Below, piece after piece: positions 1 to 64,000 of a stretch of 64,000 bases of DNA. Source of the stretch: a virus. A model generated the notes under the pieces. It saw nothing but the letters and a program-made list of their open reading frames with translations. It ran no database searches and was not told the DNA's origin. Position numbers and translations under genes: made by a program. Numbering within the stretch: the first letter of the stretch is position 1; every line of letters begins with the position of its first letter. The stretch lies in IMG/VR virus record IMGVR_UViG_3300005337_000002. The stretch is one strand, 5' to 3'.

Positions 1-172
1 GCGCCTGGAGCGTGTCAATGTGAAAGGTTATAGCGGAAGTCGCATCAGCGCGAGCAATTTCCAGACTGCGGATCTGGGTATCATAGGGAGCAGCAATGGC
101 ATGTACCTGCGCATAGAGGGCCGCGAGTTCCTGGAGGGATTGCAGCATCGCGGTCTCGTCATGGGGTGTCAT
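1..172 (-). CDS. Hypothetical protein, truncated by window edge; possibly related to 22693..23109
   Basis: ATG at 172 overlaps the ParB stop (ATGA). Reads MTPHDETAMLQSLQELAALYAQV...ARADATSAITFHIDTLQA, resembling AARDAGARQFQADIDALAA of 22693..23109. Confidence 0.55.
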   Translation of the reverse strand, partial: MTPHDETAMLQSLQELAALYAQVHAIAAPYDTQIRSLEIARADATSAITFHIDTLQA

Positions 173-927
173 ACCTGCACCTCCTGGGCAAGAAACACGT
201 CAATCACGTCGGCAATCACCGCGTCGCGCCCATAATCTGCTGCGAGGGTACGTAAATTGTCTAAAGCATCGGCCATATCTTGTCGCTTTCGGGCTGTACG
301 CGCTTCTGCATCCCGTCGCGCTTTCTCGGCGTCTTCTCGGTCGCGCTGGGCCTGCAACCACGCAAAGAAGGCATGTCGATCACTATCCAAGGCTTGTTTG
401 GGGGTTAGGCTACACTCAGTGTCAGCACAAAAGGCATTCCACCATTTATAAAACGTTGGCCTGGGAATGTTTGTTTTTTGTATAAACTCGACAAACCAAT
501 TATTTATCTCACTGAGACAAGGAGACATTTCTGCCAATTTAGACAAAAGCTGCCCAACCTCTGCAGCATACGCCTTCCGCTGGGCTTGGGTTAAATCCTT
601 GCGTGCGCTATTTTCCTGTAACTCAATCAGCGCATATTCCTCATCCGTCAGCCCTGCTGGCAAGAGATAGGCCTCAATCTCTTGCCAGCCCAGTAACGCA
701 CACGCTTCAAGACGATGCGCCCCAAAGACTAAATCGACAACCCCGTCCTGCAGATCCTCCTCCTCGTCCGAAGGCGCCTTCACCCCAATAGGCTGTAAGA
801 GTCCATGCCGTTCAATGCTTTGCGCAATGTCTCGCACACTGGCGGTATCGACAGGGCGCCGACGGGGGCCAATACGAACAGCCGCAATGTCTACCGTGAC
901 AAGCTCTATTCTACGATCCTCCATCAA
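169..927 (-). CDS. ParB/Srx N-terminal domain protein
   Basis: IAQSIERHGLLQPIGV...LVFGAHRLEACALLGW...ELQENSARKDLT motifs. Confidence 0.85.
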   Translation of the reverse strand: MMEDRRIELVTVDIAAVRIGPRRRPVDTASVRDIAQSIERHGLLQPIGVKAPSDEEEDLQDGVVDLVFGAHRLEACALLGWQEIEAYLLPAGLTDEEYALIELQENSARKDLTQAQRKAYAAEVGQLLSKLAEMSPCLSEINNWFVEFIQKTNIPRPTFYKWWNAFCADTECSLTPKQALDSDRHAFFAWLQAQRDREDAEKARRDAEARTARKRQDMADALDNLRTLAADYGRDAVIADVIDVFLAQEVQV

Positions 928-1481
928 AACAACCCCTTATTCATGCGCGAGAACAGGTCATCTGAGGAGATAATCACCAGCAGCCGATCATTCTCTAGCG
1001 ACTTATAGTAATCCAGATAACTCTTGCTAAATCCAGGGCCATTTAAAATGACAATCGCCCGATATGGGCTGGCCAGCAAAGACTCAATGATCAGCCGCAC
1101 CTTGGCCTCTGCAGACCCGCTGACTTGCTGCCATTTACATTCAAGCAAACACCCCTCAGGATATTTCGTGGGGTGCCAGATGAGAAAATCAGGAATGAGG
1201 AGGGTGTGGGTCACAGAGCGCAACCCACTTGTGCGCCACTGATGAATAAAAAAGGGCACAGTACGGCGATCTGGGAGCTCTCGTACTTGCTGATAGCCGC
1301 ACCGTTGCAGCCGATCGAGGACCCGATACTCCAAATCTTCCCCGTTCTTATTTGCCTGGCGCCCGGGCGTCATGCCTGCGTGGCGGACGATCTGTGACTC
1401 CGGCTCGACACGTGCCTCGCGGGATTCTTGGGACATCTCATGCGCAAAGACTTCCTGGCCGACATCCTCCTCAGCAGCCAT
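924..1481 (-). CDS. PD-(D/E)XK nuclease, candidate type II restriction endonuclease
   Basis: ANKNGEDLE...IPDFLI...LECKWQQVSGSAEAK. Start placed at MAAEED (1481), overlapping the MTase stop. Confidence 0.7.
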   Translation of the reverse strand: MAAEEDVGQEVFAHEMSQESREARVEPESQIVRHAGMTPGRQANKNGEDLEYRVLDRLQRCGYQQVRELPDRRTVPFFIHQWRTSGLRSVTHTLLIPDFLIWHPTKYPEGCLLECKWQQVSGSAEAKVRLIIESLLASPYRAIVILNGPGFSKSYLDYYKSLENDRLLVIISSDDLFSRMNKGLF

Positions 1482-2127
1482 GCGGCACCTCCGGGAGACG
1501 CAGGGTAAACCCAACTGACGTAAAGGTCTCAAGAAACGCGGGGGTTTGCGGACAGCGCGGGGCCAGATAGAAAAAGACCTGCCCGCGGGTATTCCCGCCA
1601 ATCGCTTTCCCATCGGGTGAGGTAAAGGCAATCCGCTGCCGGGGAAAACAGAGCGCGACGGCGAGGTGGCAGAGCAGCTGAAACCACCGCGTTTCGGTAG
1701 CATTGTTGACCAGCACAATGGCTTGCGCCACATCCCCCTGCGCACAGGCCTTCGCAAGCACCTCAACGGCCTGAGTGATGAGCGGCATTCCATAGGGCGG
1801 ATTCATCCAGACATTCACCCCGGTGGGATACTGCCGTTTCTGCATGGGATTGCGCCAGGCGCGATCCAATGCAGACGTGCACGGATCAAAGTAATAGGCC
1901 GCCTGTACCACCTCATTGGCAACATGGGACGAAAAGGGGTCGAGGTCAATACTCCCCATCACTGTTCGTGCCCGCTCAATAAAGCACGCGGGAGTATACC
2001 ATTCATCGCTATCGCGTACTGGCGTGCCTGGCTGGCGCCCCACATACCCAAGATGCCTCTTATTCGCCTGCGAGCCCGCCGCAAAAGAGAGCGCCATCTG
2101 TCCCATCCTTTCTCTATCACGTCGCAT
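1471..2127 (-). CDS. Phage Dam-family DNA N6-adenine methyltransferase
   Basis: DEWYTP, IDLDPFS, VWMNPPY and TETRWFQ motifs; start uncertain. Confidence 0.88.
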   Translation of the reverse strand: MRRDRERMGQMALSFAAGSQANKRHLGYVGRQPGTPVRDSDEWYTPACFIERARTVMGSIDLDPFSSHVANEVVQAAYYFDPCTSALDRAWRNPMQKRQYPTGVNVWMNPPYGMPLITQAVEVLAKACAQGDVAQAIVLVNNATETRWFQLLCHLAVALCFPRQRIAFTSPDGKAIGGNTRGQVFFYLAPRCPQTPAFLETFTSVGFTLRLPEVPHGC

Positions 2128-2134
2128 AGGCTCT

Positions 2135-2290
2135 CTAGTCCTTACCAGACCTGCGTTGACGCGCACGCGTTGCCAGCCATTCATCAATGAGCCGTCGCAT
2201 CAGCTCCGCAAACTTCAGGCCCGTCTCGCGCGAGGCCTGCTGTAAGCCCACAATTTCCTGGTCCGTCAGGTAGAGGGTGACACGTTTCAT
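2135..2290 (-). CDS. Ribbon-helix-helix (CopG/Arc-like) regulator
   Basis: MKRVTLYLTDQEIVGLQQASRETGLKFAELMRRLIDEWL; first gene of the MTase-nuclease operon. Confidence 0.8.
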   Translation of the reverse strand: MKRVTLYLTDQEIVGLQQASRETGLKFAELMRRLIDEWLATRARQRRSGKD

Positions 2291-2342
2291 GTACACAAGT
2301 ATGGCAGGCGTGGGGCGAACTGGCAAGCAGAACGATGGCGCT

Positions 2343-2624
2343 TTAGTCCTGCTGCGGTATCGGGGGATGGACGAAAAAGCCCGTGGGGCCGGTCGGGCGC
2401 GTCGGAATGCCAATCCGGGCACACAGCCGCGCTTCCTGCCCCGTCACGTCCATGGTGGCACCCTGGAGCAGATTGGCGCCGAGGGGGAGCGCAAAGACGA
2501 GGGGCCGGCCGCAGGTGGCACACACCGCGCGCAGATCGAGCATGCACGCGAGACTCTCCCCGTCTTGCGTGTCGGCGAGGCGATGAATCTGCACCGTGGC
2601 GTCAAAGGTCAGGTGGTCGCACAT
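2343..2624 (-). CDS. Phage-type hypothetical protein with CxxC
   Basis: MCDHLTFDATVQIHRL...AVCATCGRPLVF; AAGGAG RBS upstream. Confidence 0.6.
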   Translation of the reverse strand: MCDHLTFDATVQIHRLADTQDGESLACMLDLRAVCATCGRPLVFALPLGANLLQGATMDVTGQEARLCARIGIPTRPTGPTGFFVHPPIPQQD

Positions 2625-2719
2625 GCGCGGAGGCTCCTTGTGCATGGGGCATGGTCCATGGGACGTACAAAGGTAGCCCAGCGAGGGCGACGACGCAAGG
2701 CACGGGACGCACAAGAGGT

Positions 2720-2941
2720 CTAGTCGCTGTTTTTGCGCAGCACGACCTCACCGGTGTCCAGCACGACGAGTGCCACATGCCCGGCCAGCGCCAGATCGAG
2801 CATCGCCTGTTCGGTGCGAATGCCGTTGGCCCAGGCGAGGACATGCCGGGCATCTTCCTCCGTAAACGGGCTTCCCGCTCTCGCCAGTGCCAAGGTCAGT
2901 TGGATCGCTTCGGTCTTCGTGACCAACTGTGCAGGGACCAT
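2720..2941 (-). CDS. Hypothetical protein
   Basis: MVPAQLVTKTEAIQL...; starts immediately after the stop of 2944..3375. Confidence 0.55.
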   Translation of the reverse strand: MVPAQLVTKTEAIQLTLALARAGSPFTEEDARHVLAWANGIRTEQAMLDLALAGHVALVVLDTGEVVLRKNSD

Positions 2942-2943
2942 CC

Positions 2944-3375
2944 TCACTTCCCTTCTGTCTTCGGTTGTGTTCTTTCCCGCTGCCGCTGGATGGCGGGCAG
3001 CCATTGCGCATAGAGCTGCGCATAGGCCCCCTTGGGCATCTGTCTCCGGAGTCGACGCGACAGATCCCCGAACGACCGTAGCGTCGTATCGGTCCCCAAC
3101 ACCCATCCCATCGGGTACCACCCCCAGGCGAGCGCGACGCCTGCGCGGCACAAGGCATCCTCCAGGCGCGCACAGCGCTTGTGCAGATACCAGTAGTCAC
3201 CGGCGGCCAGGCCCTTCCCCGGCGCCGGTCGCCGGTCAAAGGTGAAGTTGACGGCCTCTACCGTCCGCTGGCCCAGGGTGAAAATGTCTACCGGTGCGCG
3301 ACAACAGCTACAGACCAGGGCCGTCGTCGGTTCCCAGCGCACGTTCATACCGCTCCGTAAGGTCAAGAGTGCCAT
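2944..3375 (-). CDS. Hypothetical protein, possible Zn-binding (CSCC...HKRC)
   Basis: 143-aa ORF with GAGGGAG RBS. Confidence 0.6.
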   Translation of the reverse strand: MALLTLRSGMNVRWEPTTALVCSCCRAPVDIFTLGQRTVEAVNFTFDRRPAPGKGLAAGDYWYLHKRCARLEDALCRAGVALAWGWYPMGWVLGTDTTLRSFGDLSRRLRRQMPKGAYAQLYAQWLPAIQRQRERTQPKTEGK

Positions 3376-3392
3376 AGGTCTCCCTCATGTGT

Positions 3393-3727
3393 AAGACGCG
3401 CGTCTTTTTTATCTCGCGCAAGACGGCTTCACATGCCTATGCGCGCGCGTGAAGAAGTCTTATGCGCGCGCAAGACGGCTTCACACGCGCGCGCATGTGT
3501 GAAGTGATCTACGCGCAGTAGGCGATCCGCAGGGTGTGTCTATACTGTCTAGCTGTACAGTTGAATGTTTAACGTGTCTGACACGAGACAGCACGCGAGC
3601 ACTGTCTATGATTTACAGTTGAGCTAGACACTGTGACACTCAGACATGATAGACACCTCATCCCTGCTCCCCCCTTCTTTTCCTGTCTATGATTTACAGT
3701 TGAGCTAGACACTGTGACACTCAGACA
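3393..3727. repeat. Putative replication origin with direct repeats and palindromes
   Basis: Perfect 45-bp direct repeat (3602-3646, 3683-3727), 19-bp direct repeat CGCGCAAGACGGCTTCACA (3415-3433, 3467-3485), palindrome AAGACGCGCGTCTT (3393-3406); lies downstream of the primase/helicase genes. Confidence 0.7.
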
Positions 3728-3741
3728 GCATAGACGTGGGT

Positions 3742-4263
3742 TTACGCTACTCCTGTCAGAGAAAAGACAACAGTTCTGCCGCGACGAGCACATGTGACAG
3801 TGCCGCTGTTTTCCAACTGGGTAAAGATCGTCTTAATGTCCTTGGCACTTGCGCCAAAGAGATGCCGTTGGATGCTGCGCACAGTGAAACTTTGCTCTTT
3901 CTTGAGTAACGCGAGCATCCGCTCTTCAAGCGTTGCCACCGCTCGTATCGGAATAATGCGGGGCATGCGTTGCCCTTGCCCAAGTGCAGGGACAGCGGGG
4001 GATACGCTTACGGCAGGCCACTGTTCCAAGACTTCTTGGGAAAGCTCAAACCATTCACCCCGTGCGTGAAATCCCGCATAGCGAGATTTTAATACTTGCT
4101 CCATCGTATCCATATCCTTTACCAGTTCTGCATATAAGAGTCGCACAGGGAAAGGCATCCCTGAGCCAAGTTGCTGGATACGGCGCGATACATGCGTCGT
4201 TTTTCCAACCTTGATATAGCATGTACCAACAGCATGCACGATATAGACATAGCCCGCTTGCAT
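3742..4263 (-). CDS. GIY-YIG (T5orf172/MUG113) domain protein with C-terminal winged helix
   Basis: GYVYIVHA...IKVGKTT...RRIQQLGSG...RGEWFEL. Confidence 0.85.
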   Translation of the reverse strand: MQAGYVYIVHAVGTCYIKVGKTTHVSRRIQQLGSGMPFPVRLLYAELVKDMDTMEQVLKSRYAGFHARGEWFELSQEVLEQWPAVSVSPAVPALGQGQRMPRIIPIRAVATLEERMLALLKKEQSFTVRSIQRHLFGASAKDIKTIFTQLENSGTVTCARRGRTVVFSLTGVA

Positions 4264-5933
4264 TAGTCCTCCTCTAGCGTTTCCTCATCAGGGGGCGCAT
4301 CGAGGGGCAACATATAGAGCGCCGTCCTGCCTTTGGGAATCATGATAATGCGCCCGACCGCGACCATCGCGTCGAGCAGATGTTTGAGATCACGGGACAT
4401 ACACCGAAACAGATGCCGCTGAATCTCGCGGGCGGTCATGGCGCCACAACTGCTGAGGAGATTCTCGATCTTCTCTTCCCAGATCTGCTCGCGCGAGAGC
4501 GGCTCACTGGCAGCGGCCAGGGCGAGCAGATGGTGCAGCATCGTCCGCCAGGACTCGGTGATCTGCTGCGCATAGGCCCAGTGGCGCATGGCAATCTGCG
4601 GCGCGTCCTGGAGCGACGCGAGGAGGATGGCAATCCGGAGGGCTTTCGCATGGAAGCGACCATAGCACGCACTGAGATCCGCCTCGACCTGCTTCTCAAT
4701 GATGAGCGTCGTGAGGGCACGGTTATACGTGTTGTAGGCCGCGCGCACCTCTGCGGGGAATCCAAGGACCTGGGGGGCAAAGGCTGGGCGCTGAATCCGC
4801 CACCGGCTTGCCCCTTTATGGGTGGTGTCCGCTGCCGGCACAATGGTACAGGCAGGCTCGCCGAGGCGCAGATGCCAGGCATGCAACGTCCGCACGAGAT
4901 CGCTGGGGAGGTCATCGAGTCCTGCCGGTTGCTCGGCCAGTGAGGGCTGCTCATCCAGGCAGGGTGTGATAAAGGCAAACCGCGGCCAAAACCCGTCATG
5001 CCACCAGGGACTTCCCGGGCGCATGTACGGGGCCAGATCGGTGGCCGTGGCACTACACAAGAGCGCGAGGGCTGGGTCCGTCACGCGTTCGAGCCCGCGC
5101 AAGAGGGTTTCGGTCCCAAAGTCCTCACTGCCGTCATCCAGGACACGCAAGATGCCGTGAAACTCGGCCATGACACTGTCGTGCCGCCGCATTTGGCCGA
5201 GCATGCTGCCCCACTCTTCGTAATACCACCCCCGCTGCCCCGCAAACGCGAGATCGTGCCGGCGCGTTTCCTGCTCAGAGCGGTCCATCCCTCCATAGTC
5301 CTCGTCAACGTAGCCACTCATGCGACGGATGAGGGCCTGGGGCGTAATCCGATCCGGGGTCAAGAAAAACTGACACCCGGCTTGCTTGAGCCCCTTGCGC
5401 GCAATGTGGGCTGTCGTGGTCTTCGTGTAGAGTGTGGACGGGGCCACCAGGGCGAGAAATAACATGGGAAATTCCGGTTTGCCGAGATGGACGCAAATCC
5501 GGCGGGCGGCAATGGTCGAAAGGAGCCACAGGCCGACCGCCTGATGAAACCCGGCTGCGGCCCGCGGCGCCCAGTGGCGCGAGTGGGCACAGTACAACTC
5601 TAGCCAGGGTGCGGCGTCGGCACCAAGCGCCGCATCGAGCCGGGCCTCAGCAGGTAACGCAGGGGTCAGGGGGGGTGCCGCATAGGGGAAGGCCCCGGCA
5701 ATCGTTGCCTCCAGCACCGCCCCGCTCTGGGCCGCCTGTTGCCACCCCGCTCTGAGCACGAAGGTATCCACGCCCTGTTTTTTGGCACTGGCAAGCAGGG
5801 GGCCGAGTCGGTACGGATCATCGAGAAACGGTGCCATGTAGGGCGCAATCGTCTTGTCATGCCAATAATGCGGATCGGCGCCCTGCACGAGCGTGGCATA
5901 AATCTGTTCCTGGTACAGCGTATAGTCAGCCAT
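4263..5933 (-). CDS. DUF3987/YfjI-family replicative helicase-like ATPase
   Basis: Degenerate P-loop LVAPSTLYTKTT, ITPQALI, YYEEWG, DGFWPRF and C-terminal wHTH; follows a primase Zn-finger gene. Confidence 0.75.
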   Translation of the reverse strand: MADYTLYQEQIYATLVQGADPHYWHDKTIAPYMAPFLDDPYRLGPLLASAKKQGVDTFVLRAGWQQAAQSGAVLEATIAGAFPYAAPPLTPALPAEARLDAALGADAAPWLELYCAHSRHWAPRAAAGFHQAVGLWLLSTIAARRICVHLGKPEFPMLFLALVAPSTLYTKTTTAHIARKGLKQAGCQFFLTPDRITPQALIRRMSGYVDEDYGGMDRSEQETRRHDLAFAGQRGWYYEEWGSMLGQMRRHDSVMAEFHGILRVLDDGSEDFGTETLLRGLERVTDPALALLCSATATDLAPYMRPGSPWWHDGFWPRFAFITPCLDEQPSLAEQPAGLDDLPSDLVRTLHAWHLRLGEPACTIVPAADTTHKGASRWRIQRPAFAPQVLGFPAEVRAAYNTYNRALTTLIIEKQVEADLSACYGRFHAKALRIAILLASLQDAPQIAMRHWAYAQQITESWRTMLHHLLALAAASEPLSREQIWEEKIENLLSSCGAMTAREIQRHLFRCMSRDLKHLLDAMVAVGRIIMIPKGRTALYMLPLDAPPDEETLEED

Positions 5934-6782
5934 TTAGCCTCCATATTCCGAGGCGAGCTGTGCCCAGAAGGCGCTCGGATTGAGGCGGGCCGTGACGAGG
6001 GCCTTGGTCAATGCGGCACGAATCGGCGGGGATGCCTGGGCTAAGGCCCAGACCTGAGCACGGGCTGGCACGCACGTCTCGATCCACGTAGGATCCTGCG
6101 CGATTCTTTCCGTCAGCAGCACCACCGCCTTGGCATCCTGCGATGGCTCGTCCCTGGACTGTCGCCCGTGCGTGCTGACGCGCGGTTCTCTGGGTGCGTC
6201 AGGCGGCACGGGCGGATAGGGGCATGCTGTCTCAGGATAGAGCACCTGCCAGACGACCGCTGGACTCATGCCGTGTTGATGGAATTGCTGTTCGACCCAG
6301 AGCCACTGCAGGGGATCTGTGGCTGCCTGTCGTAGCACGGCCACCAATCCATCGAGGTTCAGCATGTTCACATCGTCTACCACAAAGTCCACGGCGAAGC
6401 GCAGATCGACGGGATCGGCTGCGCCAGCAGGCGGCATGCGCATCGCCGGTGGGCGCTGGGGTTTCCGTTGGGGCACCGGTCCCGTATCTGCGAAGAGATC
6501 CCGTTCATGGATCGCGATGGCTGCACAGATCGCGTGGTACGTACAGCCGGCCCAACAGCGCAGCAGGACCCTGTCTCCTTCCCCACGCAGCGACAGCGAG
6601 GGCGAGGTATCGTCATGGGCCGGGCAGCGGACGTGCCACTCACGCCCCACGAGCCGCCCCCCGCCACAGCGGCGCACAATGGCGTCGATCCGGTCCTGGG
6701 TCGTACCGGTGAGACAGGGGGACGCGCCGGGTGCCCGGGCGGGCCAGGGCGTGTGGTGTTCTGGTGGGTTTTCTGGTATCAT
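5934..6782 (-). CDS. Primase-type zinc-finger protein
   Basis: CPAHDDTSPSLSL...LLRCWAGC. Confidence 0.75.
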   Translation of the reverse strand: MIPENPPEHHTPWPARAPGASPCLTGTTQDRIDAIVRRCGGGRLVGREWHVRCPAHDDTSPSLSLRGEGDRVLLRCWAGCTYHAICAAIAIHERDLFADTGPVPQRKPQRPPAMRMPPAGAADPVDLRFAVDFVVDDVNMLNLDGLVAVLRQAATDPLQWLWVEQQFHQHGMSPAVVWQVLYPETACPYPPVPPDAPREPRVSTHGRQSRDEPSQDAKAVVLLTERIAQDPTWIETCVPARAQVWALAQASPPIRAALTKALVTARLNPSAFWAQLASEYGG

Positions 6783-6887
6783 GTGGTCGAGCCTTTCTGT
6801 CTAGATATTTGGATCATGTTGACACCATGATTGCGGTCTGTACAGCCTGCGGGATTAGCCACAATCCCGCAGGCACGGTTGTTCCTC

Positions 6888-7175
6888 CTACCAGTCTTCC
6901 ACGTCCACCATAACTTTTGCGAGTCGTGTATTCCCATCATCGTGCTTCTCCTCTAGCCGTGCGCGCTTAGCCTGTCGGCCCAACAACAAGTCGGTGCTGA
7001 CCCCTAACACCTCCGCAATGGCTTTAATCCGTGAGGCGCGGGGATCGGGCGTGGTCCCGGCCTCAATCTTGTTGAGCGTATTGATACTCACATGGATGCG
7101 GCGCGCAAGTTCCGATTGCGACATCCCATACCAGAGTCGCACCCGTCGTATCCGTTGTCCCAGCGCTTCTGCCAT
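6888..7175 (-). CDS. XRE-family HTH regulator
   Basis: LGQRIRRVR...MSQSELARRIHVSINTLNKIEAG...IAEVLGVSTDLLLG. Confidence 0.9.
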   Translation of the reverse strand: MAEALGQRIRRVRLWYGMSQSELARRIHVSINTLNKIEAGTTPDPRASRIKAIAEVLGVSTDLLLGRQAKRARLEEKHDDGNTRLAKVMVDVEDW

Positions 7176-7215
7176 CGATTCGTCTCCTCTAGAGTGTGAT
7201 ACAAGCCTTCGATAT

Positions 7216-7294
7216 AAGTATAGACATTTTTTACAAGAATGTACATTCTTTTCTCTTTTTTTGCTTACATATTTACAATAAAATGTATATACTT
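7216..7294. promoter_or_regulatory. AT-rich divergent promoter/operator
   Basis: Inverted repeat AAGTATAGACATTTT (7216-7230) / AAAATGTATATACTT (7280-7294), one mismatch; perfect 16-bp palindrome AAGAATGTACATTCTT (7235-7250); -10 TATACT at 7288. Confidence 0.7.
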
Positions 7295-7380
7295 GAGACA
7301 TAAGAAAGGCGGAAGGAGCTACTTGCCTGCAGTACCTTCCGCCTCCGGTGTCCCGAACCCCTTGTGCAAGGAGTCAGACC

Positions 7381-7661
7381 ATGCAGACGCTACCACAGAC
7401 CGCACCGCACCGCACCGCAAGCCGGCCACAGCGTACTATGCCCTACTCGACGAGGATCATGGCGTGCTCGCGCAACTGGACGATGGCGTGATCTCTTTCC
7501 TCAACGACGTGATGGATACGCTGATGGTCCTGGAGCCGCAGATGTGTCCCTGGGTCACGATTCTTGGCGAGGTGGGCGTAGCGGATCTCGCACTGGCACA
7601 GGATACGATCCGTGGAGGATACGTCACGATTGCCTCTACACGCTCGCAGGAGGTGCGATAA
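7381..7661 (+). pseudogene. Small gene frameshifted at a (CCGCA)4 tract
   Basis: AAGGAG RBS and ATG at 7381. Removing one CCGCA unit (7400-7419) gives MQTLPQTAPHRKPATAYYALLDEDHG... to the stop at 7661. Confidence 0.65.
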
Positions 7662-7885
7662 TGTATGCGCTTATTGGCTATGGAGACCAGATACTCGGTC
7701 AGCGACCTCGCACGCGGCTGGCCCGTCTAGACGACGGTCCGCTTGTGACGTGGGATGGCCTGGGGTGGGTCCTGCACCCCTCTCCCCGTGCGACCCTCAC
7801 GGTCTATGCAACCTGGGACCGGTGCCCTGACGACGTACAGGTGCGCCATCTCCAGCGGTTGCTACCCGTCATGCCTCCTGCGTAA
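7661..7885 (+). CDS. Hypothetical protein
   Basis: TAATG overlap and AGGAGG RBS; MYALIGYGDQILG... Confidence 0.65.
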   Translation: MYALIGYGDQILGQRPRTRLARLDDGPLVTWDGLGWVLHPSPRATLTVYATWDRCPDDVQVRHLQRLLPVMPPA

Positions 7886-8019
7886 GCCTGCTGCATGTCC
7901 TGCGACGGATGAGTGTTGTGCGCTCATCCGTCGCTCCTGTGTGCCTCTCTTGCGCCCTAGGATCAATGCTGAGCGTGGCAGGTGCCTTCCTAGGGGGTAG
8001 AGACGTTTGACGCTTCTAT

Positions 8020-8052
8020 GCGCTCCTCGGCGGTCTCAGGGCGCTTTTTTTT
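8020..8052 (+). terminator. Probable intrinsic terminator
   Basis: GCGCTCCT...AGGGCGC stem followed by T8, between convergent genes. Confidence 0.45.
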
Positions 8053-8077
8053 GCCTCTCGCATACCCGCCATCCTGT

Positions 8078-9469
8078 CTACCAGGTGCCCGCTCGTTTCC
8101 CATCGTTCAAGATCAACTCCGTGTAGAGCCAGACGAGGGCGTCCATGCGATTCGGCGAGGCCATGCCGGGGACCCAGGACGTCATCTCGGCTTCGAGGTC
8201 CGTAAAGACGCCGACATGATGAATCCGCTGCTGCTCGTACTCGGTCGCAATCGGTTCGGCGCGGGTCTGCTTCCCCCGACTGGCATGGACGGTTTTGTAA
8301 TGGACGGTCGCGGTCGCCCGCACGCCCTCCCGGTGCATCTCCCGCGCCACAAACTGCACCACGGTGCCAATCCACTCCCCGCCGTTATTCACTTCGGCAA
8401 TGAGGACATCGGCCTCCAACTCATCATAGAGGGCAATAGCCTGGCGCGCACAGGCTGCGGGGGTTCCACGCATCGAGGCATCCCGCAATACATAACCATG
8501 GCCGTTCGCCGCGATCCCACCGGCAATCATGCCCATCTCGTCGGCCGTCGGTTGCGAGGTGGCTGAAGGATCAAGGGCAATGGCCACGCGCCGCAAGGGC
8601 GGGAGAAACGTCCCAGGTCCGACGCGGGTACAATCCAGCATCACATGCGTCCACAGGGCACCCGGCACGTCTTCGGTGTCTTCCGCCAAAATCTCCTGGC
8701 GATGCGCGAGGACTGTCATGTCCCCCGTAATCTCATCGAGCGCGGTCTCGGAAATGTACGGATTGGCATGACTCGTGAAGTGAAAGGCTTCCCATCGTCC
8801 CGTCGTGTCCGCCTGCGCGGCTTTGTACAGTTTGGCCGTATAGCGTTTGTCACGGGCTTTCGACATCGAGGCGGTTTGGATCGAGGGCGGGGTATACACA
8901 AAGATCGCATCCCCATCATTGTCCAGCAACATCGGGGCCCCAACGACGCCCCAGGCATCTTCCGACATGAGCTGGTGTTCATCGAGAATCAGTATGTCAG
9001 CATAATCCCCGCGTAAGGTGTCGGCGTTCCAGGCAGTCTTCGCGCGGATACGCGTTTCGGTCCCGGGTATTTCGATGAGATGGCGCGTCTCATTTTTGAG
9101 GAGATATTTGGCATCAATCGCGGGCGCCAGTGCCCGCTTCACCTCAAACCAGAAACGATCCACCTGTTCCTGCGTGGGGACGGCATAGAGGATGCGTCGT
9201 CCGTCGAGAAATTTCTCGAGGGCAATCCGTGCGACCCCCACCGTTTTGCCCCCGCGTCGTCCTGCCCGAATGACTTTGCGTTTGGCCGACGATTGGATAA
9301 AGCGCGCTTGCTCGGCATGCGGGATGCGTAACAGCGTCCGCACCTGGGCATGCCAGGGTGGTGGGGCATGGGGATCTGTCTGGGCTTGCTGTGCCTTGCG
9401 ATGGGCGACGCGCAACCCCGCCATGCCCATCAGGGTGGGGTCCGCCAAGCGCGGATCAAGGGTCGGCAC
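8078..9469 (-). CDS. terL: Terminase large subunit
   Basis: Walker A AGRRGGKT, Walker B LILDE, FTSHANPY, nuclease IALDPS, AEVNNGGE, SPNRMDALVW. Confidence 0.95.
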   Translation of the reverse strand: MPTLDPRLADPTLMGMAGLRVAHRKAQQAQTDPHAPPPWHAQVRTLLRIPHAEQARFIQSSAKRKVIRAGRRGGKTVGVARIALEKFLDGRRILYAVPTQEQVDRFWFEVKRALAPAIDAKYLLKNETRHLIEIPGTETRIRAKTAWNADTLRGDYADILILDEHQLMSEDAWGVVGAPMLLDNDGDAIFVYTPPSIQTASMSKARDKRYTAKLYKAAQADTTGRWEAFHFTSHANPYISETALDEITGDMTVLAHRQEILAEDTEDVPGALWTHVMLDCTRVGPGTFLPPLRRVAIALDPSATSQPTADEMGMIAGGIAANGHGYVLRDASMRGTPAACARQAIALYDELEADVLIAEVNNGGEWIGTVVQFVAREMHREGVRATATVHYKTVHASRGKQTRAEPIATEYEQQRIHHVGVFTDLEAEMTSWVPGMASPNRMDALVWLYTELILNDGKRAGTW

Positions 9470-9992
9470 GGTCCGCCTCGGTGAGCAGGAGTTGGGCTTC
9501 CGCCAGGACCTCTTCGACGGTCAGGCCCAGCGCCTCGGCGACCTTCTGGGCCGTCTGCTGGATCGTGACCTTGAGGTCGACGCGGTCTTTGCGGCCCCAT
9601 TGGTCGGGCTTTGAACGCTCAAGATGCCACGCGTCCGCCTGCCAATCGGGTGGGGCAATACGTTCCTCGACACTCGTACTGCCGTCGCGATGGGTTGTCG
9701 TCTTGCGGTAGACGACGGCGCCGCCGCGTCCGGCCTGTTCAATGCGCGCCACGCGCCGCACGGTATCCGTCGCAATCGCTTTTTGGACAGCGGCATGGAA
9801 GCCCTTATAGGGTTCCGTGGCGGGTCGAGGATGCTCCCCCGCGCCACGATTGACCCATTCCAGCACCGTCGCGCGTGCGATCCCCGCAAATTGCGCGGCT
9901 TCGACTAGCGAGACGCCCGCACCCACGGCGTTCACAATCGCCTGCTGTATTTCTTGAGTGAGTTTGGTGACTCGACCGTTCTGGCGTGCCAT
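9456..9992 (-). CDS. terS: Terminase small subunit
   Basis: GRVTKLT...HTH...DWQADAWHLERSKPDQWGRKD; overlaps the terL start. Confidence 0.8.
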   Translation of the reverse strand: MARQNGRVTKLTQEIQQAIVNAVGAGVSLVEAAQFAGIARATVLEWVNRGAGEHPRPATEPYKGFHAAVQKAIATDTVRRVARIEQAGRGGAVVYRKTTTHRDGSTSVEERIAPPDWQADAWHLERSKPDQWGRKDRVDLKVTIQQTAQKVAEALGLTVEEVLAEAQLLLTEADRADP

Positions 9993-10123
9993 GGTGCTCC
10001 CCTGCCCTCCTCGCGCGCATATACATGCTAGTGCGTGCAAAATCCGCTTGGCGACTCGTGTTGCCCACATGAGTATGGGTCATCTTCTCGACTCATCCCA
10101 TCTTCAGGCTTTGCTACCTGCGC

Positions 10124-11038
10124 TCATGCCTCCGTGAGCGGGATCCCCTGCGCCTTGAGGACCGCCCGCAATTCCGGGCTCTTGACCGCCCCATGTTGCC
10201 GCAGCGTGAGCCCATAGTCATCCACCGCCGGCAACGCCGCGAGGTCGATCCCCGGCTTCAGTTGCAAGTGTTGGTCAAACATGCGCCACCGGTCTTTGAC
10301 GACGTGTTGCGGGCGGTGAAAGCGACGCTTGGTCTCGACCAACCCTGGCCAGATGCGCTCCAGCGAGCGGGCCATGCGCAAGCGGCCATCCCCCTGGTAG
10401 AGATCCGCCGTATTCCCCCCGGCGACCTGCATCGTCGTGATCTTGTCGACCATGAAGGCGTTCACCAGCACGGTGCACCAGCCATCCGTCAGGACACGCA
10501 GGCAGAAATCCGTGTCATCATTGTAGCGCTGGCGCCACCCATATGGTAGAGAATTTAGTACTAATGAGCAGGAGTAGATGTGGACATTCAGCCAGTAGGG
10601 TGGGACTGACTTGAGGTCAGCGACGAACATCTTGTAGGCCAGCCCGGCCAGCGCGATGTTCTGATAGCGGTCCACAAAGTCTTCACAGACGCGCAAGGCA
10701 ATCCCCGCCTTACACGGGAGGCGTCGCCCCTTCCAGCGGCGATAGAAGATGCGCATGTTGTCATCGAGTTGCCAGTGGCGGGCTGCCCCGGTCGCCGTGG
10801 CATGCGCTTTGATCCAGTTGCGGGCATAGAGGAGCCCCCCGTTGTTCCGATCCAGGAGGAGCAGGGCGGCGGTGGGAAAGGCCGCGCGATAGGCCTCGGC
10901 TTCTTGCGGCTCCACGACCAGGGAGAAGGGGACGCCATCGAGCAGGAGCCGTCGCATCGTAGATTGGCCAAACTGGCTGCGGCCTTTCGAGGGAATATAC
11001 ACGGGATACCGGGGGAGGACGGCGCCTGATGGTCTCAT
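10124..11038 (-). CDS. TAGT/GREB1-like glycosyltransferase (predicted DNA base modification)
   Basis: YPVYIPSKGR, VVEPQEAEAY, WQLDDN, YNDDTD and GGNT motifs. Confidence 0.8.
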   Translation of the reverse strand: MRPSGAVLPRYPVYIPSKGRSQFGQSTMRRLLLDGVPFSLVVEPQEAEAYRAAFPTAALLLLDRNNGGLLYARNWIKAHATATGAARHWQLDDNMRIFYRRWKGRRLPCKAGIALRVCEDFVDRYQNIALAGLAYKMFVADLKSVPPYWLNVHIYSCSLVLNSLPYGWRQRYNDDTDFCLRVLTDGWCTVLVNAFMVDKITTMQVAGGNTADLYQGDGRLRMARSLERIWPGLVETKRRFHRPQHVVKDRWRMFDQHLQLKPGIDLAALPAVDDYGLTLRQHGAVKSPELRAVLKAQGIPLTEA

Positions 11039-11862
11039 GCGGGGGAGGCCTTGCGCCAATAGGCTGGGCGCTGGTTCCAACACTTCGTCGCGATTTTGAC
11101 ATAGCCGTGCTGGCGGAGGCAACTGTTGAAAGCCCGCGAGGCGCTCGCCCCAGGCACGCGCGTGCCCCCGACCTCATAGGTCTCGAAATGCCCGATGGAC
11201 GGGGCGGTGAAGGTATTGGCGATCAGCAACGCCCGTGGCTGACACTGCGTGAGGAGCGTGACGAGATGGTCCACCGGGGCGGGAATGTGCTCAAAATACT
11301 CGCTGGCAAAGACGACATCGACCGGGGACGGAAGCAGGGGAATCTCCGGCACGACCTGGAAGCCAAACTGGCGTCCCATGCGTTCCGCCACCCGTGTTTG
11401 GGTGAGCCCGGGAAAATTGGTGGCCCAGAGGTCGCAGTGCGGCCAGAGCTGGCGGAGCGCGGCGGTCGTGTAGCCGATCCCGCAGCCGAGGTCCACGACG
11501 CGTGTCACCGGGGCGAGGTGCGCGGCAATCCCGGCAGGCGGACAGAGTTTGGCCGGCAGGAGTTGGGCCAGATATTTGCGGGAATAGACGACCCAGCAGG
11601 CCCAGAGTTCCGCGAGATAATAGTCGGCGTCATAGACGGCCCAGCATGGGGTGCCCTGGCGGAGGGAGGCATACCATTGCGCCTGGAGCCGTTGACCGGG
11701 CTCCGTTGCCAGGCGCCCCTGCCCGCTGCTGCGCAGATAGGCAATGGTCTGCAGTGCGAGGTGCCGCACCGTCGTCACGTCGCGCACGCCCACCGCGGCA
11801 CAGTCCTCGAGAAAATGCGCGAATTGCGGCTGCCACTCACCGGTCAGCAGTGTCGGGATCAT
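11035..11862 (-). CDS. Class I SAM-dependent methyltransferase
   Basis: VVDLGCGIGY and DVVFASEYFEHI; no NPPY/DPPY/PC DNA-MTase motif. Confidence 0.8.
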   Translation of the reverse strand: MIPTLLTGEWQPQFAHFLEDCAAVGVRDVTTVRHLALQTIAYLRSSGQGRLATEPGQRLQAQWYASLRQGTPCWAVYDADYYLAELWACWVVYSRKYLAQLLPAKLCPPAGIAAHLAPVTRVVDLGCGIGYTTAALRQLWPHCDLWATNFPGLTQTRVAERMGRQFGFQVVPEIPLLPSPVDVVFASEYFEHIPAPVDHLVTLLTQCQPRALLIANTFTAPSIGHFETYEVGGTRVPGASASRAFNSCLRQHGYVKIATKCWNQRPAYWRKASPA

Positions 11863-12568
11863 CCTGCTCCTCTTCCTCAAATTGCAGGCCCATCACATCT
11901 TCGTGCACTTTGGGCGGCCACCAGCAGGAGACGGACGGTCGGTCGGCGTCCGGTGGGGCGAGGCCCAGCTGCGCGGCCAGGGCGCCCCGATCCTCGGGCG
12001 AGCGGCAACTGATCAGCAAGCGCCAGCAGGTTTTACCCTCGGCGTCATACTCGGGCAGGCCGACCCACTGACTCGCGTGGTCTTTCTCCTGGATCTCGCT
12101 GGCCGGGCGCGTGGCATACACGAGGCCCGCCAGCATCGTGGCGTCGAACCCAGTGCCCAGCAGTCCCTCGATATCCTGACTGGCGTGCAACTCCCGTAAC
12201 AACTCGGTGAGCGCCCGATCGTCCTTGAAGGCCAGCCGCGCCACTTCGTTATCCCCGACGAGCACCTTGAGGGCCTCGGGATCGTTCGAGGCGAAGGGGA
12301 GCCGCCGCACCGGGCCATGCGTCAGGCCGAGTTGCATCGCGGCCTTCACGACCCCGTGGCCCGCGAGGATCGTGTCATCGGCGGTGATGACGACGTTCTT
12401 ATACCACCCGTGCTGTTGCAGGCTATGCCGCAGGTGGGCCAACTCATCGTCGGGATGATCCTGGTAATTGCGTGGATGGGGATGGAGGGACGCCAGGGGC
12501 ACGATTTCCAGGGGGAGTGTGTCGAGTGCCGGCGCTGTGGTGCTGGGGGCGCGTGTTGATGAGGCCAT
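11837..12568 (-). CDS. ParB-like nuclease domain protein (terminase-linked type)
   Basis: LHPHPRNYQDH...SLQQHGW...ILAGHG...GDNEVA. Confidence 0.85.
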   Translation of the reverse strand: MASSTRAPSTTAPALDTLPLEIVPLASLHPHPRNYQDHPDDELAHLRHSLQQHGWYKNVVITADDTILAGHGVVKAAMQLGLTHGPVRRLPFASNDPEALKVLVGDNEVARLAFKDDRALTELLRELHASQDIEGLLGTGFDATMLAGLVYATRPASEIQEKDHASQWVGLPEYDAEGKTCWRLLISCRSPEDRGALAAQLGLAPPDADRPSVSCWWPPKVHEDVMGLQFEEEEQDDPDTADR

Positions 12569-12698
12569 ACAACTCCTTCTGCGCCTCGCCCATGCCAGGG
12601 GTGCCGTGTTCCATGAGACCGTATCGTTCACAGCGAGACGTGTCGTGAGTGTACACAGGAGCATGACCGCGGGTCAAGGGGTGGGCGCTGATGCGACC

Positions 12699-12926
12699 TC
12701 AGGACCCCTCATCCCCATAGATGTCCGCCAGCCAATCCAGCGTACACCCGAGGGCACGCGCCAGGGCCCGCATGGTGAAAATGCCGGGGTTTTTATGGAT
12801 CCCCCGCTCGATCCGCCAGATCGTCTGGTATTGCAGGCCCGTCTTCCCGGCGATGTCTTGCGTCGAGAGCTGGCGCTGCGCCCGCAGCCCGGCGACCCGC
12901 TTCCCCAAGCGTTGTGCGCTGTCCAT
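12699..12926 (-). CDS. XRE-family HTH regulator
   Basis: LGKRVAGLR...STQDIAGKTGLQYQTIWRIERG...LARALGCTLDWL. Confidence 0.9.
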   Translation of the reverse strand: MDSAQRLGKRVAGLRAQRQLSTQDIAGKTGLQYQTIWRIERGIHKNPGIFTMRALARALGCTLDWLADIYGDEGS

Positions 12927-13088
12927 CAGGACCCCTTTTCTTCTAATTCACTCTAGAGAGAAAATACTGAGAAGTATTCTACCATGATTCTGAACTAAAA
13001 TTCAATTTCGGTGTTTACATTCTGCATGCAATGCCTTATACTTAGTTCAAGTACGACGGAGCATAACAAACCAAGGGAAGGAATGATC
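12927..13088. promoter_or_regulatory. AT-rich divergent promoter
   Basis: TTTACA (13014)-17 nt-TATACT (13037) on the + strand. Confidence 0.6.
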
Positions 13089-14447
13089 ATGGCAACGAAG
13101 AGTGACGCCGCCACCGTGGCCCGTGAAAGGCGACGGTCGAGATATCATGCGGCCGCATCTCTAGAGATCGTGCGACGTATCGCGAAGCGTCTGAACATTA
13201 CGGTGGCGATGCACACCGAGCGATCCGAAGCCCATCCGATGGGTTGTATCGTGATTGACTGCCTTGCCGATGATGTCACGGCCCTTGAGCATGAGATCAA
13301 CGCGCATGCGAAGCTAGCGACGGTCCCCATTGCCTTTGTGCCGCGGGTGTCCGATGACGTTCGCTATGCAGACAGTGCTGCGGATGCTCAGGAAGATCTC
13401 CAGGCCCAGGTGGAACCAGAACGCCAGAGTGCCCCAGCGGCCCTGGACACCTGTGCGCATACGACCGTCCGCCGCTTGGATGCGCGTGACTTTGGCTTTC
13501 AGTGTGTGGACTGTGCCGCGAAGCTGAGTCACGATGCGATCCCTGATGTGTGCACGATCCTCCCAGTCCACACGACCGAGATCATCTCACAGACAGAGGA
13601 GGATATGCCCCAGGGAGATTCCGAGATCCAGGATGCCCTTCCGCAGGAGACGTCACTGTTGCAACGTGCCATCCCTCCACCGCAGTCCGCACATTCGATC
13701 AGTTGGACGACCTGCTTTGTCTGCCAGACCGGCAAAGCCGCAGTCCACTCCAACGGGCGCTGCCAGGAATGCTATGAGTTCTTTCGCCACACCGGCACGG
13801 ATCGGAGCCCAGCGGAGATCGCGGCGACACAGGGCCTCCCGGTGAGGGAGATTATGGGCAAGGGGCTGCTGAAAGAGGGGAGGGATACCACGCCGCCCAT
13901 CGCTGCTCATGGCAGCCCAATGACCACACAGAGTACGAATCGAGAAGCCCAGTTGAGTGGCGCAGATCTCCAAGCAATCCTCGCGGCCCAGCGCGGGGCG
14001 ACGGCTGTGACAGCGCCGAGCAGTCCTGAAGATAGTGCGTCCGGTGTCGTGCTCGACAGCCCCCAAGCATCCCGCAGTGCTCGTATACAGTTTCTCTACG
14101 ACCTCGTTGCCCAGGGGGATGCGGTAATCCAGCAGGCACTCGATCAACAGACGGTTATCGTGCACCTCCCCGGGGAGAGCCCGCACCGCCGCGCATCAGT
14201 TTCCCGTGCGCGGCCGACGAGCCCGACACCCGCCGCCGTGCCCAAGGAGGGGAGTGCGATCAGTCGACTCCTGGCGCAGATTGCCCCCGAGGTGCAAGCC
14301 CAGATGCGCACTGACCGCGCCGCCGGGATGTCCTTCGTGGCCATTGACCTGAAATACGGCTATGCCGATGCGAAGGCCACGCGGGGACGCATGTCCTGGA
14401 CCGTGTGTAAGTCTGCCGAGACACCCTCAGCGCAGGAGGAGGATTAA
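13089..14447 (+). CDS. Large hypothetical protein with Zn-ribbon motifs
   Basis: C..H...CVDC and CFVC...CQEC; AAGGA RBS. Confidence 0.65.
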   Translation: MATKSDAATVARERRRSRYHAAASLEIVRRIAKRLNITVAMHTERSEAHPMGCIVIDCLADDVTALEHEINAHAKLATVPIAFVPRVSDDVRYADSAADAQEDLQAQVEPERQSAPAALDTCAHTTVRRLDARDFGFQCVDCAAKLSHDAIPDVCTILPVHTTEIISQTEEDMPQGDSEIQDALPQETSLLQRAIPPPQSAHSISWTTCFVCQTGKAAVHSNGRCQECYEFFRHTGTDRSPAEIAATQGLPVREIMGKGLLKEGRDTTPPIAAHGSPMTTQSTNREAQLSGADLQAILAAQRGATAVTAPSSPEDSASGVVLDSPQASRSARIQFLYDLVAQGDAVIQQALDQQTVIVHLPGESPHRRASVSRARPTSPTPAAVPKEGSAISRLLAQIAPEVQAQMRTDRAAGMSFVAIDLKYGYADAKATRGRMSWTVCKSAETPSAQEED

Positions 14448-14448
14448 C

Positions 14449-14694
14449 GTGACGTTTGCGACGACACTCCCCCTCACCATTCTCACGATCACGCCGACGA
14501 CCGTGCTGGCCCATGTCGCCCAGACGACGCTGCTGCGCCAGCACGAGTTGCCGACACTGACCCATGCGGGCCGCACCTGGGTCCCCTTCACGATGCGGCT
14601 CCGCGATGCGCAGACTGCGGCCTTTCACGGGCGCCGGGCGGGCTACGAGATCGAGTATCGCCCGCTACGGTTGGGGGCATGTGCGCCTCAGTAA
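14449..14694 (+). CDS. Hypothetical protein
   Basis: GGAGGA RBS, GTG start, VTFATTLPLTIL... Confidence 0.5.
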   Translation: MTFATTLPLTILTITPTTVLAHVAQTTLLRQHELPTLTHAGRTWVPFTMRLRDAQTAAFHGRRAGYEIEYRPLRLGACAPQ

Positions 14695-15119
14695 TCTATC
14701 CCATCCTCCTCGTGGGACAGGCACCGGGTGATCCCGCCTGTCCCCGGTCGCAGGGGCGGAGCACGCAGCGCTTCCTCCGCCTGCTCGGCCTTACCCCTAC
14801 TGCCTATCAGCGTCTTTTTCACTGGCAGAACCTTCTCGACAGCTTTCCCGGGAAGGCGGGGAAGGGCGATGCCTTCCCCCTGGCTGCAGCCTGTGTGGTG
14901 GCGATGACCTTTCCCCTGGCCCCGGTGACGCTCCTCCTGGGCCAGCGGGTCGCCCAAGCGTTTCACTTGCCACCCGTCTATTTCCAGTGGCACGCCGTGC
15001 GCGGGTGTCAGGTGGCCGTGATCCCGCATCCCTCGGGGATCAATCACTGGTGGAATACGCCAGCGCATCGTGAGACGTTCACCAGGTTCATGCGTGCGCT
15101 GCTTCCCGACATTTCTTAA
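14679..15119 (+). CDS. Small uracil-DNA glycosylase superfamily protein
   Basis: Motif A LLVGQAPG and motif B VIPHPSG. Confidence 0.75.
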   Translation: MCASVIYPILLVGQAPGDPACPRSQGRSTQRFLRLLGLTPTAYQRLFHWQNLLDSFPGKAGKGDAFPLAAACVVAMTFPLAPVTLLLGQRVAQAFHLPPVYFQWHAVRGCQVAVIPHPSGINHWWNTPAHRETFTRFMRALLPDIS

Positions 15120-15176
15120 TCATGGGTATTGTCTGCGCCTACCCACCCGCTGATGGAGGCGTAAGACACAGATATC

Positions 15177-15497
15177 TTACGCCTGGCTCTTGGCATGCGA
15201 ACGACGGCGGCGGGGCGCCGCGAGGACTGCATCGAGGGCGGCATGCCTGGCCTTGGATTGCCCCGCGAGACAGCGGCGACATTGCTGGGCGACCGAGCGC
15301 GGCGAGACGAGATCTTCGAGCCACTGGTCACCGTCACGGGCCAGCGGGCGGATGCCACAATAGGCGGTGTCCGCACCGGACGGGAGCAGGTGGTAGGAGA
15401 GACTGCGGGACGTGCGGACATAGTGCAGGGTGCGGGGTGTGGGCATGGGGGGTCTCCTCAGAAAGCGGGGCGGCACAAGACCGCCACTGGGGATCAT
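15177..15497 (-). CDS. Hypothetical protein
   Basis: H...AYCG...CRRC; ATGA overlap with the upstream gene. Confidence 0.5.
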   Translation of the reverse strand: MIPSGGLVPPRFLRRPPMPTPRTLHYVRTSRSLSYHLLPSGADTAYCGIRPLARDGDQWLEDLVSPRSVAQQCRRCLAGQSKARHAALDAVLAAPRRRRSHAKSQA

Positions 15498-16258
15498 TCA
15501 CACGTGTACTTGTGGGGCGGTGCGGGGGTTGGAGCAGCAAGGTCGTCGGGGAACTGGCGCCAGGTATAGAATGAATCGTCCTGTTCTCTTAAGGAGCAGC
15601 CTTTTTCATTTTGGTAGTGGCTACTCTGCTTGAAAAAGAACGGAATATTTTGCCCTATGCATTGATCGCGAATATTCCGTGCCCACTGATGCGGCATGGG
15701 GCGATGATGCCGTCCGCTCTCTCCGCCAACGACGATCCACGAAATGTCAGTGAGATCCATTATCCCCAAATCTTCCAGCAGTGGCTCGAGGCTCAGAAAC
15801 TTGACCCGCGCACCACACTGCCGCAGCGTATCGAGTCGATGGAGCGCCTTCCGGTCCCCAATCGTTGTGCCCTGCCAAATATTGTCTGTCCAGGGGCCGG
15901 GCCACGTTGCTGCCCGCTCCGGACGTTTTGTCAACACGAGAAACTGATGTTGCGGCAGATCATTCATCACCGCAAACATCCGTGCCAGATAGTCATCAGG
16001 CACCAGCGGGTGAAAGGCGTCACTCATGGAATTGACAAAAATACGGGCTGGGGCTTTGAGTGCATACGGCTCCCGCAGCTTGTGGGGTTTCAACTGCACA
16101 TTGGCCGAGGCATTCTTGGCCGTCCACGGCAAGGGCGTCAGCCCGAACCGCAGGCTAATGGCTTCAGCATAGCAGGATCGGCATGCTTGGTCTAGCTTGG
16201 AACAGCCCAAAACGGCATTCCATGTGTGCGTTGCCCAGGAAATTAGGGTTTCTTGCAT
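15494..16258 (-). CDS. DUF5131 / phage Gp37-Gp68 family (radical-SAM-like three-Cys motif)
   Basis: ISWATHTWN..GCSK...CRSCYAE, FVNSMSD, LTKRP, FLSLEPLL, VGGESG, FFKQ. Confidence 0.92.
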   Translation of the reverse strand: MQETLISWATHTWNAVLGCSKLDQACRSCYAEAISLRFGLTPLPWTAKNASANVQLKPHKLREPYALKAPARIFVNSMSDAFHPLVPDDYLARMFAVMNDLPQHQFLVLTKRPERAATWPGPWTDNIWQGTTIGDRKALHRLDTLRQCGARVKFLSLEPLLEDLGIMDLTDISWIVVGGESGRHHRPMPHQWARNIRDQCIGQNIPFFFKQSSHYQNEKGCSLREQDDSFYTWRQFPDDLAAPTPAPPHKYTCE

Positions 16259-16977
16259 AGGAGAGTTTTTCCTCTTCGCGCATGGCCGAGGATATAGGTC
16301 CTTGGGCGCTTCCACTTGTCATACTTTTCGGTGGACTGTCCACATCCGCAGGCGCACAGAATCATTGTTTGTTGTCGAAGCGGGAGACTTCCCGGTGGCC
16401 CGTAGATGCCTTGCAGGCGCCGGACGATCTTTCCTTACTTTGCCAGGAATGACAAGGCGACCTTGAGGGCACCTGCTTTGTGTGCCGGGAGCGTTTGCGC
16501 GATCTCTGCGACCGTTGCTGCCCCAGCGAGTACGGCACGTTCTGCGGCATCGCGCAGCCAGGCATCTTGCGGATTATGCCCAGAGACATAGTCTCGGGGT
16601 CTGCCACTGCCATCATAGCGCAAAAAGCGTGCTCCGCAGCCACACAAACATGTCACCTCGCTATTCGGCTCATCAGGATGTTGTAAGTTTGACCCAGGTT
16701 TCCGATGGAAAAATCGATGTGCTGCGCCCGATGCAGCGACAATCAAATTGCCTGGGGTATTATCGCCTTTTCGCTCATTATCATGATGGACTTGCTCCTT
16801 GGATGTGAGCGGATGGTCGATTTGCTCCTGCGCAATGAGCCGATGCTCATAGGCATAGCCACGTACATCCGCGAGTGGATGATCTTTGCCCACGAGAATG
16901 AGGACGTAGCCTCGCGGGTCAACCGTGCGTCCGCCTTTCCAACTCGGGCTATTTGCCCCGCTCCGGTCTTTCGGCAT
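16243..16977 (-). pseudogene. HNH endonuclease interrupted by an in-frame TAA at 16435-16437
   Basis: WKGG...GYAYEHRLIA...VHHDNERKGDN...NL. Frame continues LAK*GKIVRR...ILCACGCG...YDKWKRPRTYILGH to a stop at 16243. Confidence 0.75.
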
Positions 16978-17138
16978 GCTTCTCCCTTTCTTTCTGTCCC
17001 GGAAAAGACATCTGCAAGGATGGGAACCACGCATGATATGTGCCCAATAGTTGCCTTGCAGTCGAAGGTCATTTCGAGACATACTTCTTCCCTGTCTCGA
17101 CGTGTCTCTCGCGTCACAGACACCCTGCCGCTGAGGGC

Positions 17139-17453
17139 CTAGCGTCCAACCAGTTCCTCAGCGGCGCCCGCATACTCGCTTTCGTCGTCCGCCCCTGCTT
17201 CGTAGACACGATCCTCTGTGCGCATCCCGAGCAGGATATCCGTCGAGACATGAAACGCATCAGCTAGGCGACGAATCATTTCATGATCAATGAATTTCCG
17301 TTCCCCGTGCAGAATTTTCCAAAGGAGTGTCGGGGAGAGTGAGGCACGATGTGCCAGCTCCGCATTCGTCCACCCTTTGAGGAGCTGTAACTCCTCAATT
17401 TTCTTCACAATATCCCATTTCTGTAATGTCCGCGCTGGATAGCGAGTCCGCAT
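17139..17453 (-). CDS. XRE-family HTH regulator
   Basis: KGWTNAELAHRASLSPTLLWKILHG...LADAFHVSTDILLG. Confidence 0.88.
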   Translation of the reverse strand: MRTRYPARTLQKWDIVKKIEELQLLKGWTNAELAHRASLSPTLLWKILHGERKFIDHEMIRRLADAFHVSTDILLGMRTEDRVYEAGADDESEYAGAAEELVGR

Positions 17454-17580
17454 CAGAACCTCCTTTCCTACTAGACTATAGACCATTTTTCTATTCTAGT
17501 AAAGTTTTTTATCTTTTCTACGATTAAAATGCTATTTTACTATATACATTTTTTCTATTATAGAGTATAATCTCTCTAGA
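17454..17580. promoter_or_regulatory. AT-rich divergent promoter for the left small-gene array
   Basis: TATACA (17543)-17 nt-TATAAT (17566). Confidence 0.65.
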
Positions 17581-17779
17581 TTAGGAAACAGACTGACAAC
17601 TGAAGAGCCCGGACCCGAGATAGGGTGTCAGACACCCAGGCGCAGTGGAGGCTAGAAGGGGACGGGCAGGCAGCAGGGCGCAACGAGGCACACCCCCCTC
17701 TACGCTGACCGAATCAAACGCCCCACTGAAGGAGCATCAAGCGCGAGAATCTCAGCGACGACGACCGATGAGAGACAAC

Positions 17780-17853
17780 GGTGTAATGCAACCAGCGGCG
17801 CAGATTCCCACGTAGCGCGACTCTCCATGGTGGAGAGGAATGCAGAGGACACC
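17780..17853 (+). ncRNA. Twister ribozyme, type P1 with P5 stem (slightly deviant L4)
   Basis: P1 GGUGU/ACACC, U^AA (17784/17785), P2 UGCA/UGCA, GAGG, L4 UCCCACGU (T1 CC:GG, T2 AC:GU), P4 GCGC/GCGC, P5 CUCUCCA/UGGAGAG. Confidence 0.72.
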
Positions 17854-17873
17854 CATCTGAGAAGGAATGCCCC

Positions 17874-18068
17874 ATGATTCGCATTGAAACGATCACGTAT
17901 GAAGCCGCCCATGGGCACAAACCCCGGCAATCCCGGCAGTATCGCACTAGTCCCTGGGCCTTCCAGATTGACCTGGACCCGACACCAGTATTCATCACAG
18001 CGTCGTATGCGGACGCGGTGAAACAGGCCAAGACCCGGGCGCAGTACAGTATTACCGTCCTCCCCTAA
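17874..18068 (+). CDS. Small hypothetical protein, first gene of the array
   Basis: AAGGA RBS; MIRIETITYEAAHGHKPR...WAF. Confidence 0.7.
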   Translation: MIRIETITYEAAHGHKPRQSRQYRTSPWAFQIDLDPTPVFITASYADAVKQAKTRAQYSITVLP

Positions 18069-18093
18069 GCGGACACACACAGGAGACAGCGTC

Positions 18094-18246
18094 ATGGCAA
18101 AGTTTGGACATGTGAAGGGGACGAAGAAAGAGACGAAGCGGGCGAGTGACTGGTACCGCCAGATTGAAGAAGCGACGATCCGCCAGGTGGAAGCGCAGTG
18201 GCAGGCCCGGCAGGTACAAGGTAGCACGCAACAGACAAAGGACTGA
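18094..18246 (+). CDS. 50-aa protein, paralog of 61367..61585 (below ORF-track size cutoff)
   Basis: AGGAG RBS; MAKFGHVKGTKKETKRASDWYRQIEEATIRQVE. Confidence 0.7.
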   Translation: MAKFGHVKGTKKETKRASDWYRQIEEATIRQVEAQWQARQVQGSTQQTKD

Positions 18247-18249
18247 GCC

Positions 18250-18660
18250 TTGACACCGACGATCCGAGACCGCGCCAAAAACGGCGGGCAGGGCATGCGA
18301 TGGATTCGCCATGAAAAGCGGTTAGCGTTGTACCTTAGGGACGGATTGGCCTGTGCCTATTGCGGCTATGGCATTGAGGACGGCGCACAGTTGACGCTCG
18401 ACCATCTCCATCCGCATAGTACGGGTGGCAGCAATGACGCCACGAACCTCGTCACCTGCTGCATGCGCTGTAATAGTAGTCGCGGCAATCGGGATTATCG
18501 GCAGTTTGCGGAAGCCGTTGCGGCCTATGTCAATCATGACGTGACCGCTGCGGCGATTCTTGCGCACATTGCGACGACTGTGCAGCGTCCGTTTGATGTG
18601 GCCGCGGCGAAGGCGCTCATTGCCCAGCGCGGCAGTTTTGCACAAGCCTTACACAACTAG
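18250..18660 (+). CDS. HNH endonuclease
   Basis: LRDGLACAYCG...LTLDHL...GGSN...NLVTCCMRCNSSRG. Confidence 0.88.
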   Translation: MTPTIRDRAKNGGQGMRWIRHEKRLALYLRDGLACAYCGYGIEDGAQLTLDHLHPHSTGGSNDATNLVTCCMRCNSSRGNRDYRQFAEAVAAYVNHDVTAAAILAHIATTVQRPFDVAAAKALIAQRGSFAQALHN

Positions 18661-19494
18661 TGGTCTCTTTTATCATGCGTTAACACTTGGAGGATTGATT
18701 CATGATGACGACAACGGGTGCTTTTCGTGTATCGACACATGATCTCGTGCGCACTGAGCGCGCTGAATGGTGTGCAGAGGCCAGTTCTTTACGATTTCCG
18801 GTTGGGCGCTGGCCGATGAAACTGCTCCTCACGGACGTCGAAGGCCCAGATATTCTCTTGCGGCATGTCCGGGCCGAACAGAGCGGGGCCGTGCATCTCT
18901 ATGAGAGTGTTGACACGGCGGCGACGATGATCCTGACCATATTTAATGACTAAGCCTCTTCGAGAAAGGACATAGGTATGCGGATTGAGATCATCTACGG
19001 ACAGTCACTGAACAACGGGGCGAAGGCTGTCCCCTGCATCGATTGTCGCACCGAGGAGCGTTCCATAGTGGATGCCGCCGCGGTCCTCGTGTTTGGCCGG
19101 ACGCGCATCCCGCTCTGCGTCCGACACCTCCTCCTCATGGAACGCAACCTCTGCGTGCAGTTAGCGCGGCTCTGTGGTGATCCATCGACCCAGCGGGCCT
19201 AAGCGTGCGCGGGCAGGTTCACAGGGACCTGTCCAGCCTGAGACAACAGGCACGTTCTCTCCGAGAGCGTGGGCGTCAGGGCTTTGCGTAGAAAGGATGT
19301 TCCGTATGGCGAAGTCTCACGGTATGCATGCCTGTCATCAGCGCTATCGCGTGATTGTGACCCTCGAACATCACGGCTGTTCCTGGCAGGCGAGTTACCT
19401 CAGTGACAGTATCCCTGATGGGGAAGCGATCACGGCGTTGGCGTCCGTGTGGTTTGTCGAAATCTTTGATCGCCAGACGCAGACGTTTGTGGAA

Positions 19495-19799
19495 TAACCC
19501 GCATGCCTTGGGACGAGGATCAGGGCACGCAAGGAAACGCATGAACTATAGTAACGAAATCCAGTGCCTCTTATTACAAGAACTCGGCGAGTTGCCCCAA
19601 GGCCGCTTGCGCAAGAAAGTGATGCAACTCGCGGCTGATCGTGGGGAGACCTTTGACAAGCACGCCTATCTTGGCGCTCTCGATGATCTCATCCACCTTC
19701 GTCGCATCAGGCCAGACGACGGAAACTGGGTGTTACTACGACGAAGCTCGTCATGAGCGCGCCAATCTGACCCTTGCGCCCTGGGATGAGGACCAGGGC
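19495..19799 (+). repeat. Two copies (19495-19526, 19768-19799) of an intergenic T(A/G)ACCC-N4-GCCYTGG-loop-YCAGGGC hairpin
   Basis: Same motif at 63060-63090 and 63269-63296. Confidence 0.7.
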
Positions 19800-19800
19800 G

Positions 19801-19854
19801 GGTGTCTGTGGCTGTGTGGCCACACTGAGGAGTCCATACCAAGGACGAAACACC
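19801..19854 (+). ncRNA. Hammerhead ribozyme, type III
   Basis: GGUGUC^UGUGGC-UGUGUG-GCCACA-CUGAGGA-GUCC-AUACCAA-GGAC-GAAA-CACC: canonical core and three perfect stems; cleavage after C19806. Confidence 0.93.
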
Positions 19855-21533
19855 GAGACCCGCACTGCCTGAGAAAGGACCCGCATGCATCATCCCTTTG
19901 TGGCCGCTACGCTGCTCACCGCGGCGCTCACGGTGGCCGCCGTGCCGCCGGGGCAGACCGCCCCGTTGACTCCGCTTCGCACCAGCCCCTTTGCTGACTT
20001 GTGTACCGCGACCACGTATACCGCAAGCGGCATCATGGCCTGTACCCATATGGTCAATCGCTATCGCCTCACGAAGCAGGGGCACTTCAGCGTCGAATCC
20101 TGTCAGACCGCGCGGGAGGCCCGCACTTGGTTTTTAGAGGCGCTGGACGATCTGGGCTACCGGATCTTTAACGCCGTGAGCGCGGTGGAATGCGCACTCA
20201 TCGGGGAGGCACGCCGCCCATGACCACGCACGACATGGCCCGCTGGTTAGAGCACGATGGCAAGGTCGTCACCATTGATACCTATAGGCATATCTTGAAA
20301 GTGAGCGTCTACGAGGCGATCTACCCCTACACACATATGGTCTGCCGCGTGATGGCCGAACCGCTCGACAAGCAGAGCGCATGGTATCGCGGCATCAAGC
20401 AGCAACTCGGCGATGACTGGTCGACCGATGTGCTGGGGAGCGATGCAGACGTCACCGTGAGTGTGATGCAGCAGGTCGAGTGGTAAAGCAAGCTAGGGGG
20501 AAGGCCGCCCTTCCCTCAGGAGATGTCTATGAATACAGTCATCTGCCCAGAATGTCGCTCAACCAATGTTCACCCTGACGACCCCACTGATCACAATATA
20601 GACTGTCACGATTGCGGTATATGGTGGGAGCCGGATCATCCCACCAATCAACTCGACTCCCCCTATTTTGGCAAGACGTTGCCCTCCAGAGAGGAATGAG
20701 ATCATGGCCGACATGACGGTCGCAACGACGATCCTAGAGCAACTCGGCGGACGGCGTTTTCTCGCCATGACCGGGGCGACGCATCTCGCCGCAGCGGGGA
20801 CTGCCCTCCTCTTTACGCTACCCTCGACGCCGCATTTTGTGTGCAAGGGCATCAATCTTGTGCGCGTGACGTTGACGCCGATGGACACGTATACCGTGGA
20901 GTTTTGGAAGCGCACACGACGAGGCGTCCAGGACGTTGCGCGCTGCGAGGATATTTACGCCGAGAACCTCCAAGAGTGCTTTACCCGCGAAACAGGTTTA
21001 GCGACACGACTGTAACTTTAAAGGAGCATCTCATGGTCCGTAAACCACTTGAGCACAGTATTCGTCCGTGGATAGAAAGCGACTTCGGCCACTCCGGCTT
21101 TTTGCTCACGATCCGTGAACCGTACACCGGCCAGCATGGTCAGGGCTTTTTCCTCGAGGAGGATGCAGCGGTGCGGGCGTGGCAGCACGCGCTGCACCGC
21201 TATAACAGTGGCGAGAATCCCCTCGAATATCTGGACACGCCCTTTGTCGCTCTTCCCTAACGCAGCACGGGCAGGATGGGATCCTGCCCTTCTTTCCTTC
21301 TGAGGAGCACCGCATGCTGTCACCTCTTATCGAGTATGCCCAGCAGTGGCACCGCGATCATGACAACAATTTTGCCCTCGCCTGCGCGGATGAGAACAGC
21401 ATCGAGGAATTAGAGGAGGCGCTCCAGCACGACGCGTACGGGTGCGATATTGCACTGTGGCATCTCGCCGGCGCCGAGGAATGGCGTGCGGGGGTGCAAG
21501 CCGCACTGGCCGAACTCCGCGTCACTGACGCCT

Positions 21534-21607
21534 AAATGCAGAGTGCGCCGGGGGAGCCCGGCGTAATGCAGCTCCTAGCGTAGGGCTGGGACTCGTCACA
21601 AGCCGAG
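21534..21607 (+). ncRNA. Twister ribozyme, P5-type permutation
   Basis: AAAUGCA-GAGU-GCGCCGGG(GGAG)CCCGGCG-U^AA-UGCA-GC-UCCUAG..CUGGGA-CUCG-UCACAAGC-CGAG; T1 AC:GU, T2 GC:GC; cleavage 21564/21565. Confidence 0.9.
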
Positions 21608-22692
21608 ATACGTAGAGAGGAGGTGCCCACGACCTACTAATCTGACACGTTTTAGTAGATGGTTGACATGTCGTTGCTGACACGAGGAGAAGGACGGTGT
21701 GATGGGCAAGAAACGCTATGTGAGTCGCTGCGCCTGTGGCGAAGTCGCCATGCGCTACCGTGAACCGCATCATGGCGGGCTGCATTTTTCGGAGGGCCGC
21801 TGTCCCTCCTGCCAGACTATGCGCGTCTTTCATCTCGTCTTTCCCCCAGACACGCCACGGAATAGAGCGAAGGCGTCACTGTATGAGCGGGGACACCGCA
21901 CTTACTAATCATCAGAAGGAGATGCTGATGGAGGACCAGCTTTCCCTCTTCGGCTCTCCCGCAGAGCCCGAGGGCATTGAGTATGATCGGGACTTCATTC
22001 TCACGAACCCCATTCCTGCCTTCTGTGCACGGGGCGGCTCTTCCCATTGTCGGCAGACGCAACAGCACCAGACCTCTGAGAGGATCCATGCTCCCTCGCT
22101 GCGCAACGTACACTGCTTTTGGTGCTGGGGACCGATGCGCCCGCTCAATCCTGTTACCTATCGTGCGCGACTCGCAACCCTCTGGCAGCATGTCGTGCCT
22201 CAGTCATCCACCTCATAGCGAAGGAGAAGCCTATGCAAACCCTTGTAGGGCATACGTCGAAAACCACGGCGTATGTCTACGATGAGATCGATGCGGTCAC
22301 TGGCGCCCGCCGCCAGCGACGAGCCTGGCTCGAATACAATCCAACCCGGGGCTATCGGATGGTGACCGAGGTCGCCAATCCTCGGAAGCGCGGCGTCCCG
22401 TGGCGCCGCCTGCCGCGTCGAGATGAACCCTACCACGACCTCGCGGTACTGGTTGTCGATGACGCTGGCCACGTGCACCTCAGTGCCTTGGAGGTCCCGC
22501 TCACGAAGAGCATTGTCGAGATTGATGCCTGGGCGACGCTGCATGCCGCTGGATTGCAAGGTGAGCATGATCAACTGCTGCTGGCAGCGTATCGGACGTA
22601 TGCACGCATGCGCGAGGCCCAACAGCAGGCGACCACATCTACTGTCTAGATGGTACAACCCTTTGGGTTGGCATGGATAAGGAGAGCGAACG

Positions 22693-23109
22693 ATGGGCAA
22701 ACGTCTTGAAAGCCTGCTCGACGCCTATACCGCCAAGCGTCAGGAATACGACGCGTTCCAGCTGCACTGTGCCGCGCAGACCGCCGAGATCCTCGCCGCC
22801 ATCCCTGTCGAGTTGCGTGAGGCCTTAGCAAAAGTTGATGCCGCCCGTGACGCTGGGGCACGTCAGTTCCAGGCCGATATTGATGCCCTCGCGGCCACGC
22901 TCAAGTCTGCGGTGGGTGCGGCGGGACATGCCGTCAAAGGGACGGACTACCAGGTCGTCTATAGTCGTGGGCGGGTCAGCTGGGATACGCGGGCGCTGGA
23001 AGGGTACGCCGCTGCGCATGAGGAACTGTATCAGTTTCGCCTGGAAAGCGAACCGACCGTGAGTATTCGCGCCGTTGCGAAGCAACCCCATTATACAGAG
23101 CAGAGGTAG
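22693..23109 (+). CDS. Coiled-coil hypothetical protein
   Basis: AAGGAG RBS; RGRVSWDTRALEGYAAAH...EPTVSIR. Confidence 0.7.
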   Translation: MGKRLESLLDAYTAKRQEYDAFQLHCAAQTAEILAAIPVELREALAKVDAARDAGARQFQADIDALAATLKSAVGAAGHAVKGTDYQVVYSRGRVSWDTRALEGYAAAHEELYQFRLESEPTVSIRAVAKQPHYTEQR

Positions 23110-23115
23110 CGTTGT

Positions 23116-23334
23116 ATGGCAAATAGTCAATGTTTGCGCGGTATGCGCTGCCCGACATGTGGCAGCGTCGAACCGTTTCGTATTGAAGTCATGACGACAG
23201 TGGTTGTTTGGGATGCCGAAACTGAACCCCTCGATCCTCGGGCCACACCTACATGGGACGCTTCGAGTTACTGTAAATGTATGCAGTGCGACATGGAAGG
23301 CTTAGTCTGTGACTTTCGTATCGAGAACACCTAG
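23116..23334 (+). CDS. Zn-ribbon protein
   Basis: CPTCG...CMQC. Confidence 0.7.
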   Translation: MANSQCLRGMRCPTCGSVEPFRIEVMTTVVVWDAETEPLDPRATPTWDASSYCKCMQCDMEGLVCDFRIENT

Positions 23335-23344
23335 GAGACACACT

Positions 23345-23785
23345 ATGGCTGCACGTACCACGTCCCGCCGACGCATGACCCCCGAGCAACAAACCGCCTT
23401 TGAGGCCCGCCGCGACCAGATGCAAACCCTTGCCAAGACCATTGCCGCCATGAGTGGCGCCGACCGGCAGGCCCTGGCAGCGTCGGTGGGCACGATCCTC
23501 ACCTGCGAGCAGCGCCCGCTCAGCCCGCACAATACCTGTATGCTCGCGCACCAGCGCCCGGATGCCACGGTCGTGGGCGGGTTTCAACAATGGAAACGGC
23601 TGGGGCGGGCCGTCCGCAAGGGCGAGAAGGGGAGTTATATCTGGGTGCCGCTGGCCGCGGGTACGCAAGAGCCCGGCCCCGAGGGGGAAGAGGACGCGGC
23701 GACACGGCAGCGTTTTCGCCTCGTGGCCGTGTTCGATGTCAGTCAAACCGACGAAGACACACAGGAGGAGTCCCATGGGGCATGA
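23345..23785 (+). CDS. ArdC-like N-terminal ssDNA-binding domain protein
   Basis: LSPHNTCML.HQRPDATVVGGFQQWKRLGRAVRKGEKG...VFDVSQT; no C-terminal metalloprotease domain. Confidence 0.85.
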   Translation: MAARTTSRRRMTPEQQTAFEARRDQMQTLAKTIAAMSGADRQALAASVGTILTCEQRPLSPHNTCMLAHQRPDATVVGGFQQWKRLGRAVRKGEKGSYIWVPLAAGTQEPGPEGEEDAATRQRFRLVAVFDVSQTDEDTQEESHGA

Positions 23786-25333
23786 CATGACCTTTGACCG
23801 CACGACCGCCGCGAAAGGGCGCAATGGCTGGTTTATCCTTGACCACGGGGATGTCGTGGTCGGGCAGGATGCGAGTTGGCTTGAGTTATGCTCGAAGCGC
23901 GTCGGAAGCGCTGCTCCTATTAGCGTGCGCTTTGCCCATCCGGCAGATATGCACCAGTTGGGCGCAGCGTTGCTCACGGCTGCTGCGCAATGGGGAGCCC
24001 TGCGCAACCCGTCAAGCGCTCCCCAGATGGCGCCGTGCTCGCCTTCTCCCTGTCCGCAATGTGGCGGGAAGGACTTGTGGATCCGCGTCACGCAGCGCGC
24101 CGAGCAGAAAATTACGCTGTATGGCCCTCGTGTCGGGGACTATCGCTACGACGTCAGCCACGAGGATGTGCAGGATACGACCTATCACGCCGCGACCTGT
24201 CGTGCCTGTGCGTATGTCTGGACACTTGAACAGGCATCGCCCTCACAAGGAGATCACTAGATCATGACGCACAAGGAACGCGCCTGGCAGATTCTTGAAG
24301 AGGCCTTGCAGCAGAGTACACAGCCCGACCAGCACCGCCCAGACGATCACGAGGCCCTCTTGGCAACCGTGGTTGAGCAGTACATTGAGGATGAGGGCAT
24401 CAGTCTTTTCGTGACGTACCCAGGACTACATGAGGTGTTAAGTCTCATCTTTGCCGCAGAGATTCAGGAGGAGCGGCAGCGAGAGATGGAAGAAGAAACG
24501 CTAGAGTATATACACACTGAGGAGCATGCCTAATGGCACAGAGCAAGATCACCCTTGACCAAATTACTGAGGCGATTAAGTCCGGTGAATATCTGGGCTT
24601 TTGTCTCGCCTGCGGGGCGATGCAGGATGGTGTCGAGCCGGATGCCCGCCGCTATGTCTGTGATGCCTGTAACGAGCCGCGCGTCTACGGTGCGGAAGAA
24701 TGTTTACTCATGGTGATGGGCTAGGAGGAACGATGTCGCAACCAGACAAGCTCGAACTGACGAGTGAGCCGACATTAACGCTGGAGCAGGATGCCTTACT
24801 GCGGAAACTCTATCGTCGTGGCGGGATCGTCGTATCCGCTGACGATCACCATATTCTGCATGCCCTCGTGCGGGCGGGGTGGGTTGGTAAACGCTCGCCC
24901 GCACGTATGGGACAGCAGGTCACGCACTTCGTCACGCTGAAGGGCGCGCGCTACTGTGCCCAAGGCAGCATAACGATGCGTGCACCACTTCTGGAAATCG
25001 TAGACGCCGCGCATGCGGCCCATCATGATCCGACGCGGCCGTGCGAGCGGGACTGTCCGCTCTGTCAGGTCGAACGGGCTGAGCAGCATGAGGAGTATAG
25101 CTAAGATGCAGTGTGCACACTGTGGAGGACAGACATTTGAGGTCGGTGGTCCGATCACGATTTGGCGGGACCAGACCATTCGATTTACGGATGCTCTCGG
25201 CAATTATACCGTTGAGCATGATGAGCTTGGCGAGACGACGGAGACGCATGATTGGGAGGAGGCGCGCTGTGCAGACTGTGGGCACGCTCTTCCCGTCGGC
25301 ATGCTCTTTGGATCCGCACCGCAGGACAGCTAG
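23775..25333 (+). other. Small hypothetical genes: 23775-24260, 24264-24533, 24533-24724, 24733-25104, 25106-25333
   Basis: Tightly coupled ORFs with RBSs; several CxxC...CxxC ribbons (e.g. GFCLACG...VEPDA...CDAC). Confidence 0.65.
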
Positions 25334-25429
25334 GAGCATGACTTCCTAGCTGTCCGCATATCACGAGTGCCGGACGCTTCTCACACGAGGGGCGTCCGGT
25401 GCCTGGCAAAGCACCAAGGAGTATACCCT

Positions 25430-26371
25430 ATGGCGAAAGCCCGCCAACCGATCCTCCGTCCCGGCGAGCATCATCTTCGTGAAATGGAGCGCCTGCTACG
25501 CCGTCTGGGCGAGCGTCATCAACTCTGGACCGCCTTTGAAGATTTCGTGGCGATGAGTGCGTTCAGCATCAGCAATGCCATTGATCCGCGCGCCTATACC
25601 GAGCGTGAAGCTGCTTATATGCAGATCGTCAAGCGCTATAGTACGGACGAGGTTCAGCAGTTTCCCATGATCTTCAGTCAACTCGTTCTGGCACTAGAGG
25701 CCGAGCCGCAGGATTATCTCGGACGTCTCTTTCACGCGCTGGAGTTACATAACAAGTGGCGGGGGCAATACTTCTCGCCGTGGAGTCTCTGTGTCTGTAT
25801 GGCGCAGATGACCGTGCATGATGCGAAGGAGCTTCTCGCGACCCAGCCGTTTCTCACGGCCTGTGAACCGTGCGCCGGCAGTGGCGCGATGGTCCTTGCA
25901 CTCGCAGAAGCCTTGCGCGACCACGAGATCAATTACCAACAGTATCTCCATGTTACCGCGATTGACATTGATCTTCGCTGCGTGCACATGGCGTACGTGC
26001 AAATGAGCCTGCTCCATATTCCAGGGATCGTCTTGCACGGGGATTCACTGCTGGGAGAGACCTGGAGTACGTGGGCAACCCCCGCGCATATCCTGGGCTT
26101 CTGGGCCGAGAAACTTGCTCATCAGCAACAGATTCCTGCACCAGAGACGTCAGCCGCTCTTCTGCCTGCCCCACTTGATACAACGGGTGAGGTTATCGAG
26201 TCGGTTGACGATATTCCGCTCCCAGTCATGACGACAACTGTTGCCTCAGTCACAGACGAGTTGCTCACCATGATCGCTATGGCGCGCCAGCCTATCCCTT
26301 TCCCTGCTGTCCCAGCGAAGCCATCACCCCCGCCTTCCGTCACAGTTGGAACCCAGCTCACACTGTGGTAG
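25430..26371 (+). CDS. N6-DNA-methylase-like protein (HsdM-like N-terminal half) lacking NPPY
   Basis: GQYFSP, EPCAGSGAM, AIDID, HGDSL; no motif IV follows. Confidence 0.8.
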   Translation: MAKARQPILRPGEHHLREMERLLRRLGERHQLWTAFEDFVAMSAFSISNAIDPRAYTEREAAYMQIVKRYSTDEVQQFPMIFSQLVLALEAEPQDYLGRLFHALELHNKWRGQYFSPWSLCVCMAQMTVHDAKELLATQPFLTACEPCAGSGAMVLALAEALRDHEINYQQYLHVTAIDIDLRCVHMAYVQMSLLHIPGIVLHGDSLLGETWSTWATPAHILGFWAEKLAHQQQIPAPETSAALLPAPLDTTGEVIESVDDIPLPVMTTTVASVTDELLTMIAMARQPIPFPAVPAKPSPPPSVTVGTQLTLW

Positions 26372-26464
26372 AGAATGAGAGGAGCCTAGGGCAAGGTGAA
26401 CGAGTATAACAGCCCAAAACAGAGCTAAGGGGGCGAAGGCTCTCTTGGCTCGAAAGGACTATCT

Positions 26465-27145
26465 ATGCACATCATTCGCCTCAAAAGTGGGGAAGAGGCG
26501 CTTGTAGATGATGAAGATTATCCACGATTGGCCCAATATACATGGTATGCGTCCCCGAGTGGGAAGATCCTCTATGCAAAACGCTATAGAGGGCATACCT
26601 CTATTTTTATGCATCGTGATATTCTGGGACTGGAGGGACCACGGATTGATCATTGGAATCACAATGGTCTGGACAATCAACGTGCCAACCTCCGGCGTTG
26701 TACTCCTGGACAAAATCTACAAAATCAACGCCCGAGTCGTCAGGGGACCTCACAATACAAGGGTGTGACTTGGCATACGCTCCGTCAGAAGTGGCGTGCA
26801 ACCATTCGGATTGACGGTCGTCAAACCCATTTAGGCCTCTATGAAAGTGAAGAAGATGCTGCCCACGTCTATGACGAAGCGGCATGCGAACATTTTGGAG
26901 ACTTTGCCTGTCTCAATTTCCCTGAGAACCGTGTAAATGTTCGCAGTACCCTTCAGCAATATGCAACCTACAAAGGCGTTGAGCACCCACGTCCTGGGCG
27001 CTGGCGCGCGCGTATCCGCGTCAAAGATAAGTTGCTCCATCTTGGAACTTTTGACAGTCCAGAAGATGCGGCACAGGCCTATGATGCTGCAGCCCGCTTT
27101 TATTATGGGGTACGCGCCCGCTGCAATTTTGATCTAGAAAAATAA
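26465..27145 (+). CDS. HNH-AP2 endonuclease with two AP2 domains
   Basis: ALVDDED, MHR, IDHWNHNGLDNQRANLR, and two YKGV...WRA...HLG...AA..YD segments. Confidence 0.92.
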   Translation: MHIIRLKSGEEALVDDEDYPRLAQYTWYASPSGKILYAKRYRGHTSIFMHRDILGLEGPRIDHWNHNGLDNQRANLRRCTPGQNLQNQRPSRQGTSQYKGVTWHTLRQKWRATIRIDGRQTHLGLYESEEDAAHVYDEAACEHFGDFACLNFPENRVNVRSTLQQYATYKGVEHPRPGRWRARIRVKDKLLHLGTFDSPEDAAQAYDAAARFYYGVRARCNFDLEK

Positions 27146-27165
27146 TTCGCACTCGGCTTTCAACC

Positions 27166-27357
27166 CTAGGAGGTGCTTCGTAGCGTTGCGCATATGACCC
27201 CATTGACCCATATTTCGAGCGTGCGCGGCTTATCCTGTGGCCGAATACAAATCTTTACATCCGTCTGCTGGCGGATATTGTTATGGTCATACCACTGCAC
27301 ATGGATCAGGTCTTCCTCGCCTTGGCCACCCGTATGCAGCGTCCATTCACTCGCCAT
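27166..27357 (-). CDS. Hypothetical protein
   Basis: 63-aa ORF convergent on the array. Confidence 0.5.
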   Translation of the reverse strand: MASEWTLHTGGQGEEDLIHVQWYDHNNIRQQTDVKICIRPQDKPRTLEIWVNGVICATLRSTS

Positions 27358-27375
27358 CGCGCGTCTTTCGTCGGT

Positions 27376-27428
27376 CCCAGGGCACAGAGCGGGACTCCCT
27401 CCCCTCTGTGCCCTGGGTCTTTTTTTTT
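27376..27428 (+). terminator. Strong intrinsic terminator
   Basis: 14-bp perfect stem CCCAGGGCACAGAG/CTCTGTGCCCTGGG followed by a T run. Confidence 0.75.
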
Positions 27429-27446
27429 GGCCTGCGTTTTCCCCGT

Positions 27447-27953
27447 TTACCGCAGCACGGGCTCTCCCGCCTCGACGCCCATCGAGGACGCCATGGGGTG
27501 ATCCACATGCAAGATCACCGTCTCGGAAATCGTCTCGACCCCCTCTCCCAGGTCCGCGTCTGCTTCCATCAGCACGACACTATCCAGAAAATCATCCCCA
27601 GGCACAAGATAGGCCGTCACGTCGTCAATCGGCTCAATCGTGCAGGTGCCCTCCAGCACCGTAAACGTCACCGGGCCATCGAGCGTGGCCGGGCGTCCGG
27701 AGGGCGTCACGGGATGCTTGGCACCGACGGGCAATTTATATTCGGAGGTAATGCGAAATTCCATGGACATAGCGGACTCCTTGGCACGCAGCACCGGCAT
27801 GCCCACCACCAGTGGTAAGGCGGGGCGTGGGCGCGGATGTACGTGCAGATGCTCAATATAGACACGCTCAATATGGAGACAGGACGGATCCATGCGTGTG
27901 TTCCTTTTGTCAGCGTTCACGTCTATGGTAGGCTGTTCCGTCGAGTGCCACAA
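27447..27953 (-). CDS. Hypothetical beta-rich protein
   Basis: PVTPSGRPATLDGPVTFTV...EADADLGEGV; start uncertain. Confidence 0.55.
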   Translation of the reverse strand: MWHSTEQPTIDVNADKRNTRMDPSCLHIERVYIEHLHVHPRPRPALPLVVGMPVLRAKESAMSMEFRITSEYKLPVGAKHPVTPSGRPATLDGPVTFTVLEGTCTIEPIDDVTAYLVPGDDFLDSVVLMEADADLGEGVETISETVILHVDHPMASSMGVEAGEPVLR

Positions 27954-28037
27954 GCACCGCCCAAAAAAAGTGGGTGCTCACACTTGTTACCATCACCATA
28001 ATCATGTATGATCATGCGCCAAGGAGGATGCGGCTGG

Positions 28038-28307
28038 ATGGAACCTGACCATGTCGGGAAACAGATTGCCCGGTTACGTACTGCGCAGGGCTGGAGTCAG
28101 CGCGAACTCGCCCGTCGCGCCCAGATTCCGTCCCAAACGCTCTCCTACGTGGAGCGGGGGATGCGGGCCGGCGCGCGCCTCACGGTGCGGACCTTGCACC
28201 GTCTTGCGGTGGCCTTCAATGTCTCGGTGGATGCCTTGCTCAACCGGGAAGATGCTGGCGTGTGGTGGCCCCCCAGCGGTCTGTGCGCGTACTTCACGTC
28301 TCACTGA
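28038..28307 (+). CDS. XRE-family HTH regulator heading the transfer operon
   Basis: VGKQIARLRTAQGWSQRELARRAQIP...LAVAFNVSVDALL. Confidence 0.9.
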   Translation: MEPDHVGKQIARLRTAQGWSQRELARRAQIPSQTLSYVERGMRAGARLTVRTLHRLAVAFNVSVDALLNREDAGVWWPPSGLCAYFTSH

Positions 28308-28375
28308 AGGGCCGTCGCGTATGGCGGCGCAACGGCGGCACTCTACCACACTTTGCGTACTGAGGAAAGGGGGAA

Positions 28376-28774
28376 ATGGTGGCGGATGCGAAAACCCGGC
28401 GGCGGGAACGGTTAGAGCGCCAGCGCCAGGCCCTGGCGGAGCAGGAAGCGCGGGCGCTCGAAGCGGAACGTAGGAAGCGTGACGAGCGCACCAAGGCCAA
28501 GCGTGACCTTGCCGCCGAGTCCCGTGAGATTGATCGCCTCGACCGCGACGAACGCCGGTTGACACTGGGGATTCTCGCGGATGACGCGGGCCTCTATGGG
28601 ATTGACGAGACGCTGCTGCGCCGGGCGTTTCGCGTGCTCGGGATTCTCGATAAATGTCCGGGCGGGCTGGGGCCGGTGCTGGAAGACCTGGAAGCCCAGG
28701 CGCAGCTCGATGATACGTTTGCGCTCGATGAAGCCTCTGTCCATGGGCGACAGGGTTCGATAACCTCTGTATAA
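28376..28774 (+). CDS. Coiled-coil protein resembling Ti-plasmid TraC/TraD-type relaxosome accessory proteins
   Basis: RRLTLGILADDAGLYGIDETLLRRAF. Confidence 0.5.
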   Translation: MVADAKTRRRERLERQRQALAEQEARALEAERRKRDERTKAKRDLAAESREIDRLDRDERRLTLGILADDAGLYGIDETLLRRAFRVLGILDKCPGGLGPVLEDLEAQAQLDDTFALDEASVHGRQGSITSV

Positions 28775-28787
28775 AAGGAATGACGGA

Positions 28788-29393
28788 ATGGGACTGCTTA
28801 TCGCGATTGGCTTCTTTTTCTTGTGCGGGTGGTTACTGAGCGGCTTTCCGCTTCTTACCGTGCGCTCCCCCAAATCCCAGAACCTTCAGCGCAAGGATTT
28901 CGGCATGCTTCTCGTGCTGGGCGCCCTCGTAGGCACGAGTCTGCTGCCGGTGTCCGTGCTGCATGCTTCCACGATGAAGGGCACGCCGATTGACATTGAT
29001 GGGATTGATGATGCCGCGGCCACGGTAGACAAGCAAACCAAGAGTGGCGCAGGCTATATCTTTGCAGTCGCCGGCTGCTTCGGGGGTCTGGGCGCTCTCA
29101 TGATGGGTTATCCGATGAGTGGCGCCACGACTGCCGCGGGCAGCGTGGGAACGGTCTTTGTCTCCCGCATTATCAATTCCGCGCAGAGTACGGCGCCTGC
29201 CGCAACACCAGACCTCCTCCAGACGCTCTCGCCTGATGCCTGGTGGGCACCATTCACCGTGCCGCTGTATCTTCCCCTGCTCCTGCTCCAACTCATGCGC
29301 CAGCCGACCTTCTGGGTCTGTCTCGCCCTGGCACTGCTCCTCGTGCGTACCCTGCATCGGCGCGGGTACAGTTTGTTCGGGCAGGTGGCGTGA
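28788..29393 (+). CDS. Pilin-like membrane protein
   Basis: Signal peptide-like segment plus hydrophobic helices; position before traL. Confidence 0.5.
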   Translation: MGLLIAIGFFFLCGWLLSGFPLLTVRSPKSQNLQRKDFGMLLVLGALVGTSLLPVSVLHASTMKGTPIDIDGIDDAAATVDKQTKSGAGYIFAVAGCFGGLGALMMGYPMSGATTAAGSVGTVFVSRIINSAQSTAPAATPDLLQTLSPDAWWAPFTVPLYLPLLLLQLMRQPTFWVCLALALLLVRTLHRRGYSLFGQVA

Positions 29394-29680
29394 TGTGGGT
29401 GCCCTGTCCGACTGTCCTGGATGATCCGGTGATGCTCTATGAGGTCGAGTTTGATGATCTCTGCGTGTTGCTGGCTCTCTGCTTTGTCCTGAGCCTGGTC
29501 ATCGATATTCTGGTTGCGCTGGGGCTGCTCATCGTGAGCGGCCTTGGCCTGCGCTTTGCTAAACGCGGCAAGCCCGCCGGAGCACTCCTGCACGCGCTGC
29601 ATGATCTTGCGCTGATTCCCTTACCCGGCATCATGTCACCGCGTGGACAGACCTACTCTCCGTGGGGAGACGCGGCATGA
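29393..29680 (+). CDS. traL: TraL/VirB3-like protein
   Basis: CPTVLDDP...EFDD, TM segments, KRGKPAGALLHALH. Confidence 0.75.
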   Translation: MWVPCPTVLDDPVMLYEVEFDDLCVLLALCFVLSLVIDILVALGLLIVSGLGLRFAKRGKPAGALLHALHDLALIPLPGIMSPRGQTYSPWGDAA

Positions 29681-30288
29681 TGGGCACAACGCCTGACCGC
29701 GAGTTGGCCTATATCACGCATCTAGAGGGACAGGTCACGCGCTTGCAGTGGACGGTGGTGCTCCTGTCGCTCCCCTTGACGATCCTGGCAGGCATGGTCG
29801 GCTGGGCGTGGGTGCGTGGCCTGCCTGCGTATTTCATCCCCCCGGGCGGACCAGGGATTGTGCGCCCGGGCGTCATCCTCGACTCGGTCGCCCTCGACTT
29901 TGCCAGTGAGGCACTCGCCCATCGCTACACCTTTACCCCCGCGACGTTTGCCCAGGTACAGACTGATTTTCAGGCGCTCCTGCATCCGAGTATGTTGCCG
30001 GACTTTGAGGCACGCCGCGCCAAGGAAGTGGTACTGGTGAAGGAGTACCATCTGGGGATGCAAACGACGGTAGCGGCTAACACCGCTCGCATTGCTAGCC
30101 GGAATGGCGAGCGTATCACGGTGGCCCTGGAAGGTCGACGCATGGTCTGGATTGGCAGTAGCGTCGTGCGGGAAGAGGTCCTCACGGCTTCGCTGATACT
30201 GGCGCCCTGGCGTGTGCATGGGCAGCCGTCCGGTCTCGTGCTTGTGGGGATGAGCGTCGCTCCCCCCTTCAGCGTGTCTGGCCCCTAG
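29677..30288 (+). CDS. traE: TraE-like protein
   Basis: Single TM, FIPPG, YTFTPAT; L-E-K-B gene order. Confidence 0.7.
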   Translation: MMGTTPDRELAYITHLEGQVTRLQWTVVLLSLPLTILAGMVGWAWVRGLPAYFIPPGGPGIVRPGVILDSVALDFASEALAHRYTFTPATFAQVQTDFQALLHPSMLPDFEARRAKEVVLVKEYHLGMQTTVAANTARIASRNGERITVALEGRRMVWIGSSVVREEVLTASLILAPWRVHGQPSGLVLVGMSVAPPFSVSGP

Positions 30289-30334
30289 CGGGGCTTGTGT
30301 ACTTCTGCTCTCCTCATCTGTAGGAGGTGTACCC

Positions 30335-31057
30335 TTGCGCTGTCCTCTTCTTCTCATGCTCGTCCTCTGTCTGCTTCCTCCTGTTGCCCTCGCCGCTCGT
30401 ACCGTGACGGTTACGGATGGCCCGATTGTCATCAAGCTGGAACTCCGCCAAACCACCGCCATCGTCTTCCCCGAAGCGATCCACTTTGTCTCCTTTGGGT
30501 TGACCGAACAGCAATTGTCCCCGGACTACAAAGGGGCTTACCTGTTTCTGATCCCGCTCACCGAGGATGCCATCGGTCGCGTCTTTGTTCTGGGGGAAGA
30601 GAGCGGTACGCTCTACCATCTGCGCCTCACGCAAGGCACGCCCGGGGATGACCTGGTGCGCGTGACGACCAAGACCGCGCAGCCGCCCCCGGTGCCGCTC
30701 TCCCTCGCATCGCTGCTGCGTCTCTGGCGCACGGGGCAGTCCATCCCTACACAAGCACCAGCGGAGATTCCACTGCCGAATTTTACAGATGCGCGGCTCG
30801 CCCTGGGTGAGCATCAGGCGGTGCAGGTCCAGCAGACTATCGGACTGTCGCTGGTGGTACGGAACCTGACGCCCCATCCCCTGGCGCTCGATCTCCGGGT
30901 CGGCCTGGACCAGTCAAGTCCAGGGGAGGATCGTGTCCTGCTCAGTACCTGGACCTGGCCGCCCCGCTTGACTATCAAGGCGCTGAGCGCGGACCCTGAG
31001 ATTGTGCCGCCCGAAGGGCAGACACGGCTGACCATTCTCTTCCAAGCGAGGCCGTGA
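30335..31057 (+). CDS. traK: TraK/VirB9-like protein
   Basis: Signal peptide, TAIVFPE, gene order. Confidence 0.65.
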   Translation: MRCPLLLMLVLCLLPPVALAARTVTVTDGPIVIKLELRQTTAIVFPEAIHFVSFGLTEQQLSPDYKGAYLFLIPLTEDAIGRVFVLGEESGTLYHLRLTQGTPGDDLVRVTTKTAQPPPVPLSLASLLRLWRTGQSIPTQAPAEIPLPNFTDARLALGEHQAVQVQQTIGLSLVVRNLTPHPLALDLRVGLDQSSPGEDRVLLSTWTWPPRLTIKALSADPEIVPPEGQTRLTILFQARP

Positions 31058-31060
31058 CCT

Positions 31061-32314
31061 ATGGCCCTCCATCCGGCCCTTGCGAAACTGCGGATCTTTG
31101 CCCAGCGGCATCCGGTGCTGGCCCTGTTGAGTCTCGGCGGCCTGGGTGCGGCCCTCTATTATGGGTCCGATCTGGTGGCCGGAACCCCGGCGCCTGTGCC
31201 CCGCACGAAACCGGCGCAGGCCCAGACCGTGCCAGGCCTCGGCGCCGAGCGCAGCAATCTGGAAAAGCAACTCCTGACGCTGCAGCAACAGCTGGCCACG
31301 ACGCAGCAGGAACGCAAGGAGGAGCAGCAGGTGTTACGCCAACTCCAGCAACAACTCACGCAGGGCCAGCGGGACGAGGAGCAGAAGCGCCAAGCCTTTA
31401 CGAAGCAGATGGAGGGCGTGGTGACGACCGCCCAGCAACAGATTGCGCAGGCGATCCAGGCCGCGACCCGCCAGGCGGACCAGCAGCGGAAGTCCGTGAC
31501 GCCCACTGGGGGCAGCACCGCCCGCACTCCTGCCCGTCCCGCACCCACCCTGCCTGTGCAAGCTGGGGCGCCGCCGACCCCGAAAGCGGTCATTTTGCAG
31601 CATGCACCCGGACAGGCGAGCGAGCCACGACCCCCACTTCCCCTGTCTCCAGAGACGCCCCAGCTTGCCGCCGGCTGCTTTGCGCGCATGCGGGTGATTA
31701 CCGGCGTGATGGCGACCCCGGTGGGCGGACAGGATTGGTGGCAACGCGGCTTACCTGTGCTCATGAGTGTCACCGATGCCTTTGCCTGTCCCCATCAACT
31801 CCAAGGCCCAGGGCGGGCGCCGCTGCCCACCAGTGTGCCGCTGCAAGGCTGCTTTGCCTTTGGCCGCACGAAGGCGGATCTGAGTGCCAGTCGGGCCATT
31901 ATCGCGCTGGATACCCTGAGTTGCGTCTTTCCCAGCGGCGCCTCGTTTGAGCAGCCGATTAAGGGGTATGTCACGGATGCGGACGGCACGCTGGGGTTGG
32001 TCGGCACCGTCGAGACCCACGATTCCGCCAAGATCGCCAAGGTCTTTCTGACGGCGCTCGCGCAAGAAGCGTCCTCGGCGTTTGGCCTGGCGCGGGCGAG
32101 TGTCATTGTCGCCCCAACGAGTGGCGGCGGGCAACAGCCCTTTCAGGGCACCCAAACCCTGTTGCAACAGATCGGGAGCTTCTGGCTGGAACAGGCGAAG
32201 AATCTCTTGCCGACGCTCTGGGTGCCGAGCACGACGCCCGGGTGGGTCGTGCTGCAAGAAGGCTTGCCGCTGGAGGATTTCCCCACGTATGTCACCCTCA
32301 CCGGAGGACGCTAA
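31061..32314 (+). CDS. traB: TraB/VirB10-like protein
   Basis: TM, coiled coil, Pro-rich linker, GCFAFG..ADLSASRA...LSCV...KGYVTDADGTLGLVG. Confidence 0.88.
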   Translation: MALHPALAKLRIFAQRHPVLALLSLGGLGAALYYGSDLVAGTPAPVPRTKPAQAQTVPGLGAERSNLEKQLLTLQQQLATTQQERKEEQQVLRQLQQQLTQGQRDEEQKRQAFTKQMEGVVTTAQQQIAQAIQAATRQADQQRKSVTPTGGSTARTPARPAPTLPVQAGAPPTPKAVILQHAPGQASEPRPPLPLSPETPQLAAGCFARMRVITGVMATPVGGQDWWQRGLPVLMSVTDAFACPHQLQGPGRAPLPTSVPLQGCFAFGRTKADLSASRAIIALDTLSCVFPSGASFEQPIKGYVTDADGTLGLVGTVETHDSAKIAKVFLTALAQEASSAFGLARASVIVAPTSGGGQQPFQGTQTLLQQIGSFWLEQAKNLLPTLWVPSTTPGWVVLQEGLPLEDFPTYVTLTGGR

Positions 32315-32802
32315 TGGTTGGCCGTCTTATTGCGCTCAGTCTGCTCAGCCTGTTTCCGCTAGCCTGCACCAGTGTCTTGCAAGGCGAACCCGTCGACCTG
32401 GCTGTGGTCGCCACGCCGACGCCGCCCGCGCCCGCCGTACTCCCTCCGCCCACGCTTGCGCCTGGTCCCACGCCGCCTGCTGGCAGCTTTCGTGCCTGGG
32501 TGCCGCGGGAAGTCACAGCGAATGGCGATGTGATCGACGGACACTATCTCCTTGTCAGTACCGCTCCACCCCCTGCGGAACGCCTCGAACCGCCCGTGCC
32601 AATGCCCCGCATTCCGAAACCCACGCGGGCCAAGCCGAAGCCGCAACCCAAGCCTACCACGCAACCACCGTCCCCCACAGAGTCGATGCCGGGGCCGGTG
32701 CGCCCGGAGGGCCAGCCGCCGCTCCCCTTTGTGTGGGGGGATCGGGCGCAGTTGCCGCCTGGCGTGCTCGTGCCAGTGCCCCATCTTGACGGAGGACGCT
32801 AG
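32314..32802 (+). CDS. traV: TraV-like lipoprotein
   Basis: Lipobox PLAC; FRAWVP...NGDVIDGHYL. Confidence 0.7.
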   Translation: MVGRLIALSLLSLFPLACTSVLQGEPVDLAVVATPTPPAPAVLPPPTLAPGPTPPAGSFRAWVPREVTANGDVIDGHYLLVSTAPPPAERLEPPVPMPRIPKPTRAKPKPQPKPTTQPPSPTESMPGPVRPEGQPPLPFVWGDRAQLPPGVLVPVPHLDGGR

Positions 32803-32806
32803 CCCG

Positions 32807-35386
32807 ATGGTCGGCTTTCTGCATGCAGACCCCTATGCCATGCCGCCCTTTGCGCGGTTGTTACCGCACGGGTTGATCCTCAACCAGGCGGCCGGCATTG
32901 GCCTGCTCTCCACGCCGATGCCCCGCTGGAAACGCCCGAGTCTCGCCCTGGGCTGTGCTTGGGATGTCGTGCCGCGCAATATCGATGTCTGTGATGAGTC
33001 GGTCTGTCTCGACATGGCTCGGCTGCATGAAGGGCTTCTTAAAACATTGCCAGTCGGGGCAGCGCTCCAAGTCCTGATGACCATCCTTCCCGCGACGAGC
33101 ATGCCCGCCTGGGAAGCCCTGCGCCGGGAGTGTCGCACTGACGCCGTGGTGCAAGCGCAGTGTGCGGCCATGCAGCAGGGACTCCCCTATCGCGAGGGCC
33201 CCACAATGGGCGGGCTACGGACGGTGCTTACCACGGTCACGGTGCGGCTGCCGATTGCCCATATCCATCCGGCCATTGCGCCGCTCCTCAAGACGGTGCA
33301 GCGCCTTTCTATGGCGCATCGTCCCTCGCTGGCTGATACGCTCACGTCAGCCTTTGCTGAGACCCTGACGCAGCTTGACGGTCTGCGCCGGGCCAGCGCG
33401 GAAACGCTCCAGGCCGCCGGCCATGCCGTGCACGTGCTGTCTGGCATGGATCTTGGGCAGCGCCTCGCGCTGTTGCTGGATCCCTTTGCCCCCGGCACGC
33501 CCGCGTTGCAGGCGGATGAACCCCTCCGCACGCAGGTCCTCACGCGCCCCATGACACAGATCGCGGGTGGCATCCAGGTTGGTGAGGCTACCGTGGCCCA
33601 GGTTCTGTCACTCCAGCGTGCCCCGGCGCATACGTATCCCGGCATCCTCTGTGCCCCGCGTGTGCCTGCCCAGCAACCCGCCATACCAACGGTCGAACCG
33701 CTTGCCCTCTGGCAGGCGCATCCTGGTCCGTTGACCCTCGCGGTGCAGGTGGCCGTCGTGGATTCCGAGGCTGAGAAAAGTCGCCTCAAGCTCAAGCGCA
33801 TGCTGGCAGGCTTGCATGGGAAGGGGAGCGTCGAGAATGCGGCCCTCAAGAAACAGTTAGACAGTCTTCTTGAAACCTTTTTCTTGACCGGTGGCGAGTT
33901 ACACTGGGGGCGGGTCCATGTTGTCGCGTGGGGCACGCCCGCCATCGTCGCCCGCAGCCTGGAAGAAGTGCAGCGCCGGGGGCGCAAGTTGGGACTGGAA
34001 CTACTCGCCGAGACGGGCGCACTTGGCAGTACCTTGTTGCTCCAAACACTCCCGCTGGGGTTTGACCCGGCCTGGCCCGCCGAGCGGGTCATTCAGCGTG
34101 CGCGCCGCCTCCCTGGTGCCCAACTTGCCCATCTGCTGCCACTCTATGGGAGCTTTCACGGCACCGAGACCCCAGTGGTCGCGTATACGAATCAGCGCGG
34201 CGAGGCGGTCGGGGTGCATGTCTTCGATAGTGCGACGAATCCCCATATGATCTGGACGGGGACGAGTGGCGCAGGCAAAACGTTTGGCGTCGCGCATTTT
34301 GCGAATCAGGTCTTGCCGCTTGGCGGGAGCATGGTCATTCTTGATCCACTGGCAAACTACCGGGAACTCTGTGCGGTCCATGGGGGCACCTATGTCAAGC
34401 TGGACTTCAATCACCCGCTGGCCCTCAATCCCTTTGCTGGGGCCCTCGACAATGCCCATGCCGCCTTTCTCACCGCCTCGCTGGCCGAAATGGCCAGTGG
34501 CGGGATTGAGCGGCTGACTTGGGAAGCCTTTAGCGTGTTAGCCACGGCCGTCAGTCACTTGTGTCTGACCTGGGACCGCCAGCGGGGGGAACCGACACTC
34601 GGGCGCTTTGTCGAGGAGGTGCTCCAGGACGGCGGCTTTAGTCCGAAGGATCGCCATGCCCAGCGACTGGCCCAGCAGATTGCGCGCAAACTGAGTCTCT
34701 ACTACGGCACGGGCCAGTACGCCGGGTTTATCGACGGCCCGAATCAGTTTCATGTCGATCCGAAGCTGACCGTGATTGAGTTGTCCCAACTGAGTAAAAC
34801 CTCCGATCTGCAAGCCGTGCTCTTCTTTGCGCTGTTCCATCTTGTGACGCAGTTCTTTGAAGATCCGGTGCGCTTCTATCAGTGGAAATTTATCGTGGCG
34901 GATGAAACGTGGGCGCTCCTCAAGCATGCCCAGACCGCGGATGTGATTGAGAAGATCATTCGGACCTACCGGAACATCAAAACGAGCGCCATCTTTCTCT
35001 CCCAGCGCGTCGAGGATTTTGACTCCCCGGTGGGGAAGGTGATCTTGGGCCTCGTCGATACGACGCTGTTTCTGCAGCCGCAAGAGGGCGAGCTGCCGAA
35101 GATTCAGCGCCTCTTTCAACTGACGGACGCCGAATGCCAGTTGGTGCGGCAGGTGCGCAAGCATGCCGGCTGGAGTAGTGCCTATCTGCGGCTTGCCAAC
35201 GGGCACGGCGGGATGGTGCGGCTTATCCCGGATCGTTTTCTCCAACTCCAGCAAAGCCAGGACAGTGCGATTGCGCAGCGCCGCACCCAGGCCATTGCCG
35301 AGGCCCGGGGCAATGTGCGCGCGGCGATTGCGGCCATGCTTCAGGAAGAGGCCGCTTCGACGTCTGCTCCCTCAACACTTCTATGA
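32807..35386 (+). CDS. traC: TraC/VirB4 ATPase
   Basis: Walker A GTSGAGKT, ILDP..NY, LNPF, Walker B VADETW, FLSQ. Confidence 0.92.
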   Translation: MVGFLHADPYAMPPFARLLPHGLILNQAAGIGLLSTPMPRWKRPSLALGCAWDVVPRNIDVCDESVCLDMARLHEGLLKTLPVGAALQVLMTILPATSMPAWEALRRECRTDAVVQAQCAAMQQGLPYREGPTMGGLRTVLTTVTVRLPIAHIHPAIAPLLKTVQRLSMAHRPSLADTLTSAFAETLTQLDGLRRASAETLQAAGHAVHVLSGMDLGQRLALLLDPFAPGTPALQADEPLRTQVLTRPMTQIAGGIQVGEATVAQVLSLQRAPAHTYPGILCAPRVPAQQPAIPTVEPLALWQAHPGPLTLAVQVAVVDSEAEKSRLKLKRMLAGLHGKGSVENAALKKQLDSLLETFFLTGGELHWGRVHVVAWGTPAIVARSLEEVQRRGRKLGLELLAETGALGSTLLLQTLPLGFDPAWPAERVIQRARRLPGAQLAHLLPLYGSFHGTETPVVAYTNQRGEAVGVHVFDSATNPHMIWTGTSGAGKTFGVAHFANQVLPLGGSMVILDPLANYRELCAVHGGTYVKLDFNHPLALNPFAGALDNAHAAFLTASLAEMASGGIERLTWEAFSVLATAVSHLCLTWDRQRGEPTLGRFVEEVLQDGGFSPKDRHAQRLAQQIARKLSLYYGTGQYAGFIDGPNQFHVDPKLTVIELSQLSKTSDLQAVLFFALFHLVTQFFEDPVRFYQWKFIVADETWALLKHAQTADVIEKIIRTYRNIKTSAIFLSQRVEDFDSPVGKVILGLVDTTLFLQPQEGELPKIQRLFQLTDAECQLVRQVRKHAGWSSAYLRLANGHGGMVRLIPDRFLQLQQSQDSAIAQRRTQAIAEARGNVRAAIAAMLQEEAASTSAPSTLL

Positions 35387-35609
35387 GACAGTGAGGTACT
35401 ATGGCCGCGATTAGCGGGATTCCCACGCGGGCGTTAGCAGAGGCGATTCGGAATCTTCTTGTGGAGCATGGGTATCATCATAGCCTCCGCATCCGGTATC
35501 GCGCGGATCTCCAACTCTGGACGGTGTATGGCTTTGAGTATCGCGGCAAAGATCCTCGCATCAAAGGGTGGGACCGTCGCATGCAAGAAGAGTTAGGGTA
35601 GCGACGCCA

Positions 35610-36080
35610 ATGCATGATCCGCGCCCCGTCAAATTACTCGTACTGCTCTCGCTCCTGAGCCTGTGCTTGCTGGCCGTCTGGTGGGCGTGGCAGGATACGG
35701 GAACGCGGCAGACCATGCTCCTGGCTATCTGGCAGGCCGAGCAGCCGACGACGCTGCCCCCCTCGGCACTCCTGGACCAGGCCCAATGGCTGGTCCTGCA
35801 CCGCTGGGGACACCTGCAAGGGATGGCGCTCCTCCTCGCCACGGCGCTCCTCCTCGGCGTGTGTGAGGGTAGCTGGCATCGGGCGCGCGATCCGCTCGGC
35901 GGTTTTCGCCTGACGCGCTGGACAGTCGGGGTCCTCGGGCTGGCGCTCGGGGTGGGGGCGGTCGCGGGGTATCTGTGCGCCCCGGTGGTCTTGCCGCTGG
36001 GATGGTGTGCAGGGGGATTCGCGGGACTGCTAGGGCTGGTAGGGTTTGCGCTAGCGCACGGCAGGCCATACGTCAGCTAA
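35610..36080 (+). CDS. Transfer-region membrane protein (DUF4400-like)
   Basis: Several TM segments; LGVCEGSWHR. Confidence 0.55.
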   Translation: MHDPRPVKLLVLLSLLSLCLLAVWWAWQDTGTRQTMLLAIWQAEQPTTLPPSALLDQAQWLVLHRWGHLQGMALLLATALLLGVCEGSWHRARDPLGGFRLTRWTVGVLGLALGVGAVAGYLCAPVVLPLGWCAGGFAGLLGLVGFALAHGRPYVS

Positions 36081-36193
36081 ATGCTTGTAGTGTAAGGGGA
36101 AATCGTGTATACTCGGCAGGTCTACAACGTATCGGGCGGATGGGGCGAATCATCCACCCGGATACTTAACGTTGGTCCTAACTAGGAGCACCA

Positions 36194-37093
36194 ATGTCTA
36201 CCGCTATTGTAGCACGTCGCTGCCCGCTCTGCATTAATGATCCTCGCGAGTTTCATGTAAGTTCAAAGCCCTATACAGAGGATTTAACTGGGCAATCATG
36301 TGAACGACTTTCCGTCAATCACTTCGTTGGCTCGAATCGTCATCGGCAAGCCTATTGGTGTTGCTCCTGCCTCTGTGGCGGATCGGCTGTCATCCTTGCG
36401 TATCGCTTCATTCATAAGAAAACACGCTCCTGCGGATGTCTTGTTAAAGAGAATGTCAACGCTGGGCAATTTCAGTCAACGCACGGCATGACCGATACGC
36501 GCATTTTCAAGATATGGAGCGGCATGTTGACGCGATGCTATAACGAAAAGAGTCTTGATTATCCGCGCTATGGGGGTCGTGGGATTACGGTGTGTGAACG
36601 CTGGCGCACCTCCTTTGCCGCGTTCTATGCAGACGTCGGCGATCCGCCTGATGGGATGACAATGGATCGCAAGGACAATATGCGTGGCTATGAACCTGAC
36701 AATATCAAATGGAGTACACCGCTGGAGCAAAGTAATAATAAGCGGAACAACGTCTATCTCGACTATAACGGTGAACGTCATACGATCGCTGAGTGGTCAC
36801 GGCTCATCGGTATTTCCGCTATAACCTTATATGCCAGGAAAGAGCAAGGATGGTCTGATGAAGCTATCCTCACGTCTCCGCTTCGACCTTGTCGCCCACG
36901 AGGCAAGATTGTGCGCACGGGCATCACTCTCACGTTTGACGGAGAAACGCATACCGTTGCGGAATGGGCACAGAAGCTCGGTATGGGCGAAATGACCTTG
37001 CGTTCTCGTCTCAAACACGGGATGCCGCTCACCGAGGCATTAACGCGACCTGTCGCTCCCTATCGTGGAGCCCACCGCCAGAAAGGGCACTAA
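36194..37093 (+). CDS. HNH-type homing endonuclease inserted in the transfer operon
   Basis: CSCLCG, SCGC, W..M..RC, YGGRGI.VCERW, DRKDN..Y.P.N..W, two T.AEW helical repeats; lower GC. Confidence 0.85.
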   Translation: MSTAIVARRCPLCINDPREFHVSSKPYTEDLTGQSCERLSVNHFVGSNRHRQAYWCCSCLCGGSAVILAYRFIHKKTRSCGCLVKENVNAGQFQSTHGMTDTRIFKIWSGMLTRCYNEKSLDYPRYGGRGITVCERWRTSFAAFYADVGDPPDGMTMDRKDNMRGYEPDNIKWSTPLEQSNNKRNNVYLDYNGERHTIAEWSRLIGISAITLYARKEQGWSDEAILTSPLRPCRPRGKIVRTGITLTFDGETHTVAEWAQKLGMGEMTLRSRLKHGMPLTEALTRPVAPYRGAHRQKGH

Positions 37094-37094
37094 C

Positions 37095-38357
37095 ATGACG
37101 GGGTTCTCACCATACAGCGTTGTTCTTGTGAGTGCCATAATGCTTGCACTGCCAATGTCCGTCGCTGCAGATCTCTGGGATACAGCGCGACGGTCGATAA
37201 AAACGGATACGTATGACACTTCGGGCTACGGTATGCGAGGTGGGGTGAATCTCTCGACCGGCACACAGCCAAGTAGTACGACATTATTCCGTGCCACAGG
37301 GCATGTCGGCGGGACGTGTGGCGCGTTCGATTTTGCTGGCAGTCTCAAGGAGGGACTTGAGCAAATTCCTGCGATGATCGAGGGGCTCAGTCAGCAATTA
37401 TTGACTAATATGCCCATGCTTATTCTTTGTTGGGCTAGTCCTACTAGTTGTGACCTCGCGAAGCACTTCCAGGGGCTCGTGTCTGCGGCGATCAATGCCC
37501 GCTATGCCAGTTGTCAGTCCAGTCAGAATGCCGCGATGTATGCGGGGTTACGCTTGCGCGCGGGCGAGGTCTCGCGCTGCTTAGAGGAGCATGCCAATGC
37601 TGGGGATACCATCTCCGAAGCCCTGCGCACCTGCAACAGCGATCCGTCTGACCTACGCGCCCCCGATGGCTCCCGCCGGGTCGAGGTCAATCTGGTCAAG
37701 GATACCCTCGCTGCAGCCGGCGCCAGTACCGAGACGCAAACCCTCGCCCGTGGCTTGCTTGGCGAAGTCACCTTGCGCGCGGGCCAGGGCTATAATGTCG
37801 ACTATAGCCATCCCCAAGCGGCCCTCATGAGCCGCTACGAGAGCCATAAGGCGGATGCCGATGCGGCCCTGCGCCAGGCGGTGACGGAACTGCAACAGAC
37901 GGGGGCTATCTCACCCCAGACGCTCCAAGACGCCTCTGTCCCCGGTCAGTCCCTCCCGCGCGCGGCCCTCGATGCCCTCGTGACGCTCCAGGCCGACCCG
38001 GTGCGCTACGAAGCGCTCCTCGGCAAGCTCAGCACCGGCATGGCCCTGACACGGCTCACGTGGGACTGTAGCGAGTTGCAAGAGACGCTGATGGCCGCCG
38101 CCCAGGGCAACGCGCACCTCAGTGACGAAGAGCGCCGGGTGCTGGAGCAGAAGTATCAGTCCGTGCAGCGAGCATTGGCGCAACTCATGGCGAAAACGGA
38201 GGTGCTGGAGAAGAGCTATCAACCGGCGGTCGATGCCCTCTTGCGGGAATACACGGCCACGCAAGAGCAGGCCATCCGCCTCGGCATCACCGCCCCGACA
38301 CTCACCACGCCGCCCATGCCCTTTCGCGGGGCAGGGCCAGCGGGCTATGGAAGGTAG
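37095..38357 (+). CDS. Exported conjugative protein (TraH / PFL_4711-like)
   Basis: Signal peptide, TCGAFDF, PMLILC...P..CDL...ASCQ. Confidence 0.65.
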   Translation: MTGFSPYSVVLVSAIMLALPMSVAADLWDTARRSIKTDTYDTSGYGMRGGVNLSTGTQPSSTTLFRATGHVGGTCGAFDFAGSLKEGLEQIPAMIEGLSQQLLTNMPMLILCWASPTSCDLAKHFQGLVSAAINARYASCQSSQNAAMYAGLRLRAGEVSRCLEEHANAGDTISEALRTCNSDPSDLRAPDGSRRVEVNLVKDTLAAAGASTETQTLARGLLGEVTLRAGQGYNVDYSHPQAALMSRYESHKADADAALRQAVTELQQTGAISPQTLQDASVPGQSLPRAALDALVTLQADPVRYEALLGKLSTGMALTRLTWDCSELQETLMAAAQGNAHLSDEERRVLEQKYQSVQRALAQLMAKTEVLEKSYQPAVDALLREYTATQEQAIRLGITAPTLTTPPMPFRGAGPAGYGR

Positions 38358-38362
38358 TCACT

Positions 38363-39859
38363 ATGGATTTTCTGGTGTTGTCGCTCCCGGAGGCCGCATT
38401 TTTGTACACTGGGATTGCCCTGCAGGCCATGCTGCGCTCGTCAAAACTTATCGCCCTTGTCTATGCGATCATCACGATCTCGGTCTTCGTGCTCCTGTGG
38501 CGCGGCCTCGGCTCGGTCTGGTTCTGGAAGCCGGTGGCGGGCTATCTCGGTACGACGGGCCTGATCCTGGTGCTCTTTTGGCCGGAAGCGCTGCGGTTTG
38601 GGCATCTGTCGGCCCGCGCCACCGATGCCACCCAGATTGCGTCCTATGCGGCGAGTCAGGACCCCGACGCCGAAGTCGTGACGGCGGCGGAGACGCAACT
38701 GGTCCTGCCCGCGCTCCAAGACCCGGTGCTCGTCCCTGTGGGTTTTCGCCTGCTCTTGCGGATGACGACGGGGCTCTCCCTCACCATCGGGCGCATCCTG
38801 AATGACCAGGAACATCGCACGTTTGGCATCTTGACATCGATGGGGTGGCTGCTCGGCGTTGAACTCACCGCGCCCGTCAGTAACGCGATTCAGGACTGGA
38901 CTCTTAACTGTTTTACCCCCATCTGGACCACGACACTGGAAGCCCAGCAAGCCGTGACCGCGCACGATCTCTTGCCGTGGGATAACTCCCCTGTCGCGCA
39001 AGCGCTGAATACGCGCGAGGTGCGCCCTGGGGCACAGAGCGGGATTACGTGGCTGCAAGGCAGTACGCCGACTGCCACGGTGAAATGCGATACCTATCTG
39101 GCGGCGGTTGAAAGTGACACGCAAGCCTGGCTACGACAACTGAAGAGCCCGCGGGGGACCCCGCTGCTCCAAGTGTTTGAGGAAGACCTGGGGCTGACCC
39201 CGATCCAGCAAGCGCGCTTTCTGCTCTACCGCGAGATCCTGCGGACCATGCAGGGCCCCGTCCCGGCACCCAGCCTGCTGGGCACCTACGCCGCGATTCG
39301 GGGAGCAGGCATTGCCGGCAGGGCACTGGATCAAGGCAGCTTCACGGGCATCGTGGGGCTCCTCAGCGGCACCTTCTCCTGGGCGAAGACGCTCTTTGCC
39401 GCCGGGCGGGGGGCGGGCGCGGGGGTGAGTGCGGAATTTCAGCGCACGGTGGAGGGCTTGAGTCACTACGTCGGCTTTGCGGTGCTGCTGACGTGGGTCG
39501 CGCCCTACGTGCTCGGCATCGCGAATCTGGTGCTCGTGGGGCTGTTTCCGCTGCTGCTGCTCTTTCTGCTCATCCCCGGGCATCAACTGGAAGGGTTGCT
39601 CCTCTATGTCGCCATCTTGCTCTTTACGACGGCGGCCCCGCTGTGCTATGCCCTGGTCGATGTGTCGCAGCGGCTCGCGGGCAGTCTCGCACCCCAGTCC
39701 ACGGATGCGGTCTTTGGGGGCTTGAGCAATGGCGCGACGGCCTTTGTCTGGAGTACGATGGCGACGATTGTGGGCCTGCTCGTCATTCCCGTCACGCTCG
39801 CGTGGCTCTTGTTTAAGACGTTTCGGGCGGCCAGCAGTCTGTGGCGCCCTAGCATCTAG
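38363..39859 (+). CDS. traG: TraG N-terminal-like mating-pair membrane protein
   Basis: N- and C-terminal TM clusters; periplasmic DW..NCF.P...C segment. Confidence 0.65.
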   Translation: MDFLVLSLPEAAFLYTGIALQAMLRSSKLIALVYAIITISVFVLLWRGLGSVWFWKPVAGYLGTTGLILVLFWPEALRFGHLSARATDATQIASYAASQDPDAEVVTAAETQLVLPALQDPVLVPVGFRLLLRMTTGLSLTIGRILNDQEHRTFGILTSMGWLLGVELTAPVSNAIQDWTLNCFTPIWTTTLEAQQAVTAHDLLPWDNSPVAQALNTREVRPGAQSGITWLQGSTPTATVKCDTYLAAVESDTQAWLRQLKSPRGTPLLQVFEEDLGLTPIQQARFLLYREILRTMQGPVPAPSLLGTYAAIRGAGIAGRALDQGSFTGIVGLLSGTFSWAKTLFAAGRGAGAGVSAEFQRTVEGLSHYVGFAVLLTWVAPYVLGIANLVLVGLFPLLLLFLLIPGHQLEGLLLYVAILLFTTAAPLCYALVDVSQRLAGSLAPQSTDAVFGGLSNGATAFVWSTMATIVGLLVIPVTLAWLLFKTFRAASSLWRPSI

Positions 39860-39873
39860 CGGAGGAGAGCGTC

Positions 39874-40608
39874 ATGGCCTTTGAGGAAGTAATTTTTGGA
39901 CAGTGCCGACTGATACGCGGGGATTGCTATGTCCTGCTTGCCGACATACAGGCCGATGCACTGATTACCGATCCGCCCTATGGGATGGCCTTCAATTTTC
40001 GGCAGGTAACGTCCCCTGACCTTCGGCGCAAGAGTCACCCCCCCCATGGACGCCATAGCTACAGTGCTGGTCGGGCATGGCAGGACAATATCCACGGCGA
40101 TGCATCCCCGTTCGATCCCACACCCTTCTTGTGGTTTCCACAGATCATTTTATGGGGTGCGCACCATTATAGTGCTGCCTTGCCGTCGAGCCCAAGCTGG
40201 CTCCTCTGGGACAAGCGTGTGGGAACCGCCTCAGATCATCATGGGGATGCGGATATGGCATGGACCAATCTTGGCGGCTGTATTCGCGTCCACCGGCAAC
40301 TCTGGCGAGGGCTCATTCGGGCAGGTGAGGAAAATGGGAGTCGTGACGGCAAGCAGCATCCAGGACAAAAACCGTTAGCCCTTATGCGGTGGTGTGTCGA
40401 AAAAACACGAGGGATAGTCTTTGATCCCTTTGCCGGATCGTTCACCACGGCTCTCGCATGTTTCCAACTGGGACGACCCTGCATTGCTATCGAAATTGAC
40501 CCTTATTATTTTGACATAGGCTGCCGTCGTCTCGAAGCCGCCTACGCCCAGCTAGGGTTGTTTCTTCCGCAACCCATCGTACATCCCACGCAAGCAACCT
40601 TATTCTAA
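39874..40608 (+). CDS. Beta-class N4/N6 DNA methyltransferase
   Basis: ITDPPYG...HPGQKP...VFDPFAGS...IEID. Confidence 0.92.
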   Translation: MAFEEVIFGQCRLIRGDCYVLLADIQADALITDPPYGMAFNFRQVTSPDLRRKSHPPHGRHSYSAGRAWQDNIHGDASPFDPTPFLWFPQIILWGAHHYSAALPSSPSWLLWDKRVGTASDHHGDADMAWTNLGGCIRVHRQLWRGLIRAGEENGSRDGKQHPGQKPLALMRWCVEKTRGIVFDPFAGSFTTALACFQLGRPCIAIEIDPYYFDIGCRRLEAAYAQLGLFLPQPIVHPTQATLF

Positions 40609-40796
40609 AGGAGATGCTCGATGTGGCAATTCTGTGTGCTTCTGTTTCTGCTCGCCGGGCTCGTGGCCCTGCTCCCCAATCTCTGCCTGCTCGGGATGTT
40701 CCAGGGCTGTCGTGCCTGCCATAGTCTCATGCGGCGCGGGGCGACGAAGTGCCCCCACTGTCATACGCCGTATCGCACACCTGCCAAGGTGGCCGC

Positions 40797-42074
40797 ATGA
40801 GGGGTCTCCTGCTCGCCTGCCTGCTCTTCCCTACCTCGACTCTTGCGGGGTCGTTCATTCTCAGCTGGGACACTCCGCTGGACTGGCAACCGCGCGTGCA
40901 GTATCGGCTCCAGATCGTCACAACCCAGGCCGGGCGGGCGGTCCAACAGACCCAGACCCTTGCCGCCTTCCCGGCAGGCCAGTGCGCCCAGTGGCCGGAT
41001 GCCCAGCGGACGCCAGAGAGTCTCTGTAGCGAGGTGTGCCTTGAACCAGGGGATTACTCACTCACGCTCCAAGCCGCGACAGATCTGGCGAGTGACTGGT
41101 CAAACGTGCTCGATGTCGATCTGACGAGTACCGGCCCGTGTCATCCCGTGCCGGTCGTGCCGGTGCCCCCCCAAGCCAAGAAACCGATCCCCATCCCGCT
41201 CGTGCCCATCCCACTCCCGACAGCGCCCGCACCGTCAGCGCCGACTCTGACGTCGCTGCTCAATATGGGCTGCGTGAGTTGGAAAGTGACGGGCGTATGC
41301 ATGTGTAACCCCACCACGCCCTGCCTCACATTAGAATATTGGGAACCCCGCTATGTGGTCGAGACGGTGAAATCCCCCGGGGATACGGTCGTTCCGCTCC
41401 TGGGCGATGTGTTGCGCGCCGTCCTCAGTACCACCGGCGCCCCAGCCATCGGCGGCGGCGGCAGCGCCAATGCGAGCGGCAGTGGGCACACGAACCTGTC
41501 GTACAATGAGACGCATATCTACAGCCTGCCCAACCTCTTCGGCGGTCCCTGTACCGCCTGTGCGCCCAGCGGCGGCTTTGGTCTGAACTACGCGAGTGAA
41601 CTGGATGCCCCCGGCTGGCGCATCGATGTATCCGTGCCAACCCCCTATGAGTTGCTCTTGCAGGTGGGGACCTGGGGACGGCTCTACCCACGGTCGGGCA
41701 AGGTCATTCATGGCTCGCCACCGGTCGCCAGCGCACTCACCGCCGTGCGGGCGCTCGACATTATACGCCAACCCATCGGCGTGCCGCCCAACGTCGATGC
41801 GCATGTCGTGACGCAACCCGGTGATGCCGGGACCCCCGCGTGCATGCAGATGGGCTATCCGCGCCAACTCCCCTGCTTCCCCGCGGGCACGCCGAATGCC
41901 CTCTGGGAAACGGGCACGGGGAGTCTGACGGGGCGGTACGCATGGACCATTTGGATCAAGCGGAGTTGCTGTACGAACCCTGCGACGTCGACCTGCGGCA
42001 TTGCGACCCCTGGAATAGGCGGCACCGGCCAGAACGTGTGTCTCTTGCCGCAACTCCCCAGCGTCTTACCTTAA
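40797..42074 (+). CDS. traU: TraU-like protein with extra N-terminal beta domain
   Basis: CVSWKVTGVC, YWEP...VE, NYASELD..GWR, TWGRLYPRSG, YAWTIW...CC. Confidence 0.85.
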   Translation: MRGLLLACLLFPTSTLAGSFILSWDTPLDWQPRVQYRLQIVTTQAGRAVQQTQTLAAFPAGQCAQWPDAQRTPESLCSEVCLEPGDYSLTLQAATDLASDWSNVLDVDLTSTGPCHPVPVVPVPPQAKKPIPIPLVPIPLPTAPAPSAPTLTSLLNMGCVSWKVTGVCMCNPTTPCLTLEYWEPRYVVETVKSPGDTVVPLLGDVLRAVLSTTGAPAIGGGGSANASGSGHTNLSYNETHIYSLPNLFGGPCTACAPSGGFGLNYASELDAPGWRIDVSVPTPYELLLQVGTWGRLYPRSGKVIHGSPPVASALTAVRALDIIRQPIGVPPNVDAHVVTQPGDAGTPACMQMGYPRQLPCFPAGTPNALWETGTGSLTGRYAWTIWIKRSCCTNPATSTCGIATPGIGGTGQNVCLLPQLPSVLP

Positions 42075-42090
42075 CACGAAAGGACTGTCT

Positions 42091-43710
42091 ATGCCCTTGC
42101 CCTTTGCGGTTCGCTGGCCCGTCTGTGTCCAGCGCTGGCTCGGCCTGCGCGTCTCGCGTCTGCCGGGCCGTCTTGCCACATTTGGCGTCCCGTGGCCGTC
42201 CCTGCCCCGAAGTGCTGCCAGCTATGAGCGCCTGTTCTACCAGACCTGTGAGGTCCGCATTCCCGCCACGGCGCATGGCTTCCATTGCCCGTGGACCACG
42301 CTCAGCATTGAAGTCTTTCTGTGGGCGCCGGAGGACCAACGTTGGGTCGAGGCCTCGCTCGCCGTCAACATGGGGCTTGCGCCTGACCGTACGCTCTTTG
42401 TGCGGTTCCATACCCCCCAGAGCGGCGTCGTGCGCCTCCTTGCCGTGCGCGGGCAACTGCATGGCCCGCTCCATACGATGCTCCCTGGGATGCCTGGGGA
42501 ACGCTAGAAAGAATGGTCTATGCAACTCACACTTGATCTGTCTGAGCATGTCATTGAAACCTTGCGAACGTTGGCGATCCAGCGCCATTGCACGACCCCC
42601 GAGATCGCGACGGCGTTGCTTACGCAGGCGGCTTCTGTCGATGCGCCCTCCCTTGATGCCGCGCTGCCTGCCAGGGATGCGGGCATTCTGCTCGATCCAG
42701 CCGCACGGGCTTTACTTCGCGAGCACCATCTGAGCCCAGCCGATCGCGCTTTCCTGAATCACGTGATTGATCTTTGGAATGTCTACGCGCTCGGGAGCCA
42801 ACAGTCTCCCGTCAGTTTCTTCGCGCAGTTTCTCACGGACCAGGCGTGCATGATGATGGCCACGCAGTATCCTGGCGATCTGGACAAGATTGCACAGGCG
42901 GCAACCGTTCTCACGCGCTTGGTCGAGCAATTACTTTGGGCGAAGATCACCCTCACGAATGGCTTTCGTCGCCCACTGCCGGAGGAATTGTCATGATATG
43001 CTCCCGCTACGTACTTGCCCTCGGTCTACTGACACTCGCGACGCCTGCCGTCCATGCCCAACCCCTGCCCTGTGCCCTGCAGGCCTTCTTTGAGTCCGTC
43101 TGCCCCGAGGGGTCAACGTCTGTTGCGCCTGTCCCTGCGGCCCCGCCCGCGCTCCTGCCGCCCCTGTTTCCGAAGGAGACGCTCGCGCGGGATATTCCCC
43201 CGCTGATGGTGACACTGCTCGATGCCCCCACCCCCGAGAACGCTCGCGCCTTCCAGGCCTGGCATCGGCGCCGACTGGCCCGTATTCAGGAGGTCAATCG
43301 TCTCCTGCAATCCCTTGAACCTGTCCCCCAGAAAGAGGTGCCTGATGCCCAGCTCCCGCGCTGAGAAAGCGGCGCCCGCCCGGTGGACTGCCTGGCAGGC
43401 CGCGCGTCGTGCCCAGGGCGTCTTATCCGCCCGAGCCGCCGCCCAGGACTACACCGCGCTCCAGGTCCAACCCCCGCTGCGCGCCACGTTCTTTGTGATG
43501 CTGGATCTGCTGAGTGCCCGGCATAAGTGGCTGCAGCGGCTCGCCAGGCTGCACGCCGATCCGGCCTTCACCGCGTCCCTTGAGGAGGTGGAGGTCGCGT
43601 GGCAGCGGTGGGAGCAGTGGACCCGGCACTTTGCGGCCACGCTGACCCATCTCACCGCTGATCATCCGACGGGCCTGCCGCTGGAGGAGGACCCGCCCGA
43701 TGCCGACTAA
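42091..43710 (+). other. Four small transfer-region genes: 42091-42507, 42520-42996, 42993-43364, 43345-43710
   Basis: Closely spaced or overlapping ORFs. 42993-43364 has a signal peptide and LDAPTPENARAF, like the TraF N-terminus. Confidence 0.55.
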
Positions 43711-45520
43711 GCTGCTCGTGCGCGCCATACTCCTGGCGAGTCTCGCATGGCTCTGGCTGTGTGTCTCTTTCGTCGTCCCGCTGCCGCCCGCGTATGCGGC
43801 TGCTCCGCTCCAGACTCCGGTCGACCTGCTGGCGCTGACCTGGCTGGTCTGGCGCCTCCTGCTCCTGGATCGCACCTGGCATACGTGGCGCGCGTGGCGG
43901 GTCTCGCCTGCCCCCTGGGTCCTTGCCGCGACCGCCTCCCCGTGTCTCACAGACGGCCTGCTGCTCGGCGAGGCGTTTGCGTGGACGACCGCCCAGACCC
44001 ACGCCCTCGAAACCTTCCTCGTGGATGAAGAGACGCTCCCGGTGGCGACAAGCGCCCGCGGCGGCCATCCGGCCCTCCATGCCGTTGGGGCCGGCGCTGT
44101 CCAGCTCCTCCCGCTCCCGTGGTCGGAACTCGTCGGCCAGGTCGGGGTCCTGGGGACGACCCGCAGCGGCAAGTCCACACTGCTCGAACTCCTGATGACG
44201 CACGCCATCCGGGCCCGCCACGGCCCGGTCATGGTGCTGGATCCCCGCGGCAGTCGGACGTTGCTTGCGCGCTGTGCCCTCGAAGCCTACCGGATTGGGC
44301 GGCCCTTTGCGGTCATCGCCCCCGCGTTCCCGGCCCAGTCGGCCACGATGAATGTGCTGGACACCGCGACCTCCCCCGTGGAAGTCTCCTCGCGCATCAA
44401 TGCCCTGATGCCCAGCGGTGGGGGGCGCACGACGGATCCCTTCTTTGAACAATATCCGCTGGCCCTGATTGAGCGGATCGCCACCGCCCAGCAGGCGCTG
44501 GGCCAGCCCTGGACGCTCGAAGGGCTCTACAAAGCCTCGGTCCTGCCGCAGCATGCCGAGCGCTTGCTCATGGACTACCTCGTGCATCTGGGCTGCACGC
44601 GCACCCCCACGCTGCAGCCGATGAAGACCGAGTATTTTCGGAAGCATATGCATGACCTCACTGCCGATGCCCTCATTGCGGATCAGGAGCGCAACCGGGA
44701 CCACTTTGCCAAGGTAACGGCCAATCTCATTCCCGCCTTTCGCGGCGTCGTGCATGCCCCGTTAGGGCCGCTCTTCTCGACGGTCCCCGGCGATCTCACC
44801 TGGCAGACGATTGTCGAGAAGGAGATCGTCGTGTATGTGGCCCTGGCGAGTATGCTGCTTGGCGACATTGCGAACCGCATCGGGCGCGTCATCCTGCAAG
44901 ATCTCATCGGCTATCTGGGCCGGCGGGACGCCTATGCGGATGTGCGTGCCGCCGTGCCGATCACCGTGCTGATTGATGAGGTGGGGGATGTCGTCTTTCC
45001 GCTGTTCACCAATGCCCTCAATAAAGGTGGCGGGGCGAAAGCCCGGTTTGTCATTGCCATGCAGTCCCATGCGGATCTCGACGCGAAGGTAGGCCGGGAG
45101 GAGAGCCGCCGCATTCGGGACAACCTCAATACCCAAGTGACCTTTCGTCTGACGGATGATCGCACCGCGACGGACGTGGCCGAGGGGTATGGCGTCTGTA
45201 CAGTGCAGGTGCCGGAGACCGGGGTGGGACTGACGGTGGGCGGTGGTGGGGGACTGACCGGCAGTGCCCATCGGCGGCTCGTGCAGCGAGAGGTACCGCG
45301 CGTGCGGAGCAACTGGCTCAAGGCGTTGCCACGGGGCGAGGCGTTTGTGCGGCTCAAGGGTGAACTCTGGAAAGCGCGCATCCCCATGCTTACCCCAATC
45401 ACCTCTGACGAACTCGATATGCTCGGACTCACGACACTGTGGAACAGTCTTGCGCCACAGTCCCCTGCTTCTCCAACAGAAGGGAGTGATGTATGCGACG
45501 ACTCAGTAGTCTCTTGCTAG
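43700..45520 (+). CDS. traD: Type IV coupling protein (TraD/VirD4)
   Basis: Walker A GTTRSGKS, VLDPRG, Walker B LIDE, LNKGGGA...AMQS. Confidence 0.92.
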   Translation: MPTKLLVRAILLASLAWLWLCVSFVVPLPPAYAAAPLQTPVDLLALTWLVWRLLLLDRTWHTWRAWRVSPAPWVLAATASPCLTDGLLLGEAFAWTTAQTHALETFLVDEETLPVATSARGGHPALHAVGAGAVQLLPLPWSELVGQVGVLGTTRSGKSTLLELLMTHAIRARHGPVMVLDPRGSRTLLARCALEAYRIGRPFAVIAPAFPAQSATMNVLDTATSPVEVSSRINALMPSGGGRTTDPFFEQYPLALIERIATAQQALGQPWTLEGLYKASVLPQHAERLLMDYLVHLGCTRTPTLQPMKTEYFRKHMHDLTADALIADQERNRDHFAKVTANLIPAFRGVVHAPLGPLFSTVPGDLTWQTIVEKEIVVYVALASMLLGDIANRIGRVILQDLIGYLGRRDAYADVRAAVPITVLIDEVGDVVFPLFTNALNKGGGAKARFVIAMQSHADLDAKVGREESRRIRDNLNTQVTFRLTDDRTATDVAEGYGVCTVQVPETGVGLTVGGGGGLTGSAHRRLVQREVPRVRSNWLKALPRGEAFVRLKGELWKARIPMLTPITSDELDMLGLTTLWNSLAPQSPASPTEGSDVCDDSVVSC

Positions 45521-45870
45521 CGCTGGTCCTAGTCGGGTGTATGGCAACCGGGACGAAGGTGACGGAAGTCCAACTCGAGCAGTTTCAGCCGGGGTACAGC
45601 ACCTATCAGGACGTCATTGGAATGCTCGGCCCGCCGAATCAATCGACCCTACACAGTGATGGCACGCGCGAGGCGATCTATACCTACACGCAGATGCAAC
45701 TGAAGCCGCTGAACTTTGTGCCCATCCTTGCGGCTTTCACTCAAGGGAGTACCGCCGAAACCACGACGGTGACGTTACTCTTTGATGCGCGGGGGATGCT
45801 TGCCAGCTTCAGCGCGGCCCAGGGACAGACGACGGTGGGGACGGGGTTCGTGTCAGGGGGGCGGCAGTAA
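45493..45870 (+). CDS. BamE/SmpA-like lipoprotein
   Basis: Lipobox LVGC; G.ST..DV...LG.P. Confidence 0.75.
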   Translation: MRRLSSLLLALVLVGCMATGTKVTEVQLEQFQPGYSTYQDVIGMLGPPNQSTLHSDGTREAIYTYTQMQLKPLNFVPILAAFTQGSTAETTTVTLLFDARGMLASFSAAQGQTTVGTGFVSGGRQ

Positions 45871-45871
45871 T

Positions 45872-46744
45872 TCAAGCGCCCACATAGGCTTTGACTATTT
45901 CCAGTCGGCAATGACCAAGTTCTTCGGACAGAATCGACCGCGCATCCTGGTCCCGCTCTCGCTGCTCTGGGGTCAAGTCCCTATGGCTTGGCCCGCCCGC
46001 CACTGGACACAGAAACCCCGTCAACTCCAGAAACCGCCGCTGGGCATACGCATGCCGCAGGCCGTGCATATTGTGCAGCCCCACGCGCTTCACCCAGTCG
46101 TCATAGCGGTAGCGTTGTTGGATATACGTGCGATGCGTGGGGATGAGCGACGCCTCCTTGCTCGGGAGCGTTTGCTTGAGCCGGTCGAGGACCTCGCGTT
46201 GCGCGGCGGTCGCAATGGGAATCTGGCGCGGGCGTCCGCCCTTGGTCCACGAGCCTTGCAGCACCAGGTACTGCCCCTGATCCGCCTGCCACAGGCGTAT
46301 CTTGATGCTCTCCTCCCGGCGCAACCCAAAGGCCCGTTGGAGTTCGAGGGAGGCTCGCACCCAGCGATCCTGTACGCGCATGAGGACATCATTCGGGACC
46401 GTCTGCGCTTTCGAGGTCTTGGCCACGAACTGCCGCGGGGGCAGGGCATAGATCGCGTTGTCTTTGGGCAGGATACTCACCCGATTGATCTTGTGTGCCC
46501 ACCAGCGGAGAACGCTCAAGCGGTTGCGAATGGTGGCGCCGCTCAAGCCTTGCGTGTGCCAGAGCGCGAGGAGCTTGTCGATATGCCGGCCCTTGAGGTC
46601 CGTGGCGTGCAAGTCTTTATAGCCAAGGTGGATCAGTTGGTCGGCCATCTGCGCCAGGATCGTGCGCCGATTGGCCTGGGTCATGAAGGAACCATCGCGG
46701 TTGCGCTTGGTGAGTTGGACGAGTTCGTAGGTGAGTTGCTTCAT
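45872..46744 (-). CDS. Tyrosine recombinase (Integrase_1-type with N-terminal SAM-like domain)
   Basis: RNRDGSF.TQ, FGLRREE, TKGGRPR, HGLRHAYAQ, ELGH...AY; R-K-HxxR-H-Y set present. Confidence 0.92.
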   Translation of the reverse strand: MKQLTYELVQLTKRNRDGSFMTQANRRTILAQMADQLIHLGYKDLHATDLKGRHIDKLLALWHTQGLSGATIRNRLSVLRWWAHKINRVSILPKDNAIYALPPRQFVAKTSKAQTVPNDVLMRVQDRWVRASLELQRAFGLRREESIKIRLWQADQGQYLVLQGSWTKGGRPRQIPIATAAQREVLDRLKQTLPSKEASLIPTHRTYIQQRYRYDDWVKRVGLHNMHGLRHAYAQRRFLELTGFLCPVAGGPSHRDLTPEQRERDQDARSILSEELGHCRLEIVKAYVGA

Positions 46745-46968
46745 GCGAAGCCCATATCAGGGGCAGGGCATGGCTGCCCGTCGTGCGTCTGATAGCGTTC
46801 CTGTTCGATCGTCATATTGACGGTCGCCATATCGCGCCAGATGCGATAGGGTGGGCAGGGATGCCACTCGCCTGCATCGTTGCGCTGGAACACAATACCG
46901 TGTTGCTCCCACCATGCACGATGTGCGGCCTCGTCTAGTCGTAATACTCGCATGTCACGCTTGCACAT
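46741..46968 (-). CDS. Small hypothetical protein coupled to the recombinase
   Basis: ATGA overlap with the recombinase start. Confidence 0.4.
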   Translation of the reverse strand: MCKRDMRVLRLDEAAHRAWWEQHGIVFQRNDAGEWHPCPPYRIWRDMATVNMTIEQERYQTHDGQPCPAPDMGFA

Positions 46969-46999
46969 CGTCACTCTGATATACATATAGAGTGTTGGA

Positions 47000-47558
47000 G
47001 TCTTATCGAGGTCGCTTCCCACGGTCGTCCGTGTGGTCAGTGTCGGTGGGCACCGCATACGGTCTCTCCTATGCAGTCTCAAGTCTTGCCCGTGTGGGAA
47101 TAGGGTACGCTGGTCCCCGCAGGTGGTATGCCGTCGCCGGCACCGGGTCTCGTCAGGAGACGCCGCAGCGTGTCTATCACAACCATCTATGTCAAATAGC
47201 CAGGGGGTCCCGTCCCGCAGCGGGCTATGAAGCGCTGCGGGACAGTCCTACGTTCGGATGGAACGATGCGTCTTCCTCTGCCTCGTTTCTGCGATACGAG
47301 ACGGTCATCGTGAGCCCAGATGTGGGGTACATAACCCTCGCAGAGCGGAAACCTCATCAGTCCTCCGTCGACCGATTTCTGATGGGGACAGACGCAGACG
47401 CGAAGCAGGGATGCGATGCATCCAGACATCTCGCTTTGCAGCGAGGGCAGGCCCTTCCGTGCGAGAAGGGCAGTCCGAAGCCCACCTTCCTCACGGCCTC
47501 GGCGTGTTAGGGGTCAGCCTAACAATTGGCAGGAGGATAGTGGAAACAACTGTTACTG
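47000..47558. other. Long structured non-coding region (candidate oriT or ncRNA)
   Basis: Many stems: GTCCCGCAGCG/CGCTGCGGGAC, TGCGTCT/AGACGCA, TCTGCGA/TCGCAGA, GCCCTTC/GAAGGGC, TGTTAGG/CCTAACA. Confidence 0.55.
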
Positions 47559-47822
47559 TCAAGCATGAGGAGTGGTCTGTGAGGCATCGATCCTATAGAA
47601 TGGAGGGGTGTGTCGTATCCGCGGCCTCCATGGCGTCTCCTGTGCGGGCAACACTTCTCTCCCCCGCGCAATGAGCGCAGCAATATCGTCCTCATCAAAG
47701 CCCAGTTTGCGGCCGAGTTTAACTGCCGGCAGTCCTAGCCGCACCCGAAACCGCTTATCGGCAAGACTGCGAGGCGAGAGACTCAGTCGCTCTGCAGCCT
47801 TTTCGAGTGTGAGAATCGCCAT
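47559..47822 (-). CDS. Excisionase-like HTH protein
   Basis: LTLEKAAERLSLSPRSL...LPAVKLGRKLGFDEDDI; AAGGAG RBS. Confidence 0.8.
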   Translation of the reverse strand: MAILTLEKAAERLSLSPRSLADKRFRVRLGLPAVKLGRKLGFDEDDIAALIARGREVLPAQETPWRPRIRHTPPFYRIDASQTTPHA

Positions 47823-48399
47823 GTAATACTCCTTCTATTTCAGAGTTGATTTTTTGGTATCTCCTCCGCAGTGACGCGGCAGGCCAGCGCAGGGCTTCCC
47901 CCGCGCCAGGCCACGCGTGCGCGCCGATCCATCCGCGACATCTCAGCGGGATCGGCGCAGACAGGACGTCGGGCATCACCCCCTCTCAGTCTCCGCTCAG
48001 GGTATATTCCAGCACCCGTCAGGTTTGGACTGGCAATCAAAGAGACGCTCATCCAAATGACGAGGTACATAGTCACGCAGCATCACCTCCTCTCAGGGAC
48101 ACACTCAAGGTATTGCCTGTGGGAGCTTGCCGTCATCACCATCACAGACAATAGTTTCGCCAACAATATGACACCCACGTTCATGTCGCATCACCCCCTT
48201 TCAGCGCGCCGCGGCACGTCGGTCCGCCACGTACGCAGCTGGCGCACCCAGCGCTCCTCGTGCTCCAATGCCCCCTCGACCCAATAGGTCAGACGATGCC
48301 GCGCCAGCGTCTGCAGCACCCGCTGCCAGGTCGGTCGCGGATAGTGCGTCGCTGGATGGGCGCAGGAGCGCTGGACACATTTCTTGGCTTGACGGCGTT

Positions 48400-48813
48400 T
48401 CATGGGGTGGCTCCTGGCGACGTACACACCCACCGGGGCGCACGATACGTACAGTCAGCACTTCCCGTAACGGGCGGCATGGGCGTCCCACGCTGCACGG
48501 CCGCTTGGTACGTCTGAGCATCGAGGAGGACGGTGATCGCGGCAAACGTGCCAGCGACCGTGGCATCCACATCCAGGCGCCCCACCAGCGTATCGGCCTC
48601 GTGTAGATGGCGCACCACGGCACACGCGCCGGCCCGCTGGGGCGAGACGATCACGGCATAATGCAGGACACCCGTGGCCGTCGTCTCCATCAGGCAGGTT
48701 TGAGGCAGCAGTAGGACACGCTGGGGCAGAACCGGCCAAAGCCAGGTCGCCGCAAACACGGGGGCAAGGCCCAAGAGCGCCAGCACCGTGAGGGCACGAA
48801 AGAGGGGGATCAT
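48400..48813 (-). CDS. Membrane or exported hypothetical protein
   Basis: N-terminal hydrophobic segment. Confidence 0.5.
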   Translation of the reverse strand: MIPLFRALTVLALLGLAPVFAATWLWPVLPQRVLLLPQTCLMETTATGVLHYAVIVSPQRAGACAVVRHLHEADTLVGRLDVDATVAGTFAAITVLLDAQTYQAAVQRGTPMPPVTGSADCTYRAPRWVCTSPGATP

Positions 48814-49020
48814 GGCCCCTCCTGCACGATAAACACAGCAAACGCAGTGCGGAAGACCGCGAGGCGCGCCTCACGCGCACCGGCGGTTTGCAGACCCCCA
48901 CGCCGTTTGGCCTCGACCAGACACACGGCGGAGCACGCGGTATGCCGGAATCCGCCATAGGGCGCAGGCGCGGGGGCACGGACACCACAGCCCTCGCATT
49001 TGTAGGTCGCGACAGGCTGG

Positions 49021-49311
49021 TCAGGGGGTGGGGGCATCGGGAACTTCCTCCTGACGGAGGACCAGCGTGGCCAGTGCCTCCACCGTCGCCCAGGGGAGCG
49101 CCACTTCGCCCTCGCGCATGGCAGGCACGCCGCTGCCTGCCTGGACCAGCAGCGTAATGGGCTTCCCCAACTCGCGTGCATACGCCAGTTGTCGCTGGCA
49201 GCGACGATCCTTGTGCCAGTTGGGCGTGACGAGCGCGACAAACACGTCATTGGTGCGCACATGGCGTTTCCAGTCAAGGCCATGCGTATGCATGTCAATG
49301 GGCATAGGCAT
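49021..49311 (-). CDS. Truncated TIR-like domain protein
   Basis: DVFVALVTPNW...CQRQLAYARELGKPITLL; AGGAGG RBS. Confidence 0.6.
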   Translation of the reverse strand: MPMPIDMHTHGLDWKRHVRTNDVFVALVTPNWHKDRRCQRQLAYARELGKPITLLVQAGSGVPAMREGEVALPWATVEALATLVLRQEEVPDAPTP

Positions 49312-49321
49312 CCCTCCTGCC

Positions 49322-49606
49322 TTATTTCGCACGAAAGGTGACCGACGCACTCTCGCCGCTACAGCCAGACGGGAGGTCAAAGACACTGCTGGCCTTGCCC
49401 GTCTGGCGGAGCGTGAGCCGCACTTTCTCTGCGGGAGGCTCACCGCGCAGGACCGTTGTGCCATCGGACCAGACGGTACAGTTGCGGCAGGCGACCCCGT
49501 CATTTTTCTCGAGTTTGGGCGGTCCCTCGACTTTGTCAAGGACATAGCCCTCAGGCGGGGTAAACGTGAAGCCGGCGGCGAGCAGGCAGGTGAGCAGAAT
49601 CAGCAT
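49322..49606 (-). CDS. Small exported protein
   Basis: Signal peptide, CxxC, AAGGAG RBS. Confidence 0.55.
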   Translation of the reverse strand: MLILLTCLLAAGFTFTPPEGYVLDKVEGPPKLEKNDGVACRNCTVWSDGTTVLRGEPPAEKVRLTLRQTGKASSVFDLPSGCSGESASVTFRAK

Positions 49607-50353
49607 ACGGCGCTCCTTGTGGGTTGAACAGACAGCGATCTCTCACAGCGACAATGGGCGGGGCACTGATGACACTGCCCACAGCGGACGCCCCACCAGG
49701 CCCGCCAGGGGAGGAGGAAGTGCGGCGTGGGCGGGACCTGCACAGCATCACAGCCACAGGCATCGGTCACAGCCCGCGTCCCGGCATGGGCACAGCAATC
49801 GCAGTAGCGCGTGCGTTCCGGCAGACGGTGGTGCGGCATCAGTGTAGCTCCTCCAGCGTAAACACATCGCCCTCTGCTTCCCACGTGGTACTCGCTGGGG
49901 CCAGCGTCCGCGTCACGAGGTACTCATACAGCGGCGGCATAATATCACGGCGAGTATAGCGTTGCTGGATCACGACCGCCGGGCCATAGCCGTCCTCGTA
50001 CCACACCTGCACCGGCTCGCCCTGGGCATAGCGCCACCGCACGAGGCCCCAGCGGGACAGCCAGCGGCGCAGACGTCCCGGCGTCTCACGGCGCCGCGGG
50101 GGTGGACGCGGTGCGGCCATCAGGGGGGCGTCTGGCGGAGGGGACGCGCCTTCATGCGCCTGCGCCCGGAGGGTGCGGAGCAGGTCGGCCGCAGCGGTGG
50201 CCAGCAGCGCGCGCCAGCCTGGCGGGAGGGCCCGCCCCGCCGGTGCCCGGAGCAGATCCTGGCAATCGCGGGCGAGTTTGTAGGCGCCCTGCCCCACGCG
50301 GTCGGTCGGCTCGAGGTGACAGGCCCAGAGGGGTCCGCGGGCGGGCGGAGGCC

Positions 50354-52465
50354 TCACGCGTCCTCCTTGCTCGGGGGCGCGCCTAGGGGCAGCGCGGAGA
50401 GCTGGCCCGCGGTCGTCCCGTAGCCGGTGTCGGCCAGCGCGGTCAGGCTGTGCCCAAACGGGCCCCCCGCCGTCGTACGATAATGGAGACCGCCGCGCTG
50501 GCCCGTCCCGACGATATCGGCATACGGCGGGGAACTCACCGCACAATCGAGCTGGCCTGGGGGCATCGCGGCGAGTTGGCCCGGGGACGATCCATACCCG
50601 CGCGGGTGGTTGATTTGGGAATTTTTCCCAGTGGTGCCGCCAGACCGGCGCGGGCGAGAGGTGCGCTGTCTGCGGTCGGCAATCGACGTCCTCTCGTCTT
50701 GCCCATGGAAACTCTCGGCATAGGGCGGTGAGCTGATCGTGCACGCACACCCCTGGAGGAGCGGCAACTGTTGCCAGGCGTCCTCGGGCGGCAGGGGCGC
50801 GGGCTTGCGCATGCAATAGACCGTCTCCCATGCAATCGCGAGGTCCGGACGCTTCCGTTCATGCAGGCGGCGGAAGAAGGAGATGCGCTTGGTCTGGAGT
50901 GTCTCGGTCGAGGGCGTCGGGGTATAGCGCCCGGTGGTGTGGAGCGGCGCGCAGAGACTGTCGCCCTCAGCGTCGGTCCAGTGCATATCCGCGCCGTCCT
51001 GGGAAAAGAGCGTCTCCTGCGTGCCGTACTCCTCGGTCAGCACGGCGTGGTGCTCGTGGAGGGTCTCGAACCCGACACTTTCAGCGGCGAGGCGCCAGTC
51101 GCCAGGAAAATCGACGATGGTCCCGTCACGACAATAGCCTTTGACCACCCACAGCGCGTGGCCGCCTGGCCGCACGACGGCAAAGGTTTGCCGCAGAATC
51201 TGCACCGCTGCAGACCAAAAGGTGGTCGGCGCTGCGGTGCCGAGCTGCCCCGGACTGGCCCCATATGTCTGTGCCGCTATGCCCCCGACGCCATGCGTGC
51301 CAAACGCGGCTTGCTGCGTGCGGTCGCGGCGGCCCCCGTCCACCTTCGACCAGTCAATCGCATCCCGCGTGTCATTGAGACTGGCCGCGTAGGGAGGTGA
51401 GGACACGAGGCAGTCGGCCACCGGCATGGTTCCTAACTGCCCCGGCGAGTCGGGATAGTGATAATCCCCTTTGTTGCGGTCAGCACTTTGGCCAGTGGCG
51501 CGTGTCCCAGCACCAGCGCCGAGCTTTGTTGGCTTGGTATCCGTATTAGAAAAGGGGGGAGATGAGATCAGGCAGTCGGCCACTTCGCCCGTCGCCATGT
51601 TCCCGAGTTGCGCCGGATCACTGCCGTAGTACGGGTCCACGATGCCCTTGTCGTGCATGATGCCACGGTGACTATCCTTGTCGCGCTTGGCGTGGTCGGC
51701 GTAGGTATGTTCTTTGCCAAGGCCGTGGGCATAGGGCGGACTACTCACGCAGGCCGCAACCTGCCCGGCCAGCACCTTCTCCAACTCCCGACTATCGCCT
51801 CGCAGCAGCACGGCGCCCGTGTGGCCCTGCGCCGCCCAGGTCTCCAGATTGCCCTGGTAGTGATGCGGCCCACTCGACGGAATCGTGCCGCTGTTGTGGG
51901 CATAGCTCGTCGTCGTCACGGCAAAGAGCGTCGCCACCGGGCCATGGGGCGGTGGACGCACGCCATCCTGCCGATCTGGCAACGGCAGCGGCAGAAACGG
52001 CACGGTCCGCTGCCGCACGCGCTGGCCCGGTTTGGGCCGCGTCCGAAAGGTGCGGCGCCGGGCCACGGGCAGGCCGGTGCGCTGGGACGCCTGGGTCAGA
52101 CAGCGCGGACACCAGTAGTGACCGTCTGCATAGCGCAGGCGTGTCCAGCGGCCATAGCAGCGCACCCAGTCCGCCTTGGTGATGCCGGTACAGTCACAGC
52201 CGGTGCCGAGATCATTGAAGGGTTGCTCCAACTCCACGCCGATCCAGCGACAGCCGAGGGCCATGGCATCCCAGGCGCCGAGGCCGACCCCCCCGAAGGG
52301 GTCAACAATGGTCGATCCCGGGGCAAGCCAGCCTTCGGCCGCCGCATGCGCATAGATGTGCTGAATGAGCGCCCGTGAGAATTTCGCCGGGTGCCCGAAG
52401 GCTTCTGGGACAATGTGCTGCCAACTGCTGCTGTACAACGATCGCCACACCGTTACGTCAACCAT
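50354..52465 (-). CDS. DNA methyltransferase (N4C-type SPPY) with five catalytic-motif cassettes
   Basis: HPAKF, VDPFGGVG, GVELE, GDSR. SSPP(Y/F) at 51731-51745, 51551-51565, 51389-51403, 50720-50734 and 50522-50536, each followed by Y(G/P)xxx(G/A)QL. Confidence 0.88.
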   Translation of the reverse strand: MVDVTVWRSLYSSSWQHIVPEAFGHPAKFSRALIQHIYAHAAAEGWLAPGSTIVDPFGGVGLGAWDAMALGCRWIGVELEQPFNDLGTGCDCTGITKADWVRCYGRWTRLRYADGHYWCPRCLTQASQRTGLPVARRRTFRTRPKPGQRVRQRTVPFLPLPLPDRQDGVRPPPHGPVATLFAVTTTSYAHNSGTIPSSGPHHYQGNLETWAAQGHTGAVLLRGDSRELEKVLAGQVAACVSSPPYAHGLGKEHTYADHAKRDKDSHRGIMHDKGIVDPYYGSDPAQLGNMATGEVADCLISSPPFSNTDTKPTKLGAGAGTRATGQSADRNKGDYHYPDSPGQLGTMPVADCLVSSPPYAASLNDTRDAIDWSKVDGGRRDRTQQAAFGTHGVGGIAAQTYGASPGQLGTAAPTTFWSAAVQILRQTFAVVRPGGHALWVVKGYCRDGTIVDFPGDWRLAAESVGFETLHEHHAVLTEEYGTQETLFSQDGADMHWTDAEGDSLCAPLHTTGRYTPTPSTETLQTKRISFFRRLHERKRPDLAIAWETVYCMRKPAPLPPEDAWQQLPLLQGCACTISSPPYAESFHGQDERTSIADRRQRTSRPRRSGGTTGKNSQINHPRGYGSSPGQLAAMPPGQLDCAVSSPPYADIVGTGQRGGLHYRTTAGGPFGHSLTALADTGYGTTAGQLSALPLGAPPSKEDA

Positions 52466-53103
52466 GAGGACGCCTCCATGCGTGGCAGACGACGTGCACC
52501 ACGAGGAGCCGGACGTTTGCCGCGACAGTTATGTCCGACCAGAAAGCGGCGCGGGCGCCCTTTTTTATCGTACTGTGCCAAAGGAGTCGCGCAACCACAT
52601 GCACACAGGATGAGAGGATTCTCTGCTCCCACGCGACGCGTGTTGGGATTGTTGCCATGCTGTTGTGCATGGAGGGCTCTATCGACCACTTCTAAATTGT
52701 CAGGGCTATTATTCTGTTTGTTCTGATCTTTATGATGCACACATTCATTGCGACGCAGCGGCCGTCCGAGCATCGCTGTAACGACAACAATATGTTCCAA
52801 GACCCAGCCATTCGATGTGGCATGAGGATGTGATGGGCATTTAATCCGTACATAGCCATATGCGGTGATATGGCGCGTGCTGCTTTGCGCTCGTTGACAT
52901 GTTTTTGAGCAGAAAAAGCGGCGGGATGCCCGTCGTCGCACGCGTGTACCGCACGTGCGACAGGGAAATTCTTCCACATACGATTCTTGAACAAAACGCC
53001 CCGTCGCATCTCTTGTACGCCCTGTCCATACATCGACCGCAGGTCCTCTGCCCACCCCATGATTTTCCTTCTTGGGTTCTTGCATATGAGCGAAATTCTC
53101 CAT
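52453..53103 (-). CDS. HNH endonuclease, related to 16243..16977
   Basis: GYV...HP.A...GWVLEH...VHHKDQNKQNN..DNL; CACGC...YD..GRPR. Confidence 0.88.
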   Translation of the reverse strand: MENFAHMQEPKKENHGVGRGPAVDVWTGRTRDATGRFVQESYVEEFPCRTCGTRVRRRASRRFFCSKTCQRAQSSTRHITAYGYVRIKCPSHPHATSNGWVLEHIVVVTAMLGRPLRRNECVHHKDQNKQNNSPDNLEVVDRALHAQQHGNNPNTRRVGAENPLILCACGCATPLAQYDKKGRPRRFLVGHNCRGKRPAPRGARRLPRMEASSWLT

Positions 53104-53138
53104 CAGTCACATTGTTTCTTCTCCAGCGATCCCCCCCA

Positions 53139-53987
53139 TCACCGCCTCTCCTGTCCTCCTGAGCCAGTACTCGTCCCCGTTCCCGGCACAAATGCCCCCA
53201 CCCCGACCTGCACCCGTGCCACCTGTCCGCGCTCCGTCGTGGCATCGAGCAGCGTCCCCACGACATAGCCGGTGCGCGGCGGGGTCGCTTGCGCATGACA
53301 GCGGCCGACCAGGTCCTGGGGCGCGGGCACGATATACCACCCGTGTGCCTGGGTGAGGGCGCTATCCATCTCGCACAGCGCCTCGCCCTCCGCCGCGACG
53401 AGGGCATGGCCGACCGTCCCGGCCCCCGCGAGGACAACGAAGAGCGGGACCGTGGGATCGCGCGAGACGCGCACGCCCGTGCCTGTGTGCTGGGCGAGCC
53501 GGTACTTGACGGTCCCCGTCGCCGCCTCATTGGGCACCGCCATCACGCGTGTCGACGGGCGTATCAGTGAGGACGAGTCTCCTTGTGGCAGGAGACTCGC
53601 CGCCTGGAGGATGGGCTGTGGCATGCTCGTCACGGTCCCCGTGCCTGCTCCTGTGTCTGCCGCGGTGGCGACATCCCGGGGCGTCCTGGCGGGTGCCTCC
53701 GCGCTCCACGTCGTGGGGAGCGGCGGGGACAGCGCCACGGGCACGGGCCGCACCGTGTACGGCCACCAGCGGTGCATCGGCGCCACTAGCAGGAGATACA
53801 CCCCCACACAGGGCGCGAGCACCGCCAGCACCGTCCAGCCCCACACCACGAGTGCGTCAGTATCCCGCGGGCGGGGAGGACGCCCCGTCCGCCGCCAGGT
53901 CCGCCCTGAGGCCGAGCCATACGCGGACGTCCGCCACCGGGCAATCTCCTCAGGCGTATAGTCCCACAGGGCTTTGTCAGGCGGCAT
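53139..53987 (-). CDS. Membrane-anchored protein with a capsid-cement-like C-terminal domain
   Basis: TM segment, Pro/Thr linker, then Gly/Ala-rich beta domain ending VVGTLLDA...GQVARVQV. Confidence 0.45.
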   Translation of the reverse strand: MPPDKALWDYTPEEIARWRTSAYGSASGRTWRRTGRPPRPRDTDALVVWGWTVLAVLAPCVGVYLLLVAPMHRWWPYTVRPVPVALSPPLPTTWSAEAPARTPRDVATAADTGAGTGTVTSMPQPILQAASLLPQGDSSSLIRPSTRVMAVPNEAATGTVKYRLAQHTGTGVRVSRDPTVPLFVVLAGAGTVGHALVAAEGEALCEMDSALTQAHGWYIVPAPQDLVGRCHAQATPPRTGYVVGTLLDATTERGQVARVQVGVGAFVPGTGTSTGSGGQERR

Positions 53988-54294
53988 GCCGGTCCCTCTC
54001 CCGCATCAGTCCCTCGCTTGCTCATCCGCAAGGAAATCAGGCACCACATAGCGCCCCACAAAATACGTCAGGGTGCCAAGGTGCAGGCTCACGCCGAGCA
54101 CAAACCACGGCAGCGGCGGATGGAGGACGCTTAGCACGAGATCGACCATCGTCGCGCTCAGCATCGCCACGCAGGCCACGGGCGCGGCCCAGGACGCGGG
54201 GGCGGGGCGCACCCAGAGCCGTCCCTGCTGGGTATGGCGGTACGTGCGCAGGATGCGGGTCCGTTGCGCCGCATGACGACTGACGCGCATGGGA

Positions 54295-54786
54295 TTAGGG
54301 CGCATGACGGTCCTCCTGTGCGGCGTCAGACGGTATCAGTGTGAGATGCACATAGCGCGCGACACCATACCCGTGAATCTGCACCGTCAGGCCCGTGCCT
54401 GGCGCCACGACCAGGGGTGACGTGAGAGGCTGCACCCGCAACAGTTGGTCCCCGCAGGGATAGCCACTGCGCCACGTGTCGTCGACTTTGATATCGACCG
54501 ACGCGTTCGCCGTGTCCGCAACGCAGCGCAGGCGTGTATAGGTTTTGGCCGCAGGGCTCAGGTTGGTGCAGATCCACTCGTCGGTTTCGGTGGTGAGCGC
54601 CTCGGCCTCTGCGGAGAGGCTCCCGAAGATAATCGTACAGGGAAATGCCTGTGATGACCGGTGCGCCGGGAACCAGAAGACTGACCGGTCCGGCTCTTCG
54701 ACCAGCGGGCATGCCCACCAGAGGCCTACGAGGAGCCCCGCGCTCAAAAGAGTCCCGCCGATGAGCAGTACCTTTAGCATGTCCAT
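54295..54786 (-). CDS. TM-anchored beta-sandwich protein
   Basis: TM then TIIFG...TRLRCVAD...LTVQI...VHLTL. Confidence 0.5.
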   Translation of the reverse strand: MDMLKVLLIGGTLLSAGLLVGLWWACPLVEEPDRSVFWFPAHRSSQAFPCTIIFGSLSAEAEALTTETDEWICTNLSPAAKTYTRLRCVADTANASVDIKVDDTWRSGYPCGDQLLRVQPLTSPLVVAPGTGLTVQIHGYGVARYVHLTLIPSDAAQEDRHAP

Positions 54787-55185
54787 TCTCCATGCTCCTC
54801 CGGCCAGGGAGAGCCACAACAGGGGCGATAGCCCTGCGGCCAGCGATCCTGCCGGCGCGTATACCAGGGCCACCAGCGTCCTGCATCCGTCAGCACGTCG
54901 GCATACCAGGCCCGCACGGTCGCAGCTTCCTGGGCCGAGTACGTGCCATCCTCCAGCAGCGGTACGAGGGCGCTATACGACGTCCGAAGCATACGTCGAA
55001 CATGGGCTTGCAAGCGCAGCCAGTGCAGATAGGCGATGCTCCAGCCCAGAATGAGCAGCGCACCGAAGACCCCGCAACTCACGAGCAGTATATGTCCCAT
55101 GCGTCCTCTATCCTTTCTGTAGAGATCCGGTTACAATTTCACCCCAGCAGGCCCCATGAGACTCTCTCACGCAAAGGATGTGTCT

Positions 55186-55545
55186 ATGTGTCCGCCCGCC
55201 TGTTGGATCGTCTCGTTCAGTTTCGGCGTCCTCCTCGGCGTCGGCCTGGCCCATCTGGCCCTGTGGATGGTCGCCCCACCCCAGCGCGTGTTCTTGCGCG
55301 ACGTCCCCGCCCCGCAGTGCCATGTCACCGCCTATGCGGCCAATGGCGCCGTGCTGGGCACACTCCTGGTCGCGCCCTCGCCGTATCACACGAATGCGGT
55401 CCACCTGCGCTGGGTACCCGAGGCCCCGCTGGCAGGCTACGTGCGCGTGACCGACCTCACCGCCGCGCTGGAGATCGCCTGGCCGCTGGGGGCTCACAGC
55501 CGGGTACCAGGACTGATGCCACAGGCGAGCGACAGCCGCACTTGA
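55186..55545 (+). CDS. Membrane protein opposite to the surrounding operon
   Basis: AAAGGA RBS; TM WIVSFSFGVLLGVGLAHLALW. Confidence 0.45.
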   Translation: MCPPACWIVSFSFGVLLGVGLAHLALWMVAPPQRVFLRDVPAPQCHVTAYAANGAVLGTLLVAPSPYHTNAVHLRWVPEAPLAGYVRVTDLTAALEIAWPLGAHSRVPGLMPQASDSRT

Positions 55546-55943
55546 CGCACCCCTGCGGACTGCGCAATGCCCAGTATTAACCGCGTGTCCCGTGGGAGCG
55601 CGAGCAGCGGCACCACCTGCCAGGCGTGTCCTGGGAGCAGCGGGAGCACCTGTGGCGGCTGCAGGCCAATCCGTACCGCACTCGGGCCAATCGTGCCATC
55701 CGTCGAGAGCCGCACCGCGGTCAGGTGACAGGGACGGGCGAGCGCCATCGCGACGTGCGCGAGGTCCTCGGACGTCAAGGGATCGGGCGCCGTCGTATCC
55801 CCAAACACGAAGGTCATCATCTCGGGCTCCTCGGGCTCAGCGGCTGGAAACAGGCGCGGCCACAGGAGCATCACCTGCATGCCCAGACTCACGAGGAGCA
55901 ACCCGCACGTCAGCATCGTGAGCCAGGGGAGCCGATGGATCAT
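55494..55943 (-). CDS. TM-anchored beta-sandwich protein, similar to 54295..54786
   Basis: TM then TFVFG...TAVRLSTD...LILGI...VRLSL. Confidence 0.5.
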   Translation of the reverse strand: MIHRLPWLTMLTCGLLLVSLGMQVMLLWPRLFPAAEPEEPEMMTFVFGDTTAPDPLTSEDLAHVAMALARPCHLTAVRLSTDGTIGPSAVRIGLQPPQVLPLLPGHAWQVVPLLALPRDTRLILGIAQSAGVRQVRLSLACGISPGTRL

Positions 55944-55956
55944 GCGCGTCTCCTCC

Positions 55957-56430
55957 CTAGCCATGTCTCGCCATCTGGTGGCGCTGCCATTCTCTGAGCA
56001 ACTCTGCCCCATAACGACTGTCGATGACAAACGCGTAGAACGCCTGCAACTCAGCGAGGTCCTCGTTATTCACGAGCGCGGCCTTGCGTTTGACGACCCG
56101 CCCCTCCTCGACGGTGAGAGTACCAGTATCACCGATCGATTCGCCTTGATACTGCACACAGCCTGTGAGTGAGACGTCGACAGGGGCCAAGACATGATCG
56201 AGCAGATATTGGAGCCACTCGACATAGTGATAAAACTTCTCGCCGCCGTCCCATTCGAGGCCCCGCCGCCCCTGTGTGAGTTGCCACTGGTTGTACCCGG
56301 CGGGTACCGGCATGGGCAGGCCAGGCGGCATCACCTGCGCATCATAGAGATCTATGAGCAACAGCAATGTTTCCGCAGGAGGCGGCGTGGTAAATGTAAA
56401 ACTGCCCTCAAAGTCGGTTGTATAGCCCAT
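55957..56430 (-). CDS. Conserved phage-type hypothetical protein
   Basis: MGYTTDFEG...WDGGEKFY.YVEWL.YL...QGE. Confidence 0.75.
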   Translation of the reverse strand: MGYTTDFEGSFTFTTPPPAETLLLLIDLYDAQVMPPGLPMPVPAGYNQWQLTQGRRGLEWDGGEKFYHYVEWLQYLLDHVLAPVDVSLTGCVQYQGESIGDTGTLTVEEGRVVKRKAALVNNEDLAELQAFYAFVIDSRYGAELLREWQRHQMARHG

Positions 56431-57386
56431 CGTTATCCCTCCTCCTCCTGCCCCTGCTGCAGCCGCTGCCAGATATCGTCATCATGCCAGAGCCAGTAGC
56501 GGTCCTTCCATTCGCGCAGGAGCGCGCCGACGATATACCACTGCGGATCCTCCGCGCGGCGACAGATAGCACAAATGTCCTCCGCGGTTTGGGTCCAGTC
56601 AAAGGCAAGCGCCAGCAACCGCTGCTGCAGCCGCTGGGCATCCGCGTAGCGATACCCCGCCCCGGAGACGGCCCACCCCGAGTGATGCGTCACCCCATAG
56701 GTCAGCCCCATCCAGCCTGGATGTTTTTGGACACACAACCCCCGGTCCATATTCGCCACCCAACAGATCCCCGCCGCCAGCGTCTCGACCGTGTCGGTTT
56801 CTACATCATACGTGCCGCGGGCCATCGTCATGCGAATCATCCGCACCTCCCGTGCTGCCCTGCTCGCTTCGCCAACTCCATCTGAATCAACCCCGCTTCC
56901 TCGTCCAGCACCGCCTGTCGATATGCCAGGCCCGTGAGCGCCTGGTCGATACGGCGCAGGCGCTCCGCTAAGTCGGCGTCCGTGCTCTCGCGCATCTGCC
57001 GCAGCCATGCGTAGGCCGTCATCCCGCCCCCCTTCTCTCGTTATTCCCCATGCACAATCGCATCAAGTTTGGCAGAGAGTTGATCGACCACGCTCTCTTC
57101 GTTGCCCGCAGAGAATTGGGTCAGAAACTCTGCCAGGTCAACCGTTTCTGCCTCATCCAACTCGATCCGTACCCCGCCTTCCCAGCCTGCCACGATCATG
57201 CCTTGCCCTCCTTGTGTGCCTGCAACGCCGCACGCACCGTGTCGCACAGTACTTTTGTCGTCACGTCGGTCGTACCCGTCAGCGCCAGCCAGCGGTTCAT
57301 CTTGTGCGTCGTCCACGGTGTGTCGCTATGGAAGAGCAGGACGGCCTCGACGGCGGCGGTAACGAGATCTGTAGGGGTCTTCTGTT

Positions 57387-57914
57387 TCATAGCGAGTCTT
57401 CCTCCTGCTGCTGTGCTTCTACCTGCTCGCGCGCTACCATCCTATTCCCTAGGTGCCACCAGGAACAAAATCGACAGTGATAGGCTTGTAGCGCTGTCCC
57501 ATCCCAGGCATCCGGGGCACGTAGGATCGCCACACGAGCCGTGAGGGCGGCATTGCGGTGCTTGTAGCGCACCTTGCCATGACAGACGTTGGCGATGTTA
57601 CGCTGGCGTCCTGCGGCATAGAGCGACGGCAACTCCTTGCTGAGTCGTGCCCGCTCCCTGGGGGTCGCCAGCTGGCGCACCAGAAAGAAAAAGACGCCGC
57701 CGGGCGTCCGACGCCGGGCCCCACTCGCGATGCGCATGCCGCCGTTCTGTTCGATCCGCAACGTCTCTTGCAAGATCGTCCAGCACCGCTGATGACCCAA
57801 CGCACGCCAGACGTCCGTCAGGGCCGCCTGATTGGACTCCTGTAAGATCCTGGCGAGGATCGGCACGCTGAGGTGGGGGAGAGAGGACGGCTCTTGCACA
57901 ACGGGTAACATCAC
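57387..57914 (-). CDS. PHAX RNA-binding-like domain fused to a C-terminal Zn finger
   Basis: IEQNGGM...GARRRTPGGVFF; CHGKVRY...AYHCRFCSWWHL. Confidence 0.75.
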   Translation of the reverse strand: MMLPVVQEPSSLPHLSVPILARILQESNQAALTDVWRALGHQRCWTILQETLRIEQNGGMRIASGARRRTPGGVFFFLVRQLATPRERARLSKELPSLYAAGRQRNIANVCHGKVRYKHRNAALTARVAILRAPDAWDGTALQAYHCRFCSWWHLGNRMVAREQVEAQQQEEDSL

Positions 57915-58379
57915 ACCTCCTCATCATCTTCGGGCACTTCCAGATAGCCCACACAGCCCTCGCGGGCATGGGGATGCGCGAGCAGCGGCGTATGCTGGGC
58001 CGTCGCACAGCAACACCGGAGCGCACGGAGCGTCCGCTGCAGCTCTGCGGTAAACGTCTCCAGGCGGACCCACCCGTGGGTCGTCAGCGCTTGACAGAGG
58101 GGACACAGGGGATGCGTGGTCATGCGCGCTCCTTGTCGGCAGGACGGGGGTGTGTCGCCAGGCCATCCTGCCAGAGCCCCCCCAGCGCGTCCCACAGCGC
58201 CAGGAGGCGTGCACCGTCCGCGTGGACGAGGCGCAGCTGACAGGTGATGCACCGCAGCGTCCAGTGCTCGCGGGCGCCGCCGACCCGGGGAATGGCCTCT
58301 GCCGTGCGCTCAATGCTGCGCGTCTGGCACAGCGGGCAGTGGAGCTCACGCATGTACTCACTGACGCGAGGGGCATACA

Positions 58380-58853
58380 TCATGACTGGTCCTCCCGCTC
58401 ATGACTCGCGAGATGATCCTGGATCGCGTGGACCTCTGCAGCATTCTGCATCACGCGTTGGAGCACTTCGTCGGGCGTCTGGGCGTCCCGTATGCCCGCG
58501 AGGAGGGTCGGGAACAGCGCCACGTCCTCGGGATCATCGAGGCGGATGGTCGCTAACGGCTGCGGGCCCTGCGGAAACTGACGGTCGTATTCGCGCTGCG
58601 CCAGTGTGTCACAATTCAGGCACCCACGGCCCTTACAGAAGCGACAGGACGCCCGAATCGTTGCGCCCGTCACTGGCGGGGGCGGGGGTAACGGGCCATG
58701 CGTCTTTTCAATCGCGGCAATCATGCGTTCCGCGAATGTCGGCGGAATCACATCAGGGACGGCCGCAGCCTGCTGGGCTTTGACGTCGGCTTGGATAGAG
58801 GCAAAGGGATCGTCGTTCGGCTGCAGGGACGCGTCACGCTTGGGGGTCGTCAT
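58380..58853 (-). CDS. Hypothetical protein with CxxCxGxGCxxC
   Basis: CRFCKGRGCLNC. Confidence 0.55.
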   Translation of the reverse strand: MTTPKRDASLQPNDDPFASIQADVKAQQAAAVPDVIPPTFAERMIAAIEKTHGPLPPPPPVTGATIRASCRFCKGRGCLNCDTLAQREYDRQFPQGPQPLATIRLDDPEDVALFPTLLAGIRDAQTPDEVLQRVMQNAAEVHAIQDHLASHEREDQS

Positions 58854-58855
58854 GG

Positions 58856-59356
58856 TTATCCTTTCTCTGGAAGGGGTGTCCGTTGATTCCACGCCGCAAT
58901 CGCCTCATCCCACGTGAGGCCGTTCCAGGTTTGCACGCGGCAGCCATAGCAGGTCACGCGCCAGCCGCCGCCACTATCCAATGCGATGGCCTCTAACACC
59001 GGGGTGGCGATCACTACCGGTCCCCAGGGGCGTGGGCGCGGGGCACCTTGGCAGAAGGGGCAGGGGAGGAGCGCCTCGCGCGGCGGCGCCTGATCGCTAT
59101 GCAACGGTTCCAGGCGAGCGCTGAACTGGGCCAGATCCGGGCGGTCCTGCCACGCGGCAATCGCCTCCTCCCGCGTGAGTCCCTGCCGCGTCTGAATCCG
59201 GCAGTCCGTGCAGGTGACATGCCATCCCCCGCCGTGCTGTGACGGGCAGGGCAGGAGGACGGGCGGGCGTCCGCGCGGCGGCGGCGCCCCCTGGCAGAAG
59301 GGGCAGGGGAGCAGGGCGGGCTCCGCTAGTTGTTGAGCGCGTTCAGGGCATCCCAT
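58856..59356 (-). CDS. Tandem Lar-family restriction alleviation-like domains
   Basis: Two LLPCPFCQG...W.VTC..C...T.EEAIAAW.xR units. Confidence 0.8.
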   Translation of the reverse strand: MGCPERAQQLAEPALLPCPFCQGAPPPRGRPPVLLPCPSQHGGGWHVTCTDCRIQTRQGLTREEAIAAWQDRPDLAQFSARLEPLHSDQAPPREALLPCPFCQGAPRPRPWGPVVIATPVLEAIALDSGGGWRVTCYGCRVQTWNGLTWDEAIAAWNQRTPLPEKG

Positions 59357-60330
59357 TCCGGATCCTCCTTCTCAATATAGCGACATTCATACGCGAGTTG
59401 CGCCAGCATCCCCCCTGTCGCAAAGACGTTCACATTCCCATCCTTTCGGCCGTGCTCGCGGTATCCCCAGAACTGATCCACGAGGGCAATCGGATCGCAT
59501 GGCCCTGTCGCGAAGAGGATCGCTAGGGCGTCCCGCAAGATGGTCTCGATGCGGAGGAGCTGCGCCTCTTTCAGCAGGGGATGTGCTAGCGGTCCGTCCT
59601 CCGCCGCGTCTCGGTTCGCATAGCTCGTGTAATAGGCCTGGAGCATGTCATGTACCGCATCGGCAAGCTCGGGATCCGGCTCGGGATCGCGCGGCCGGGG
59701 AAAATGTCCAAGCCATTGCGTGCCGTCATGCCGACTCACGGCATCACCGTAGGTTTCTAAGGGCGTCGTATGTGCGTGTTTTCGTTTGTTTTGTCCTACG
59801 AAAACACCCTTATATCCCTCTTGTGTGTTCTTTTCTGAAACGTTCTTCTCTTGAGAGTTCTTTTTCTTAAGAACGTTCACCTCCTGAACACCCCTGTTCA
59901 TATCCTTGATACCCCTATTCACCTCATGAACAGGGTGATGCTGTCGTGCCGCTTTACTATTGGGGTAGGTTTCGAGATATTCCTCGAAGTTTTCCCGCCA
60001 GATATCGCAGATATGAATAATATCGGTTTGCCACTGCTCCCGATCCCGCTGCTCAATGGTGATGAGCCCGGCGCGCTCCAACTCTTGTTTCGCCTTGACC
60101 ACCGCGCCTCGACTCAGTTGTGCACCCGCTGCGAGCGTCGTGGTACTCTCGTTGCAGGGTTCAGCCTGGACACCCGTAATACATTTCAGATACACATAGA
60201 GACATCGTGCAGGCATGCTGAGCCCTTTGCCCATTTTGCCACGAATAAAGGTATTGGGGATCATTGTCCACCAAGCCTTTCCTGATCCGTCATCCACAAT
60301 ACGTGATCGCTGTTCATGGGATCCTTTCAT
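59326..60330 (-). CDS. Phage replication initiator (lambda O-like, N-terminal wHTH)
   Basis: WTMIPN...LS..ARCLYVYL...LA.GAQLSR..V..AKQELERAGLI; internal repeats and K/N-rich linker. Confidence 0.8.
   Translation of the reverse strand: MKGSHEQRSRIVDDGSGKAWWTMIPNTFIRGKMGKGLSMPARCLYVYLKCITGVQAEPCNESTTTLAAGAQLSRGAVVKAKQELERAGLITIEQRDREQWQTDIIHICDIWRENFEEYLETYPNSKAARQHHPVHEVNRGIKDMNRGVQEVNVLKKKNSQEKNVSEKNTQEGYKGVFVGQNKRKHAHTTPLETYGDAVSRHDGTQWLGHFPRPRDPEPDPELADAVHDMLQAYYTSYANRDAAEDGPLAHPLLKEAQLLRIETILRDALAILFATGPCDPIALVDQFWGYREHGRKDGNVNVFATGGMLAQLAYECRYIEKEDPEWDALNALNN
59820..59931. repeat. Iterons plus A/T-rich tract inside the initiator gene (putative origin)
   Basis: 21-bp period: GTTCACCTCCTGAACACCCCT / GTTCATATCCTTGATACCCCT / ATTCACCTCATGAAC, next to a T-rich segment. 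Confidence 0.7.
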
Positions 60331-60451
60331 GTCCTGCCGTTCCCCCAGATGCTTGCATCCTCGCGTCACTTTCTGCCATACTCATCTCCCGTAGTAGGCG
60401 GTTCGCTCAGCCGTCGCGTATCGAGTGGTAGGCTTGGCGCGACGGTGCCTC

Positions 60452-60739
60452 TTATGCGCTTTGCTCTGTATACTCCTCCTCATCAGACGGCTTGGGAAAA
60501 CGCCGCTTTTTAATCTTTTTGGGTGATGCAGGCTCTCCAATGAGCGCATCCAGCGTTACCCCCAGCGTTTTTGCCAGGCGCCCCGCAATATCCACGGCGA
60601 TCCGCGCCCCGTCCAGTCGCCCACATTCCAACGCACTAATCGTCGGCGGCGCCACACGTGCGCGCTTGGCGAGTTCACGCTGGAGCCACCCTCGCTGTTT
60701 CCGTAAGGCCCGCACCCGAGCCCCTACTGTATCCGGCAT
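60452..60739 (-). CDS. XRE-family HTH regulator (Cro-like position)
   Basis: VGARVRALRKQRGWLQRELAKRARV...LAKTLGVTLDALIG. Confidence 0.9.
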   Translation of the reverse strand: MPDTVGARVRALRKQRGWLQRELAKRARVAPPTISALECGRLDGARIAVDIAGRLAKTLGVTLDALIGEPASPKKIKKRRFPKPSDEEEYTEQSA

Positions 60740-60840
60740 AGCGATCCTCCTTTCACTGTCAGTATAAAGCATAGGGAAATTTTCTGCAATAAAAAATATC
60801 CTTGAATTTTACTACAATATTCTTTATACTCTTCCTTAGT
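60740..60840. promoter_or_regulatory. AT-rich divergent promoter for the right small-gene array
   Basis: TTGAAT (60802)-17 nt-TATACT (60825); inverted GTATAAAG/CTTTATAC. Confidence 0.7.
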
Positions 60841-61045
60841 ACGCCCCTGCTCCTTGATAGCCTCATACGCGACGATGTGACCGATGAACCGGAAGGGTAA
60901 GCTTCGGAGCACACACGGCTACCTATCTCGTCGCAGGAGCCTGCTTGCAGGGCAAGAGGCGTTTGGACTGCTCAGGATATGGGGGTAAGTCGGTGCGGCA
61001 TTGTGCAGAACTCTGGCGTCGACGCGTGTATAGCGAATGAGAGAC

Positions 61046-61099
61046 CTCTCGTCGGGGGACTACCCCTGTGAAGAGGGCTGTAACGCCCAGAAACGAGAG
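61046..61099 (+). ncRNA. Type III hammerhead-like RNA with variant core
   Basis: CUCUCGUC^GGGGG-ACUA-CCCCU-GUGAAGA-GGGC-UGUAAC-GCCC-A-GAAA-CGAGAG: three intact stems, core deviates. Confidence 0.6.
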
Positions 61100-61118
61100 C
61101 GCCCGAAGGAGCGATATC

Positions 61119-63932
61119 ATGGCAGTCCAAGAATTAGTAACCCGCCTGGGTACGGCAGAATTTTGGCAGGACGGCGAGGGAAAAATCGTGCTCATCTATC
61201 GTGACGGTGACCAGGACAGTCCCGTGCGGGATCTCCTGTCGATCGCGCCAAGCTTTCGCACGAAACGCGAGAGTGCAGTGGAGCACCTATTCAGGGAACT
61301 CGTGCGGTTGAATCCACGGCTGAAGGGTGAGAAGGTCACGAGAGAAGGCAACTGAAGGAGACACCGATGAGCTATCATCGTGGCCATGTGCGCGGCCCCA
61401 AGCGCGAGCGGACACACAGTCAGGACTGGTACGCCCCCATTCAGGAGGCGATCATTGCGCGGCTGGAGCAGGAAGAAGCGGCGACGCTCGCAGCCCTCCT
61501 CGCTGACACCACCTATCCTGAGCCGCTCTACGAGGCGGAACGTGCGTGGCAAGAACAACGCGCTATAGAGGAGCATAACCGCTGAACCCCCGCCAGCGGC
61601 AAGAGCGGATGTGACAGCATGAAGGTATGAAGGGAATGCACCTATGAAAACTGCGCAAGAATGGCAGGCGTATCTCGTGAGCAAAGGGGTGGCTGATACC
61701 AGCGATTTCTTTGCAATACTCAAAGACCTGGAAGCGCGGGAGCGGGAGACAGAGCAGGTACGCAGGGATCTGTCCGCAAAGCTGACGATTACTGAAGATG
61801 AGATCACAACCTGGAATGCCACGCAAGCGCGGCCCGTAGGCTTTCGGCGGCTGCCTTGCTAAGCAAGGCGTGACATCGCCATCTTTACACCTAGCGTAAA
61901 GATGGAAAAACAGCCCCCCCAGAAAGGACAGACGCATGACGGATGACACTGCCTCCATCTTCAGCGCCCAACTCTGTGGCGCCATCGACAATCTCACTGA
62001 GGCCGTGCGAGAGGTTGCCGCCCAACTGTACCCGCTGGCGGCCCTGGTCGCGACGACGAAAGCACTCGATGAGCATCTCACTGCGCTGATCGAAACGACA
62101 CGGTCCCTGCGGACACTCGTGACGCTGGCAGATGACGTGCACACCATTGCGCAGAGGCGCTAACACATATACCGGGGGGGGGCATATGCCCCCTCTTCGT
62201 AGGAGGCGATTGTGGAGAGTGACGAGCGCACTTACTTGCTGCGGGTTGCGCTCGCAGCACAAACGTTGCTTGGGCGTTTGGACACGCTTACCACGCAGGA
62301 GTGCAGTGCAGGCGGCGACAAGCCTGAGCGTGAGGCCTTACGCACGGCATTCCGTGGGACACCCGCGCGGCACCATGAGGAGGAGACCTATGCCGACCCA
62401 CATCTGTGACAGCGGCACCCGCTTCCATTACAACAGCGATCTCTCGGGCGATGTCCTGGTCCAGGTGGGGCGCGCTGGGGTCACGACGCACCATCCGGTC
62501 GCGATTCCTGGCCACGATCTGCTGGCCTTTGTGGCAGAATACGTCCGCCGGCGCAAGATCAACCAATGGGAAGATGCCTCCACCGCGGAGCTTCTCGGGC
62601 TGCCTTCACTTTAGAGAAAGGGCCTATTCTATGTATTGCGCGCTGCGCTGGACCCGCCACAACAACCAACGTCCCAAGCTCGACTATCTCAGTGATATTG
62701 CCACGCTGCTGCGGCTGGCGTACGAAGCAGGGCTGGCCCAAGAAGAGATCGTGATCCATGAATACGTCAACAGTGAGATGTATGGCGCATCCTGCACGCC
62801 TCTTTTTGACTCAGAGCCCCAGGCCCGCACAGCATAAAAAGCCCACGCGACGCAGAGAAAGGAAGACCTGATGCGCACCGCCCATGACTTCCAGATGTAT
62901 CCCTGCGATAGTTGTGGCGAAGAGCTATGTCCTGTCTGTGGGATCTATCGCCTTGCAGGACAGCCAGAAGACTGTTGGCAATTCCACATGAGCATCTGTG
63001 CCAGTATCGCTGATCGGGAAGACACACAACGCATGATCGACCCTGACGCCGATTGGCTGTAACCCGCACGCCCTGGGATGGCCCCAGGGCATACCCTCAC
63101 ATGCAGGAGCAGCGTATGTATCGCATTCTCGTTGTGACCTTTAATGGCGCGATCCATTGGCACGCAAGTTATATGAGTGACAGCATCCCTGATACGCAAG
63201 CGATGGCATGCCTGCCTCATGTGTGGCAGGTCGATATTTGGGATACCTCGCAGCAACAATACGTGTTCTAACCCTGGCGCCCTGGTCCGCCAGGGCATGG
63301 AGCAGAACGATGCAGCAGGATCTTTTCCTCAATCTGTTAACCCTTGCGGCGGACAGTCCCGCCCAACTCCGCCGCTCGGATGTCTACCGCGTGGTGCGTG
63401 ACGCCGAAGATATGGGGTGTGCGTCAGCTTTCTGTGACTGGCTGGCGGCGCTGCGCCCTGACCTCCAGACAGAAATTACTGAGTGCTTCGAGGAGCTGAG
63501 CACCACGCACTAACCCCACCGGGGCCACCCGGCCCCCAGCAGGAGACAACGGATGAGCAACATGGAAATGGCCTGTCGGCTGCGCATCGCTGACGCCTAT
63601 ACCTGCGCCTGCGTCACCGTTGCTGGCCCCATACAAGCCAACCTCAAGTGGGCAATATTTTGGCGCTATGCCCGCGCCATTGGCGTCAGAGACATTCCAC
63701 TTCATGGTCGAGTCCACCTAGACTTCACCTAAACATACGAGAGACTACCCAACTCCAAGGAGGAGCGCCAATGGAGAGTTACATAGACATCACGACGAAG
63801 GACGGCTATGCAGCGAGAATAACTGGCGATGATGCTGCCGTGCAGAAAGTTGAGGAGCTACTGACGGCGCAAGGATGGCAATGGAATGAGCAAGTATTGA
63901 CCTTAGACGAAGGATTTTATCCCACAGACTAA
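61119..63932 (+). other. Second array of small genes: 61119-61355, 61367-61585, 61644-61862, 61936-62163, 62212-62409, 62390-62614, 62631-62837, 62871-63062, 63116-63271, 63310-63513, 63553-63732, 63771-63932
   Basis: Most have a purine-rich RBS; two are paralogs of genes in the 17.9-27 kb array. Confidence 0.7.
63060..63296 (+). repeat. Two more TAACCC-N4-GCCCTGG..CCAGGGC hairpins (63060-63090, 63269-63296)
   Basis: They bracket the 63116-63271 gene. Confidence 0.7.
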
Positions 63933-64000
63933 CAGCATCAGCGCTGGCCGCTTCCGCCAAGAGTAGGCCAGCGCTGGCTGATTCCCCCTACGCTTCAAGG

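Follow-up and report, generated by a model that had tools for sequence, protein, structure and literature searches.

Introduction

MPF_F type IV secretion systems (T4SSs) accompanied by a MOBH relaxase and an SXT-type TraD coupling protein are found in SXT/R391 ICEs, IncA/C and related plasmids, where the genes run TraE-TraK-TraB-TraV-TraC ... TraG_N ... TraU ... TraD. Phage-plasmids (P1, N15, VP882 and similar) join a full virion module to plasmid-typical genes on one replicon and are regarded as spreading by virions rather than by conjugation. Conjugation-related genes were present in 6 of 222 E. coli phage-plasmids (PMC10123127), and a 2025 review sets the virion and conjugation routes as alternatives (PMC12282955). 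Phi1207.3, a conjugative prophage of Streptococcus pyogenes, has been reported to pass from cell to cell in matings, in a paper whose text makes no mention of type IV secretion, relaxase or coupling protein (PMC4260502). Tyrosine-recombinase-like relaxases also exist and escape standard profiles (PMC8152469; bioRxiv 10.64898/2026.01.13.699239). These MOB_M enzymes (TcpM of pCW3, MobK of pIGRK, MpsA of SGI1) nick oriT by tyrosine-recombinase chemistry and are often annotated as integrases; the characterised members MobK, TcpM and MpsA are without a core-binding domain (PMC8152469).

The phage genome described here carries T4SS genes in the MPF_F order given above. Its best NCBIfam matches are TraC-F-type, F-type TraB and SXT_TraD, with all matches to MPF_F-type T4SS families falling under the curated cut-offs. 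Unlike the MPF_F systems, the phage cassette has no MOBH relaxase and is housed in a tailed-phage genome, and plasmid TraD homologues are just 27-29% identical to the phage coupling protein. As in phage-plasmids, a full virion module shares one replicon with plasmid-typical genes, and the recombinase family of this phage is widespread on plasmids; in contrast to them, the partition ATPase ParA (AAA_31, the only partition family covered by the search) was not found in this genome. The difference from Phi1207.3 is that a whole T4SS and coupling protein (T4CP) are encoded, while transfer is here a prediction.

Results

The source record, IMG/VR virus record IMGVR_UViG_3300005337_000002, is a single contig of 141,598 bp. 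The window, the whole 64,000-nt stretch of DNA analysed, makes up 45% of it. IMG/VR classes the contig as having direct terminal repeats, its CheckV completeness is 100%, and its first 50 bases are found again 99 bases from its end. The contig is a complete tailed dsDNA phage genome. It holds ~60 kb of co-oriented virion genes and a phage-like set of early-gene arrays, TAGT DNA modification, HNH, DUF5131 and AcrVA2-like genes; no PF00589 integrase was found in this genome.

A preliminary description of the window had reported a terminase pair with intact motifs, and profile matches and alignment bear this out. The large subunit TerL (8078-9469, minus strand) is intact and matches PHROG phrog_2 (6.5e-23) and Pfam Terminase_6C (5.1e-05). 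Its Walker A (G70-T76), Walker B (D163, E164) and nuclease acidic residues (D300, D354, E359, D443) are invariant in an alignment of nine homologues. TerL has 5715 homologues, the best of which are 74-77% identical and all metagenomic. The small subunit TerS (9456-10070, minus strand; phrog_4102, 3.5e-23) has a 47% identical homologue in phage G001, where it adjoins a TerL of a different family. A TET-associated glycosyltransferase, TAGT (10124-11122, minus strand; Pfam PF20691, 8.7e-43; phrog_842, 4.8e-37), likely acts in DNA hypermodification.

The preliminary description also had terL meeting unrelated genes rather than a portal. A small convergent gene (7239-7661, plus strand) does come directly after terL, with a paralogue just past the right end of the window. 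It is followed by a replication/nuclease block (924-7301, minus strand; Pfam PDDEXK_11, T5orf172/MUG113, DUF3987; PHROG DNA primase) of PD-(D/E)XK nuclease, T5orf172, DUF3987 primase-helicase-like and primase-like genes. This block, however, lies between terL and a portal gene (phrog_146, 1.6e-58), which was located 2.3-3.9 kb past the left edge of the window. The portal shares the strand of terL and follows it at a distance of ~10.4 kb downstream. Beyond the portal are head-morphogenesis, head-decoration and capsid-like genes, as well as a 1110-aa tape-measure/transglycosylase protein, a minor tail protein and a tail fibre. No portal, capsid or tail gene was present among the window ORFs scanned, as first stated, but the statement is misleading for the record as a whole, because the edge of the window cuts off the head and tail module to its left. 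A satellite-like element with its own packaging motor, also proposed at that stage, was rejected: portal, head and tail genes are on the same contig, which is rated complete.

The T4SS and coupling protein noted on the window were located at ~28.0-45.9 kb. They belong to an 18.7-kb cassette that opens with a helix-turn-helix (HTH) regulator and continues through an F-like T4SS and a TraD-type coupling protein to a lipoprotein and a XerC/D-like tyrosine recombinase; the conjugation system proper, from the pilin-like gene to TraD, spans ~18 kb. Judged by its genes (pilin-like, TraL-, TraE- and TraK-like, TraB, TraV-like, TraC, TraH-like, TraG_N and TraU), the T4SS is divergent, F-like and complete-looking, and its periplasmic parts bear Sec and lipoprotein signals. 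TraF, TraN and TraW were not recognised in the cassette.

The genes described next, from the regulator to the lipoprotein, are on the plus strand. The Cro/CI-type HTH regulator (28008-28307; Pfam HTH_3, 8e-12) is directly upstream of the T4SS operon, and L027, L032 and G001 have homologues in the corresponding position. The next gene (28788-29393), whose true start is probably internal, encodes a membrane protein with hydrophobic segments in its translation and is conserved upstream of TraE in L028, L032, L027 and G002; we infer a pilin, with TraA/VirB2 as the candidate assignment. A small membrane protein (29243-29680, true start internal; 34-42% identity in L028, G001, G002, L032 and L027) is putatively TraL/VirB3-like by size, position and transmembrane segment. 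The TraE-like protein (29662-30288) is homologous to an L027 gene that carries Pfam TraE. A periplasmic protein with a signal peptide (30335-31057), kept in position and homology in all relatives, would be TraK-like by F-type gene order. These are followed by TraB/TrbI/VirB10 (31061-32314; Pfam TrbI, 9.7e-14; NCBIfam F-type TraB, 1.7e-08) and a TraV-like lipoprotein (32314-32802) with a signal sequence and then a lipobox, which shares 42-58% identity with the gene that separates TrbI from VirB4 in L028, L055 and L027. The 859-aa VirB4/TraC ATPase (32807-35386) matches NCBIfam TraC-F-type (7.8e-62) and Pfam P-loop_TraG, and its Walker A residues (G488, G490, K491) and D699/E700 do not vary among 17 homologues.

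Downstream, a conserved 170-aa T4SS membrane protein (35568-36080) has homologues that occupy the corresponding slot in L028, L032, G001 and G002. The TraH-like periplasmic protein (37065-38357), conserved in all relatives, owes its name to its nearest ESM Atlas clusters (score 0.96) rather than to an HMM match; these are labelled 'integrating conjugative element protein' and have PF06122 TraH on 12-26% of members, so that TraH identity is a lead. The TraG_N/VirB6-like protein (38363-39859) is also conserved in all relatives, with a Pfam TraG_N match (3.5e-05) under the curated cut-off. An N6/N4 DNA methyltransferase (39874-40608; Pfam N6_N4_Mtase, 2.5e-16) sits within the operon. BLAST gave no homologue among the relatives, where other short genes fill the slot, and the insertion appears specific to this genome among the cassette relatives. 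TraU (40749-42074) matches Pfam TraU (9.4e-24) and NCBIfam TIGR03756 (3.5e-11). A small conserved protein (43222-43710) overlaps the start of the T4CP gene. Over its C-terminal ~100 aa it shares 32-39% identity with the gene that immediately precedes the T4CP in L055, L032 and L027. The TraD-type coupling protein itself (43700-45520; NCBIfam SXT_TraD, 5.2e-73; Pfam TrwB_AAD_bind, TraG-D_C and T4SS-DNA_transf) shows P-loop and Walker B-like motifs in its alignment consensus. The conserved final gene of the plus-strand set encodes a BamE-like lipoprotein (45493-45870; Pfam BamE, 4.6e-04; lipobox), homologues of which come after the T4CP in L027, L032, G001 and G002.

The same cassette, from HTH regulator to recombinase, is present on six other metagenomic contigs, two of them IMG/VR phages with capsid genes of their own. 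Its gene order is seen on a 134-kb JGI contig, on contigs of 70.9, 27 and 35 kb and on the IMG/VR phages G001 (98.9 kb) and G002 (122.7 kb); none of the contigs compared comes from a cultured host. G001 encodes its own TerL, portal, scaffold and major capsid protein, the terminase and portal being of families different from those of this genome. Besides TerS, the two genomes have tail genes in common, among them that of a 1871-aa tail protein (51% over 1509 aa), and the G002 capsid is of a third family. In the VirB4 tree the phage-borne sequences form a clade (support 100/99) nested in a 12-sequence clade (99/97), and ICE-like L028, whose contig carries a TraI_2 relaxase, SSB, DUF932, a PF00589 integrase and UmuDC, falls in a separate clade. 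In an ICE-like sister contig, TraI_2 lies between TraU and TraD. Branches within the phage clade are long, which could stem from altered function. As anatomy, the pairing of phage and conjugation genes on one element in the preliminary description stands, and on firmer ground than first put forward, the cassette being conserved and monophyletic in a group of large phage or phage-like contigs.

The cassette ends with a XerC/D-like two-domain tyrosine recombinase (45872-46744, minus strand; Pfam Phage_int_SAM_2, 9.5e-15; Integrase_1, 7.4e-14). Its catalytic set R-K-HxxR-H-Y is invariant, and it comes after the T4CP in all six phage-type contigs in which that region is visible. The family is common on small non-mobilizable plasmids, and in an Entotheonella ICE-like island it lies 11 kb past the T4CP, at a GC drop from ~0.60 to ~0.52; both observations are compatible with an ordinary resolvase or integrase. 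No relaxase of MOBH, MOBP, MOBF or MOBQ type and no oriT were identified in this genome, and no known relaxase in any phage-type cassette copy examined. Entotheonella and other MAGs combine the outgroup T4SS with T4CP, ArdC and the same recombinase family, and MOBH, MOBP and MOBF are absent from them genome-wide; this T4SS family therefore seems functional without a canonical relaxase. Like MOB_M relaxases, the phage recombinase retains a full catalytic set, and it always occurs together with a T4CP in elements without a known relaxase. Compared by domain description, it differs from them in having a core-binding N-terminal domain.

Discussion

The likeliest function of the cassette is, we infer, contact-dependent transfer of the phage genome. 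Taken whole, the reading of a complete tailed phage that uses a long-standing T4SS cassette to transfer its own DNA by contact has, in our estimate, an even chance of being right. Hints of DNA transfer are the DNA-conjugation TraD type of the coupling protein, the DNA methyltransferase embedded in the operon, the MAGs that have the outgroup T4SS but no canonical relaxase, and the existence of tyrosine-recombinase-like relaxases. In a diderm host, a carrier cell holding the phage as a lysogen or in an excised/plasmid form would build the envelope-spanning T4SS, which would pass phage DNA to neighbouring cells as a second route beside virions. The MOBH relaxase of the sister ICE clade being absent, nicking would have to fall to the T4CP-adjacent recombinase, acting in MOB_M-like fashion, or to an unrecognised protein. 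Integration of the element or resolution of its multimers may be a further role of the recombinase, or its only one. The phage may thus spread in two ways, by virus particles and by cell-to-cell contact.

It is possible, though we think it unlikely, that the cassette works without moving the phage genome, in protein export, pili or adhesive contacts. Possible uses are aggregation that aids host finding by virions, effector delivery and competitor exclusion. Such a role would suit the lack of a relaxase in every phage-type copy examined, the long VirB4 branches and the beta-helix or fibre-like proteins encoded by neighbouring phage genes. Against it, the coupling protein is of a DNA-conjugation type with a TraG-D_C domain, and effector-like cargo was not recognised. 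A canonical relaxase is likewise missing from the outgroup ICE-like islands that carry ArdC and topoisomerase III, and lack of a known relaxase therefore does not imply a non-DNA role.

Improbable, in our view, is a conjugative plasmid or ICE lineage that repeatedly captured phage head and tail modules and uses a gene-transfer-agent-like or occasional particle route. No block is shared more widely among this genome, G001 and G002 than the cassette, while their capsid genes differ in family, as do terminase and portal where these are seen; the recombinase family is plasmid-typical, and among named relatives of TerL the closest bears the annotation of a gene-transfer-agent terminase. Swapped head modules are, however, ordinary phage mosaicism, and this genome and G001 have homologous tail genes. 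The ~60 kb of co-oriented virion genes, the rating as a complete virus with terminal repeats, the phage-like early genes and the failure to find ParA (AAA_31) also speak against such a lineage.

We regard as very improbable the recent integration of an ICE into an ordinary (pro)phage, which the preliminary description had named as the scenario that would refute its reading. Head genes do lie just outside the window, as in that scenario, and a recombinase stands at one end of the cassette. However, neither direct or att-like repeats flanking the cassette nor a GC or tetranucleotide step at it were found, and cassette proteins of this genome and G001 (24-46% identity) are as diverged as their tail proteins (31-58%), which argues against a recent insertion. 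The cassette also occurs in at least six other phage-type contigs, at 24-56% protein identity and with monophyletic VirB4, and the contig represents a complete, free viral genome rather than a chromosome. On these comparisons the cassette is a module of long standing in a group of large phages and stems neither from a chimera nor from recent insertion of an ICE. An assembly chimera of a phage with a plasmid or ICE, conceivable in a metagenomic assembly, can practically be dismissed, as composition is uniform, independent contigs from other samples also pair the cassette with phage or phage-like genes, and TerL and VirB4 are each on three contigs in the protein database, the longest of 141,640 bp.

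A complete tailed-phage genome around the terminase genes

The window covers bases 14,842-78,841, on the minus strand, of one 141,598-bp contig. The first 50 bases of this contig recur 99 bases from its end, and the record is an IMG/VR virus with direct terminal repeats and a CheckV completeness of 100%. The preliminary description of this DNA had recognised intact TerS and TerL genes, and both are genuine, with PHROG and Pfam matches for TerL (8078-9469, minus strand) and a PHROG match for TerS (9456-10070, minus strand). Across nine aligned TerL homologues (56-68% identity), Walker A (G70-T76), Walker B (D163, E164) and the acidic residues of the nuclease show no variation. That terL abuts unrelated genes instead of a portal is also correct: a convergent small gene (7239-7661, plus strand) meets it head-on, past which primase-like, DUF3987, T5orf172 and PD-(D/E)XK genes lie on the minus strand. 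We regard the small gene as real because it has a 35%-identical paralogue at 64008-64286, just right of the window in a second small-gene array.

The reported lack of head genes holds for the window ORFs scanned, which include no portal, capsid or tail gene, but for the element as a whole it is an effect of the window edge. Scanning the flanks, as had been proposed, places a portal (phrog_146, 1.6e-58) 2.3-3.9 kb past the left edge, where it is the next large minus-strand gene. Beyond it lie head-morphogenesis, head-decoration and capsid-like (phrog_771/264) genes, and further out are genes for a 1110-aa tape-measure/transglycosylase protein, a minor tail protein, a tail fibre and an 1871-aa protein. 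Head and tail genes occupy about 60 kb of the same complete contig, so that terminase, portal, capsid and tail share one replicon as in a complete Caudoviricetes genome. Satellites of phages (PICI, P4-like, cf-PICI and the like) are without most virion genes and need a helper; the module rules out such a status, and the suggestion of a satellite-like element with its own packaging motor is therefore refuted.

Composition of the conjugation cassette

The near-complete type IV secretion system (T4SS) and coupling protein (T4CP) seen in the raw sequence are confirmed by matches for TraC, TraB, TraU, TraG_N and TraD on the plus strand at 28.0-45.9 kb. The genes are, in order, an HTH regulator, a pilin-like membrane protein, a TraL-like protein, a TraE-like protein, a TraK-like protein, TraB/VirB10, a TraV-like lipoprotein, TraC/VirB4 (859 aa), a conserved 170-aa protein, a TraH-like protein, a TraG_N/VirB6-like protein, an inserted N6/N4 DNA methyltransferase (39874-40608), TraU, a small conserved protein, a TraD-type coupling protein and a BamE-like lipoprotein. 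A 290-aa two-domain tyrosine recombinase (Phage_int_SAM_2 and Integrase_1) converges on the end of this operon.

TraB, TraC, TraG_N and TraU were assigned by HMM match, and the TraE-like protein by an HMM match through its homologue on a 134-kb JGI relative (L027). The TraH-like assignment comes from ESM Atlas alone (score 0.96). Position, size, signal sequences and conservation assign the TraK-like and TraV-like proteins, as well as the pilin-like and TraL-like proteins, both of which are conserved in relatives. The set that defines MPF_F (TraC, TraB, TraE, TraK, TraL, TraV, TraU, TraH and TraG) is present, with every T4SS HMM score below its curated cut-off. No Pfam or NCBIfam match to TraF, TraN, TraW or TrbC was obtained in the remaining cassette ORFs, where divergent homologues may escape profiles. 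The coupling protein matches SXT_TraD (NCBIfam, 5.2e-73), TrwB_AAD_bind and TraG-D_C, and plasmid TraD homologues are less than 30% identical to it. The T4SS is a deep branch of F-like systems, and the predicted Sec and lipoprotein signals on its periplasmic parts point to a diderm host.

Relatives and age of the cassette

Homologues of VirB4 are rare, numbering 32 among 5.8 billion proteins, and those on record are 43-56% identical. The cassette gene order, including the HTH, BamE-like and recombinase genes, recurs on the 134-kb JGI contig, which further carries Arc, HNH, DUF5131 and AcrVA2-like genes. Tail-like genes of the beta-helix and LamG kinds are also present there, with homology to a protein from the tail region of the present genome, and the part of the contig covered in a search for capsid genes contained no head gene. 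Near the cassette on this contig, L030:1607-3470 holds AcrVA2-like anti-CRISPR family genes, the HNH gene and DUF5131. The same order is found on contigs of 70.9 kb, 27 kb and 35 kb, the last with RecT and a beta-helix gene. In the 35-kb JGI contig (which carries P0019), an inserted IS605 OrfB/TnpB-like gene separates the TraK-like gene from TrbI. Its cassette yielded no TraU call and may therefore be a decaying copy.

A VirB4 profile search of IMG/VR retrieved two more viral contigs, G001 and G002, whereas a single-protein search returned no match. G001 (98.9 kb, 88% complete) has the whole cassette and much of the tail module in common with the present genome, its counterpart of the 1871-aa protein being 51% identical over 1509 residues. 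Identities between these two genomes range from 24 to 46% for cassette proteins and from 31 to 58% for tail proteins. It has its own head set of TerL (phrog_675), portal (phrog_145), scaffold and major capsid protein (phrog_212). G002 (122.7 kb, 77% complete) combines the cassette with several tail-region homologues and a third capsid family (phrog_1005). The TerL and portal of the present genome were found in neither, both having other head or packaging families. The TerS of G001 is homologous (47% identity), and the adjoining TerL, portal, scaffold and capsid (L044:3626-14277) belong to PHROG families different from those here; the head module has therefore been swapped, with a break just after terS.

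Further afield, Megablast of 22 kb against PLSDB plasmids gave no match, and GenBank phages contained no close VirB4. In a maximum-likelihood VirB4 tree, the present genome, G001, G002, the 134-kb and 70.9-kb contigs and one more form a clade (support 100/99) nested in a clade of 12 sequences (99/97); the other members sampled from that larger clade share this architecture. An ICE-like 64.7-kb contig falls in a separate clade with short branches, and its TraI_2 (MOBH) relaxase gene occupies the TraU-TraD interval, followed by SSB, DUF932, a PF00589 integrase and UmuDC. The suggestion of a conjugative phage(-plasmid) is thus borne out insofar as phage and conjugation genes share one element, an arrangement conserved across relatives with monophyletic VirB4. 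We conclude that, very probably, this is a large tailed phage and its lineage has for a long time retained, under selection, a complete T4SS and T4CP cassette with its own HTH regulator.

A missing relaxase and a candidate nickase

In a six-frame HMM search of the whole genome (PF07514, PF03432, PF08751 and PF03389), no MOBH, MOBP, MOBF or MOBQ relaxase was detected. The TraI_2 of the sister contig found no tblastn match here, G001 and G002 have no MOBH, MOBP or MOBF relaxase, and TraI_2 is absent from the TraU-TraD slot in all four other phage-type contigs. Of the parts expected in a self-transmissible element (ICE or conjugative plasmid), the genome thus has the type IV coupling protein, and a relaxase of the families searched is lacking. 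The combination of phage and conjugation genes is real, old and conserved, and has no known relaxase.

Outgroup copies of the T4SS (~35% VirB4 identity) reside on chromosomes of uncultured Entotheonella and in other MAGs. On a closed Entotheonella chromosome, the system sits in an ICE-like island (~3,157,000-3,190,300; L062-L064) together with topoisomerase III, a T4CP 44% identical to that of the phage, ArdC, a group II intron reverse transcriptase, a DnaN-like clamp and an Integrase_1 recombinase. The island has a GC content of ~0.62, as compared to ~0.55 in the chromosome to its right, and its recombinase, of the same family as the cassette's, is placed at the GC drop. We rejected a prophage origin for this island, which lacks phage genes of the kinds searched, including a TerL homologue. 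A type I-E CRISPR-Cas locus lies ~30 kb to its left. Genome-wide searches of the five MAGs with this outgroup system detected no MOBH, MOBP or MOBF relaxase. Since no such relaxase was found in the phage genomes searched or in these five MAGs, the T4SS family seems to work generally with an unrecognised DNA-processing enzyme.

In each of the six contigs that extend far enough to show it, the coupling protein is followed by an XerC/D-like recombinase. Relaxases resembling tyrosine recombinases, the MOB_M type (TcpM, MobK, MpsA), have been described, and standard profiles miss them systematically (PMC8152469; bioRxiv 10.64898/2026.01.13.699239), which makes this recombinase a candidate nickase. 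Characterised MOB_M proteins, according to their published description, are without arm- or core-binding domains (PMC8152469), whereas the cassette recombinase has an N-terminal core-binding domain (Phage_int_SAM_2). It shows weak full-length similarity to XerC/XerD, and its catalytic R143, K168, H227, R230, H278 and Y287 are invariant in five homologues. The R-K-H-R-H-Y set is common to all tyrosine recombinases and therefore does not discriminate MOB_M. The family is common on small non-mobilizable plasmids; this distribution, the core-binding domain and the position at the Entotheonella GC drop argue that the protein is simply an integrase or resolvase.

Beside the recombinase gene, a 53-nt non-coding element is 83% identical between two distant contigs, the 134-kb relative (L030:9566-9617) and G002 (83831-83883); neither the present genome nor G001 yielded a copy. 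Its orientation to the T4SS is kept although the recombinase gene is inverted between the two contigs. The element could serve as a site of recombination or belong to an RNA.

Possible functions of the cassette

Virion transfer and conjugation have been reviewed as alternative plasmid strategies, the former with a large burst, a narrow host range and host death as its price, the latter with low cost and broad range but a need for contact (PMC12282955). We propose, with confidence somewhat short of even, that the T4SS passes phage DNA to neighbouring cells by contact. Carrier cells would build the machine, the recombinase or an unknown protein would nick the DNA, and transfer would offer a second route independent of receptors or lysis. 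The methyltransferase would fit pre-methylation of the transferred strand; it is found in the T4SS operon of this genome only, unrelated short genes filling the slot in relatives. A fuller scenario, which we consider doubtful, would have a dual-mode tailed-phage lineage using both capsids and its own F-like T4SS, a recombinase acting as integrase and as a new type of relaxase, and an origin in a family of relaxase-less ICEs from uncultured bacteria such as Entotheonella.

Of four rival explanations, the likeliest is that the T4SS has a non-DNA role in adhesion, aggregation or protein export. Second is a conjugative backbone that captured virion modules repeatedly: G001 and G002 have little in common besides the cassette. 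Third, the preliminary description had considered an ICE inserted in an ordinary prophage, and head genes do lie just outside the window, as that reading supposed. Against a recent insertion, no convincing att-like direct repeats flank the cassette (a 28-nt three-copy repeat falls inside ORFs 20190-20486, 45493-45870 and 62132-62614), and composition (GC 61%) is uniform, without a step at the cassette. The same two observations make an assembly chimera, the last of the four, unlikely as well.

The element is a variation on known kinds, namely phage, ICE and phage-plasmid. Conjugation-related genes occur in only 6 of 222 E. coli phage-plasmids (PMC10123127), and the only uses found of the term 'conjugative phage-plasmid' are passing mentions in two preprints. 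The prophage Phi1207.3 has been described as conjugative, but the paper on it names no T4SS, relaxase or coupling protein (PMC4260502), whereas T4SS and T4CP genes are present here. A non-exhaustive literature search found no earlier account of a full T4SS in a conserved lineage of phages. The mating apparatus takes up ~18 kb, roughly 13% of a capsid-limited genome, and such upkeep in a conserved lineage implies strong selection, whether for an additional transfer route or for some new viral use of the T4SS. If transfer is real, phages could get round receptor-based resistance, the phage/plasmid binary of classifiers would blur, and the lineage would provide a natural test system for a T4SS working without a canonical relaxase.

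Other genes and elements

Directly upstream of TerS lies a gene for a TET-associated glycosyltransferase (TAGT, 8.7e-43; 10124-11122, minus strand), which suggests that the virion DNA is hypermodified with glycosylated hydroxymethyl bases. A ParB-like protein (11837-12664) adjoins it. With regard to the partition functions that would mark a phage-plasmid, the two ParB_N-like proteins of the genome are of the nuclease- or methylase-associated kind, and no ParA/AAA_31 was found in the genome. A DUF5131 gene is located at 15494-16315 (minus strand), and 18094-18246 and 61367-61585 form another paralogous small-gene pair. In a whole-window Rfam scan, other candidate ribozymes were below their gathering scores, and a Twister-P5 ribozyme in the early small-gene array (21537-21607, plus strand) reached 50.7 bits, above its gathering score of 37.6.

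Follow-up and report, generated by a model that had tools for sequence, protein, structure and literature searches.

Candidate twister and hammerhead ribozymes along an accessory-gene operon of a large soil phage

Clustered hammerhead ribozymes that flank genes or short gene blocks are known from prophages of Clostridium scindens, Azorhizobium caulinodans and Agrobacterium tumefaciens; co-transcriptional cleavage was shown for tandem prophage motifs, and one trio, that of A. tumefaciens, flanks ardA (Perreault et al., 2011, PMC3088659). In the haloviruses HF1 and HF2, a hammerhead variant called HHphage precedes an early transcript's first ORF by 13 nt, and the 5′ end mapped in HF2 is its cleavage site (Perreault et al., 2011, PMC3088659). 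That mutually replaceable ribozyme classes process a phage polycistron without protein is a published hypothesis (Perreault et al., 2011, PMC3088659; review PMC6765202). Bacterial twisters and hammerheads also share genetic neighbourhoods, as far as the work is summarized in that review, and such an occurrence of unrelated classes at the same type of location implies that what counts is the cut rather than the fold (Roth et al., 2014; Weinberg et al., 2015; via PMC6765202).

Here we describe two gene arrays of the virus record IMGVR_UViG_3300005337_000002, a complete soil phage genome of 141.6 kb with terminal repeats and a terminase-like gene, in which type IV secretion/conjugation genes are also present. 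The window analysed is a stretch of 64,000 nt, whose coordinates are used throughout. Like the prophage clusters of Perreault et al. (2011), array 1 holds several (at least two) intergenic ribozyme motifs, which share the strand of the genes and are spread over a few kb of a single phage operon. In both cases the genes are small, for the most part unknown, and have an anti-restriction-type gene (here ArdC-N) nearby, and the motifs are proposed to cut a long message into mRNAs of one gene or one gene block. Unlike these clusters, array 1 mixes twister and hammerhead, has one element in the 5′ UTR, and its cleavage is predicted. As with HHphage, a ribozyme motif lies 13-20 nt ahead of the start codon that opens the first ORF of a polycistronic, here presumably early, transcript, but the host belongs to another domain, the ribozyme is another one (twister-like, or a core-damaged hammerhead in array 2) and the 5′ ends are predicted. 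Compared with the shared neighbourhoods of twisters and hammerheads, as summarized in the review, nothing essential differs, structurally unrelated classes being found at the same type of location; array 1 is a further case, from a very large soil phage with conjugation genes. It is a further example of a phage arrangement known since 2011 and no new system or mechanism, and reading the motifs as processing sites follows the standard hypothesis (Perreault et al., 2011; Weinberg et al., 2015).

Organization of the two arrays

Array 1 is presumably an early operon of small accessory genes carried by a temperate phage (Table 1). The Pfam matches of its divergent repressor are all just under the curated cut-off (best HTH_31, 26.8 bits vs. 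27, E = 6.7e-6), and the start of the repressor gene adjoins an AT-rich promoter island (17447-17614), the lowest-GC island of the genome. The promoter position predicts a transcription start near 17578, followed by a leader without coding signal that shows, by sequence comparison, no relation to the leaders of array 2 or of L013, a relative from a soil metagenome. The motifs of array 1, all on the sense strand and outside genes, divide the operon into gene blocks. Block A opens with a gene of 64 aa (ATG 17874), which has homologues at 67-80% identity, and its HNH endonuclease matches Pfam PF14279 (E = 4e-12) and PF01844 (E = 1e-11). The first ORF of block B has a signal-peptide-like N-terminus, and a Pfam search with the ORFs of this block returned no family above cut-off. 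In block C, one protein (23309-23785) carries a Pfam ArdcN domain (35 bits vs. a cut-off of 22.6), and by eye the translations of two ORFs present a methylase-like motif (25367-26371) and an HNH/AP2 look (26465-27145). The putative anti-defence role of array 1 rests on this ArdC-N domain protein and on the methylase-like motif. A terminator-like hairpin is present within array 1 at 21269-21289, and the transcript may already be broken there.

Table 1. Position of the genes, predicted regulatory signals and RNA elements of the two arrays.
Feature	Coordinates	Strand	Basis
XRE-type HTH repressor of array 1, divergent	17139..17486	-	Pfam HTH_31, HTH_19, HTH_3
Predicted sigma-70-like promoter, array 1 (TATACA-17-TATAAT)	17543..17571	+	Consensus scan, 10/12 matches
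Array 1 leader, ~207 nt	17578..17784	+	Promoter position and predicted cut site
Twister-like RNA, P1-type, closed P5	17780..17853	+	Minimum-free-energy fold and strict descriptor
Gene block A: small ORFs and HNH endonuclease (18250-18660)	17874..19756	+	ORF list
Hammerhead ribozyme type III	19799..19856	+	Rfam RF00008 and canonical core
Gene block B: six small ORFs	19885..21535	+	ORF list
Twister-P5 ribozyme carrying P1 and P3 hairpins	21537..21607	+	Rfam RF02684
5′ UTR, 94 nt, from twister-P5 to next gene (ATG 21702)	21608..21701	+	Comparison with L013
Gene block C: ArdC-N protein, methylase-like-motif ORF, HNH/AP2-like ORF	21702..27145	+	ORF list
HTH repressor of array 2, divergent	60452..60772	-	ORF; 27% identical to L013 repressor, E = 4e-7
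Predicted sigma-70-like promoter, array 2 (TTGAAT-17-TATACT)	60802..60830	+	Consensus scan
Hammerhead-like three-way junction, variant core (GUGAAGA ... A-GAAA)	61046..61099	+	Fold and relaxed descriptor
First gene of array 2, 78 aa	61119..61355	+	ORF; GAAGGAG ribosome-binding site 7 nt upstream

The first-pass annotation of this DNA had described the array at 61 kb as homologous to array 1; two gene pairs are indeed paralogous (36-42% identity), but the first genes and the leaders of the two arrays are unrelated. The array 2 promoter sits inside an AT-rich island (60737-60867), and homologues of the first gene of this array are 99% and 82% identical to it. According to the consensus scan, both arrays exhibit ordinary double-strand sigma-70-like promoters with divergent repressors. 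The leading-region anti-defence island of plasmids reportedly lies beside oriT, on the side entering the recipient first, and is said to use single-strand promoters.

Canonical motifs and off-consensus leader elements

A twister at 17780, a canonical hammerhead near 19801, a second, differently permuted twister near 21534 and a hammerhead-like RNA at 61 kb, placed like the first twister about 20 nt before an ATG, had been noticed in the first-pass annotation. All four are located at these places, intergenic and sense to the genes, and the 3′ ends of the two leader elements are 19-20 nt away from the first ATG (17874 and 61119). The class of the hammerhead and of the second twister held. That of the first twister could be retained in part, since this element has the fold, catalytic bases, pseudoknots and descriptor match of a twister but is off-consensus; the 61-kb element held as hammerhead-like only, with the three-way topology and a descriptor match but a variant core. 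The proposed search with Rfam models placed the P5 twister above its gathering score and the hammerhead below, and matched neither leader element.

The P5 twister reaches 50.7 bits (gathering score of RF02684, 37.6; Rfam clan CL00120) and starts one base 3′ of the stop codon of gene 21314-21535. Both pseudoknots, the catalytic A (+1) and the catalytic G can be read from its sequence: UAAUGCA-GC pairs with the GC of CAAGC, and the GUG after GA pairs with the L4 loop CAC, a compensated form of the consensus GGG/CCC. The G-A after P2 also matches the consensus. It is a bona fide member of its self-cleaving class, with a predicted cut between U21564 and A21565.

The hammerhead, between genes 19403-19756 and 19885-20223, is the only canonical one of the genome. 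Every core base is canonical (CUGAgGA...GAAA), GUC precedes the cut, and nothing disrupts pairs 10.1-11.1, 1.1-2.1 and 15.1-16.1 (A19850-U19805, U19807-A19824, G19832-C19846, with C19806 at H17). Its RF00008 score of 37.1 bits is under the Rfam gathering score of 48.5, with E-values of 1.9e-5 in a 5.5-kb search and 1.2e-7 for the genome. It is a bona fide member of a self-cleaving class, predicted to cut after C19806.

The minimum-free-energy fold of the array 1 leader element yields P1 (17780-83/17850-53), P2 (17787-90/17841-44), P4 (17798-801/17815-18) and P5 (17821-27/17831-37) exactly as in a P1-type twister, with a predicted cut at U17784/A17785. N-1/A1/A2 and the G-A-G-G motif 3′ of P2 are present, and the catalytic A, A and G (A1, A2 and the general-base G) are retained. 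PK1 can form with two base pairs (A17791-U17813 and C17792-G17812), an A-U replacing the consensus G-C (G13-C31), and PK2 can form between G17847 and G17848 and two C of loop L4, ending in an A.C mismatch or, in a shifted register, with a U-A pair and A.C replacing A.A. The consensus L4 loop (UCCCAAGC, 8 nt) is absent; the loop found there (AGAUUCCCACGUA, 13 nt) has 3-4 extra bases 5′ and one extra 3′, with a C in place of one conserved A or an inserted C. A strict twister descriptor, composed after this element had been seen, matched it as the sole site on both strands of the 141.6-kb genome and matched 0 of 60 dinucleotide shuffles. No Rfam twister model matched the element at E<=10, even when 141 nt were searched alone, and RF03160 run over the whole genome found only the twister at 21.5 kb.

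Natural twisters tolerate many imperfections: about 94% of the candidates assayed were active, N-1 accepts any base, those with several imperfect core elements display a mean fraction cleaved of 0.15-0.58, and those with three imperfect elements are rare and less active (McKinley et al., 2024, PMC11662667). G13 is intolerant of single substitutions, and rescue by pair replacement was reported only for C14-G30 (Kobori and Yokobayashi, 2016, PMC5113685). Like the imperfect twisters of these two studies, the leader element keeps the catalytic bases, PK1, PK2 and P1/P2/P4/P5, and most of its departures from the consensus belong to types for which tolerance has been reported (insertions at the ends of L4, any N-1, replaced pseudoknot pairs). 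It differs in that it combines several imperfections, one beside the conserved L4 adenines, and falls under Rfam detection. To judge from sequence and fold, it is a probable non-consensus twister, and we consider it somewhat likely to cleave.

The fold of the array 2 element gives stems III, I and II, with GUC ahead of a notional cut after C61053, A15.1-U16.1 and a closed 10.1-11.1 pair. Only this element and the true hammerhead were found in the genome by a relaxed type III descriptor, which matched 0 of 60 shuffles; no Rfam hammerhead match was obtained at E<=10. Its core, G-UGAAGA, has a G at position 3 (or, in another register, U3 and an inserted G), and the C3-G8 pair is absent since this G cannot pair with G8; an extra A stands ahead of G12. 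From this core, the element is probably weak or dead as a ribozyme, and its cleavage is doubtful.

Conservation in a relative and competing readings

L013 keeps all three elements of array 1 in the same order. Its copy of the P5 twister reaches 42.7 bits, and the eight differences are all confined to N-1 and the loops of P1 and P3; with about 13 of the 71 positions unconstrained by our own count, a random placement of eight differences would give this with a probability of ~1e-7, and such a pattern of loops versus stems shows that the RNA fold itself is maintained by selection. In both genomes this twister starts one base after a stop codon, with different genes upstream. The 94-nt UTR that follows it, with a 7-bp hairpin and a repeated CTGACACG, shows two differences, the adjoining blocks being 84-92% identical. 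The hammerhead is identical in L013, inside an unbroken block of 97% identity. In the twister-like element, changes are limited to N-1, the P5 loop, a single linker base, an end of P2 and the outer pair of P1, where U.G replaces G-C; six of the seven substitutions are neutral or compensatory and none concerns the pseudoknots, loop L4 or the catalytic bases. Both L013 twisters have G instead of U at N-1. The window and L013 become homologous from 17781 onward, a single base within P1 as counted from its 5′ edge, and the repressor, promoter and leader of L013 show no relation to those of array 1.

According to a conceivable but rather doubtful alternative, only the two canonical motifs cleave, and both leader elements are decayed, non-cutting ribozymes, retained or tolerated as stable 5′ UTR folds by which the mRNA is protected or the ribosome-binding site is given its context. 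Their escape from Rfam detection is consistent with this, as are the unpaired G3 and the extra A before G12 in array 2, and some variants with highly disruptive core changes are inactive (Perreault et al., 2011, PMC3088659). Moreover, more distant homologues of the array 1 first gene have a plain GC hairpin and no ribozyme at the same spot; structure without cleavage therefore seems enough there, and the cut is not essential to the gene. On the contrary, the twister-like element retains all catalytic bases and both pseudoknots, one through a compensating A-U pair, its substitutions in L013 respect the twister model, most natural twister candidates assayed are active despite imperfections (McKinley et al., 2024, PMC11662667), and the homology breakpoint inside P1 fits a real processing boundary.

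That both off-consensus leader elements are active as natural insulator ribozymes, the twister with an enlarged L4 and an A-U in PK1 and the hammerhead with G3 and an inserted A, each freeing an exchangeable regulatory leader of ~210 nt, is unlikely; the released leaders, ended by a cyclic phosphate, might then be small RNAs themselves. It is very improbable that the ribozymes mark or promote, as conserved intergenic sequences, the exchange of gene cassettes and regulatory modules between related phages, or are mobile-element remnants linked to the HNH gene of block A: the window and L013 are mosaic, with one regulatory module exchanged for another where the twister-like element begins and a 275-bp one-gene cassette, found in the window and not in L013, directly upstream of twister-P5, but these are two junctions in one genome pair, the further ones (18660-18970 and 20487-20687) lie away from ribozymes, the hammerhead is inside an unbroken block, and a selected RNA fold is unneeded for a role at the DNA level.

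Putative processing of the array 1 transcript

We hold it moderately probable that the array 1 transcript is cut by three cis-acting self-cleaving RNAs into gene-block mRNAs. The array would be transcribed rightward from the sigma-70-like promoter at ~17.57 kb, diverging from the XRE-type repressor gene, as a primary transcript holding the twister-like element in its 5′ UTR, the type III hammerhead and the type P5 twister. Cuts at 17784/17785, 19806/19807 and 21564/21565, for which no protein would be needed, would remove the ~207-nt leader and divide the message into three mRNAs, one per gene block, each starting with a 5′-OH and a folded ribozyme body 20 to 95 nt before the next start codon. 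The sequences show the presence, class, strand, position and conservation pattern of the motifs; cleavage in vivo, any effect on stability or translation, and the timing are putative. Each ribozyme would be functionally part of the downstream block, which would have a structured 5′ end that stays fixed irrespective of the preceding promoter, leader or gene, and the module swap in L013, a single base away from where the twister-like element begins, supports such a fixed end.

RiboJ, an engineered satellite-RNA hammerhead with a hairpin, is a 5′ UTR insulator that removes the promoter-proximal leader and gives a constant mRNA 5′ end. Similarly, a constant 5′ end matches the swapped repressor, promoter and leader of L013; here the element is natural and its function putative. 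In array 2, the hammerhead-derived element at the same place would probably cleave poorly or not at all because its core is damaged. The fate of a 5′-OH RNA depends on the host, and in Bacillus subtilis the 5′-OH product of the glmS ribozyme is reportedly degraded faster. The earlier proposal of a ribozyme-processed polycistron keeps the sense-strand motifs in one repressor-controlled operon, the gene blocks and two bona fide classes in its favour, but two of the four motifs are off-consensus and the one at 61 kb probably does not cleave.

The purpose of phage ribozyme clusters is still unproven, and the array 1 locus is a compact test case, with three elements of graded quality on one repressor-controlled transcript and a natural module swap in L013. 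For the two natural off-consensus cores, one of a twister and one of a hammerhead, activity or inactivity would help to refine search descriptors.

Ribozymes between the gene blocks of array 1

Array 1, the small-gene operon that starts at about 17.57 kb, consists of + strand genes arranged in three blocks, with a hammerhead and a twister of type P5 lying between them. The twister, whose 50.7 bits exceed the Rfam cut-off of 37.6, is the sole ribozyme detected at Rfam gathering thresholds in the window and the whole genome alike, which confirms the second twister that a first-pass annotation had placed near 21534. The hammerhead that the same annotation had noticed near 19801 is of type III and was recovered at a permissive threshold: its 37.1 bits fall below the Rfam cut-off of 48.5, but its E-value is 1.9e-5 in 5.5 kb and 1.2e-7 per genome, and its core, read base by base, is canonical (CUGAgGA, GAA, A15.1-U16.1 and GUC before the cut). 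All three core-adjoining pairs are intact, and the hairpins of stems I and II have 7 and 4 bp, respectively. No other canonical hammerhead occurs in the genome, where scans for type I and II hammerhead-like RNAs gave no match.

Recognisable families in array 1 are limited to an HNH endonuclease and an ArdC-N domain protein, and a methylase-like motif was recognized by eye only. The first gene 3' of the hammerhead (19885-20223) encodes a signal-peptide-like N-terminus (MHHPFVAATLLTAALTVAAVPPGQTAP), and its product may therefore be exported. The window corresponds to bases 14842-78841, read on the minus strand, in a 141,598-bp virus record that has direct terminal repeats, is rated complete, and encodes a terminase-like protein as well as a conjugation-type gene set (VirB4/TraC-like, TraU, TraG_N and a coupling protein). 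The sole tRNA gene of this genome, at contig bases 84457-84532 and thus outside the window, is called by ARAGORN as a tRNA-Asn with the unusual anticodon ATT, and the Rfam alignment shows imperfect pairing in its acceptor stem.

Features of the two arrays (window positions)
Feature	Position	Strand	Remarks
XRE-type repressor gene	17139-17486	-	divergent from array-1 promoter
Array-1 promoter, sigma-70-like	17543-17571	+	10/12 consensus matches; most AT-rich island of the genome
Twister-like element	17780-17853		array-1 leader
Hammerhead, type III	19799-19856	+	
Cassette	21261-21535		275 bp, one gene (73 aa)
Terminator-like hairpin	21269-21289		within the cassette
Twister, type P5	21537-21607	+	
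Conserved interval	21608-21701		94 nt, from twister to next start codon
ArdC-N domain protein gene	23309-23785	+	
Methylase-like motif	25367-26371		
Array-2 repressor	60452-60772	-	
Array-2 promoter	60802-60830	+	
Hammerhead-like element	61046-61099		array-2 leader

Variant elements in the two leaders

The overall design of array 2, a similar + strand array at about 61 kb, is that of array 1, with leaders of about 216 nt and, ahead of the twister-like element, about 207 nt, respectively. As first noticed, the leader elements occupy the same position about 20 nt before the first ATG, since the twister-like element ends 20 nt 5' of ATG 17874 and the hammerhead-like element 19 nt 5' of ATG 61119. 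The proposed homology of the arrays holds for two paralogous gene pairs (36-42% identity), but does not extend to the first genes and leaders, between which no relationship was found. At two other AT-rich promoter islands of the window (7178-7329 and 12928-13054), the repressor-promoter units were found to have leaders that are short and plain, without ribozyme-like RNA, and the intergenic folds of array 2 are plain hairpins only. A 9-mer, ATGAGAGAC, lies directly 5' of both leader elements (17768-17777 and 61037-61045), and a second one, GACCGATGA, is common to both leaders at differing distances; both are absent in L013, a soil-metagenome relative, and they may represent chance or the trace of a shared origin. 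When the leaders of array 1, array 2 and L013 were aligned, nothing common in structure or sequence was apparent beyond the twister-like element.

The twister initially proposed near 17780 found no counterpart in Rfam, as none of the twister models matched the site, even when 141 nt were searched alone at E<=10, and RF03160 run over the genome retrieved the 21.5-kb twister only. Its minimum-free-energy fold is nevertheless that of a P1-type twister with P5 closed, including P1 (GGUG/CACC), P2 (UGCA/UGCA), P4 (GCGC/GCGC) and P5 (a 7-bp hairpin). Numbered according to Osa-1-4, as in Kobori and Yokobayashi (PMC5113685), the element retains A1 and A2 after the predicted cut and, 3' of P2, the G-A-G-G run that contains the general-base G, A46 and G48. 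Of its pseudoknots, the two-pair one may form with A-U and C-G, as compared to G-C and C-G in the consensus, and the second one with two G-C pairs plus either a terminal A.C mismatch or, if the register is shifted, a U-A pair and A.C replacing A.A; the L4 loop has 13 nt versus 8 in the consensus. Among natural twister candidates, about 94% are active in cleavage; twisters tolerate any base at N-1 as well as defects in P1, P2 and P4 and in the terminal parts of L4, an A-to-C change in the A.A contact is harmless, and combined pseudoknot defects reduce activity (PMC11662667). A loose twister descriptor, with 13 matches in the genome, was uninformative and was replaced by a strict one (4-bp P1, N-AA, 4-bp Watson-Crick P2, 2-bp pseudoknot, 4-bp P4, CCA-N in L4 and GAGG 3' of P2), of which the element is the sole match on both strands of the genome, with none in 60 dinucleotide shuffles, a result that overstates significance because the descriptor was written post hoc on that very element. 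Judged from this structural model, the element is probably a twister, as yet unproven, and the balance tips modestly towards its being able to cleave. Both twisters of array 1 share a UGCA/UGCA P2 (17787-17790/17841-17844 and 21537-21540/21567-21570) and, despite circular permutation, the strings UAAUGCA and UGCAGAG, which suggests that they arose from one ancestor within the phage lineage.

The hammerhead-like RNA reported at 61 kb is also recognizable by its fold, a type III three-way junction, even though the hammerhead model does not match it. Its stem III (CUCUCGU/ACGAGAG) is followed, after the 5' strand, by C, the stem I hairpin, a 7-nt strand, the stem II hairpin and AGAA-A. The sequence of the 7-nt strand is GUGAAGA (consensus CUGANGA) or, in another register, U3, an inserted G and UGAAGA, and an additional A precedes G12. 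Positions C3 and G8 are paired in the active hammerhead fold and covary in nature, and activity was lacking in some of the variants tested whose core carried disruptive changes (Perreault 2011, PMC3088659). A relaxed descriptor, in which position 3 is free and one inserted base is optional, matches only this element and the true hammerhead, with no match in 60 shuffles. Given this match, the variant core and the precedent of inactive variants, the element is clearly derived from a hammerhead but probably impaired, and it is unlikely to cleave. Neither viral nor genome contigs contained an exact match to patterns of the variant hammerhead core or of the variant twister loop.

Conservation of the elements in a close relative

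Homologues of the 64-aa first gene of array 1 show 67-80% identity, and ribozymes accompany it in one of the eight metagenome loci obtained, namely the closest, L013 (94% protein identity), which has all three array-1 elements in unchanged order. Its hammerhead is identical to that of the window, and its P5 twister scores 42.7 bits. All eight differences between the P5 twisters are confined to N-1 and the loops of P1 and P3, a placement with an estimated chance probability of about 1e-7 for this one close relative, because only about 13 of the 71 positions are free. The twister-like element shows seven differences. Two of them change the outermost P1 pair from G-C to U.G, two lie in the P5 loop, and the others are at N-1 (U to G), at one linker position and at one P2 end (A-U to A.G); the pseudoknots, L4 and the catalytic bases are all unaffected. 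Homology at the nucleotide level starts at 17781, the second base of P1 from its 5' edge, and upstream of this point repressor, promoter and leader differ, with a similar leader length in L013 (about 218 nt).

The P5 twister starts one base 3' of a stop codon in both sequences, and directly 5' of it the window carries a cassette that is missing from L013. This cassette is inserted between stop codon and twister, has CC-TAA at both ends, and holds the terminator-like hairpin and a ribosome-binding site. The interval following the twister has two differences, as compared to adjoining coding blocks that are 84-92% identical; within it are a hairpin of 7 bp (CTACTAA...TTAGTAG), the hexamer TTGACA and CTGACACG in two copies, and it may function as an operator or as a regulatory RNA.

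In three loci with distant homologues of the first gene (L017-L019), a perfect GC-rich hairpin and no ribozyme is found 5' of this gene, just ahead of the ribosome-binding site. This hairpin may do the same job as a ribozyme, as a site of protein-dependent processing or stabilisation. Searched with blastn, the phage collection gave no match to 17400-22000, and IMG/VR protein searches with the first gene of either array or both paralogue alignments gave no relative. The HNH gene retrieved four distant IMG/VR loci only (L009-L012), and a protein scan of genome contigs a single distant match (37% identity).

Proposed processing of the array transcript

Comparison with this one close relative indicates that the ribozymes accompany their downstream genes and that their fold is under selection. 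The processing of a polycistron into separate mRNAs, as originally suggested, gains from this retention of three elements, but the hypothesis itself is not new. In its simplest reading, the ribozymes would cut the primary transcript in cis, as already published for prophage hammerhead clusters, which include a trio flanking ardA; a haloviral hammerhead similarly lies 13 nt before the first early ORF, and the mapped 5' end coincides with its cut site (Perreault 2011, PMC3088659). That ribozymes of unrelated classes fulfil one and the same purpose at such sites has likewise been proposed in the literature (PMC6765202). For the "leading region" status and the anti-defence role once attributed to the array, the evidence amounts to one ArdC-N domain. 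The sequence offers no features relating to circular mRNAs, a further possibility considered for blocks bounded by ribozymes. Through cleavage in cis, each downstream block would start with a 5'-OH at a defined site, with a folded RNA as its cap, and this new 5' end would insulate the block from anything upstream.

Follow-up and report, generated by a model that had tools for sequence, protein, structure and literature searches.

The gene at positions 45872-46744 of the window (the whole stretch of viral DNA analysed here, 64,000 nucleotides in length) encodes a tyrosine-recombinase-like protein of 290 aa, which is probably a relaxase of the MOB_M type (MpsA family) that starts conjugative transfer through the F/SXT-like type IV secretion system (T4SS) encoded by the same element. 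This reading is based on family membership, the catalytic residues and the fold of the protein, on the failure to find a further relaxase or recombinase on the element, on the linkage of the gene to that of the coupling protein (T4CP), and on a conserved hairpin and motif. The original prediction that this family supplies transfer initiation here is supported by the computational checks that were run, which revealed neither a second recombinase nor an att-like boundary, and we consider it likely to be correct.

A circular phage genome that encodes a T4SS

The window corresponds to the reverse strand of bases 14842-78841 of a 141,598-bp IMG/VR record, which is circular (99-bp terminal overlap). 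Phage genes located outside the window encode a portal protein, a Mu-F-like protein, an HK97-type capsid protein, tail fibres, a tape-measure protein with an SLT domain, and a J-like tip protein of 1871 aa, and the window itself contains a terminase-like gene and primase genes, one of which has a DUF3987 domain. The predicted presence of a T4SS and a coupling protein was confirmed by the identification of TraB/TrbI-like, TraC/VirB4, TraG_N, TraU, and TraD proteins. The features of the window that are relevant here are as follows.

169-927, minus strand: ParB-like gene
31061-42074, plus strand: T4SS core, whole span
31061-32314, plus strand: TraB/TrbI-like (VirB10-like) protein
32552-35386, plus strand: TraC/VirB4; TIGR02746 (TraC-F-type), 1e-61
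37065-38357, plus strand: conserved 430-aa protein
38363-39859, plus strand: TraG_N protein
40749-42074, plus strand: TraU
43700-45520, plus strand: TraD coupling protein (T4CP), 606 aa; TrwB_AAD_bind, TraG-D_C and SXT_TraD (5.2e-73)
45493-45870, plus strand: BamE-like lipoprotein, 125 aa, end of the T4SS operon; Pfam BamE 4.6e-4, below cut-off
45872-46744, minus strand: tyrosine-recombinase-like protein, candidate MOB_M (MpsA-type) relaxase, 290 aa; PF12834 and PF12835

The T4SS is of the F/SXT-like type, as its TraC matches the TraC-F-type model at 1e-61 versus 7e-13 for PFL_4706 TraC, and its coupling protein matches SXT_TraD at 5e-73. The recombinase gene is convergent to traD, and it had been correctly described as lying next to it: the only gene between them is that of the 125-aa BamE-like lipoprotein. 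A gene for 125 aa occupies this place in L091 and L176 as well, and there is a tblastn match in L090/G025. It had also been placed away from any att boundary, and this holds as well, considering that element genes lie on both sides of it and that the record is circular. The same flanking by element genes on both sides is observed in L091-L094 and L176.

A second IMG/VR record of 98.9 kb (G025) has tail genes in common with this phage (a J-like protein that is 50% identical, a tape measure protein, and a fibre) and also contains the whole T4SS and the recombinase at 38-46% identity (38-44% for the T4SS core proteins). No homologue of this phage's terminase could be detected in G025, although the tail and T4SS genes have one. 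Because the tail module, the T4SS, and the recombinase are all common to the two records, the combination of phage and T4SS has been inherited and does not result from a chimeric assembly. No match to plasmids was found when positions 43000-49000 were searched by megablast.

Domains, fold, and family of the 290-aa protein

As predicted, the protein is a tyrosine recombinase without an arm-binding domain. Its 290 aa hold only a core-binding domain (approximately residues 1-90) and a catalytic domain (approximately residues 118-290), according to both Pfam matches (PF12834, Phage_int_SAM_2, residues 1-82, 9.5e-15, above the gathering score; PF12835, Integrase_1, residues 122-235, 7.4e-14, 52.4 bits against a cut-off of 23) and an AF2 model computed with an alignment of homologues as input (mean pLDDT 92.4). 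The best structural matches of this model are IntI4, lambda Int, XerH, Tn1549 Int, and Cre, with TM scores of 0.53-0.58 over both domains; the structural alignments have 12-19% identity, and the context of the gene in the window is conjugation, in contrast to the att, dif, or lox sites of IntI4, XerH, Cre, and the lambda Int core. The family profile matched no PDB sequence at E<=0.01, and NCBIfam models yielded only faint XerC/XerD similarity.

The catalytic set R143, K168, H227, R230, H278, and Y287, which includes the nucleophilic tyrosine, is invariant among 20 homologues with 50-91% identity, and the ORF displays a strong third-position bias (GC content of 0.77). Considering this strict conservation and the excess of synonymous over non-synonymous changes in comparison with L091 (52 versus 27), the recombinase gene is not decayed. 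The family comprises more than 7000 detected homologues, of which almost all are 288-290 aa in length and almost all contain PF12834 and PF12835; longer forms fused to a helicase, a primase, or a T4CP were not found in the family, which is weak evidence. The protein is an intact, divergent, two-domain tyrosine-recombinase fold that lacks an arm-binding domain.

The second arginine and the tyrosine of the window protein are separated by 57 residues, compared with about 32 residues for the same gap in Cre or XerD, and H227, R230, and H231 form an H-x-x-R-H motif. In MpsA, the corresponding residues are H247, R250, H251, and Y319 (PMC9299015). PF12835 has been used by Burrus and colleagues as the signature for the MpsA-type 'INT_DTR_like' relaxase (PMC10484663), and a class MOB_M, seeded with TcpM, MobK, and MpsA and tied to ICEs, has been defined in a 2026 preprint (10.64898/2026.01.13.699239). 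Judging from the PF12835 signature and the catalytic motif, the 290-aa protein can be assigned to this MOB_M (MpsA-type) family. As PF12835 is the very signature for MpsA-type relaxases, the original prediction had underestimated how close the link to MpsA is. The three characterised members, MpsA, MobK, and TcpM, all lack a core-binding domain (PMC8152469), a trait that does not extend to the window protein with its PF12834 domain and two-domain model. The lack of this domain describes three characterised proteins and not necessarily the whole MOB_M class.

Search for other relaxases and recombinases on the element

The original prediction was also based on the absence of a relaxase from the 64 kb of the window, a claim that holds and can be extended to the entire circle. 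In a six-frame search of all 141,598 bp with six Pfam relaxase models (PF07514, PF08751, PF03432, PF03389, PF01076, and PF02486, which cover MOBH, MOBF, MOBP, MOBQ, MOBV, and MOBT), no match was obtained at E<=1. Neither PF00589 nor PF00239 had a match elsewhere on the circle. Numerous large ORFs of the element could not be assigned to a family; ten of these had no NCBIfam match, and hence there is no relaxase model among them. Two other proteins were considered and rejected as relaxases. The ORF at 924-1793 on the minus strand has a PD-(D/E)XK domain and might be MOB_C-like, but no more than roughly 150 of its residues are credible and it is missing from the relatives that share the T4SS, and the 703-aa protein at 50354-52465 on the minus strand is methyltransferase-like instead. 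As far as can be judged from these profile searches, the 290-aa protein is the only candidate transfer-initiation enzyme found on the 141.6-kb circle.

Genomic context of the gene in relatives

In all ten of the closest sampled lineages with enough flanking sequence (44-91% identity), the gene is located beside traD of the same T4SS. The two genes are convergent in the window, L091, L175, and L176 and arranged in tandem in L092, L093, L094, L097, L099, and L090 (L095, a contig of 4.5 kb, comes from the same 91% relative as L091), and the linkage between the recombinase and traD has thus survived an inversion. A separate PF00589 integrase is present in L092 and in the P0046 contig. No member of the phage clade (at least 56% identity) was found among the 80 best genome loci, all of which have identities of 54% or less.

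A similar association was observed in bacterial genomes. At 24 of the 58 genome loci with at least 9 kb of downstream sequence, TraD is encoded 3-7 kb downstream and in the same orientation, and the gene heads the T4SS operon in these ICEs of the PFGI-1 class. The gene order of one such locus, L071 (ParB, STY4528, PFL_4669, ParM-like, STY4534, recombinase, PilL2, TIGR03759, transglycosylase, TraD, and TIGR03747), identifies it as a PFGI-1-class ICE. The ICE homologues are 288-290 aa long and 48-54% identical to the window protein, and MOBH TraI is missing from 22 of the 24 host genomes of these ICEs (present in the other two). A tRNA gene lies within 1.5 kb of the family member at 14 of 166 loci, with another gene intervening at 13 of them. 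These 13 loci share the order recombinase, a gene of approximately 1.3 kb, and tRNA; they resemble a mobilisable island, and by its position the 1.3-kb gene could be a separate integrase. A tRNA-Ser gene upstream of the family member in L103 is a one-off and was rejected as a feature of the family. A blastn search of E. coli genomes with a Klebsiella family locus gave no match.

Family members are also found on 227 plasmids, 132 of which had been typed as 'non-mobilizable'. The four genes of pSIO1 (4906 bp) are the family member, a T4CP gene, a 73-aa ORF, and one hypothetical gene. Because a tiny plasmid that pays for a T4CP needs a relaxase and there is no other candidate on pSIO1, the family member is its relaxase candidate. 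An Acinetobacter plasmid of 5.2 kb encodes RepM, an 82-aa ORF that overlaps the start of the recombinase, and the family member. Taken together with the ten lineages and the PFGI-1-class ICEs, pSIO1 bears out the expected co-occurrence of this family with T4SS or T4CP loci devoid of a canonical relaxase.

The upstream region and a candidate oriT

The features upstream of the recombinase gene are listed below.

47559-47822, minus strand: HTH_17/excisionase-like DNA-binding protein, 87 aa; Pfam HTH_17 3e-4, below cut-off
47534-47562, minus strand: sigma-70-like promoter toward the recombinase; TTGACA, 17 nt, TATCCT
47059-47558, minus strand: non-coding leader of about 500 nt between the HTH_17 gene and the small ORF; no convincing ORF
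47187-47243, minus strand: candidate oriT core, consisting of a hairpin, 10 nt, and the motif GGCTATTTGACATAG
47029-47076, minus strand: conserved hairpin 2 (47053-47076, loop GGAGAGACC) followed by the tail CCCACCGACACTGACCACACGG
46741-47058, minus strand: possible 105-aa ORF; GGAGAG before the start, stop overlapping the ATG of the recombinase (ATGA)

This region had been described as about 500 bp of nested inverted repeats, which holds only in part. A stretch of this length without a convincing ORF does exist, and the inverted repeats identified are one perfect 11-bp repeat and the conserved hairpin 2. Part of 46745-47558 may be occupied by the 105-aa ORF and thus be coding. Besides the window, this ORF was found only in L091 (74% aa identity; 12, 16, and 32 differences at the three codon positions) and had no Pfam or PHROG match. 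As its ATG lies inside the conserved hairpin, it is maybe a recent extension.

The promoter has 10 of 12 matches and is the only such site in 46600-48000. The HTH_17 protein has a PHROG excisionase match (5.7e-6), its gene is conserved in L091 only, and the protein is possibly a regulator or an accessory factor. In a pairwise alignment judged by eye, the leader is about 98-99% identical to that of L091, and divergence is visibly greater in the genes on either side (91% for the recombinase protein). Since the HTH_17 gene beside the leader is equally conserved in comparison with L091, the leader is perhaps part of a recently exchanged segment. As an RNA (477 nt), it has a fold z-score of -2.5.

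The perfect 11-bp inverted repeat (47233-47243 and 47212-47222) encloses a 10-nt centre with the loop CTTCATAGCC, compared with 0.08 perfect hairpins of at least 8 bp expected by shuffling, and GGCTATTTGACATAG follows at 47187-47201, 10 nt past the hairpin. Six diverged relatives have the same succession of hairpin, spacer, and motif upstream of the gene; the stems are perfect over 8-12 bp in L092, L093, L094, and L176 (0.1-0.2 expected per 700 nt) and contain one mismatch in L090 and L177. The stems of different lineages show no sequence relationship, and loop lengths range from 6 to 14 nt; L092 has the same loop as the window (TTCATAGCC). Given these differences, the data are better explained by a hairpin that is extruded or single-stranded and has a conserved flank, as is known from classical oriTs, than by a duplex core site. 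The hairpin together with GGCTATTTGACATAG is a reasonable candidate for oriT or for a leader RNA, and the TTGACA within GGCTATTTGACATAG could equally be the -35 element of a promoter. Hairpin 2 has nine pairs, five of which display compensatory changes in an alignment of six lineages, and the conserved tail after it ends with CACTGACCACACGG. In relatives, hairpin 2 and its tail are located 58-77 nt before the ATG, and the window lineage carries an insertion of about 265 nt there. We tentatively place oriT inside 47029-47243, an assignment that is quite possible but falls somewhat short of being probable.

In SGI1, an essential small RNA is encoded between oriT and mpsA (PMC9299015), and part of the leader may by analogy act as an RNA. 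An Rfam scan of the leader (46500-48200) and of one upstream region from the ICE clade revealed nothing relevant. The ICE clade has a conserved AAAGGAGGTG at -213, with no ORF after it. A covariance model (R1) for the structured element that precedes the gene in ICE/IME members had marginal matches only in L097, L099, and L175 and none in the window, which is a point against the relaxase reading, and homology between the window leader and this ICE/IME element is accordingly not claimed.

If the protein acts as a relaxase, it would bind the upstream non-coding site, the best candidate being the hairpin plus GGCTATTTGACATAG at 47187-47243. Y287, aided by R143, K168, H227, R230, and H278, would nick one strand near the hairpin and remain covalently bound to it. 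Enzymes of this superfamily become covalently joined to DNA when their tyrosine attacks the scissile phosphate, and the resulting phosphotyrosyl link is normally to the 3' end. The resulting nucleoprotein would pass to TraD, which is encoded next door, and then be exported.

Alternative roles of the protein

An ordinary phage site-specific recombinase, responsible either for multimer resolution or circularisation in a Cre/Xer-like manner or for lysogenic integration with the HTH_17 protein as excisionase, would make the adjacency of traD incidental; we regard this as unlikely. Several observations are in keeping with it and count against a relaxase: with a full core-binding and catalytic fold and all of the catalytic residues, the window protein resembles a complete simple recombinase; its gene is the sole recombinase-like gene of the element, and a temperate phage or phage-plasmid may have to integrate or to resolve multimers; the ParB-like gene at 169-927 on the minus strand suggests plasmid-like maintenance; and an excisionase-like HTH_17 gene lies just upstream. 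However, this gene is not conserved together with the recombinase, whereas the linkage to traD has been kept in ten lineages despite an inversion, and the family member is paired with a T4CP on pSIO1. The ordinary-recombinase reading also fits less well with the separate PF00589 integrase present in L092 and the P0046 contig, with the internal position of the gene at the head of the T4SS operon in ICEs, with the further gene that precedes the tRNA at 13 loci, and with the absence of the phage clade from the 80 best genome loci, so that there is no integrated member there. Arm-binding phage or ICE integrases of the lambda/P4 type have a domain that this protein lacks and occupy a boundary, att site, or tRNA, at none of which the gene is located. 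The 11-bp inverted repeat with its 10-nt centre superficially resembles a recombination core site, one copy of which per element would suffice. Xer/Cre core sites have fixed arms and a spacer of 6-8 bp. With arms that change and a centre of 6-14 nt in relatives, such a fixed duplex site is less likely than a hairpin, though conceivable.

It is far less probable that the protein is an Rci/shufflon-like invertase or switch recombinase, or a decayed or regulatory protein, while another relaxase initiates transfer or the T4SS moves no DNA. Tyrosine recombinases beside conjugative pilus genes do exist, as in the case of Rci of IncI plasmids, and the large ORFs that have no family assignment, including the one with a PD-(D/E)XK domain, could leave room for another enzyme. 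Nevertheless, neither inverted sites in multiple copies nor a second copy of the repeat at 47212-47243 was found in the 64-kb window, the conservation described above argues against decay, the PD-(D/E)XK ORF is short and missing from relatives, and a dedicated TraD argues for DNA transfer. A MOB_M relaxase therefore remains the preferred explanation of the gene.

Comparison with known systems and implications

Among the closest parallels is MpsA of SGI1, a MOB_M system that also includes MpsB, oriT, and the sgm-sRNA. The window protein is likened to MpsA by signature and motif: they have in common the PF12835 signature (PMC10484663), the H-x-x-R-H motif, and a second arginine that is widely separated from the tyrosine. 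In SGI1, oriT and a functional non-coding region are likewise located upstream of mpsA on the same strand (PMC6414798, PMC9299015). However, MpsA has no core-binding domain and needs a separate MpsB, whereas PF12834 is built into the window protein and no mpsB-like gene lies downstream; moreover, SGI1 borrows the T4SS of IncC plasmids, whereas this element encodes its own. MobK (pIGRK) and TcpM (pCW3) are also tyrosine-recombinase-like relaxases, set beside the window protein here by description, and differ from it in having no core-binding domain. Nicking of oriT by MobK depends on the catalytic tyrosine and Mg2+, with oriT upstream of the gene, and MpsA, MobK, and TcpM have no significant sequence similarity to one another (PMC8152469).

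The MOB_M relaxases of MPF_G ICEs (such as SGI-4) are comparable to the homologues that head the PFGI-1-class T4SS operon, and the proportion of T4CP-linked loci (41% of genome loci with enough flank) is comparable to the 44% associated with MPF_G ICEs in the preprint (10.64898/2026.01.13.699239). By contrast, the T4SS of the window is F/SXT-like, and the structured element upstream of ICE/IME members is not detectable in it. MOB_M has been found almost only in chromosomes (10.64898/2026.01.13.699239), and the window element differs from these hosts in being an extrachromosomal phage-like circle. The enzyme class itself is not new; the unusual aspect is that a subfamily with two domains apparently works for an F/SXT-like T4SS carried by a tailed phage.

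The family escapes standard relaxase typing, as reflected by the 132 carrier plasmids called non-mobilizable and the 22 ICE host genomes that lack MOBH TraI, and its recognition therefore changes predictions of which elements transfer. If the relaxase reading is true, an otherwise relaxase-less conjugation system on a tailed-phage genome would be completed, allowing spread by both infection and mating, a combination in one element that is not described in the accessible part of a 2025 review of plasmid mobility. It is also possible, with slightly less confidence than for the location of oriT, that the element represents a lineage of temperate tailed phages or phage-plasmids which spreads both as virions and by conjugation through its own T4SS, with the MOB_M relaxase acting at the hairpin and motif. 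The two-domain subfamily would also be a tractable model for how 3'-phosphotyrosyl recombinase chemistry leads a DNA strand through a T4SS.

Conserved structured element upstream of the recombinase gene

Immediately 5' of the gene for the tyrosine-recombinase-like protein, a non-coding element is conserved in 105 of 153 loci, all of them ICE/IME members (L008-L174), and its end carries an invariant CAGAAACACTNACC.

about -250 to -20 from the recombinase ATG (example L071:9731-10000, in a PFGI-1-class ICE): structured upstream element of ICE/IME loci

Its structure was examined in an alignment of 44 diverse sequences (A7), which supports nine helices, a pseudoknot included, with 33 pairs. Pairing reached 91%, compared with 27-50% when the partners were slid, compensatory changes were found at 25 of the 33 pairs, and none of 500 shuffled controls did as well. 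Because of its G-U pairs, the structure is specific to the sense strand. No Rfam match was detected for this element, which may correspond to the sgm-sRNA of SGI1 or represent a single-strand oriT in folded form.

Among closer relatives with traD adjoining, the covariance model of this element gave marginal minus-strand matches (E 0.06-0.09) at L097:2393-2514 and L099:1471-1566, both ending in AAACACTNACC and lying just past the 3' end of the recombinase gene, on the strand opposite to it. In another such relative, the recombinase gene is directly followed by:

L094:7726-9138: TROVE (Ro60-like) gene

The family also occurs on two very small plasmids, both typed as non-mobilizable by MOB-suite: pSIO1 (NC_006860) has the family gene, a coupling protein and little else, and Acinetobacter plasmid NZ_CP089049 has the family gene, RepM, an overlapping 82-aa ORF and little else.

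A tailed-phage genome with its own T4SS

Several further features were identified on the complete phage record (G000, 141,598 bp).

G000 695-2074 (-): Gp3-like recombination-directionality-factor domain protein, 459 aa (domain match 2.8e-33, L002)
window 10124-11122 (-): TET-associated glycosyltransferase (TAGT; match 8.7e-43)
window 3602-3735: pair of 53-nt direct repeats (96% identity, 81 nt between them)

The Gp3-like protein has a counterpart of 56% identity in a second viral record, G025; a serine integrase was not found on the G000 element. The TAGT gene adjoins a terminase-like gene, an arrangement that hints at phage DNA hypermodification. The repeats lie immediately downstream of primase/DUF3987 genes (window 4263-6782, -); they have an iteron-like appearance and may mark a replication origin.

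G000 encodes a portal, an HK97-type capsid, a tape measure, a J-like protein and fibres, together with a full F/SXT-like T4SS including TraD. Since tail genes and T4SS are both shared with G025 (L180-L184; 38-50% protein identity), the combination of tailed phage and T4SS is inherited.

Follow-up and report, generated by a model that had tools for sequence, protein, structure and literature searches.

Amino-methyltransferases have a single active site and carry one motif IV. To our knowledge, only C5 enzymes have been found to be multispecific, which they achieve through repeated recognition domains, and we know of no natural enzyme that exchanges a central beta strand. The C5 methyltransferases of the Bacillus phages SPR, phi3T and rho11s are multispecific, according to the work of Trautner and co-workers as cited in PMC7544214. 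In alternate-frame-folding GFP, one copy occupies the slot at a time, and AlphaFold mishandles which copy is seated (PMC12344692). The gene considered here, P0001, encodes a putative amino-methyltransferase with one SAM-binding region and five copies of a unit consisting of a strand, motif IV and a loop.

P0001 lies in the window, i.e., the whole 64,000-nucleotide stretch of the IMG/VR record IMGVR_UViG_3300005337_000002 that was analysed, and belongs to the complete 141.6-kb genome of an uncultured, lytic-type phage, which also encodes a second, ordinary DPPY methyltransferase. The reading frame is open over 703 aa (Table 1), and the N-terminus agrees with the family consensus W..Y...W..I.P.AF.HPAKFS. 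An HNH_3 endonuclease gene is located directly upstream and overlaps the methyltransferase start by 13 nt. The near-identical gene in contig L002 has no such gene upstream, while a close homologue is found upstream of a family member in L115, and it is probably a mobile homing-type gene.

Table 1. Positions of P0001, its parts and the upstream gene in the analysed DNA.
Feature	Residues (aa)	Position	Strand	Remarks
HNH_3 endonuclease gene		52453..53103	-	Pfam HNH_3 E 3.6e-9; PHROG HNH endonuclease
Whole gene P0001, putative multi-cassette amino-methyltransferase		50354..52465	-	open frame; N-terminus; class I fold
SAM-binding half	1-83	52217..52465	-	HPAKF, motif I DPFGGVG, motif II VELE
Cys-rich insert after motif II	84-205	51851..52216	-	CxC...CxxC; zinc-ribbon-like
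beta3, motif III and helix C, leading into array	206-235	51761..51850	-	GDSR
Block swapped wholesale in near-identical gene P0002 of contig L002	~235-398	51272..51763	-	
Cassette 1	234-288	51602..51766	-	strand, SSPPY, 'GLGKEHTY' loop type, YGSDPAQLG
Cassette 2	294-345	51431..51586	-	strand, SSPPF, 'DTKPT..RNKGDY' loop type, YPDSPGQLG
Cassette 3	348-409	51239..51424	-	strand, SSPPY, 'GIDWSK' loop type, YGASPGQLG
Second Rossmann-core half	410-556	50798..51238	-	helix D, beta5, beta6, beta7, SFFRRL
Cassette 4, past core	571-632	50570..50755	-	strand, SSPPY, loop, YGSSPGQLA
Cassette 5, past core	637-690	50396..50557	-	strand, SSPPY, loop, YGTTAGQLS

The motifs of P0001 follow the order I-II-III-IV-V..VIII, with the only copy of motif I at aa 55-61 (positions 52283-52303) and the first motif IV at aa 242. 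A single Pfam match, to N6_N4_Mtase (PF01555), is found at aa 15-81 (E 1.4e-5); it spans only profile positions 152-213 of 221 and its score of 25.6 bits is below the curated gathering cut-off of 26.7. The C5 methylase profile PF00145 has no match in P0001 or anywhere in the phage genome. Residues 1-83 align to the motif I region of CcrM and TTHA0409 and are modelled with pLDDT >90. The Cys-rich insert that the sequence-only reading had noticed after motif II is confirmed, its cysteines being residues 90, 92, 119 and 122 and the strands and helices of aa 84-160 being confidently modelled by AlphaFold2; the same insert is present in 38 of 218 relatives. beta3 (E218-222) and the helix that follows (H225-234) are modelled with pLDDT >90, and the GDSR of motif III, at aa 223, is nearly invariant across the family. 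The second half of the core has pLDDT values of 85-96, with a loop at aa 490-516 as the exception, and contains the core helix TFWSAA (aa 415), of which W417 is invariant in the family.

Five units are distributed over this core and the chain beyond it. SPP[YF] starts at aa 242, 302, 356, 579 and 645, Y[GP]xxx[GA]QL starts at aa 280, 337, 401, 624 and 682, and 31-41 residues separate the two motifs, so that the earlier count of one SAM-binding region and five such units stands. Motif III and the core helix enclose three cassettes, and two are placed beyond the last core strand, to which a linker of ~20 residues joins them; the division into three internal and two trailing cassettes had likewise been read correctly. 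The form C-x-x-SSPP(Y/F), given for every unit, is valid in general, cassette 1 being the exception with C-x-SSPPY. From the composition of P0001, 0.018 SPP[YF] and 0.003 loop motifs would be expected by chance, and a Poisson test on this basis (P for at least five copies of 1.5e-11 and 3e-15, respectively) rejects a chance origin of the five motif pairs. Cassette 3 runs into core helix D, and its YG..PGQLG-helix segment aligns with residues 55-99 of TTHA0409 (2zie).

The AlphaFold2 core of P0001 (pLDDT >85) has a class I methyltransferase fold. Foldseek searches with the whole 703-aa model resulted in only weak, meaningless matches, which we attribute to its disordered stretches. VIA-align was used instead on a trimmed model and yields Z values of 12-16 to many class I methyltransferases over 150-180 aligned residues. 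The nearest solved folds are Trm14 (Z 15.9), Trm11 (15.3) and TrmN (14.9), with PrmC-RF1 at 12.3, and no M.TaqI-type chain is among the VIA matches listed. A sequence search of the PDB with P0001 gave only marginal matches (E 0.14-0.24).

That these RNA- and protein-directed enzymes score best, that several sources label relatives 'tRNA G10 N-methylase Trm11', and that the Pfam DNA-methylase score falls under its cut-off would fit an alternative in which P0001 is not a DNA enzyme, but an RNA (m2G-type) or protein glutamine (PrmC-like) methyltransferase or a non-catalytic binder, with cassettes that recognise several substrates. We consider this very unlikely. The Pfam search of P0001 returned the PF01555 fragment alone and neither THUMP nor any other domain for RNA binding, the sequences of both halves are similar to those of DNA enzymes, namely TTHA0409 and CcrM, most relatives carry precomputed PF01555 matches, and the fast turnover of the loops suits a phage arms race. 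The glutamine variant, in which PGQLG would be a GGQ-like substrate, was dropped because the element occurs in single-motif DNA methylases, where YG..PGQLG is structural. DNA as the putative substrate rests on family resemblance, and the mark is probably N4-cytosine or N6-adenine.

P0001 matches 2,179 cluster representatives at E<=1e-3, a number that falls to 813 at E<=1e-30. Relatives are encoded on at least 106 IMG/VR contigs. An exact-peptide search of IMG/VR for close relatives returned only four, all distant. A tblastn search of 50,697 deposited phage genome records with P0001 and a typical two-cassette member gave nothing, and a scan of species-representative prokaryote genomes with one peptide pattern gave ~6 full-length relatives, all on MAG contigs; neither search found a cultured organism with a family member. 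In the literature we found no paper describing a repeated SPPY, or motif IV, layout. The genes constitute a large, undescribed viral family that iterates a catalytic strand together with a variable loop and is seen only in uncultivated viruses. Cassette number and order, which the sequence-only reading proposed to compare in homologues, vary widely: sampled members have 1-12 cassettes with shuffled types, their length rises by ~58 aa per cassette, and the smallest have ~270 aa.

The loops have a polar composition with many Arg, Lys, His and Gly residues. Those of P0001 had been described as unrelated, which is true within the protein; four of the five, however, belong to types that recur in other relatives. 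The type of cassette 1 is found in 22 relatives (18 times in internal arrays and 4 times in C-terminal ones) and that of cassette 2 in 14 (12 internal, 2 C-terminal), that of cassette 4 also occurs within the internal arrays of P0022 and P0222, and the loop of cassette 5 recurs in P0002 only. Family-wide, there are at least 53 conserved loop types, which span relative array positions from 0 to 1, and 18 of them are found in internal as well as in trailing cassettes. Repetition of a type within one protein accounts for only 6 of 426 incidences. Loops of one type retain 80-90% identity even where the proteins that carry them are only ~35-45% identical overall to P0001, and pairs of proteins with 90-100% identical cores are often without any common loop type.

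A natural exchange of this kind is captured by P0001 and P0002, which have ~40% nucleotide identity in the three-cassette block and 85-100% on either side within the gene, cassette 4 included. The breakpoints fall in SSPPY and YG..GQLG. P0002 has in addition a sixth cassette past cassette 5, identity breaking off right after GQLSA. The cassettes thus behave as interchangeable modules, as had been proposed: types recur at any position, rarely twice per protein, and a whole block has been swapped. The loops, as read from these sequences, come from a repertoire of over 50 types, and recombination has moved them between phage genes.

The strands behave differently from the loops they accompany. 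Within a protein the strands have an identity of 0.41, compared with 0.28 for strands that accompany the same loop type elsewhere and 0.27 in the background, a result replicated in 71 viral genes (0.364 within a protein vs 0.267), i.e., the strand tracks the resident protein and not the loop. The likeness of strands within a protein could also stem from ancient intragenic duplication. For the subfamily with a C-terminal array, the identity between internal and C-terminal strands of one protein is only marginally raised, 0.297 vs 0.269 (~1.9 sd).

We have also considered the proposal that the cassettes form a recombinational reservoir for switching specificity within the genome, in the manner of a DGR or shufflon. 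Only weak repeats of 25-31 nt at 72-81% identity are found between the cassettes of P0001, all of which are in frame within one ORF, and a search of the 141.6-kb genome gave no match to RVT_1 (reverse transcriptase), resolvase (serine recombinase) or phage integrase (tyrosine recombinase). In-genome switching was rejected on these grounds, and cassette exchange, to judge from the genomes compared, occurs between genomes over evolutionary time and not as a switch.

The motifs are intact in 828 of 845 cassettes by HMM detection and in 1,126 of 1,177 by a looser one, SPP(Y/F/W/H) being retained in about 96-98% of the cassettes of the family, and synonymous sites between cassettes are saturated. 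Codons match at 40-42% of the identical residues between P0001 cassettes, and in 74 viral genes at 37.5% vs 33.9% expected. Such values are near the codon-usage expectation, which argues against recent tandem duplication or gene conversion; this origin was rejected, also since similar loop pairs are rarer within a protein (0.25%) than between proteins (1.29%). These comparisons demonstrate, at the level of sequence, that each cassette is individually kept by selection. The same observations bear on a neutral origin, in which slippage or unequal crossover would produce copies that are tolerated in a surface loop with only one being functional. The wide variation in copy number and the partial duplications of the loop end, e.g., in P0175, are what such a process would leave behind, but motifs that stay intact at synonymous saturation, the deficit of similar loops within proteins and the conservation of loop types across divergent proteins make it hardly credible.

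A more serious competitor is a fixed seat, where one cassette, either the first, by helix C, or the last internal one, by helix D, forms beta4 and the catalytic loop, while the others are flexible DNA-binding arms for recognition or processivity, or form a small repeat domain of their own. In that case the enzyme would have a single catalytic geometry and possibly a single target. The polar loops indeed resemble DNA-contacting arms, natural exchange of a central strand would be unprecedented, and in the AlphaFold2 model of a two-cassette relative only the first strand is seated (pLDDT >90, the second <50). In P0001, however, all five cassettes have pLDDT values of 30-55 and none is placed confidently as beta4, so the predicted seat differs between models. 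The question of which strand fills the fold, which the sequence-only reading left to modelling, therefore received an answer for the relative and none for P0001, and the AlphaFold2 models neither support nor localise alternative seating.

A fixed seat also leaves unexplained why the S-P-P-aromatic motif and a buried-type strand are kept in nearly all cassettes despite saturated synonymous sites, and why the same loop types are used in the internal array and in the C-terminal tail. Degeneracy of the motif is, moreover, not rarer at the positions where the seat would be: there are 11, 19 and 8 degenerate cases at first, middle and last array positions (~4.5%, 4.8% and 3.3%), with no difference that would indicate protection of the first or last position from decay, the counts being small. 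This argument is weakened by the single-cassette proteins, in which 1 of 34 motifs is degenerate, a proportion indistinguishable from 4%. On balance, we regard a fixed seat as unlikely, but as an alternative to be taken seriously.

Another possibility is that the spare cassettes, chiefly the C-terminal ones, act in trans, the protein being a dimer or oligomer in which they are domain-swapped into, or packed on, the core of a neighbour. Class-beta enzymes are presumed to need dimerisation for activity (review PMC7544214), the C-terminal cassettes of P0001 follow a linker, and protein-specific residues are common to all strands of a protein. The C-terminal array is, however, lacking in 234 of 277 family members, and with one core per chain most cassettes would still be idle, which counts against this arrangement; we judge it very unlikely.

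The explanation that we favour, tentatively and as a possibility that falls somewhat short of being probable, is that P0001 is a phage DNA amino-methyltransferase of beta-class-like but circularly permuted build, in which the cassettes serve as exchangeable modules for catalysis and recognition and are seated alternately. The circular permutation puts the SAM-binding half first, both halves resembling TTHA0409-type class-beta enzymes. Each cassette has a buried-type beta4 strand, SSPP(Y/F), a polar loop of 31-41 residues that belongs to a distinct conserved type, and YGxxPGQLG, the element that leads into helix D in ordinary relatives. The loops would recognise the target, and the single active site beside SAM would be completed by one cassette at a time. 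The seat is most plausibly fixed as each molecule folds, as in alternate-frame folding, such that the protein population would methylate several DNA motifs and the phage would be protected from several restriction systems.

The strongest form of this proposal, that P0001 is a natural alternate-frame-folding enzyme in which any cassette, the C-terminal two included, can supply beta4, motif IV and the loop, is one that we consider doubtful. If it is true, a single gene would produce a mixture of conformers that differ in DNA specificity, and swapping loops from the pool of over 50 types would allow phages to re-programme this mixture. Alternate seating as such would give the first example from nature of an enzyme core whose strands are used in a mutually exclusive way. 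Should the cassettes determine specificity, the family would represent a compact, evolvable anti-restriction device and offer a natural loop-to-DNA-motif dictionary for engineering methyltransferases. The family shuffles its loops faster than its core diverges, while each copy of the catalytic strand stays under selection, and P0001, with cassettes past the core and a natural block-swap variant, makes the question testable.

Among known systems, P0001 shares with the class-beta methyltransferases (PF01555; TTHA0409 2zie, CcrM 6pbd, M.PvuII) the HPxK(F/P)...DPFxGxG SAM segment, the SPPY-type motif IV followed by Y..PGQLG and a helix to a PGG strand, and the phage or orphan context. It differs from them in the order of motifs, I then IV instead of IV then I, which corresponds to a circular permutation, in having no separate target-recognition domain, in carrying motif IV with its loop five times, and in the spacer from SPPY to YG, which is ~5 residues in the class-beta enzymes. 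The order fits that of class gamma (M.TaqI type, X-I-II-III-IV..VIII with a C-terminal TRD). The minimal family members are too small for a separate recognition domain. Trm14, Trm11 and TrmN (3tlj, 5e72, 3tma) also have the order I...IV and are exocyclic-amine methyltransferases with (D/N)PPY; they are, however, cellular tRNA enzymes with a single motif IV, have only 15-22% identity to P0001, and have the THUMP domain that P0001 lacks.

The multispecific C5 methyltransferases are built, like P0001, from one core and short tandem modules of ~40-60 aa, which at the sequence level are in both cases non-redundant and exchangeable, in a phage anti-restriction setting. They have, in contrast, PCQ and ENV motifs and a single catalytic loop, and their repeats are recognition domains only, whereas each module of P0001 carries motif IV and a beta strand, and some modules are placed past the core. 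With the engineered alternate-frame-folding proteins (GFP, PMC12344692), P0001 has in common that extra copies of a core strand are held elsewhere in the chain; those proteins, unlike P0001, were designed in the laboratory, contain two copies and switch in response to a ligand.

An open minus-strand ORF at 50354-52465 encodes a protein of 703 residues (P0001). Its single motif I (DPFGGVG, residues 55-61) lies within the sole Pfam match, N6_N4_Mtase, which covers the SAM-binding end (residues 15-81, E 1.4e-5, 25.6 bits, below the cut-off of 26.7). Copies of motif IV, SPP(Y/F), begin at residues 242, 302, 356, 579, and 645, and each is separated by 31-41 residues from a Y(G/P)xxx(G/A)QL motif, starting at 280, 337, 401, 624, and 682. 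Amino-acid composition alone would give 0.018 and 0.003 occurrences in this protein, the Poisson probabilities of five being 1.5e-11 and 3e-15, respectively. Three of these cassettes follow motif III (GDSR) and precede the core helix TFWSAA, and two lie beyond the last core strand. The motif positions thus agree with the sequence-only reading of one SAM-binding region with five units, three in the core and two after it; of its C-x-x-SSPP(Y/F) pattern the five units stand, while cassette 1 reads C-x-SSPPY. The Cys-rich insert that it placed past motif II is also found (CxC...CxxC, Cys 90, 92, 119, and 122), modeled with confidence and common to 38 of 218 relatives (~17% of those sampled). This zinc-ribbon-like insert could be an extra DNA-binding element.

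The AlphaFold2 model of P0001 (121 homologues) has a confident Rossmann core at residues 1-160, 190-235, 400-490, and 520-565. With low-confidence stretches trimmed, the core is best aligned to the exocyclic-amine methyltransferases Trm14, Trm11, and TrmN (Z 15.9, 15.3, and 14.9, ~165 residues). The N-terminal HPAKF...DPFGGVG...VELE segment aligns to CcrM and TTHA0409, and residues 55-99 of TTHA0409 align to the last part of cassette 3 together with helix D and the PGG strand; in sequence, both halves of P0001 resemble class-beta DNA methyltransferases. Motif I precedes motif IV, a circular permutation of the beta order, and such permutation is tolerated by the methyltransferase fold (PMC7544214). 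SPPY as the form of motif IV would point to N4-cytosine, by likeness to beta-class enzymes.

The window runs along the reverse strand of an IMG/VR virus record that is complete (141.6 kb) and bears direct terminal repeats. Terminase, primase, and HNH genes are present, and searches of the 141.6-kb genome detected no integrase, resolvase, or reverse transcriptase. In the ordinary methyltransferase of the table, a lone DPPY is N-terminal and motif I, HPGQKP...FDPFAGS, is C-terminal, so that the phage has one canonical and one multi-cassette methyltransferase. The ORFs overlapping the P0001 gene, including those of 330, 209, and 256 aa, are most likely open-frame artefacts of 68% G+C DNA rather than genes. 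The large ORFs at 37-46 kb of the window mostly lack a PHROG match.

Features of the window and their coordinates
Feature	Coordinates	Strand	Remarks
Large terminase, clear	8078-9469	-	
944-aa ORF	32552-35386	+	faint terminase-like PHROG match, E 1.5e-8, ~50 residues
Ordinary class-beta methyltransferase, 244 aa	39874-40608	+	PF01555, E 2.5e-16
330-aa overlapping ORF	49839-50831	-	other frame across P0001 gene
Overlapping ORFs, 209 and 256 aa among them	50771-52378	+	several, other frames across P0001 gene
Zinc-ribbon-like CxC...(W)CPxC insert	51851-52216 (aa 84-205)	-	after motif II; conserved PHHY.GN next
HNH_3 endonuclease gene	52453-53103	-	directly upstream of P0001 gene, overlaps its start by 13 nt

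A word-indexed search gave 443 near-length and 600 shorter relatives. When 1.84 billion representatives were scanned exhaustively with phmmer, 2,179 matched at E<=1e-3 and 813 did so at E<=1e-30. Relatives are encoded on at least 106 IMG/VR contigs; the family was not detected in the 50,697 deposited phage genomes searched and, among species-representative prokaryote genomes, is found on about six MAG contigs only. Each of the top 120 matches, with no exception, has 2-10 copies of SPP(Y/F/W/H). Single-cassette members of 270-300 aa exist, each added cassette raising the median protein length by ~58 aa, the tandem period being 58 residues and the SPPY-to-YG distance 37. The architecture of the sampled complete proteins is I-(cassette)n-core-(cassette)m, with n up to 12 and m 0 to 3; a C-terminal array of the P0001 kind occurs in 43 of 277. 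The comparison of homologues proposed earlier returns a varying cassette number, and a multi-cassette layout that is a family trait and not peculiar to P0001.

The near-identical relative P0002 (ENA contig k141_2233465, 5 kb, gene 2401-4581) is 77% identical to P0001 overall. The genes share 85-100% nucleotide identity over residues 25-230 and 400-685, but only ~40%, i.e., are unrelated, over residues 235-398, exactly the stretch bounded by the first SSPPY and the last internal YG..PGQLG. The internal block has been exchanged with joints in conserved motifs. P0002 has a sixth cassette, and the identity breaks right after GQLSA of cassette 5. Both gene flanks are only ~40% identical at the nucleotide level; the methyltransferase gene thus moves horizontally, as a single-gene unit, from one unrelated setting to another.

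The HNH gene upstream of P0001 is absent near the P0002 gene on its contig. A close homologue (E 5e-44) lies upstream of a family member in contig L115 (~1845-2500), an HNH ORF in another frame occupies a ~300-aa insertion after motif II of the methyltransferase gene in contig L070 (3296-3994), and the relative P0011 has an in-frame HNH_3 fusion located after motif III and before the cassettes. HNH_3 genes recurrently accompany the family, in what looks like homing-endonuclease invasion of a preferred site, possibly with an intron.

Local alignment of 623 loops, scored against a shuffled null (99.99th percentile 44), sorted them into at least 53 types, each having a minimum of three members; the clustering hinges on score thresholds, cassettes were detected by motif-based rules, and kinship among sequences inflates permutation z-scores. 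Loops of one protein are similar to each other five times less often than loops of different proteins (0.25% vs 1.29% of pairs), and a type is present twice in the same protein in just 6 of 426 incidences. Each position can hold a given type, from first to last, 18 of them both internally and after the core. Loop 1 of P0001 recurs at ~85-90% identity in 22 relatives (18 internal, 4 C-terminal) whose whole-protein identity is only ~35-45%; loops 2 and 3 each recur in 14 relatives, loop 4 in three (two of them internal), and loop 5 in P0002 only. Zero shared types are frequent among protein pairs with 90-100% identical core segments. The family loops form a shuffled library, and this, with the P0002 swap, upholds the earlier proposal of interchangeable modules.

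The strand before SPPY tracks the resident protein rather than the loop, with identities of 0.41 among strands of one protein, 0.28 among different proteins sharing a loop type, and 0.27 for background (0.364 vs 0.267 in 71 independent viral genes), an argument that is suggestive only. Strand Cys characterizes the subfamily that has C-terminal arrays, occurring in 67% of C-array strands, 44% of the same subfamily's internal strands, and 17% elsewhere.

An HMM built on the conserved cassette block (consensus YGSTPGQLGAMPEGDVDAVVSSPPYAE) found 845 cassettes, 828 of which retain SPP and an aromatic residue; looser detection in 337 proteins gave 1,126 intact and 51 degenerate cassettes. The inter-cassette codon match at identical residues in P0001 is 40-42%, in line with codon usage, with both AGY and TCN used for the SSPPY serines, and in 74 viral genes it is 37.5% vs 33.9% expected. 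Since these values are near the codon-usage expectation, purifying selection on the protein, rather than recent duplication or gene conversion, maintains the motifs, and all cassettes are under selection. Neutral expansion of the arrays is ranked below the fixed-seat explanation discussed next.

The main rival explanation is a fixed seat, with the remaining cassettes acting as auxiliary DNA-binding arms, a serious candidate that we still consider unlikely. Modeling which strand fills the fold, as had been suggested, seats none in P0001, where all five cassettes have pLDDT 30-55 and the beta4 place holds no strand; in the two-cassette relative P0147 (modeled with 49 sequences of like architecture) the strand of cassette 1 is seated with pLDDT >90, cassette 2 staying under 50. 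AlphaFold is documented to mishandle engineered alternate-strand systems (PMC12344692), and the structure predictions do not decide on the mechanism. Degenerate motifs IV number 11, 19, and 8 at the first, middle, and last internal positions (~4.5%, 4.8%, and 3.3%, derived from array sizes with small counts and an uninformative single-cassette baseline of 1/34); no position looks privileged against decay, which is suggestive only. In the relatives P0171 and P0125, motif IV of the lone internal cassette is degenerate (SPPS and SPSY) and intact SPPY cassettes follow the core; if these proteins are complete and active, catalysis would have to come from a C-terminal cassette. Both may be truncated, P0171 coming from a 1.4-kb contig and P0125 lacking the N-terminal half. 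Trans complementation in a dimer and a non-DNA substrate also rank after the fixed seat.

Judged from sequence, P0001 combines one SAM-binding core with iterated beta4/motif IV/loop cassettes that are conserved, non-redundant, position-independent, and rapidly exchanged. We infer a DNA methyltransferase whose loops act as recognition elements and whose combined cassettes would broaden protection against restriction. That each cassette completes the active site itself, most simply by selection during folding, is put forward tentatively and is rather unlikely as it stands; it would best explain the retention of the catalytic tetrapeptide and of a buried-type strand by all copies, C-terminal included. 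We know of no natural precedent for cassettes alternately completing one active site, and no description of repeated motif IV cassettes was found in the literature.

P0001 is related to the PF01555 enzymes, but its motif order differs and it falls below the Pfam cut-off. The closest systems in working would be the multispecific C5 methyltransferases of Bacillus phages, which share tandem, non-redundant, exchangeable modules on one core. P0001 is not a member of that group: C5 motifs are found neither in P0001 nor in the genome searched, and its repeated unit includes the catalytic motif.
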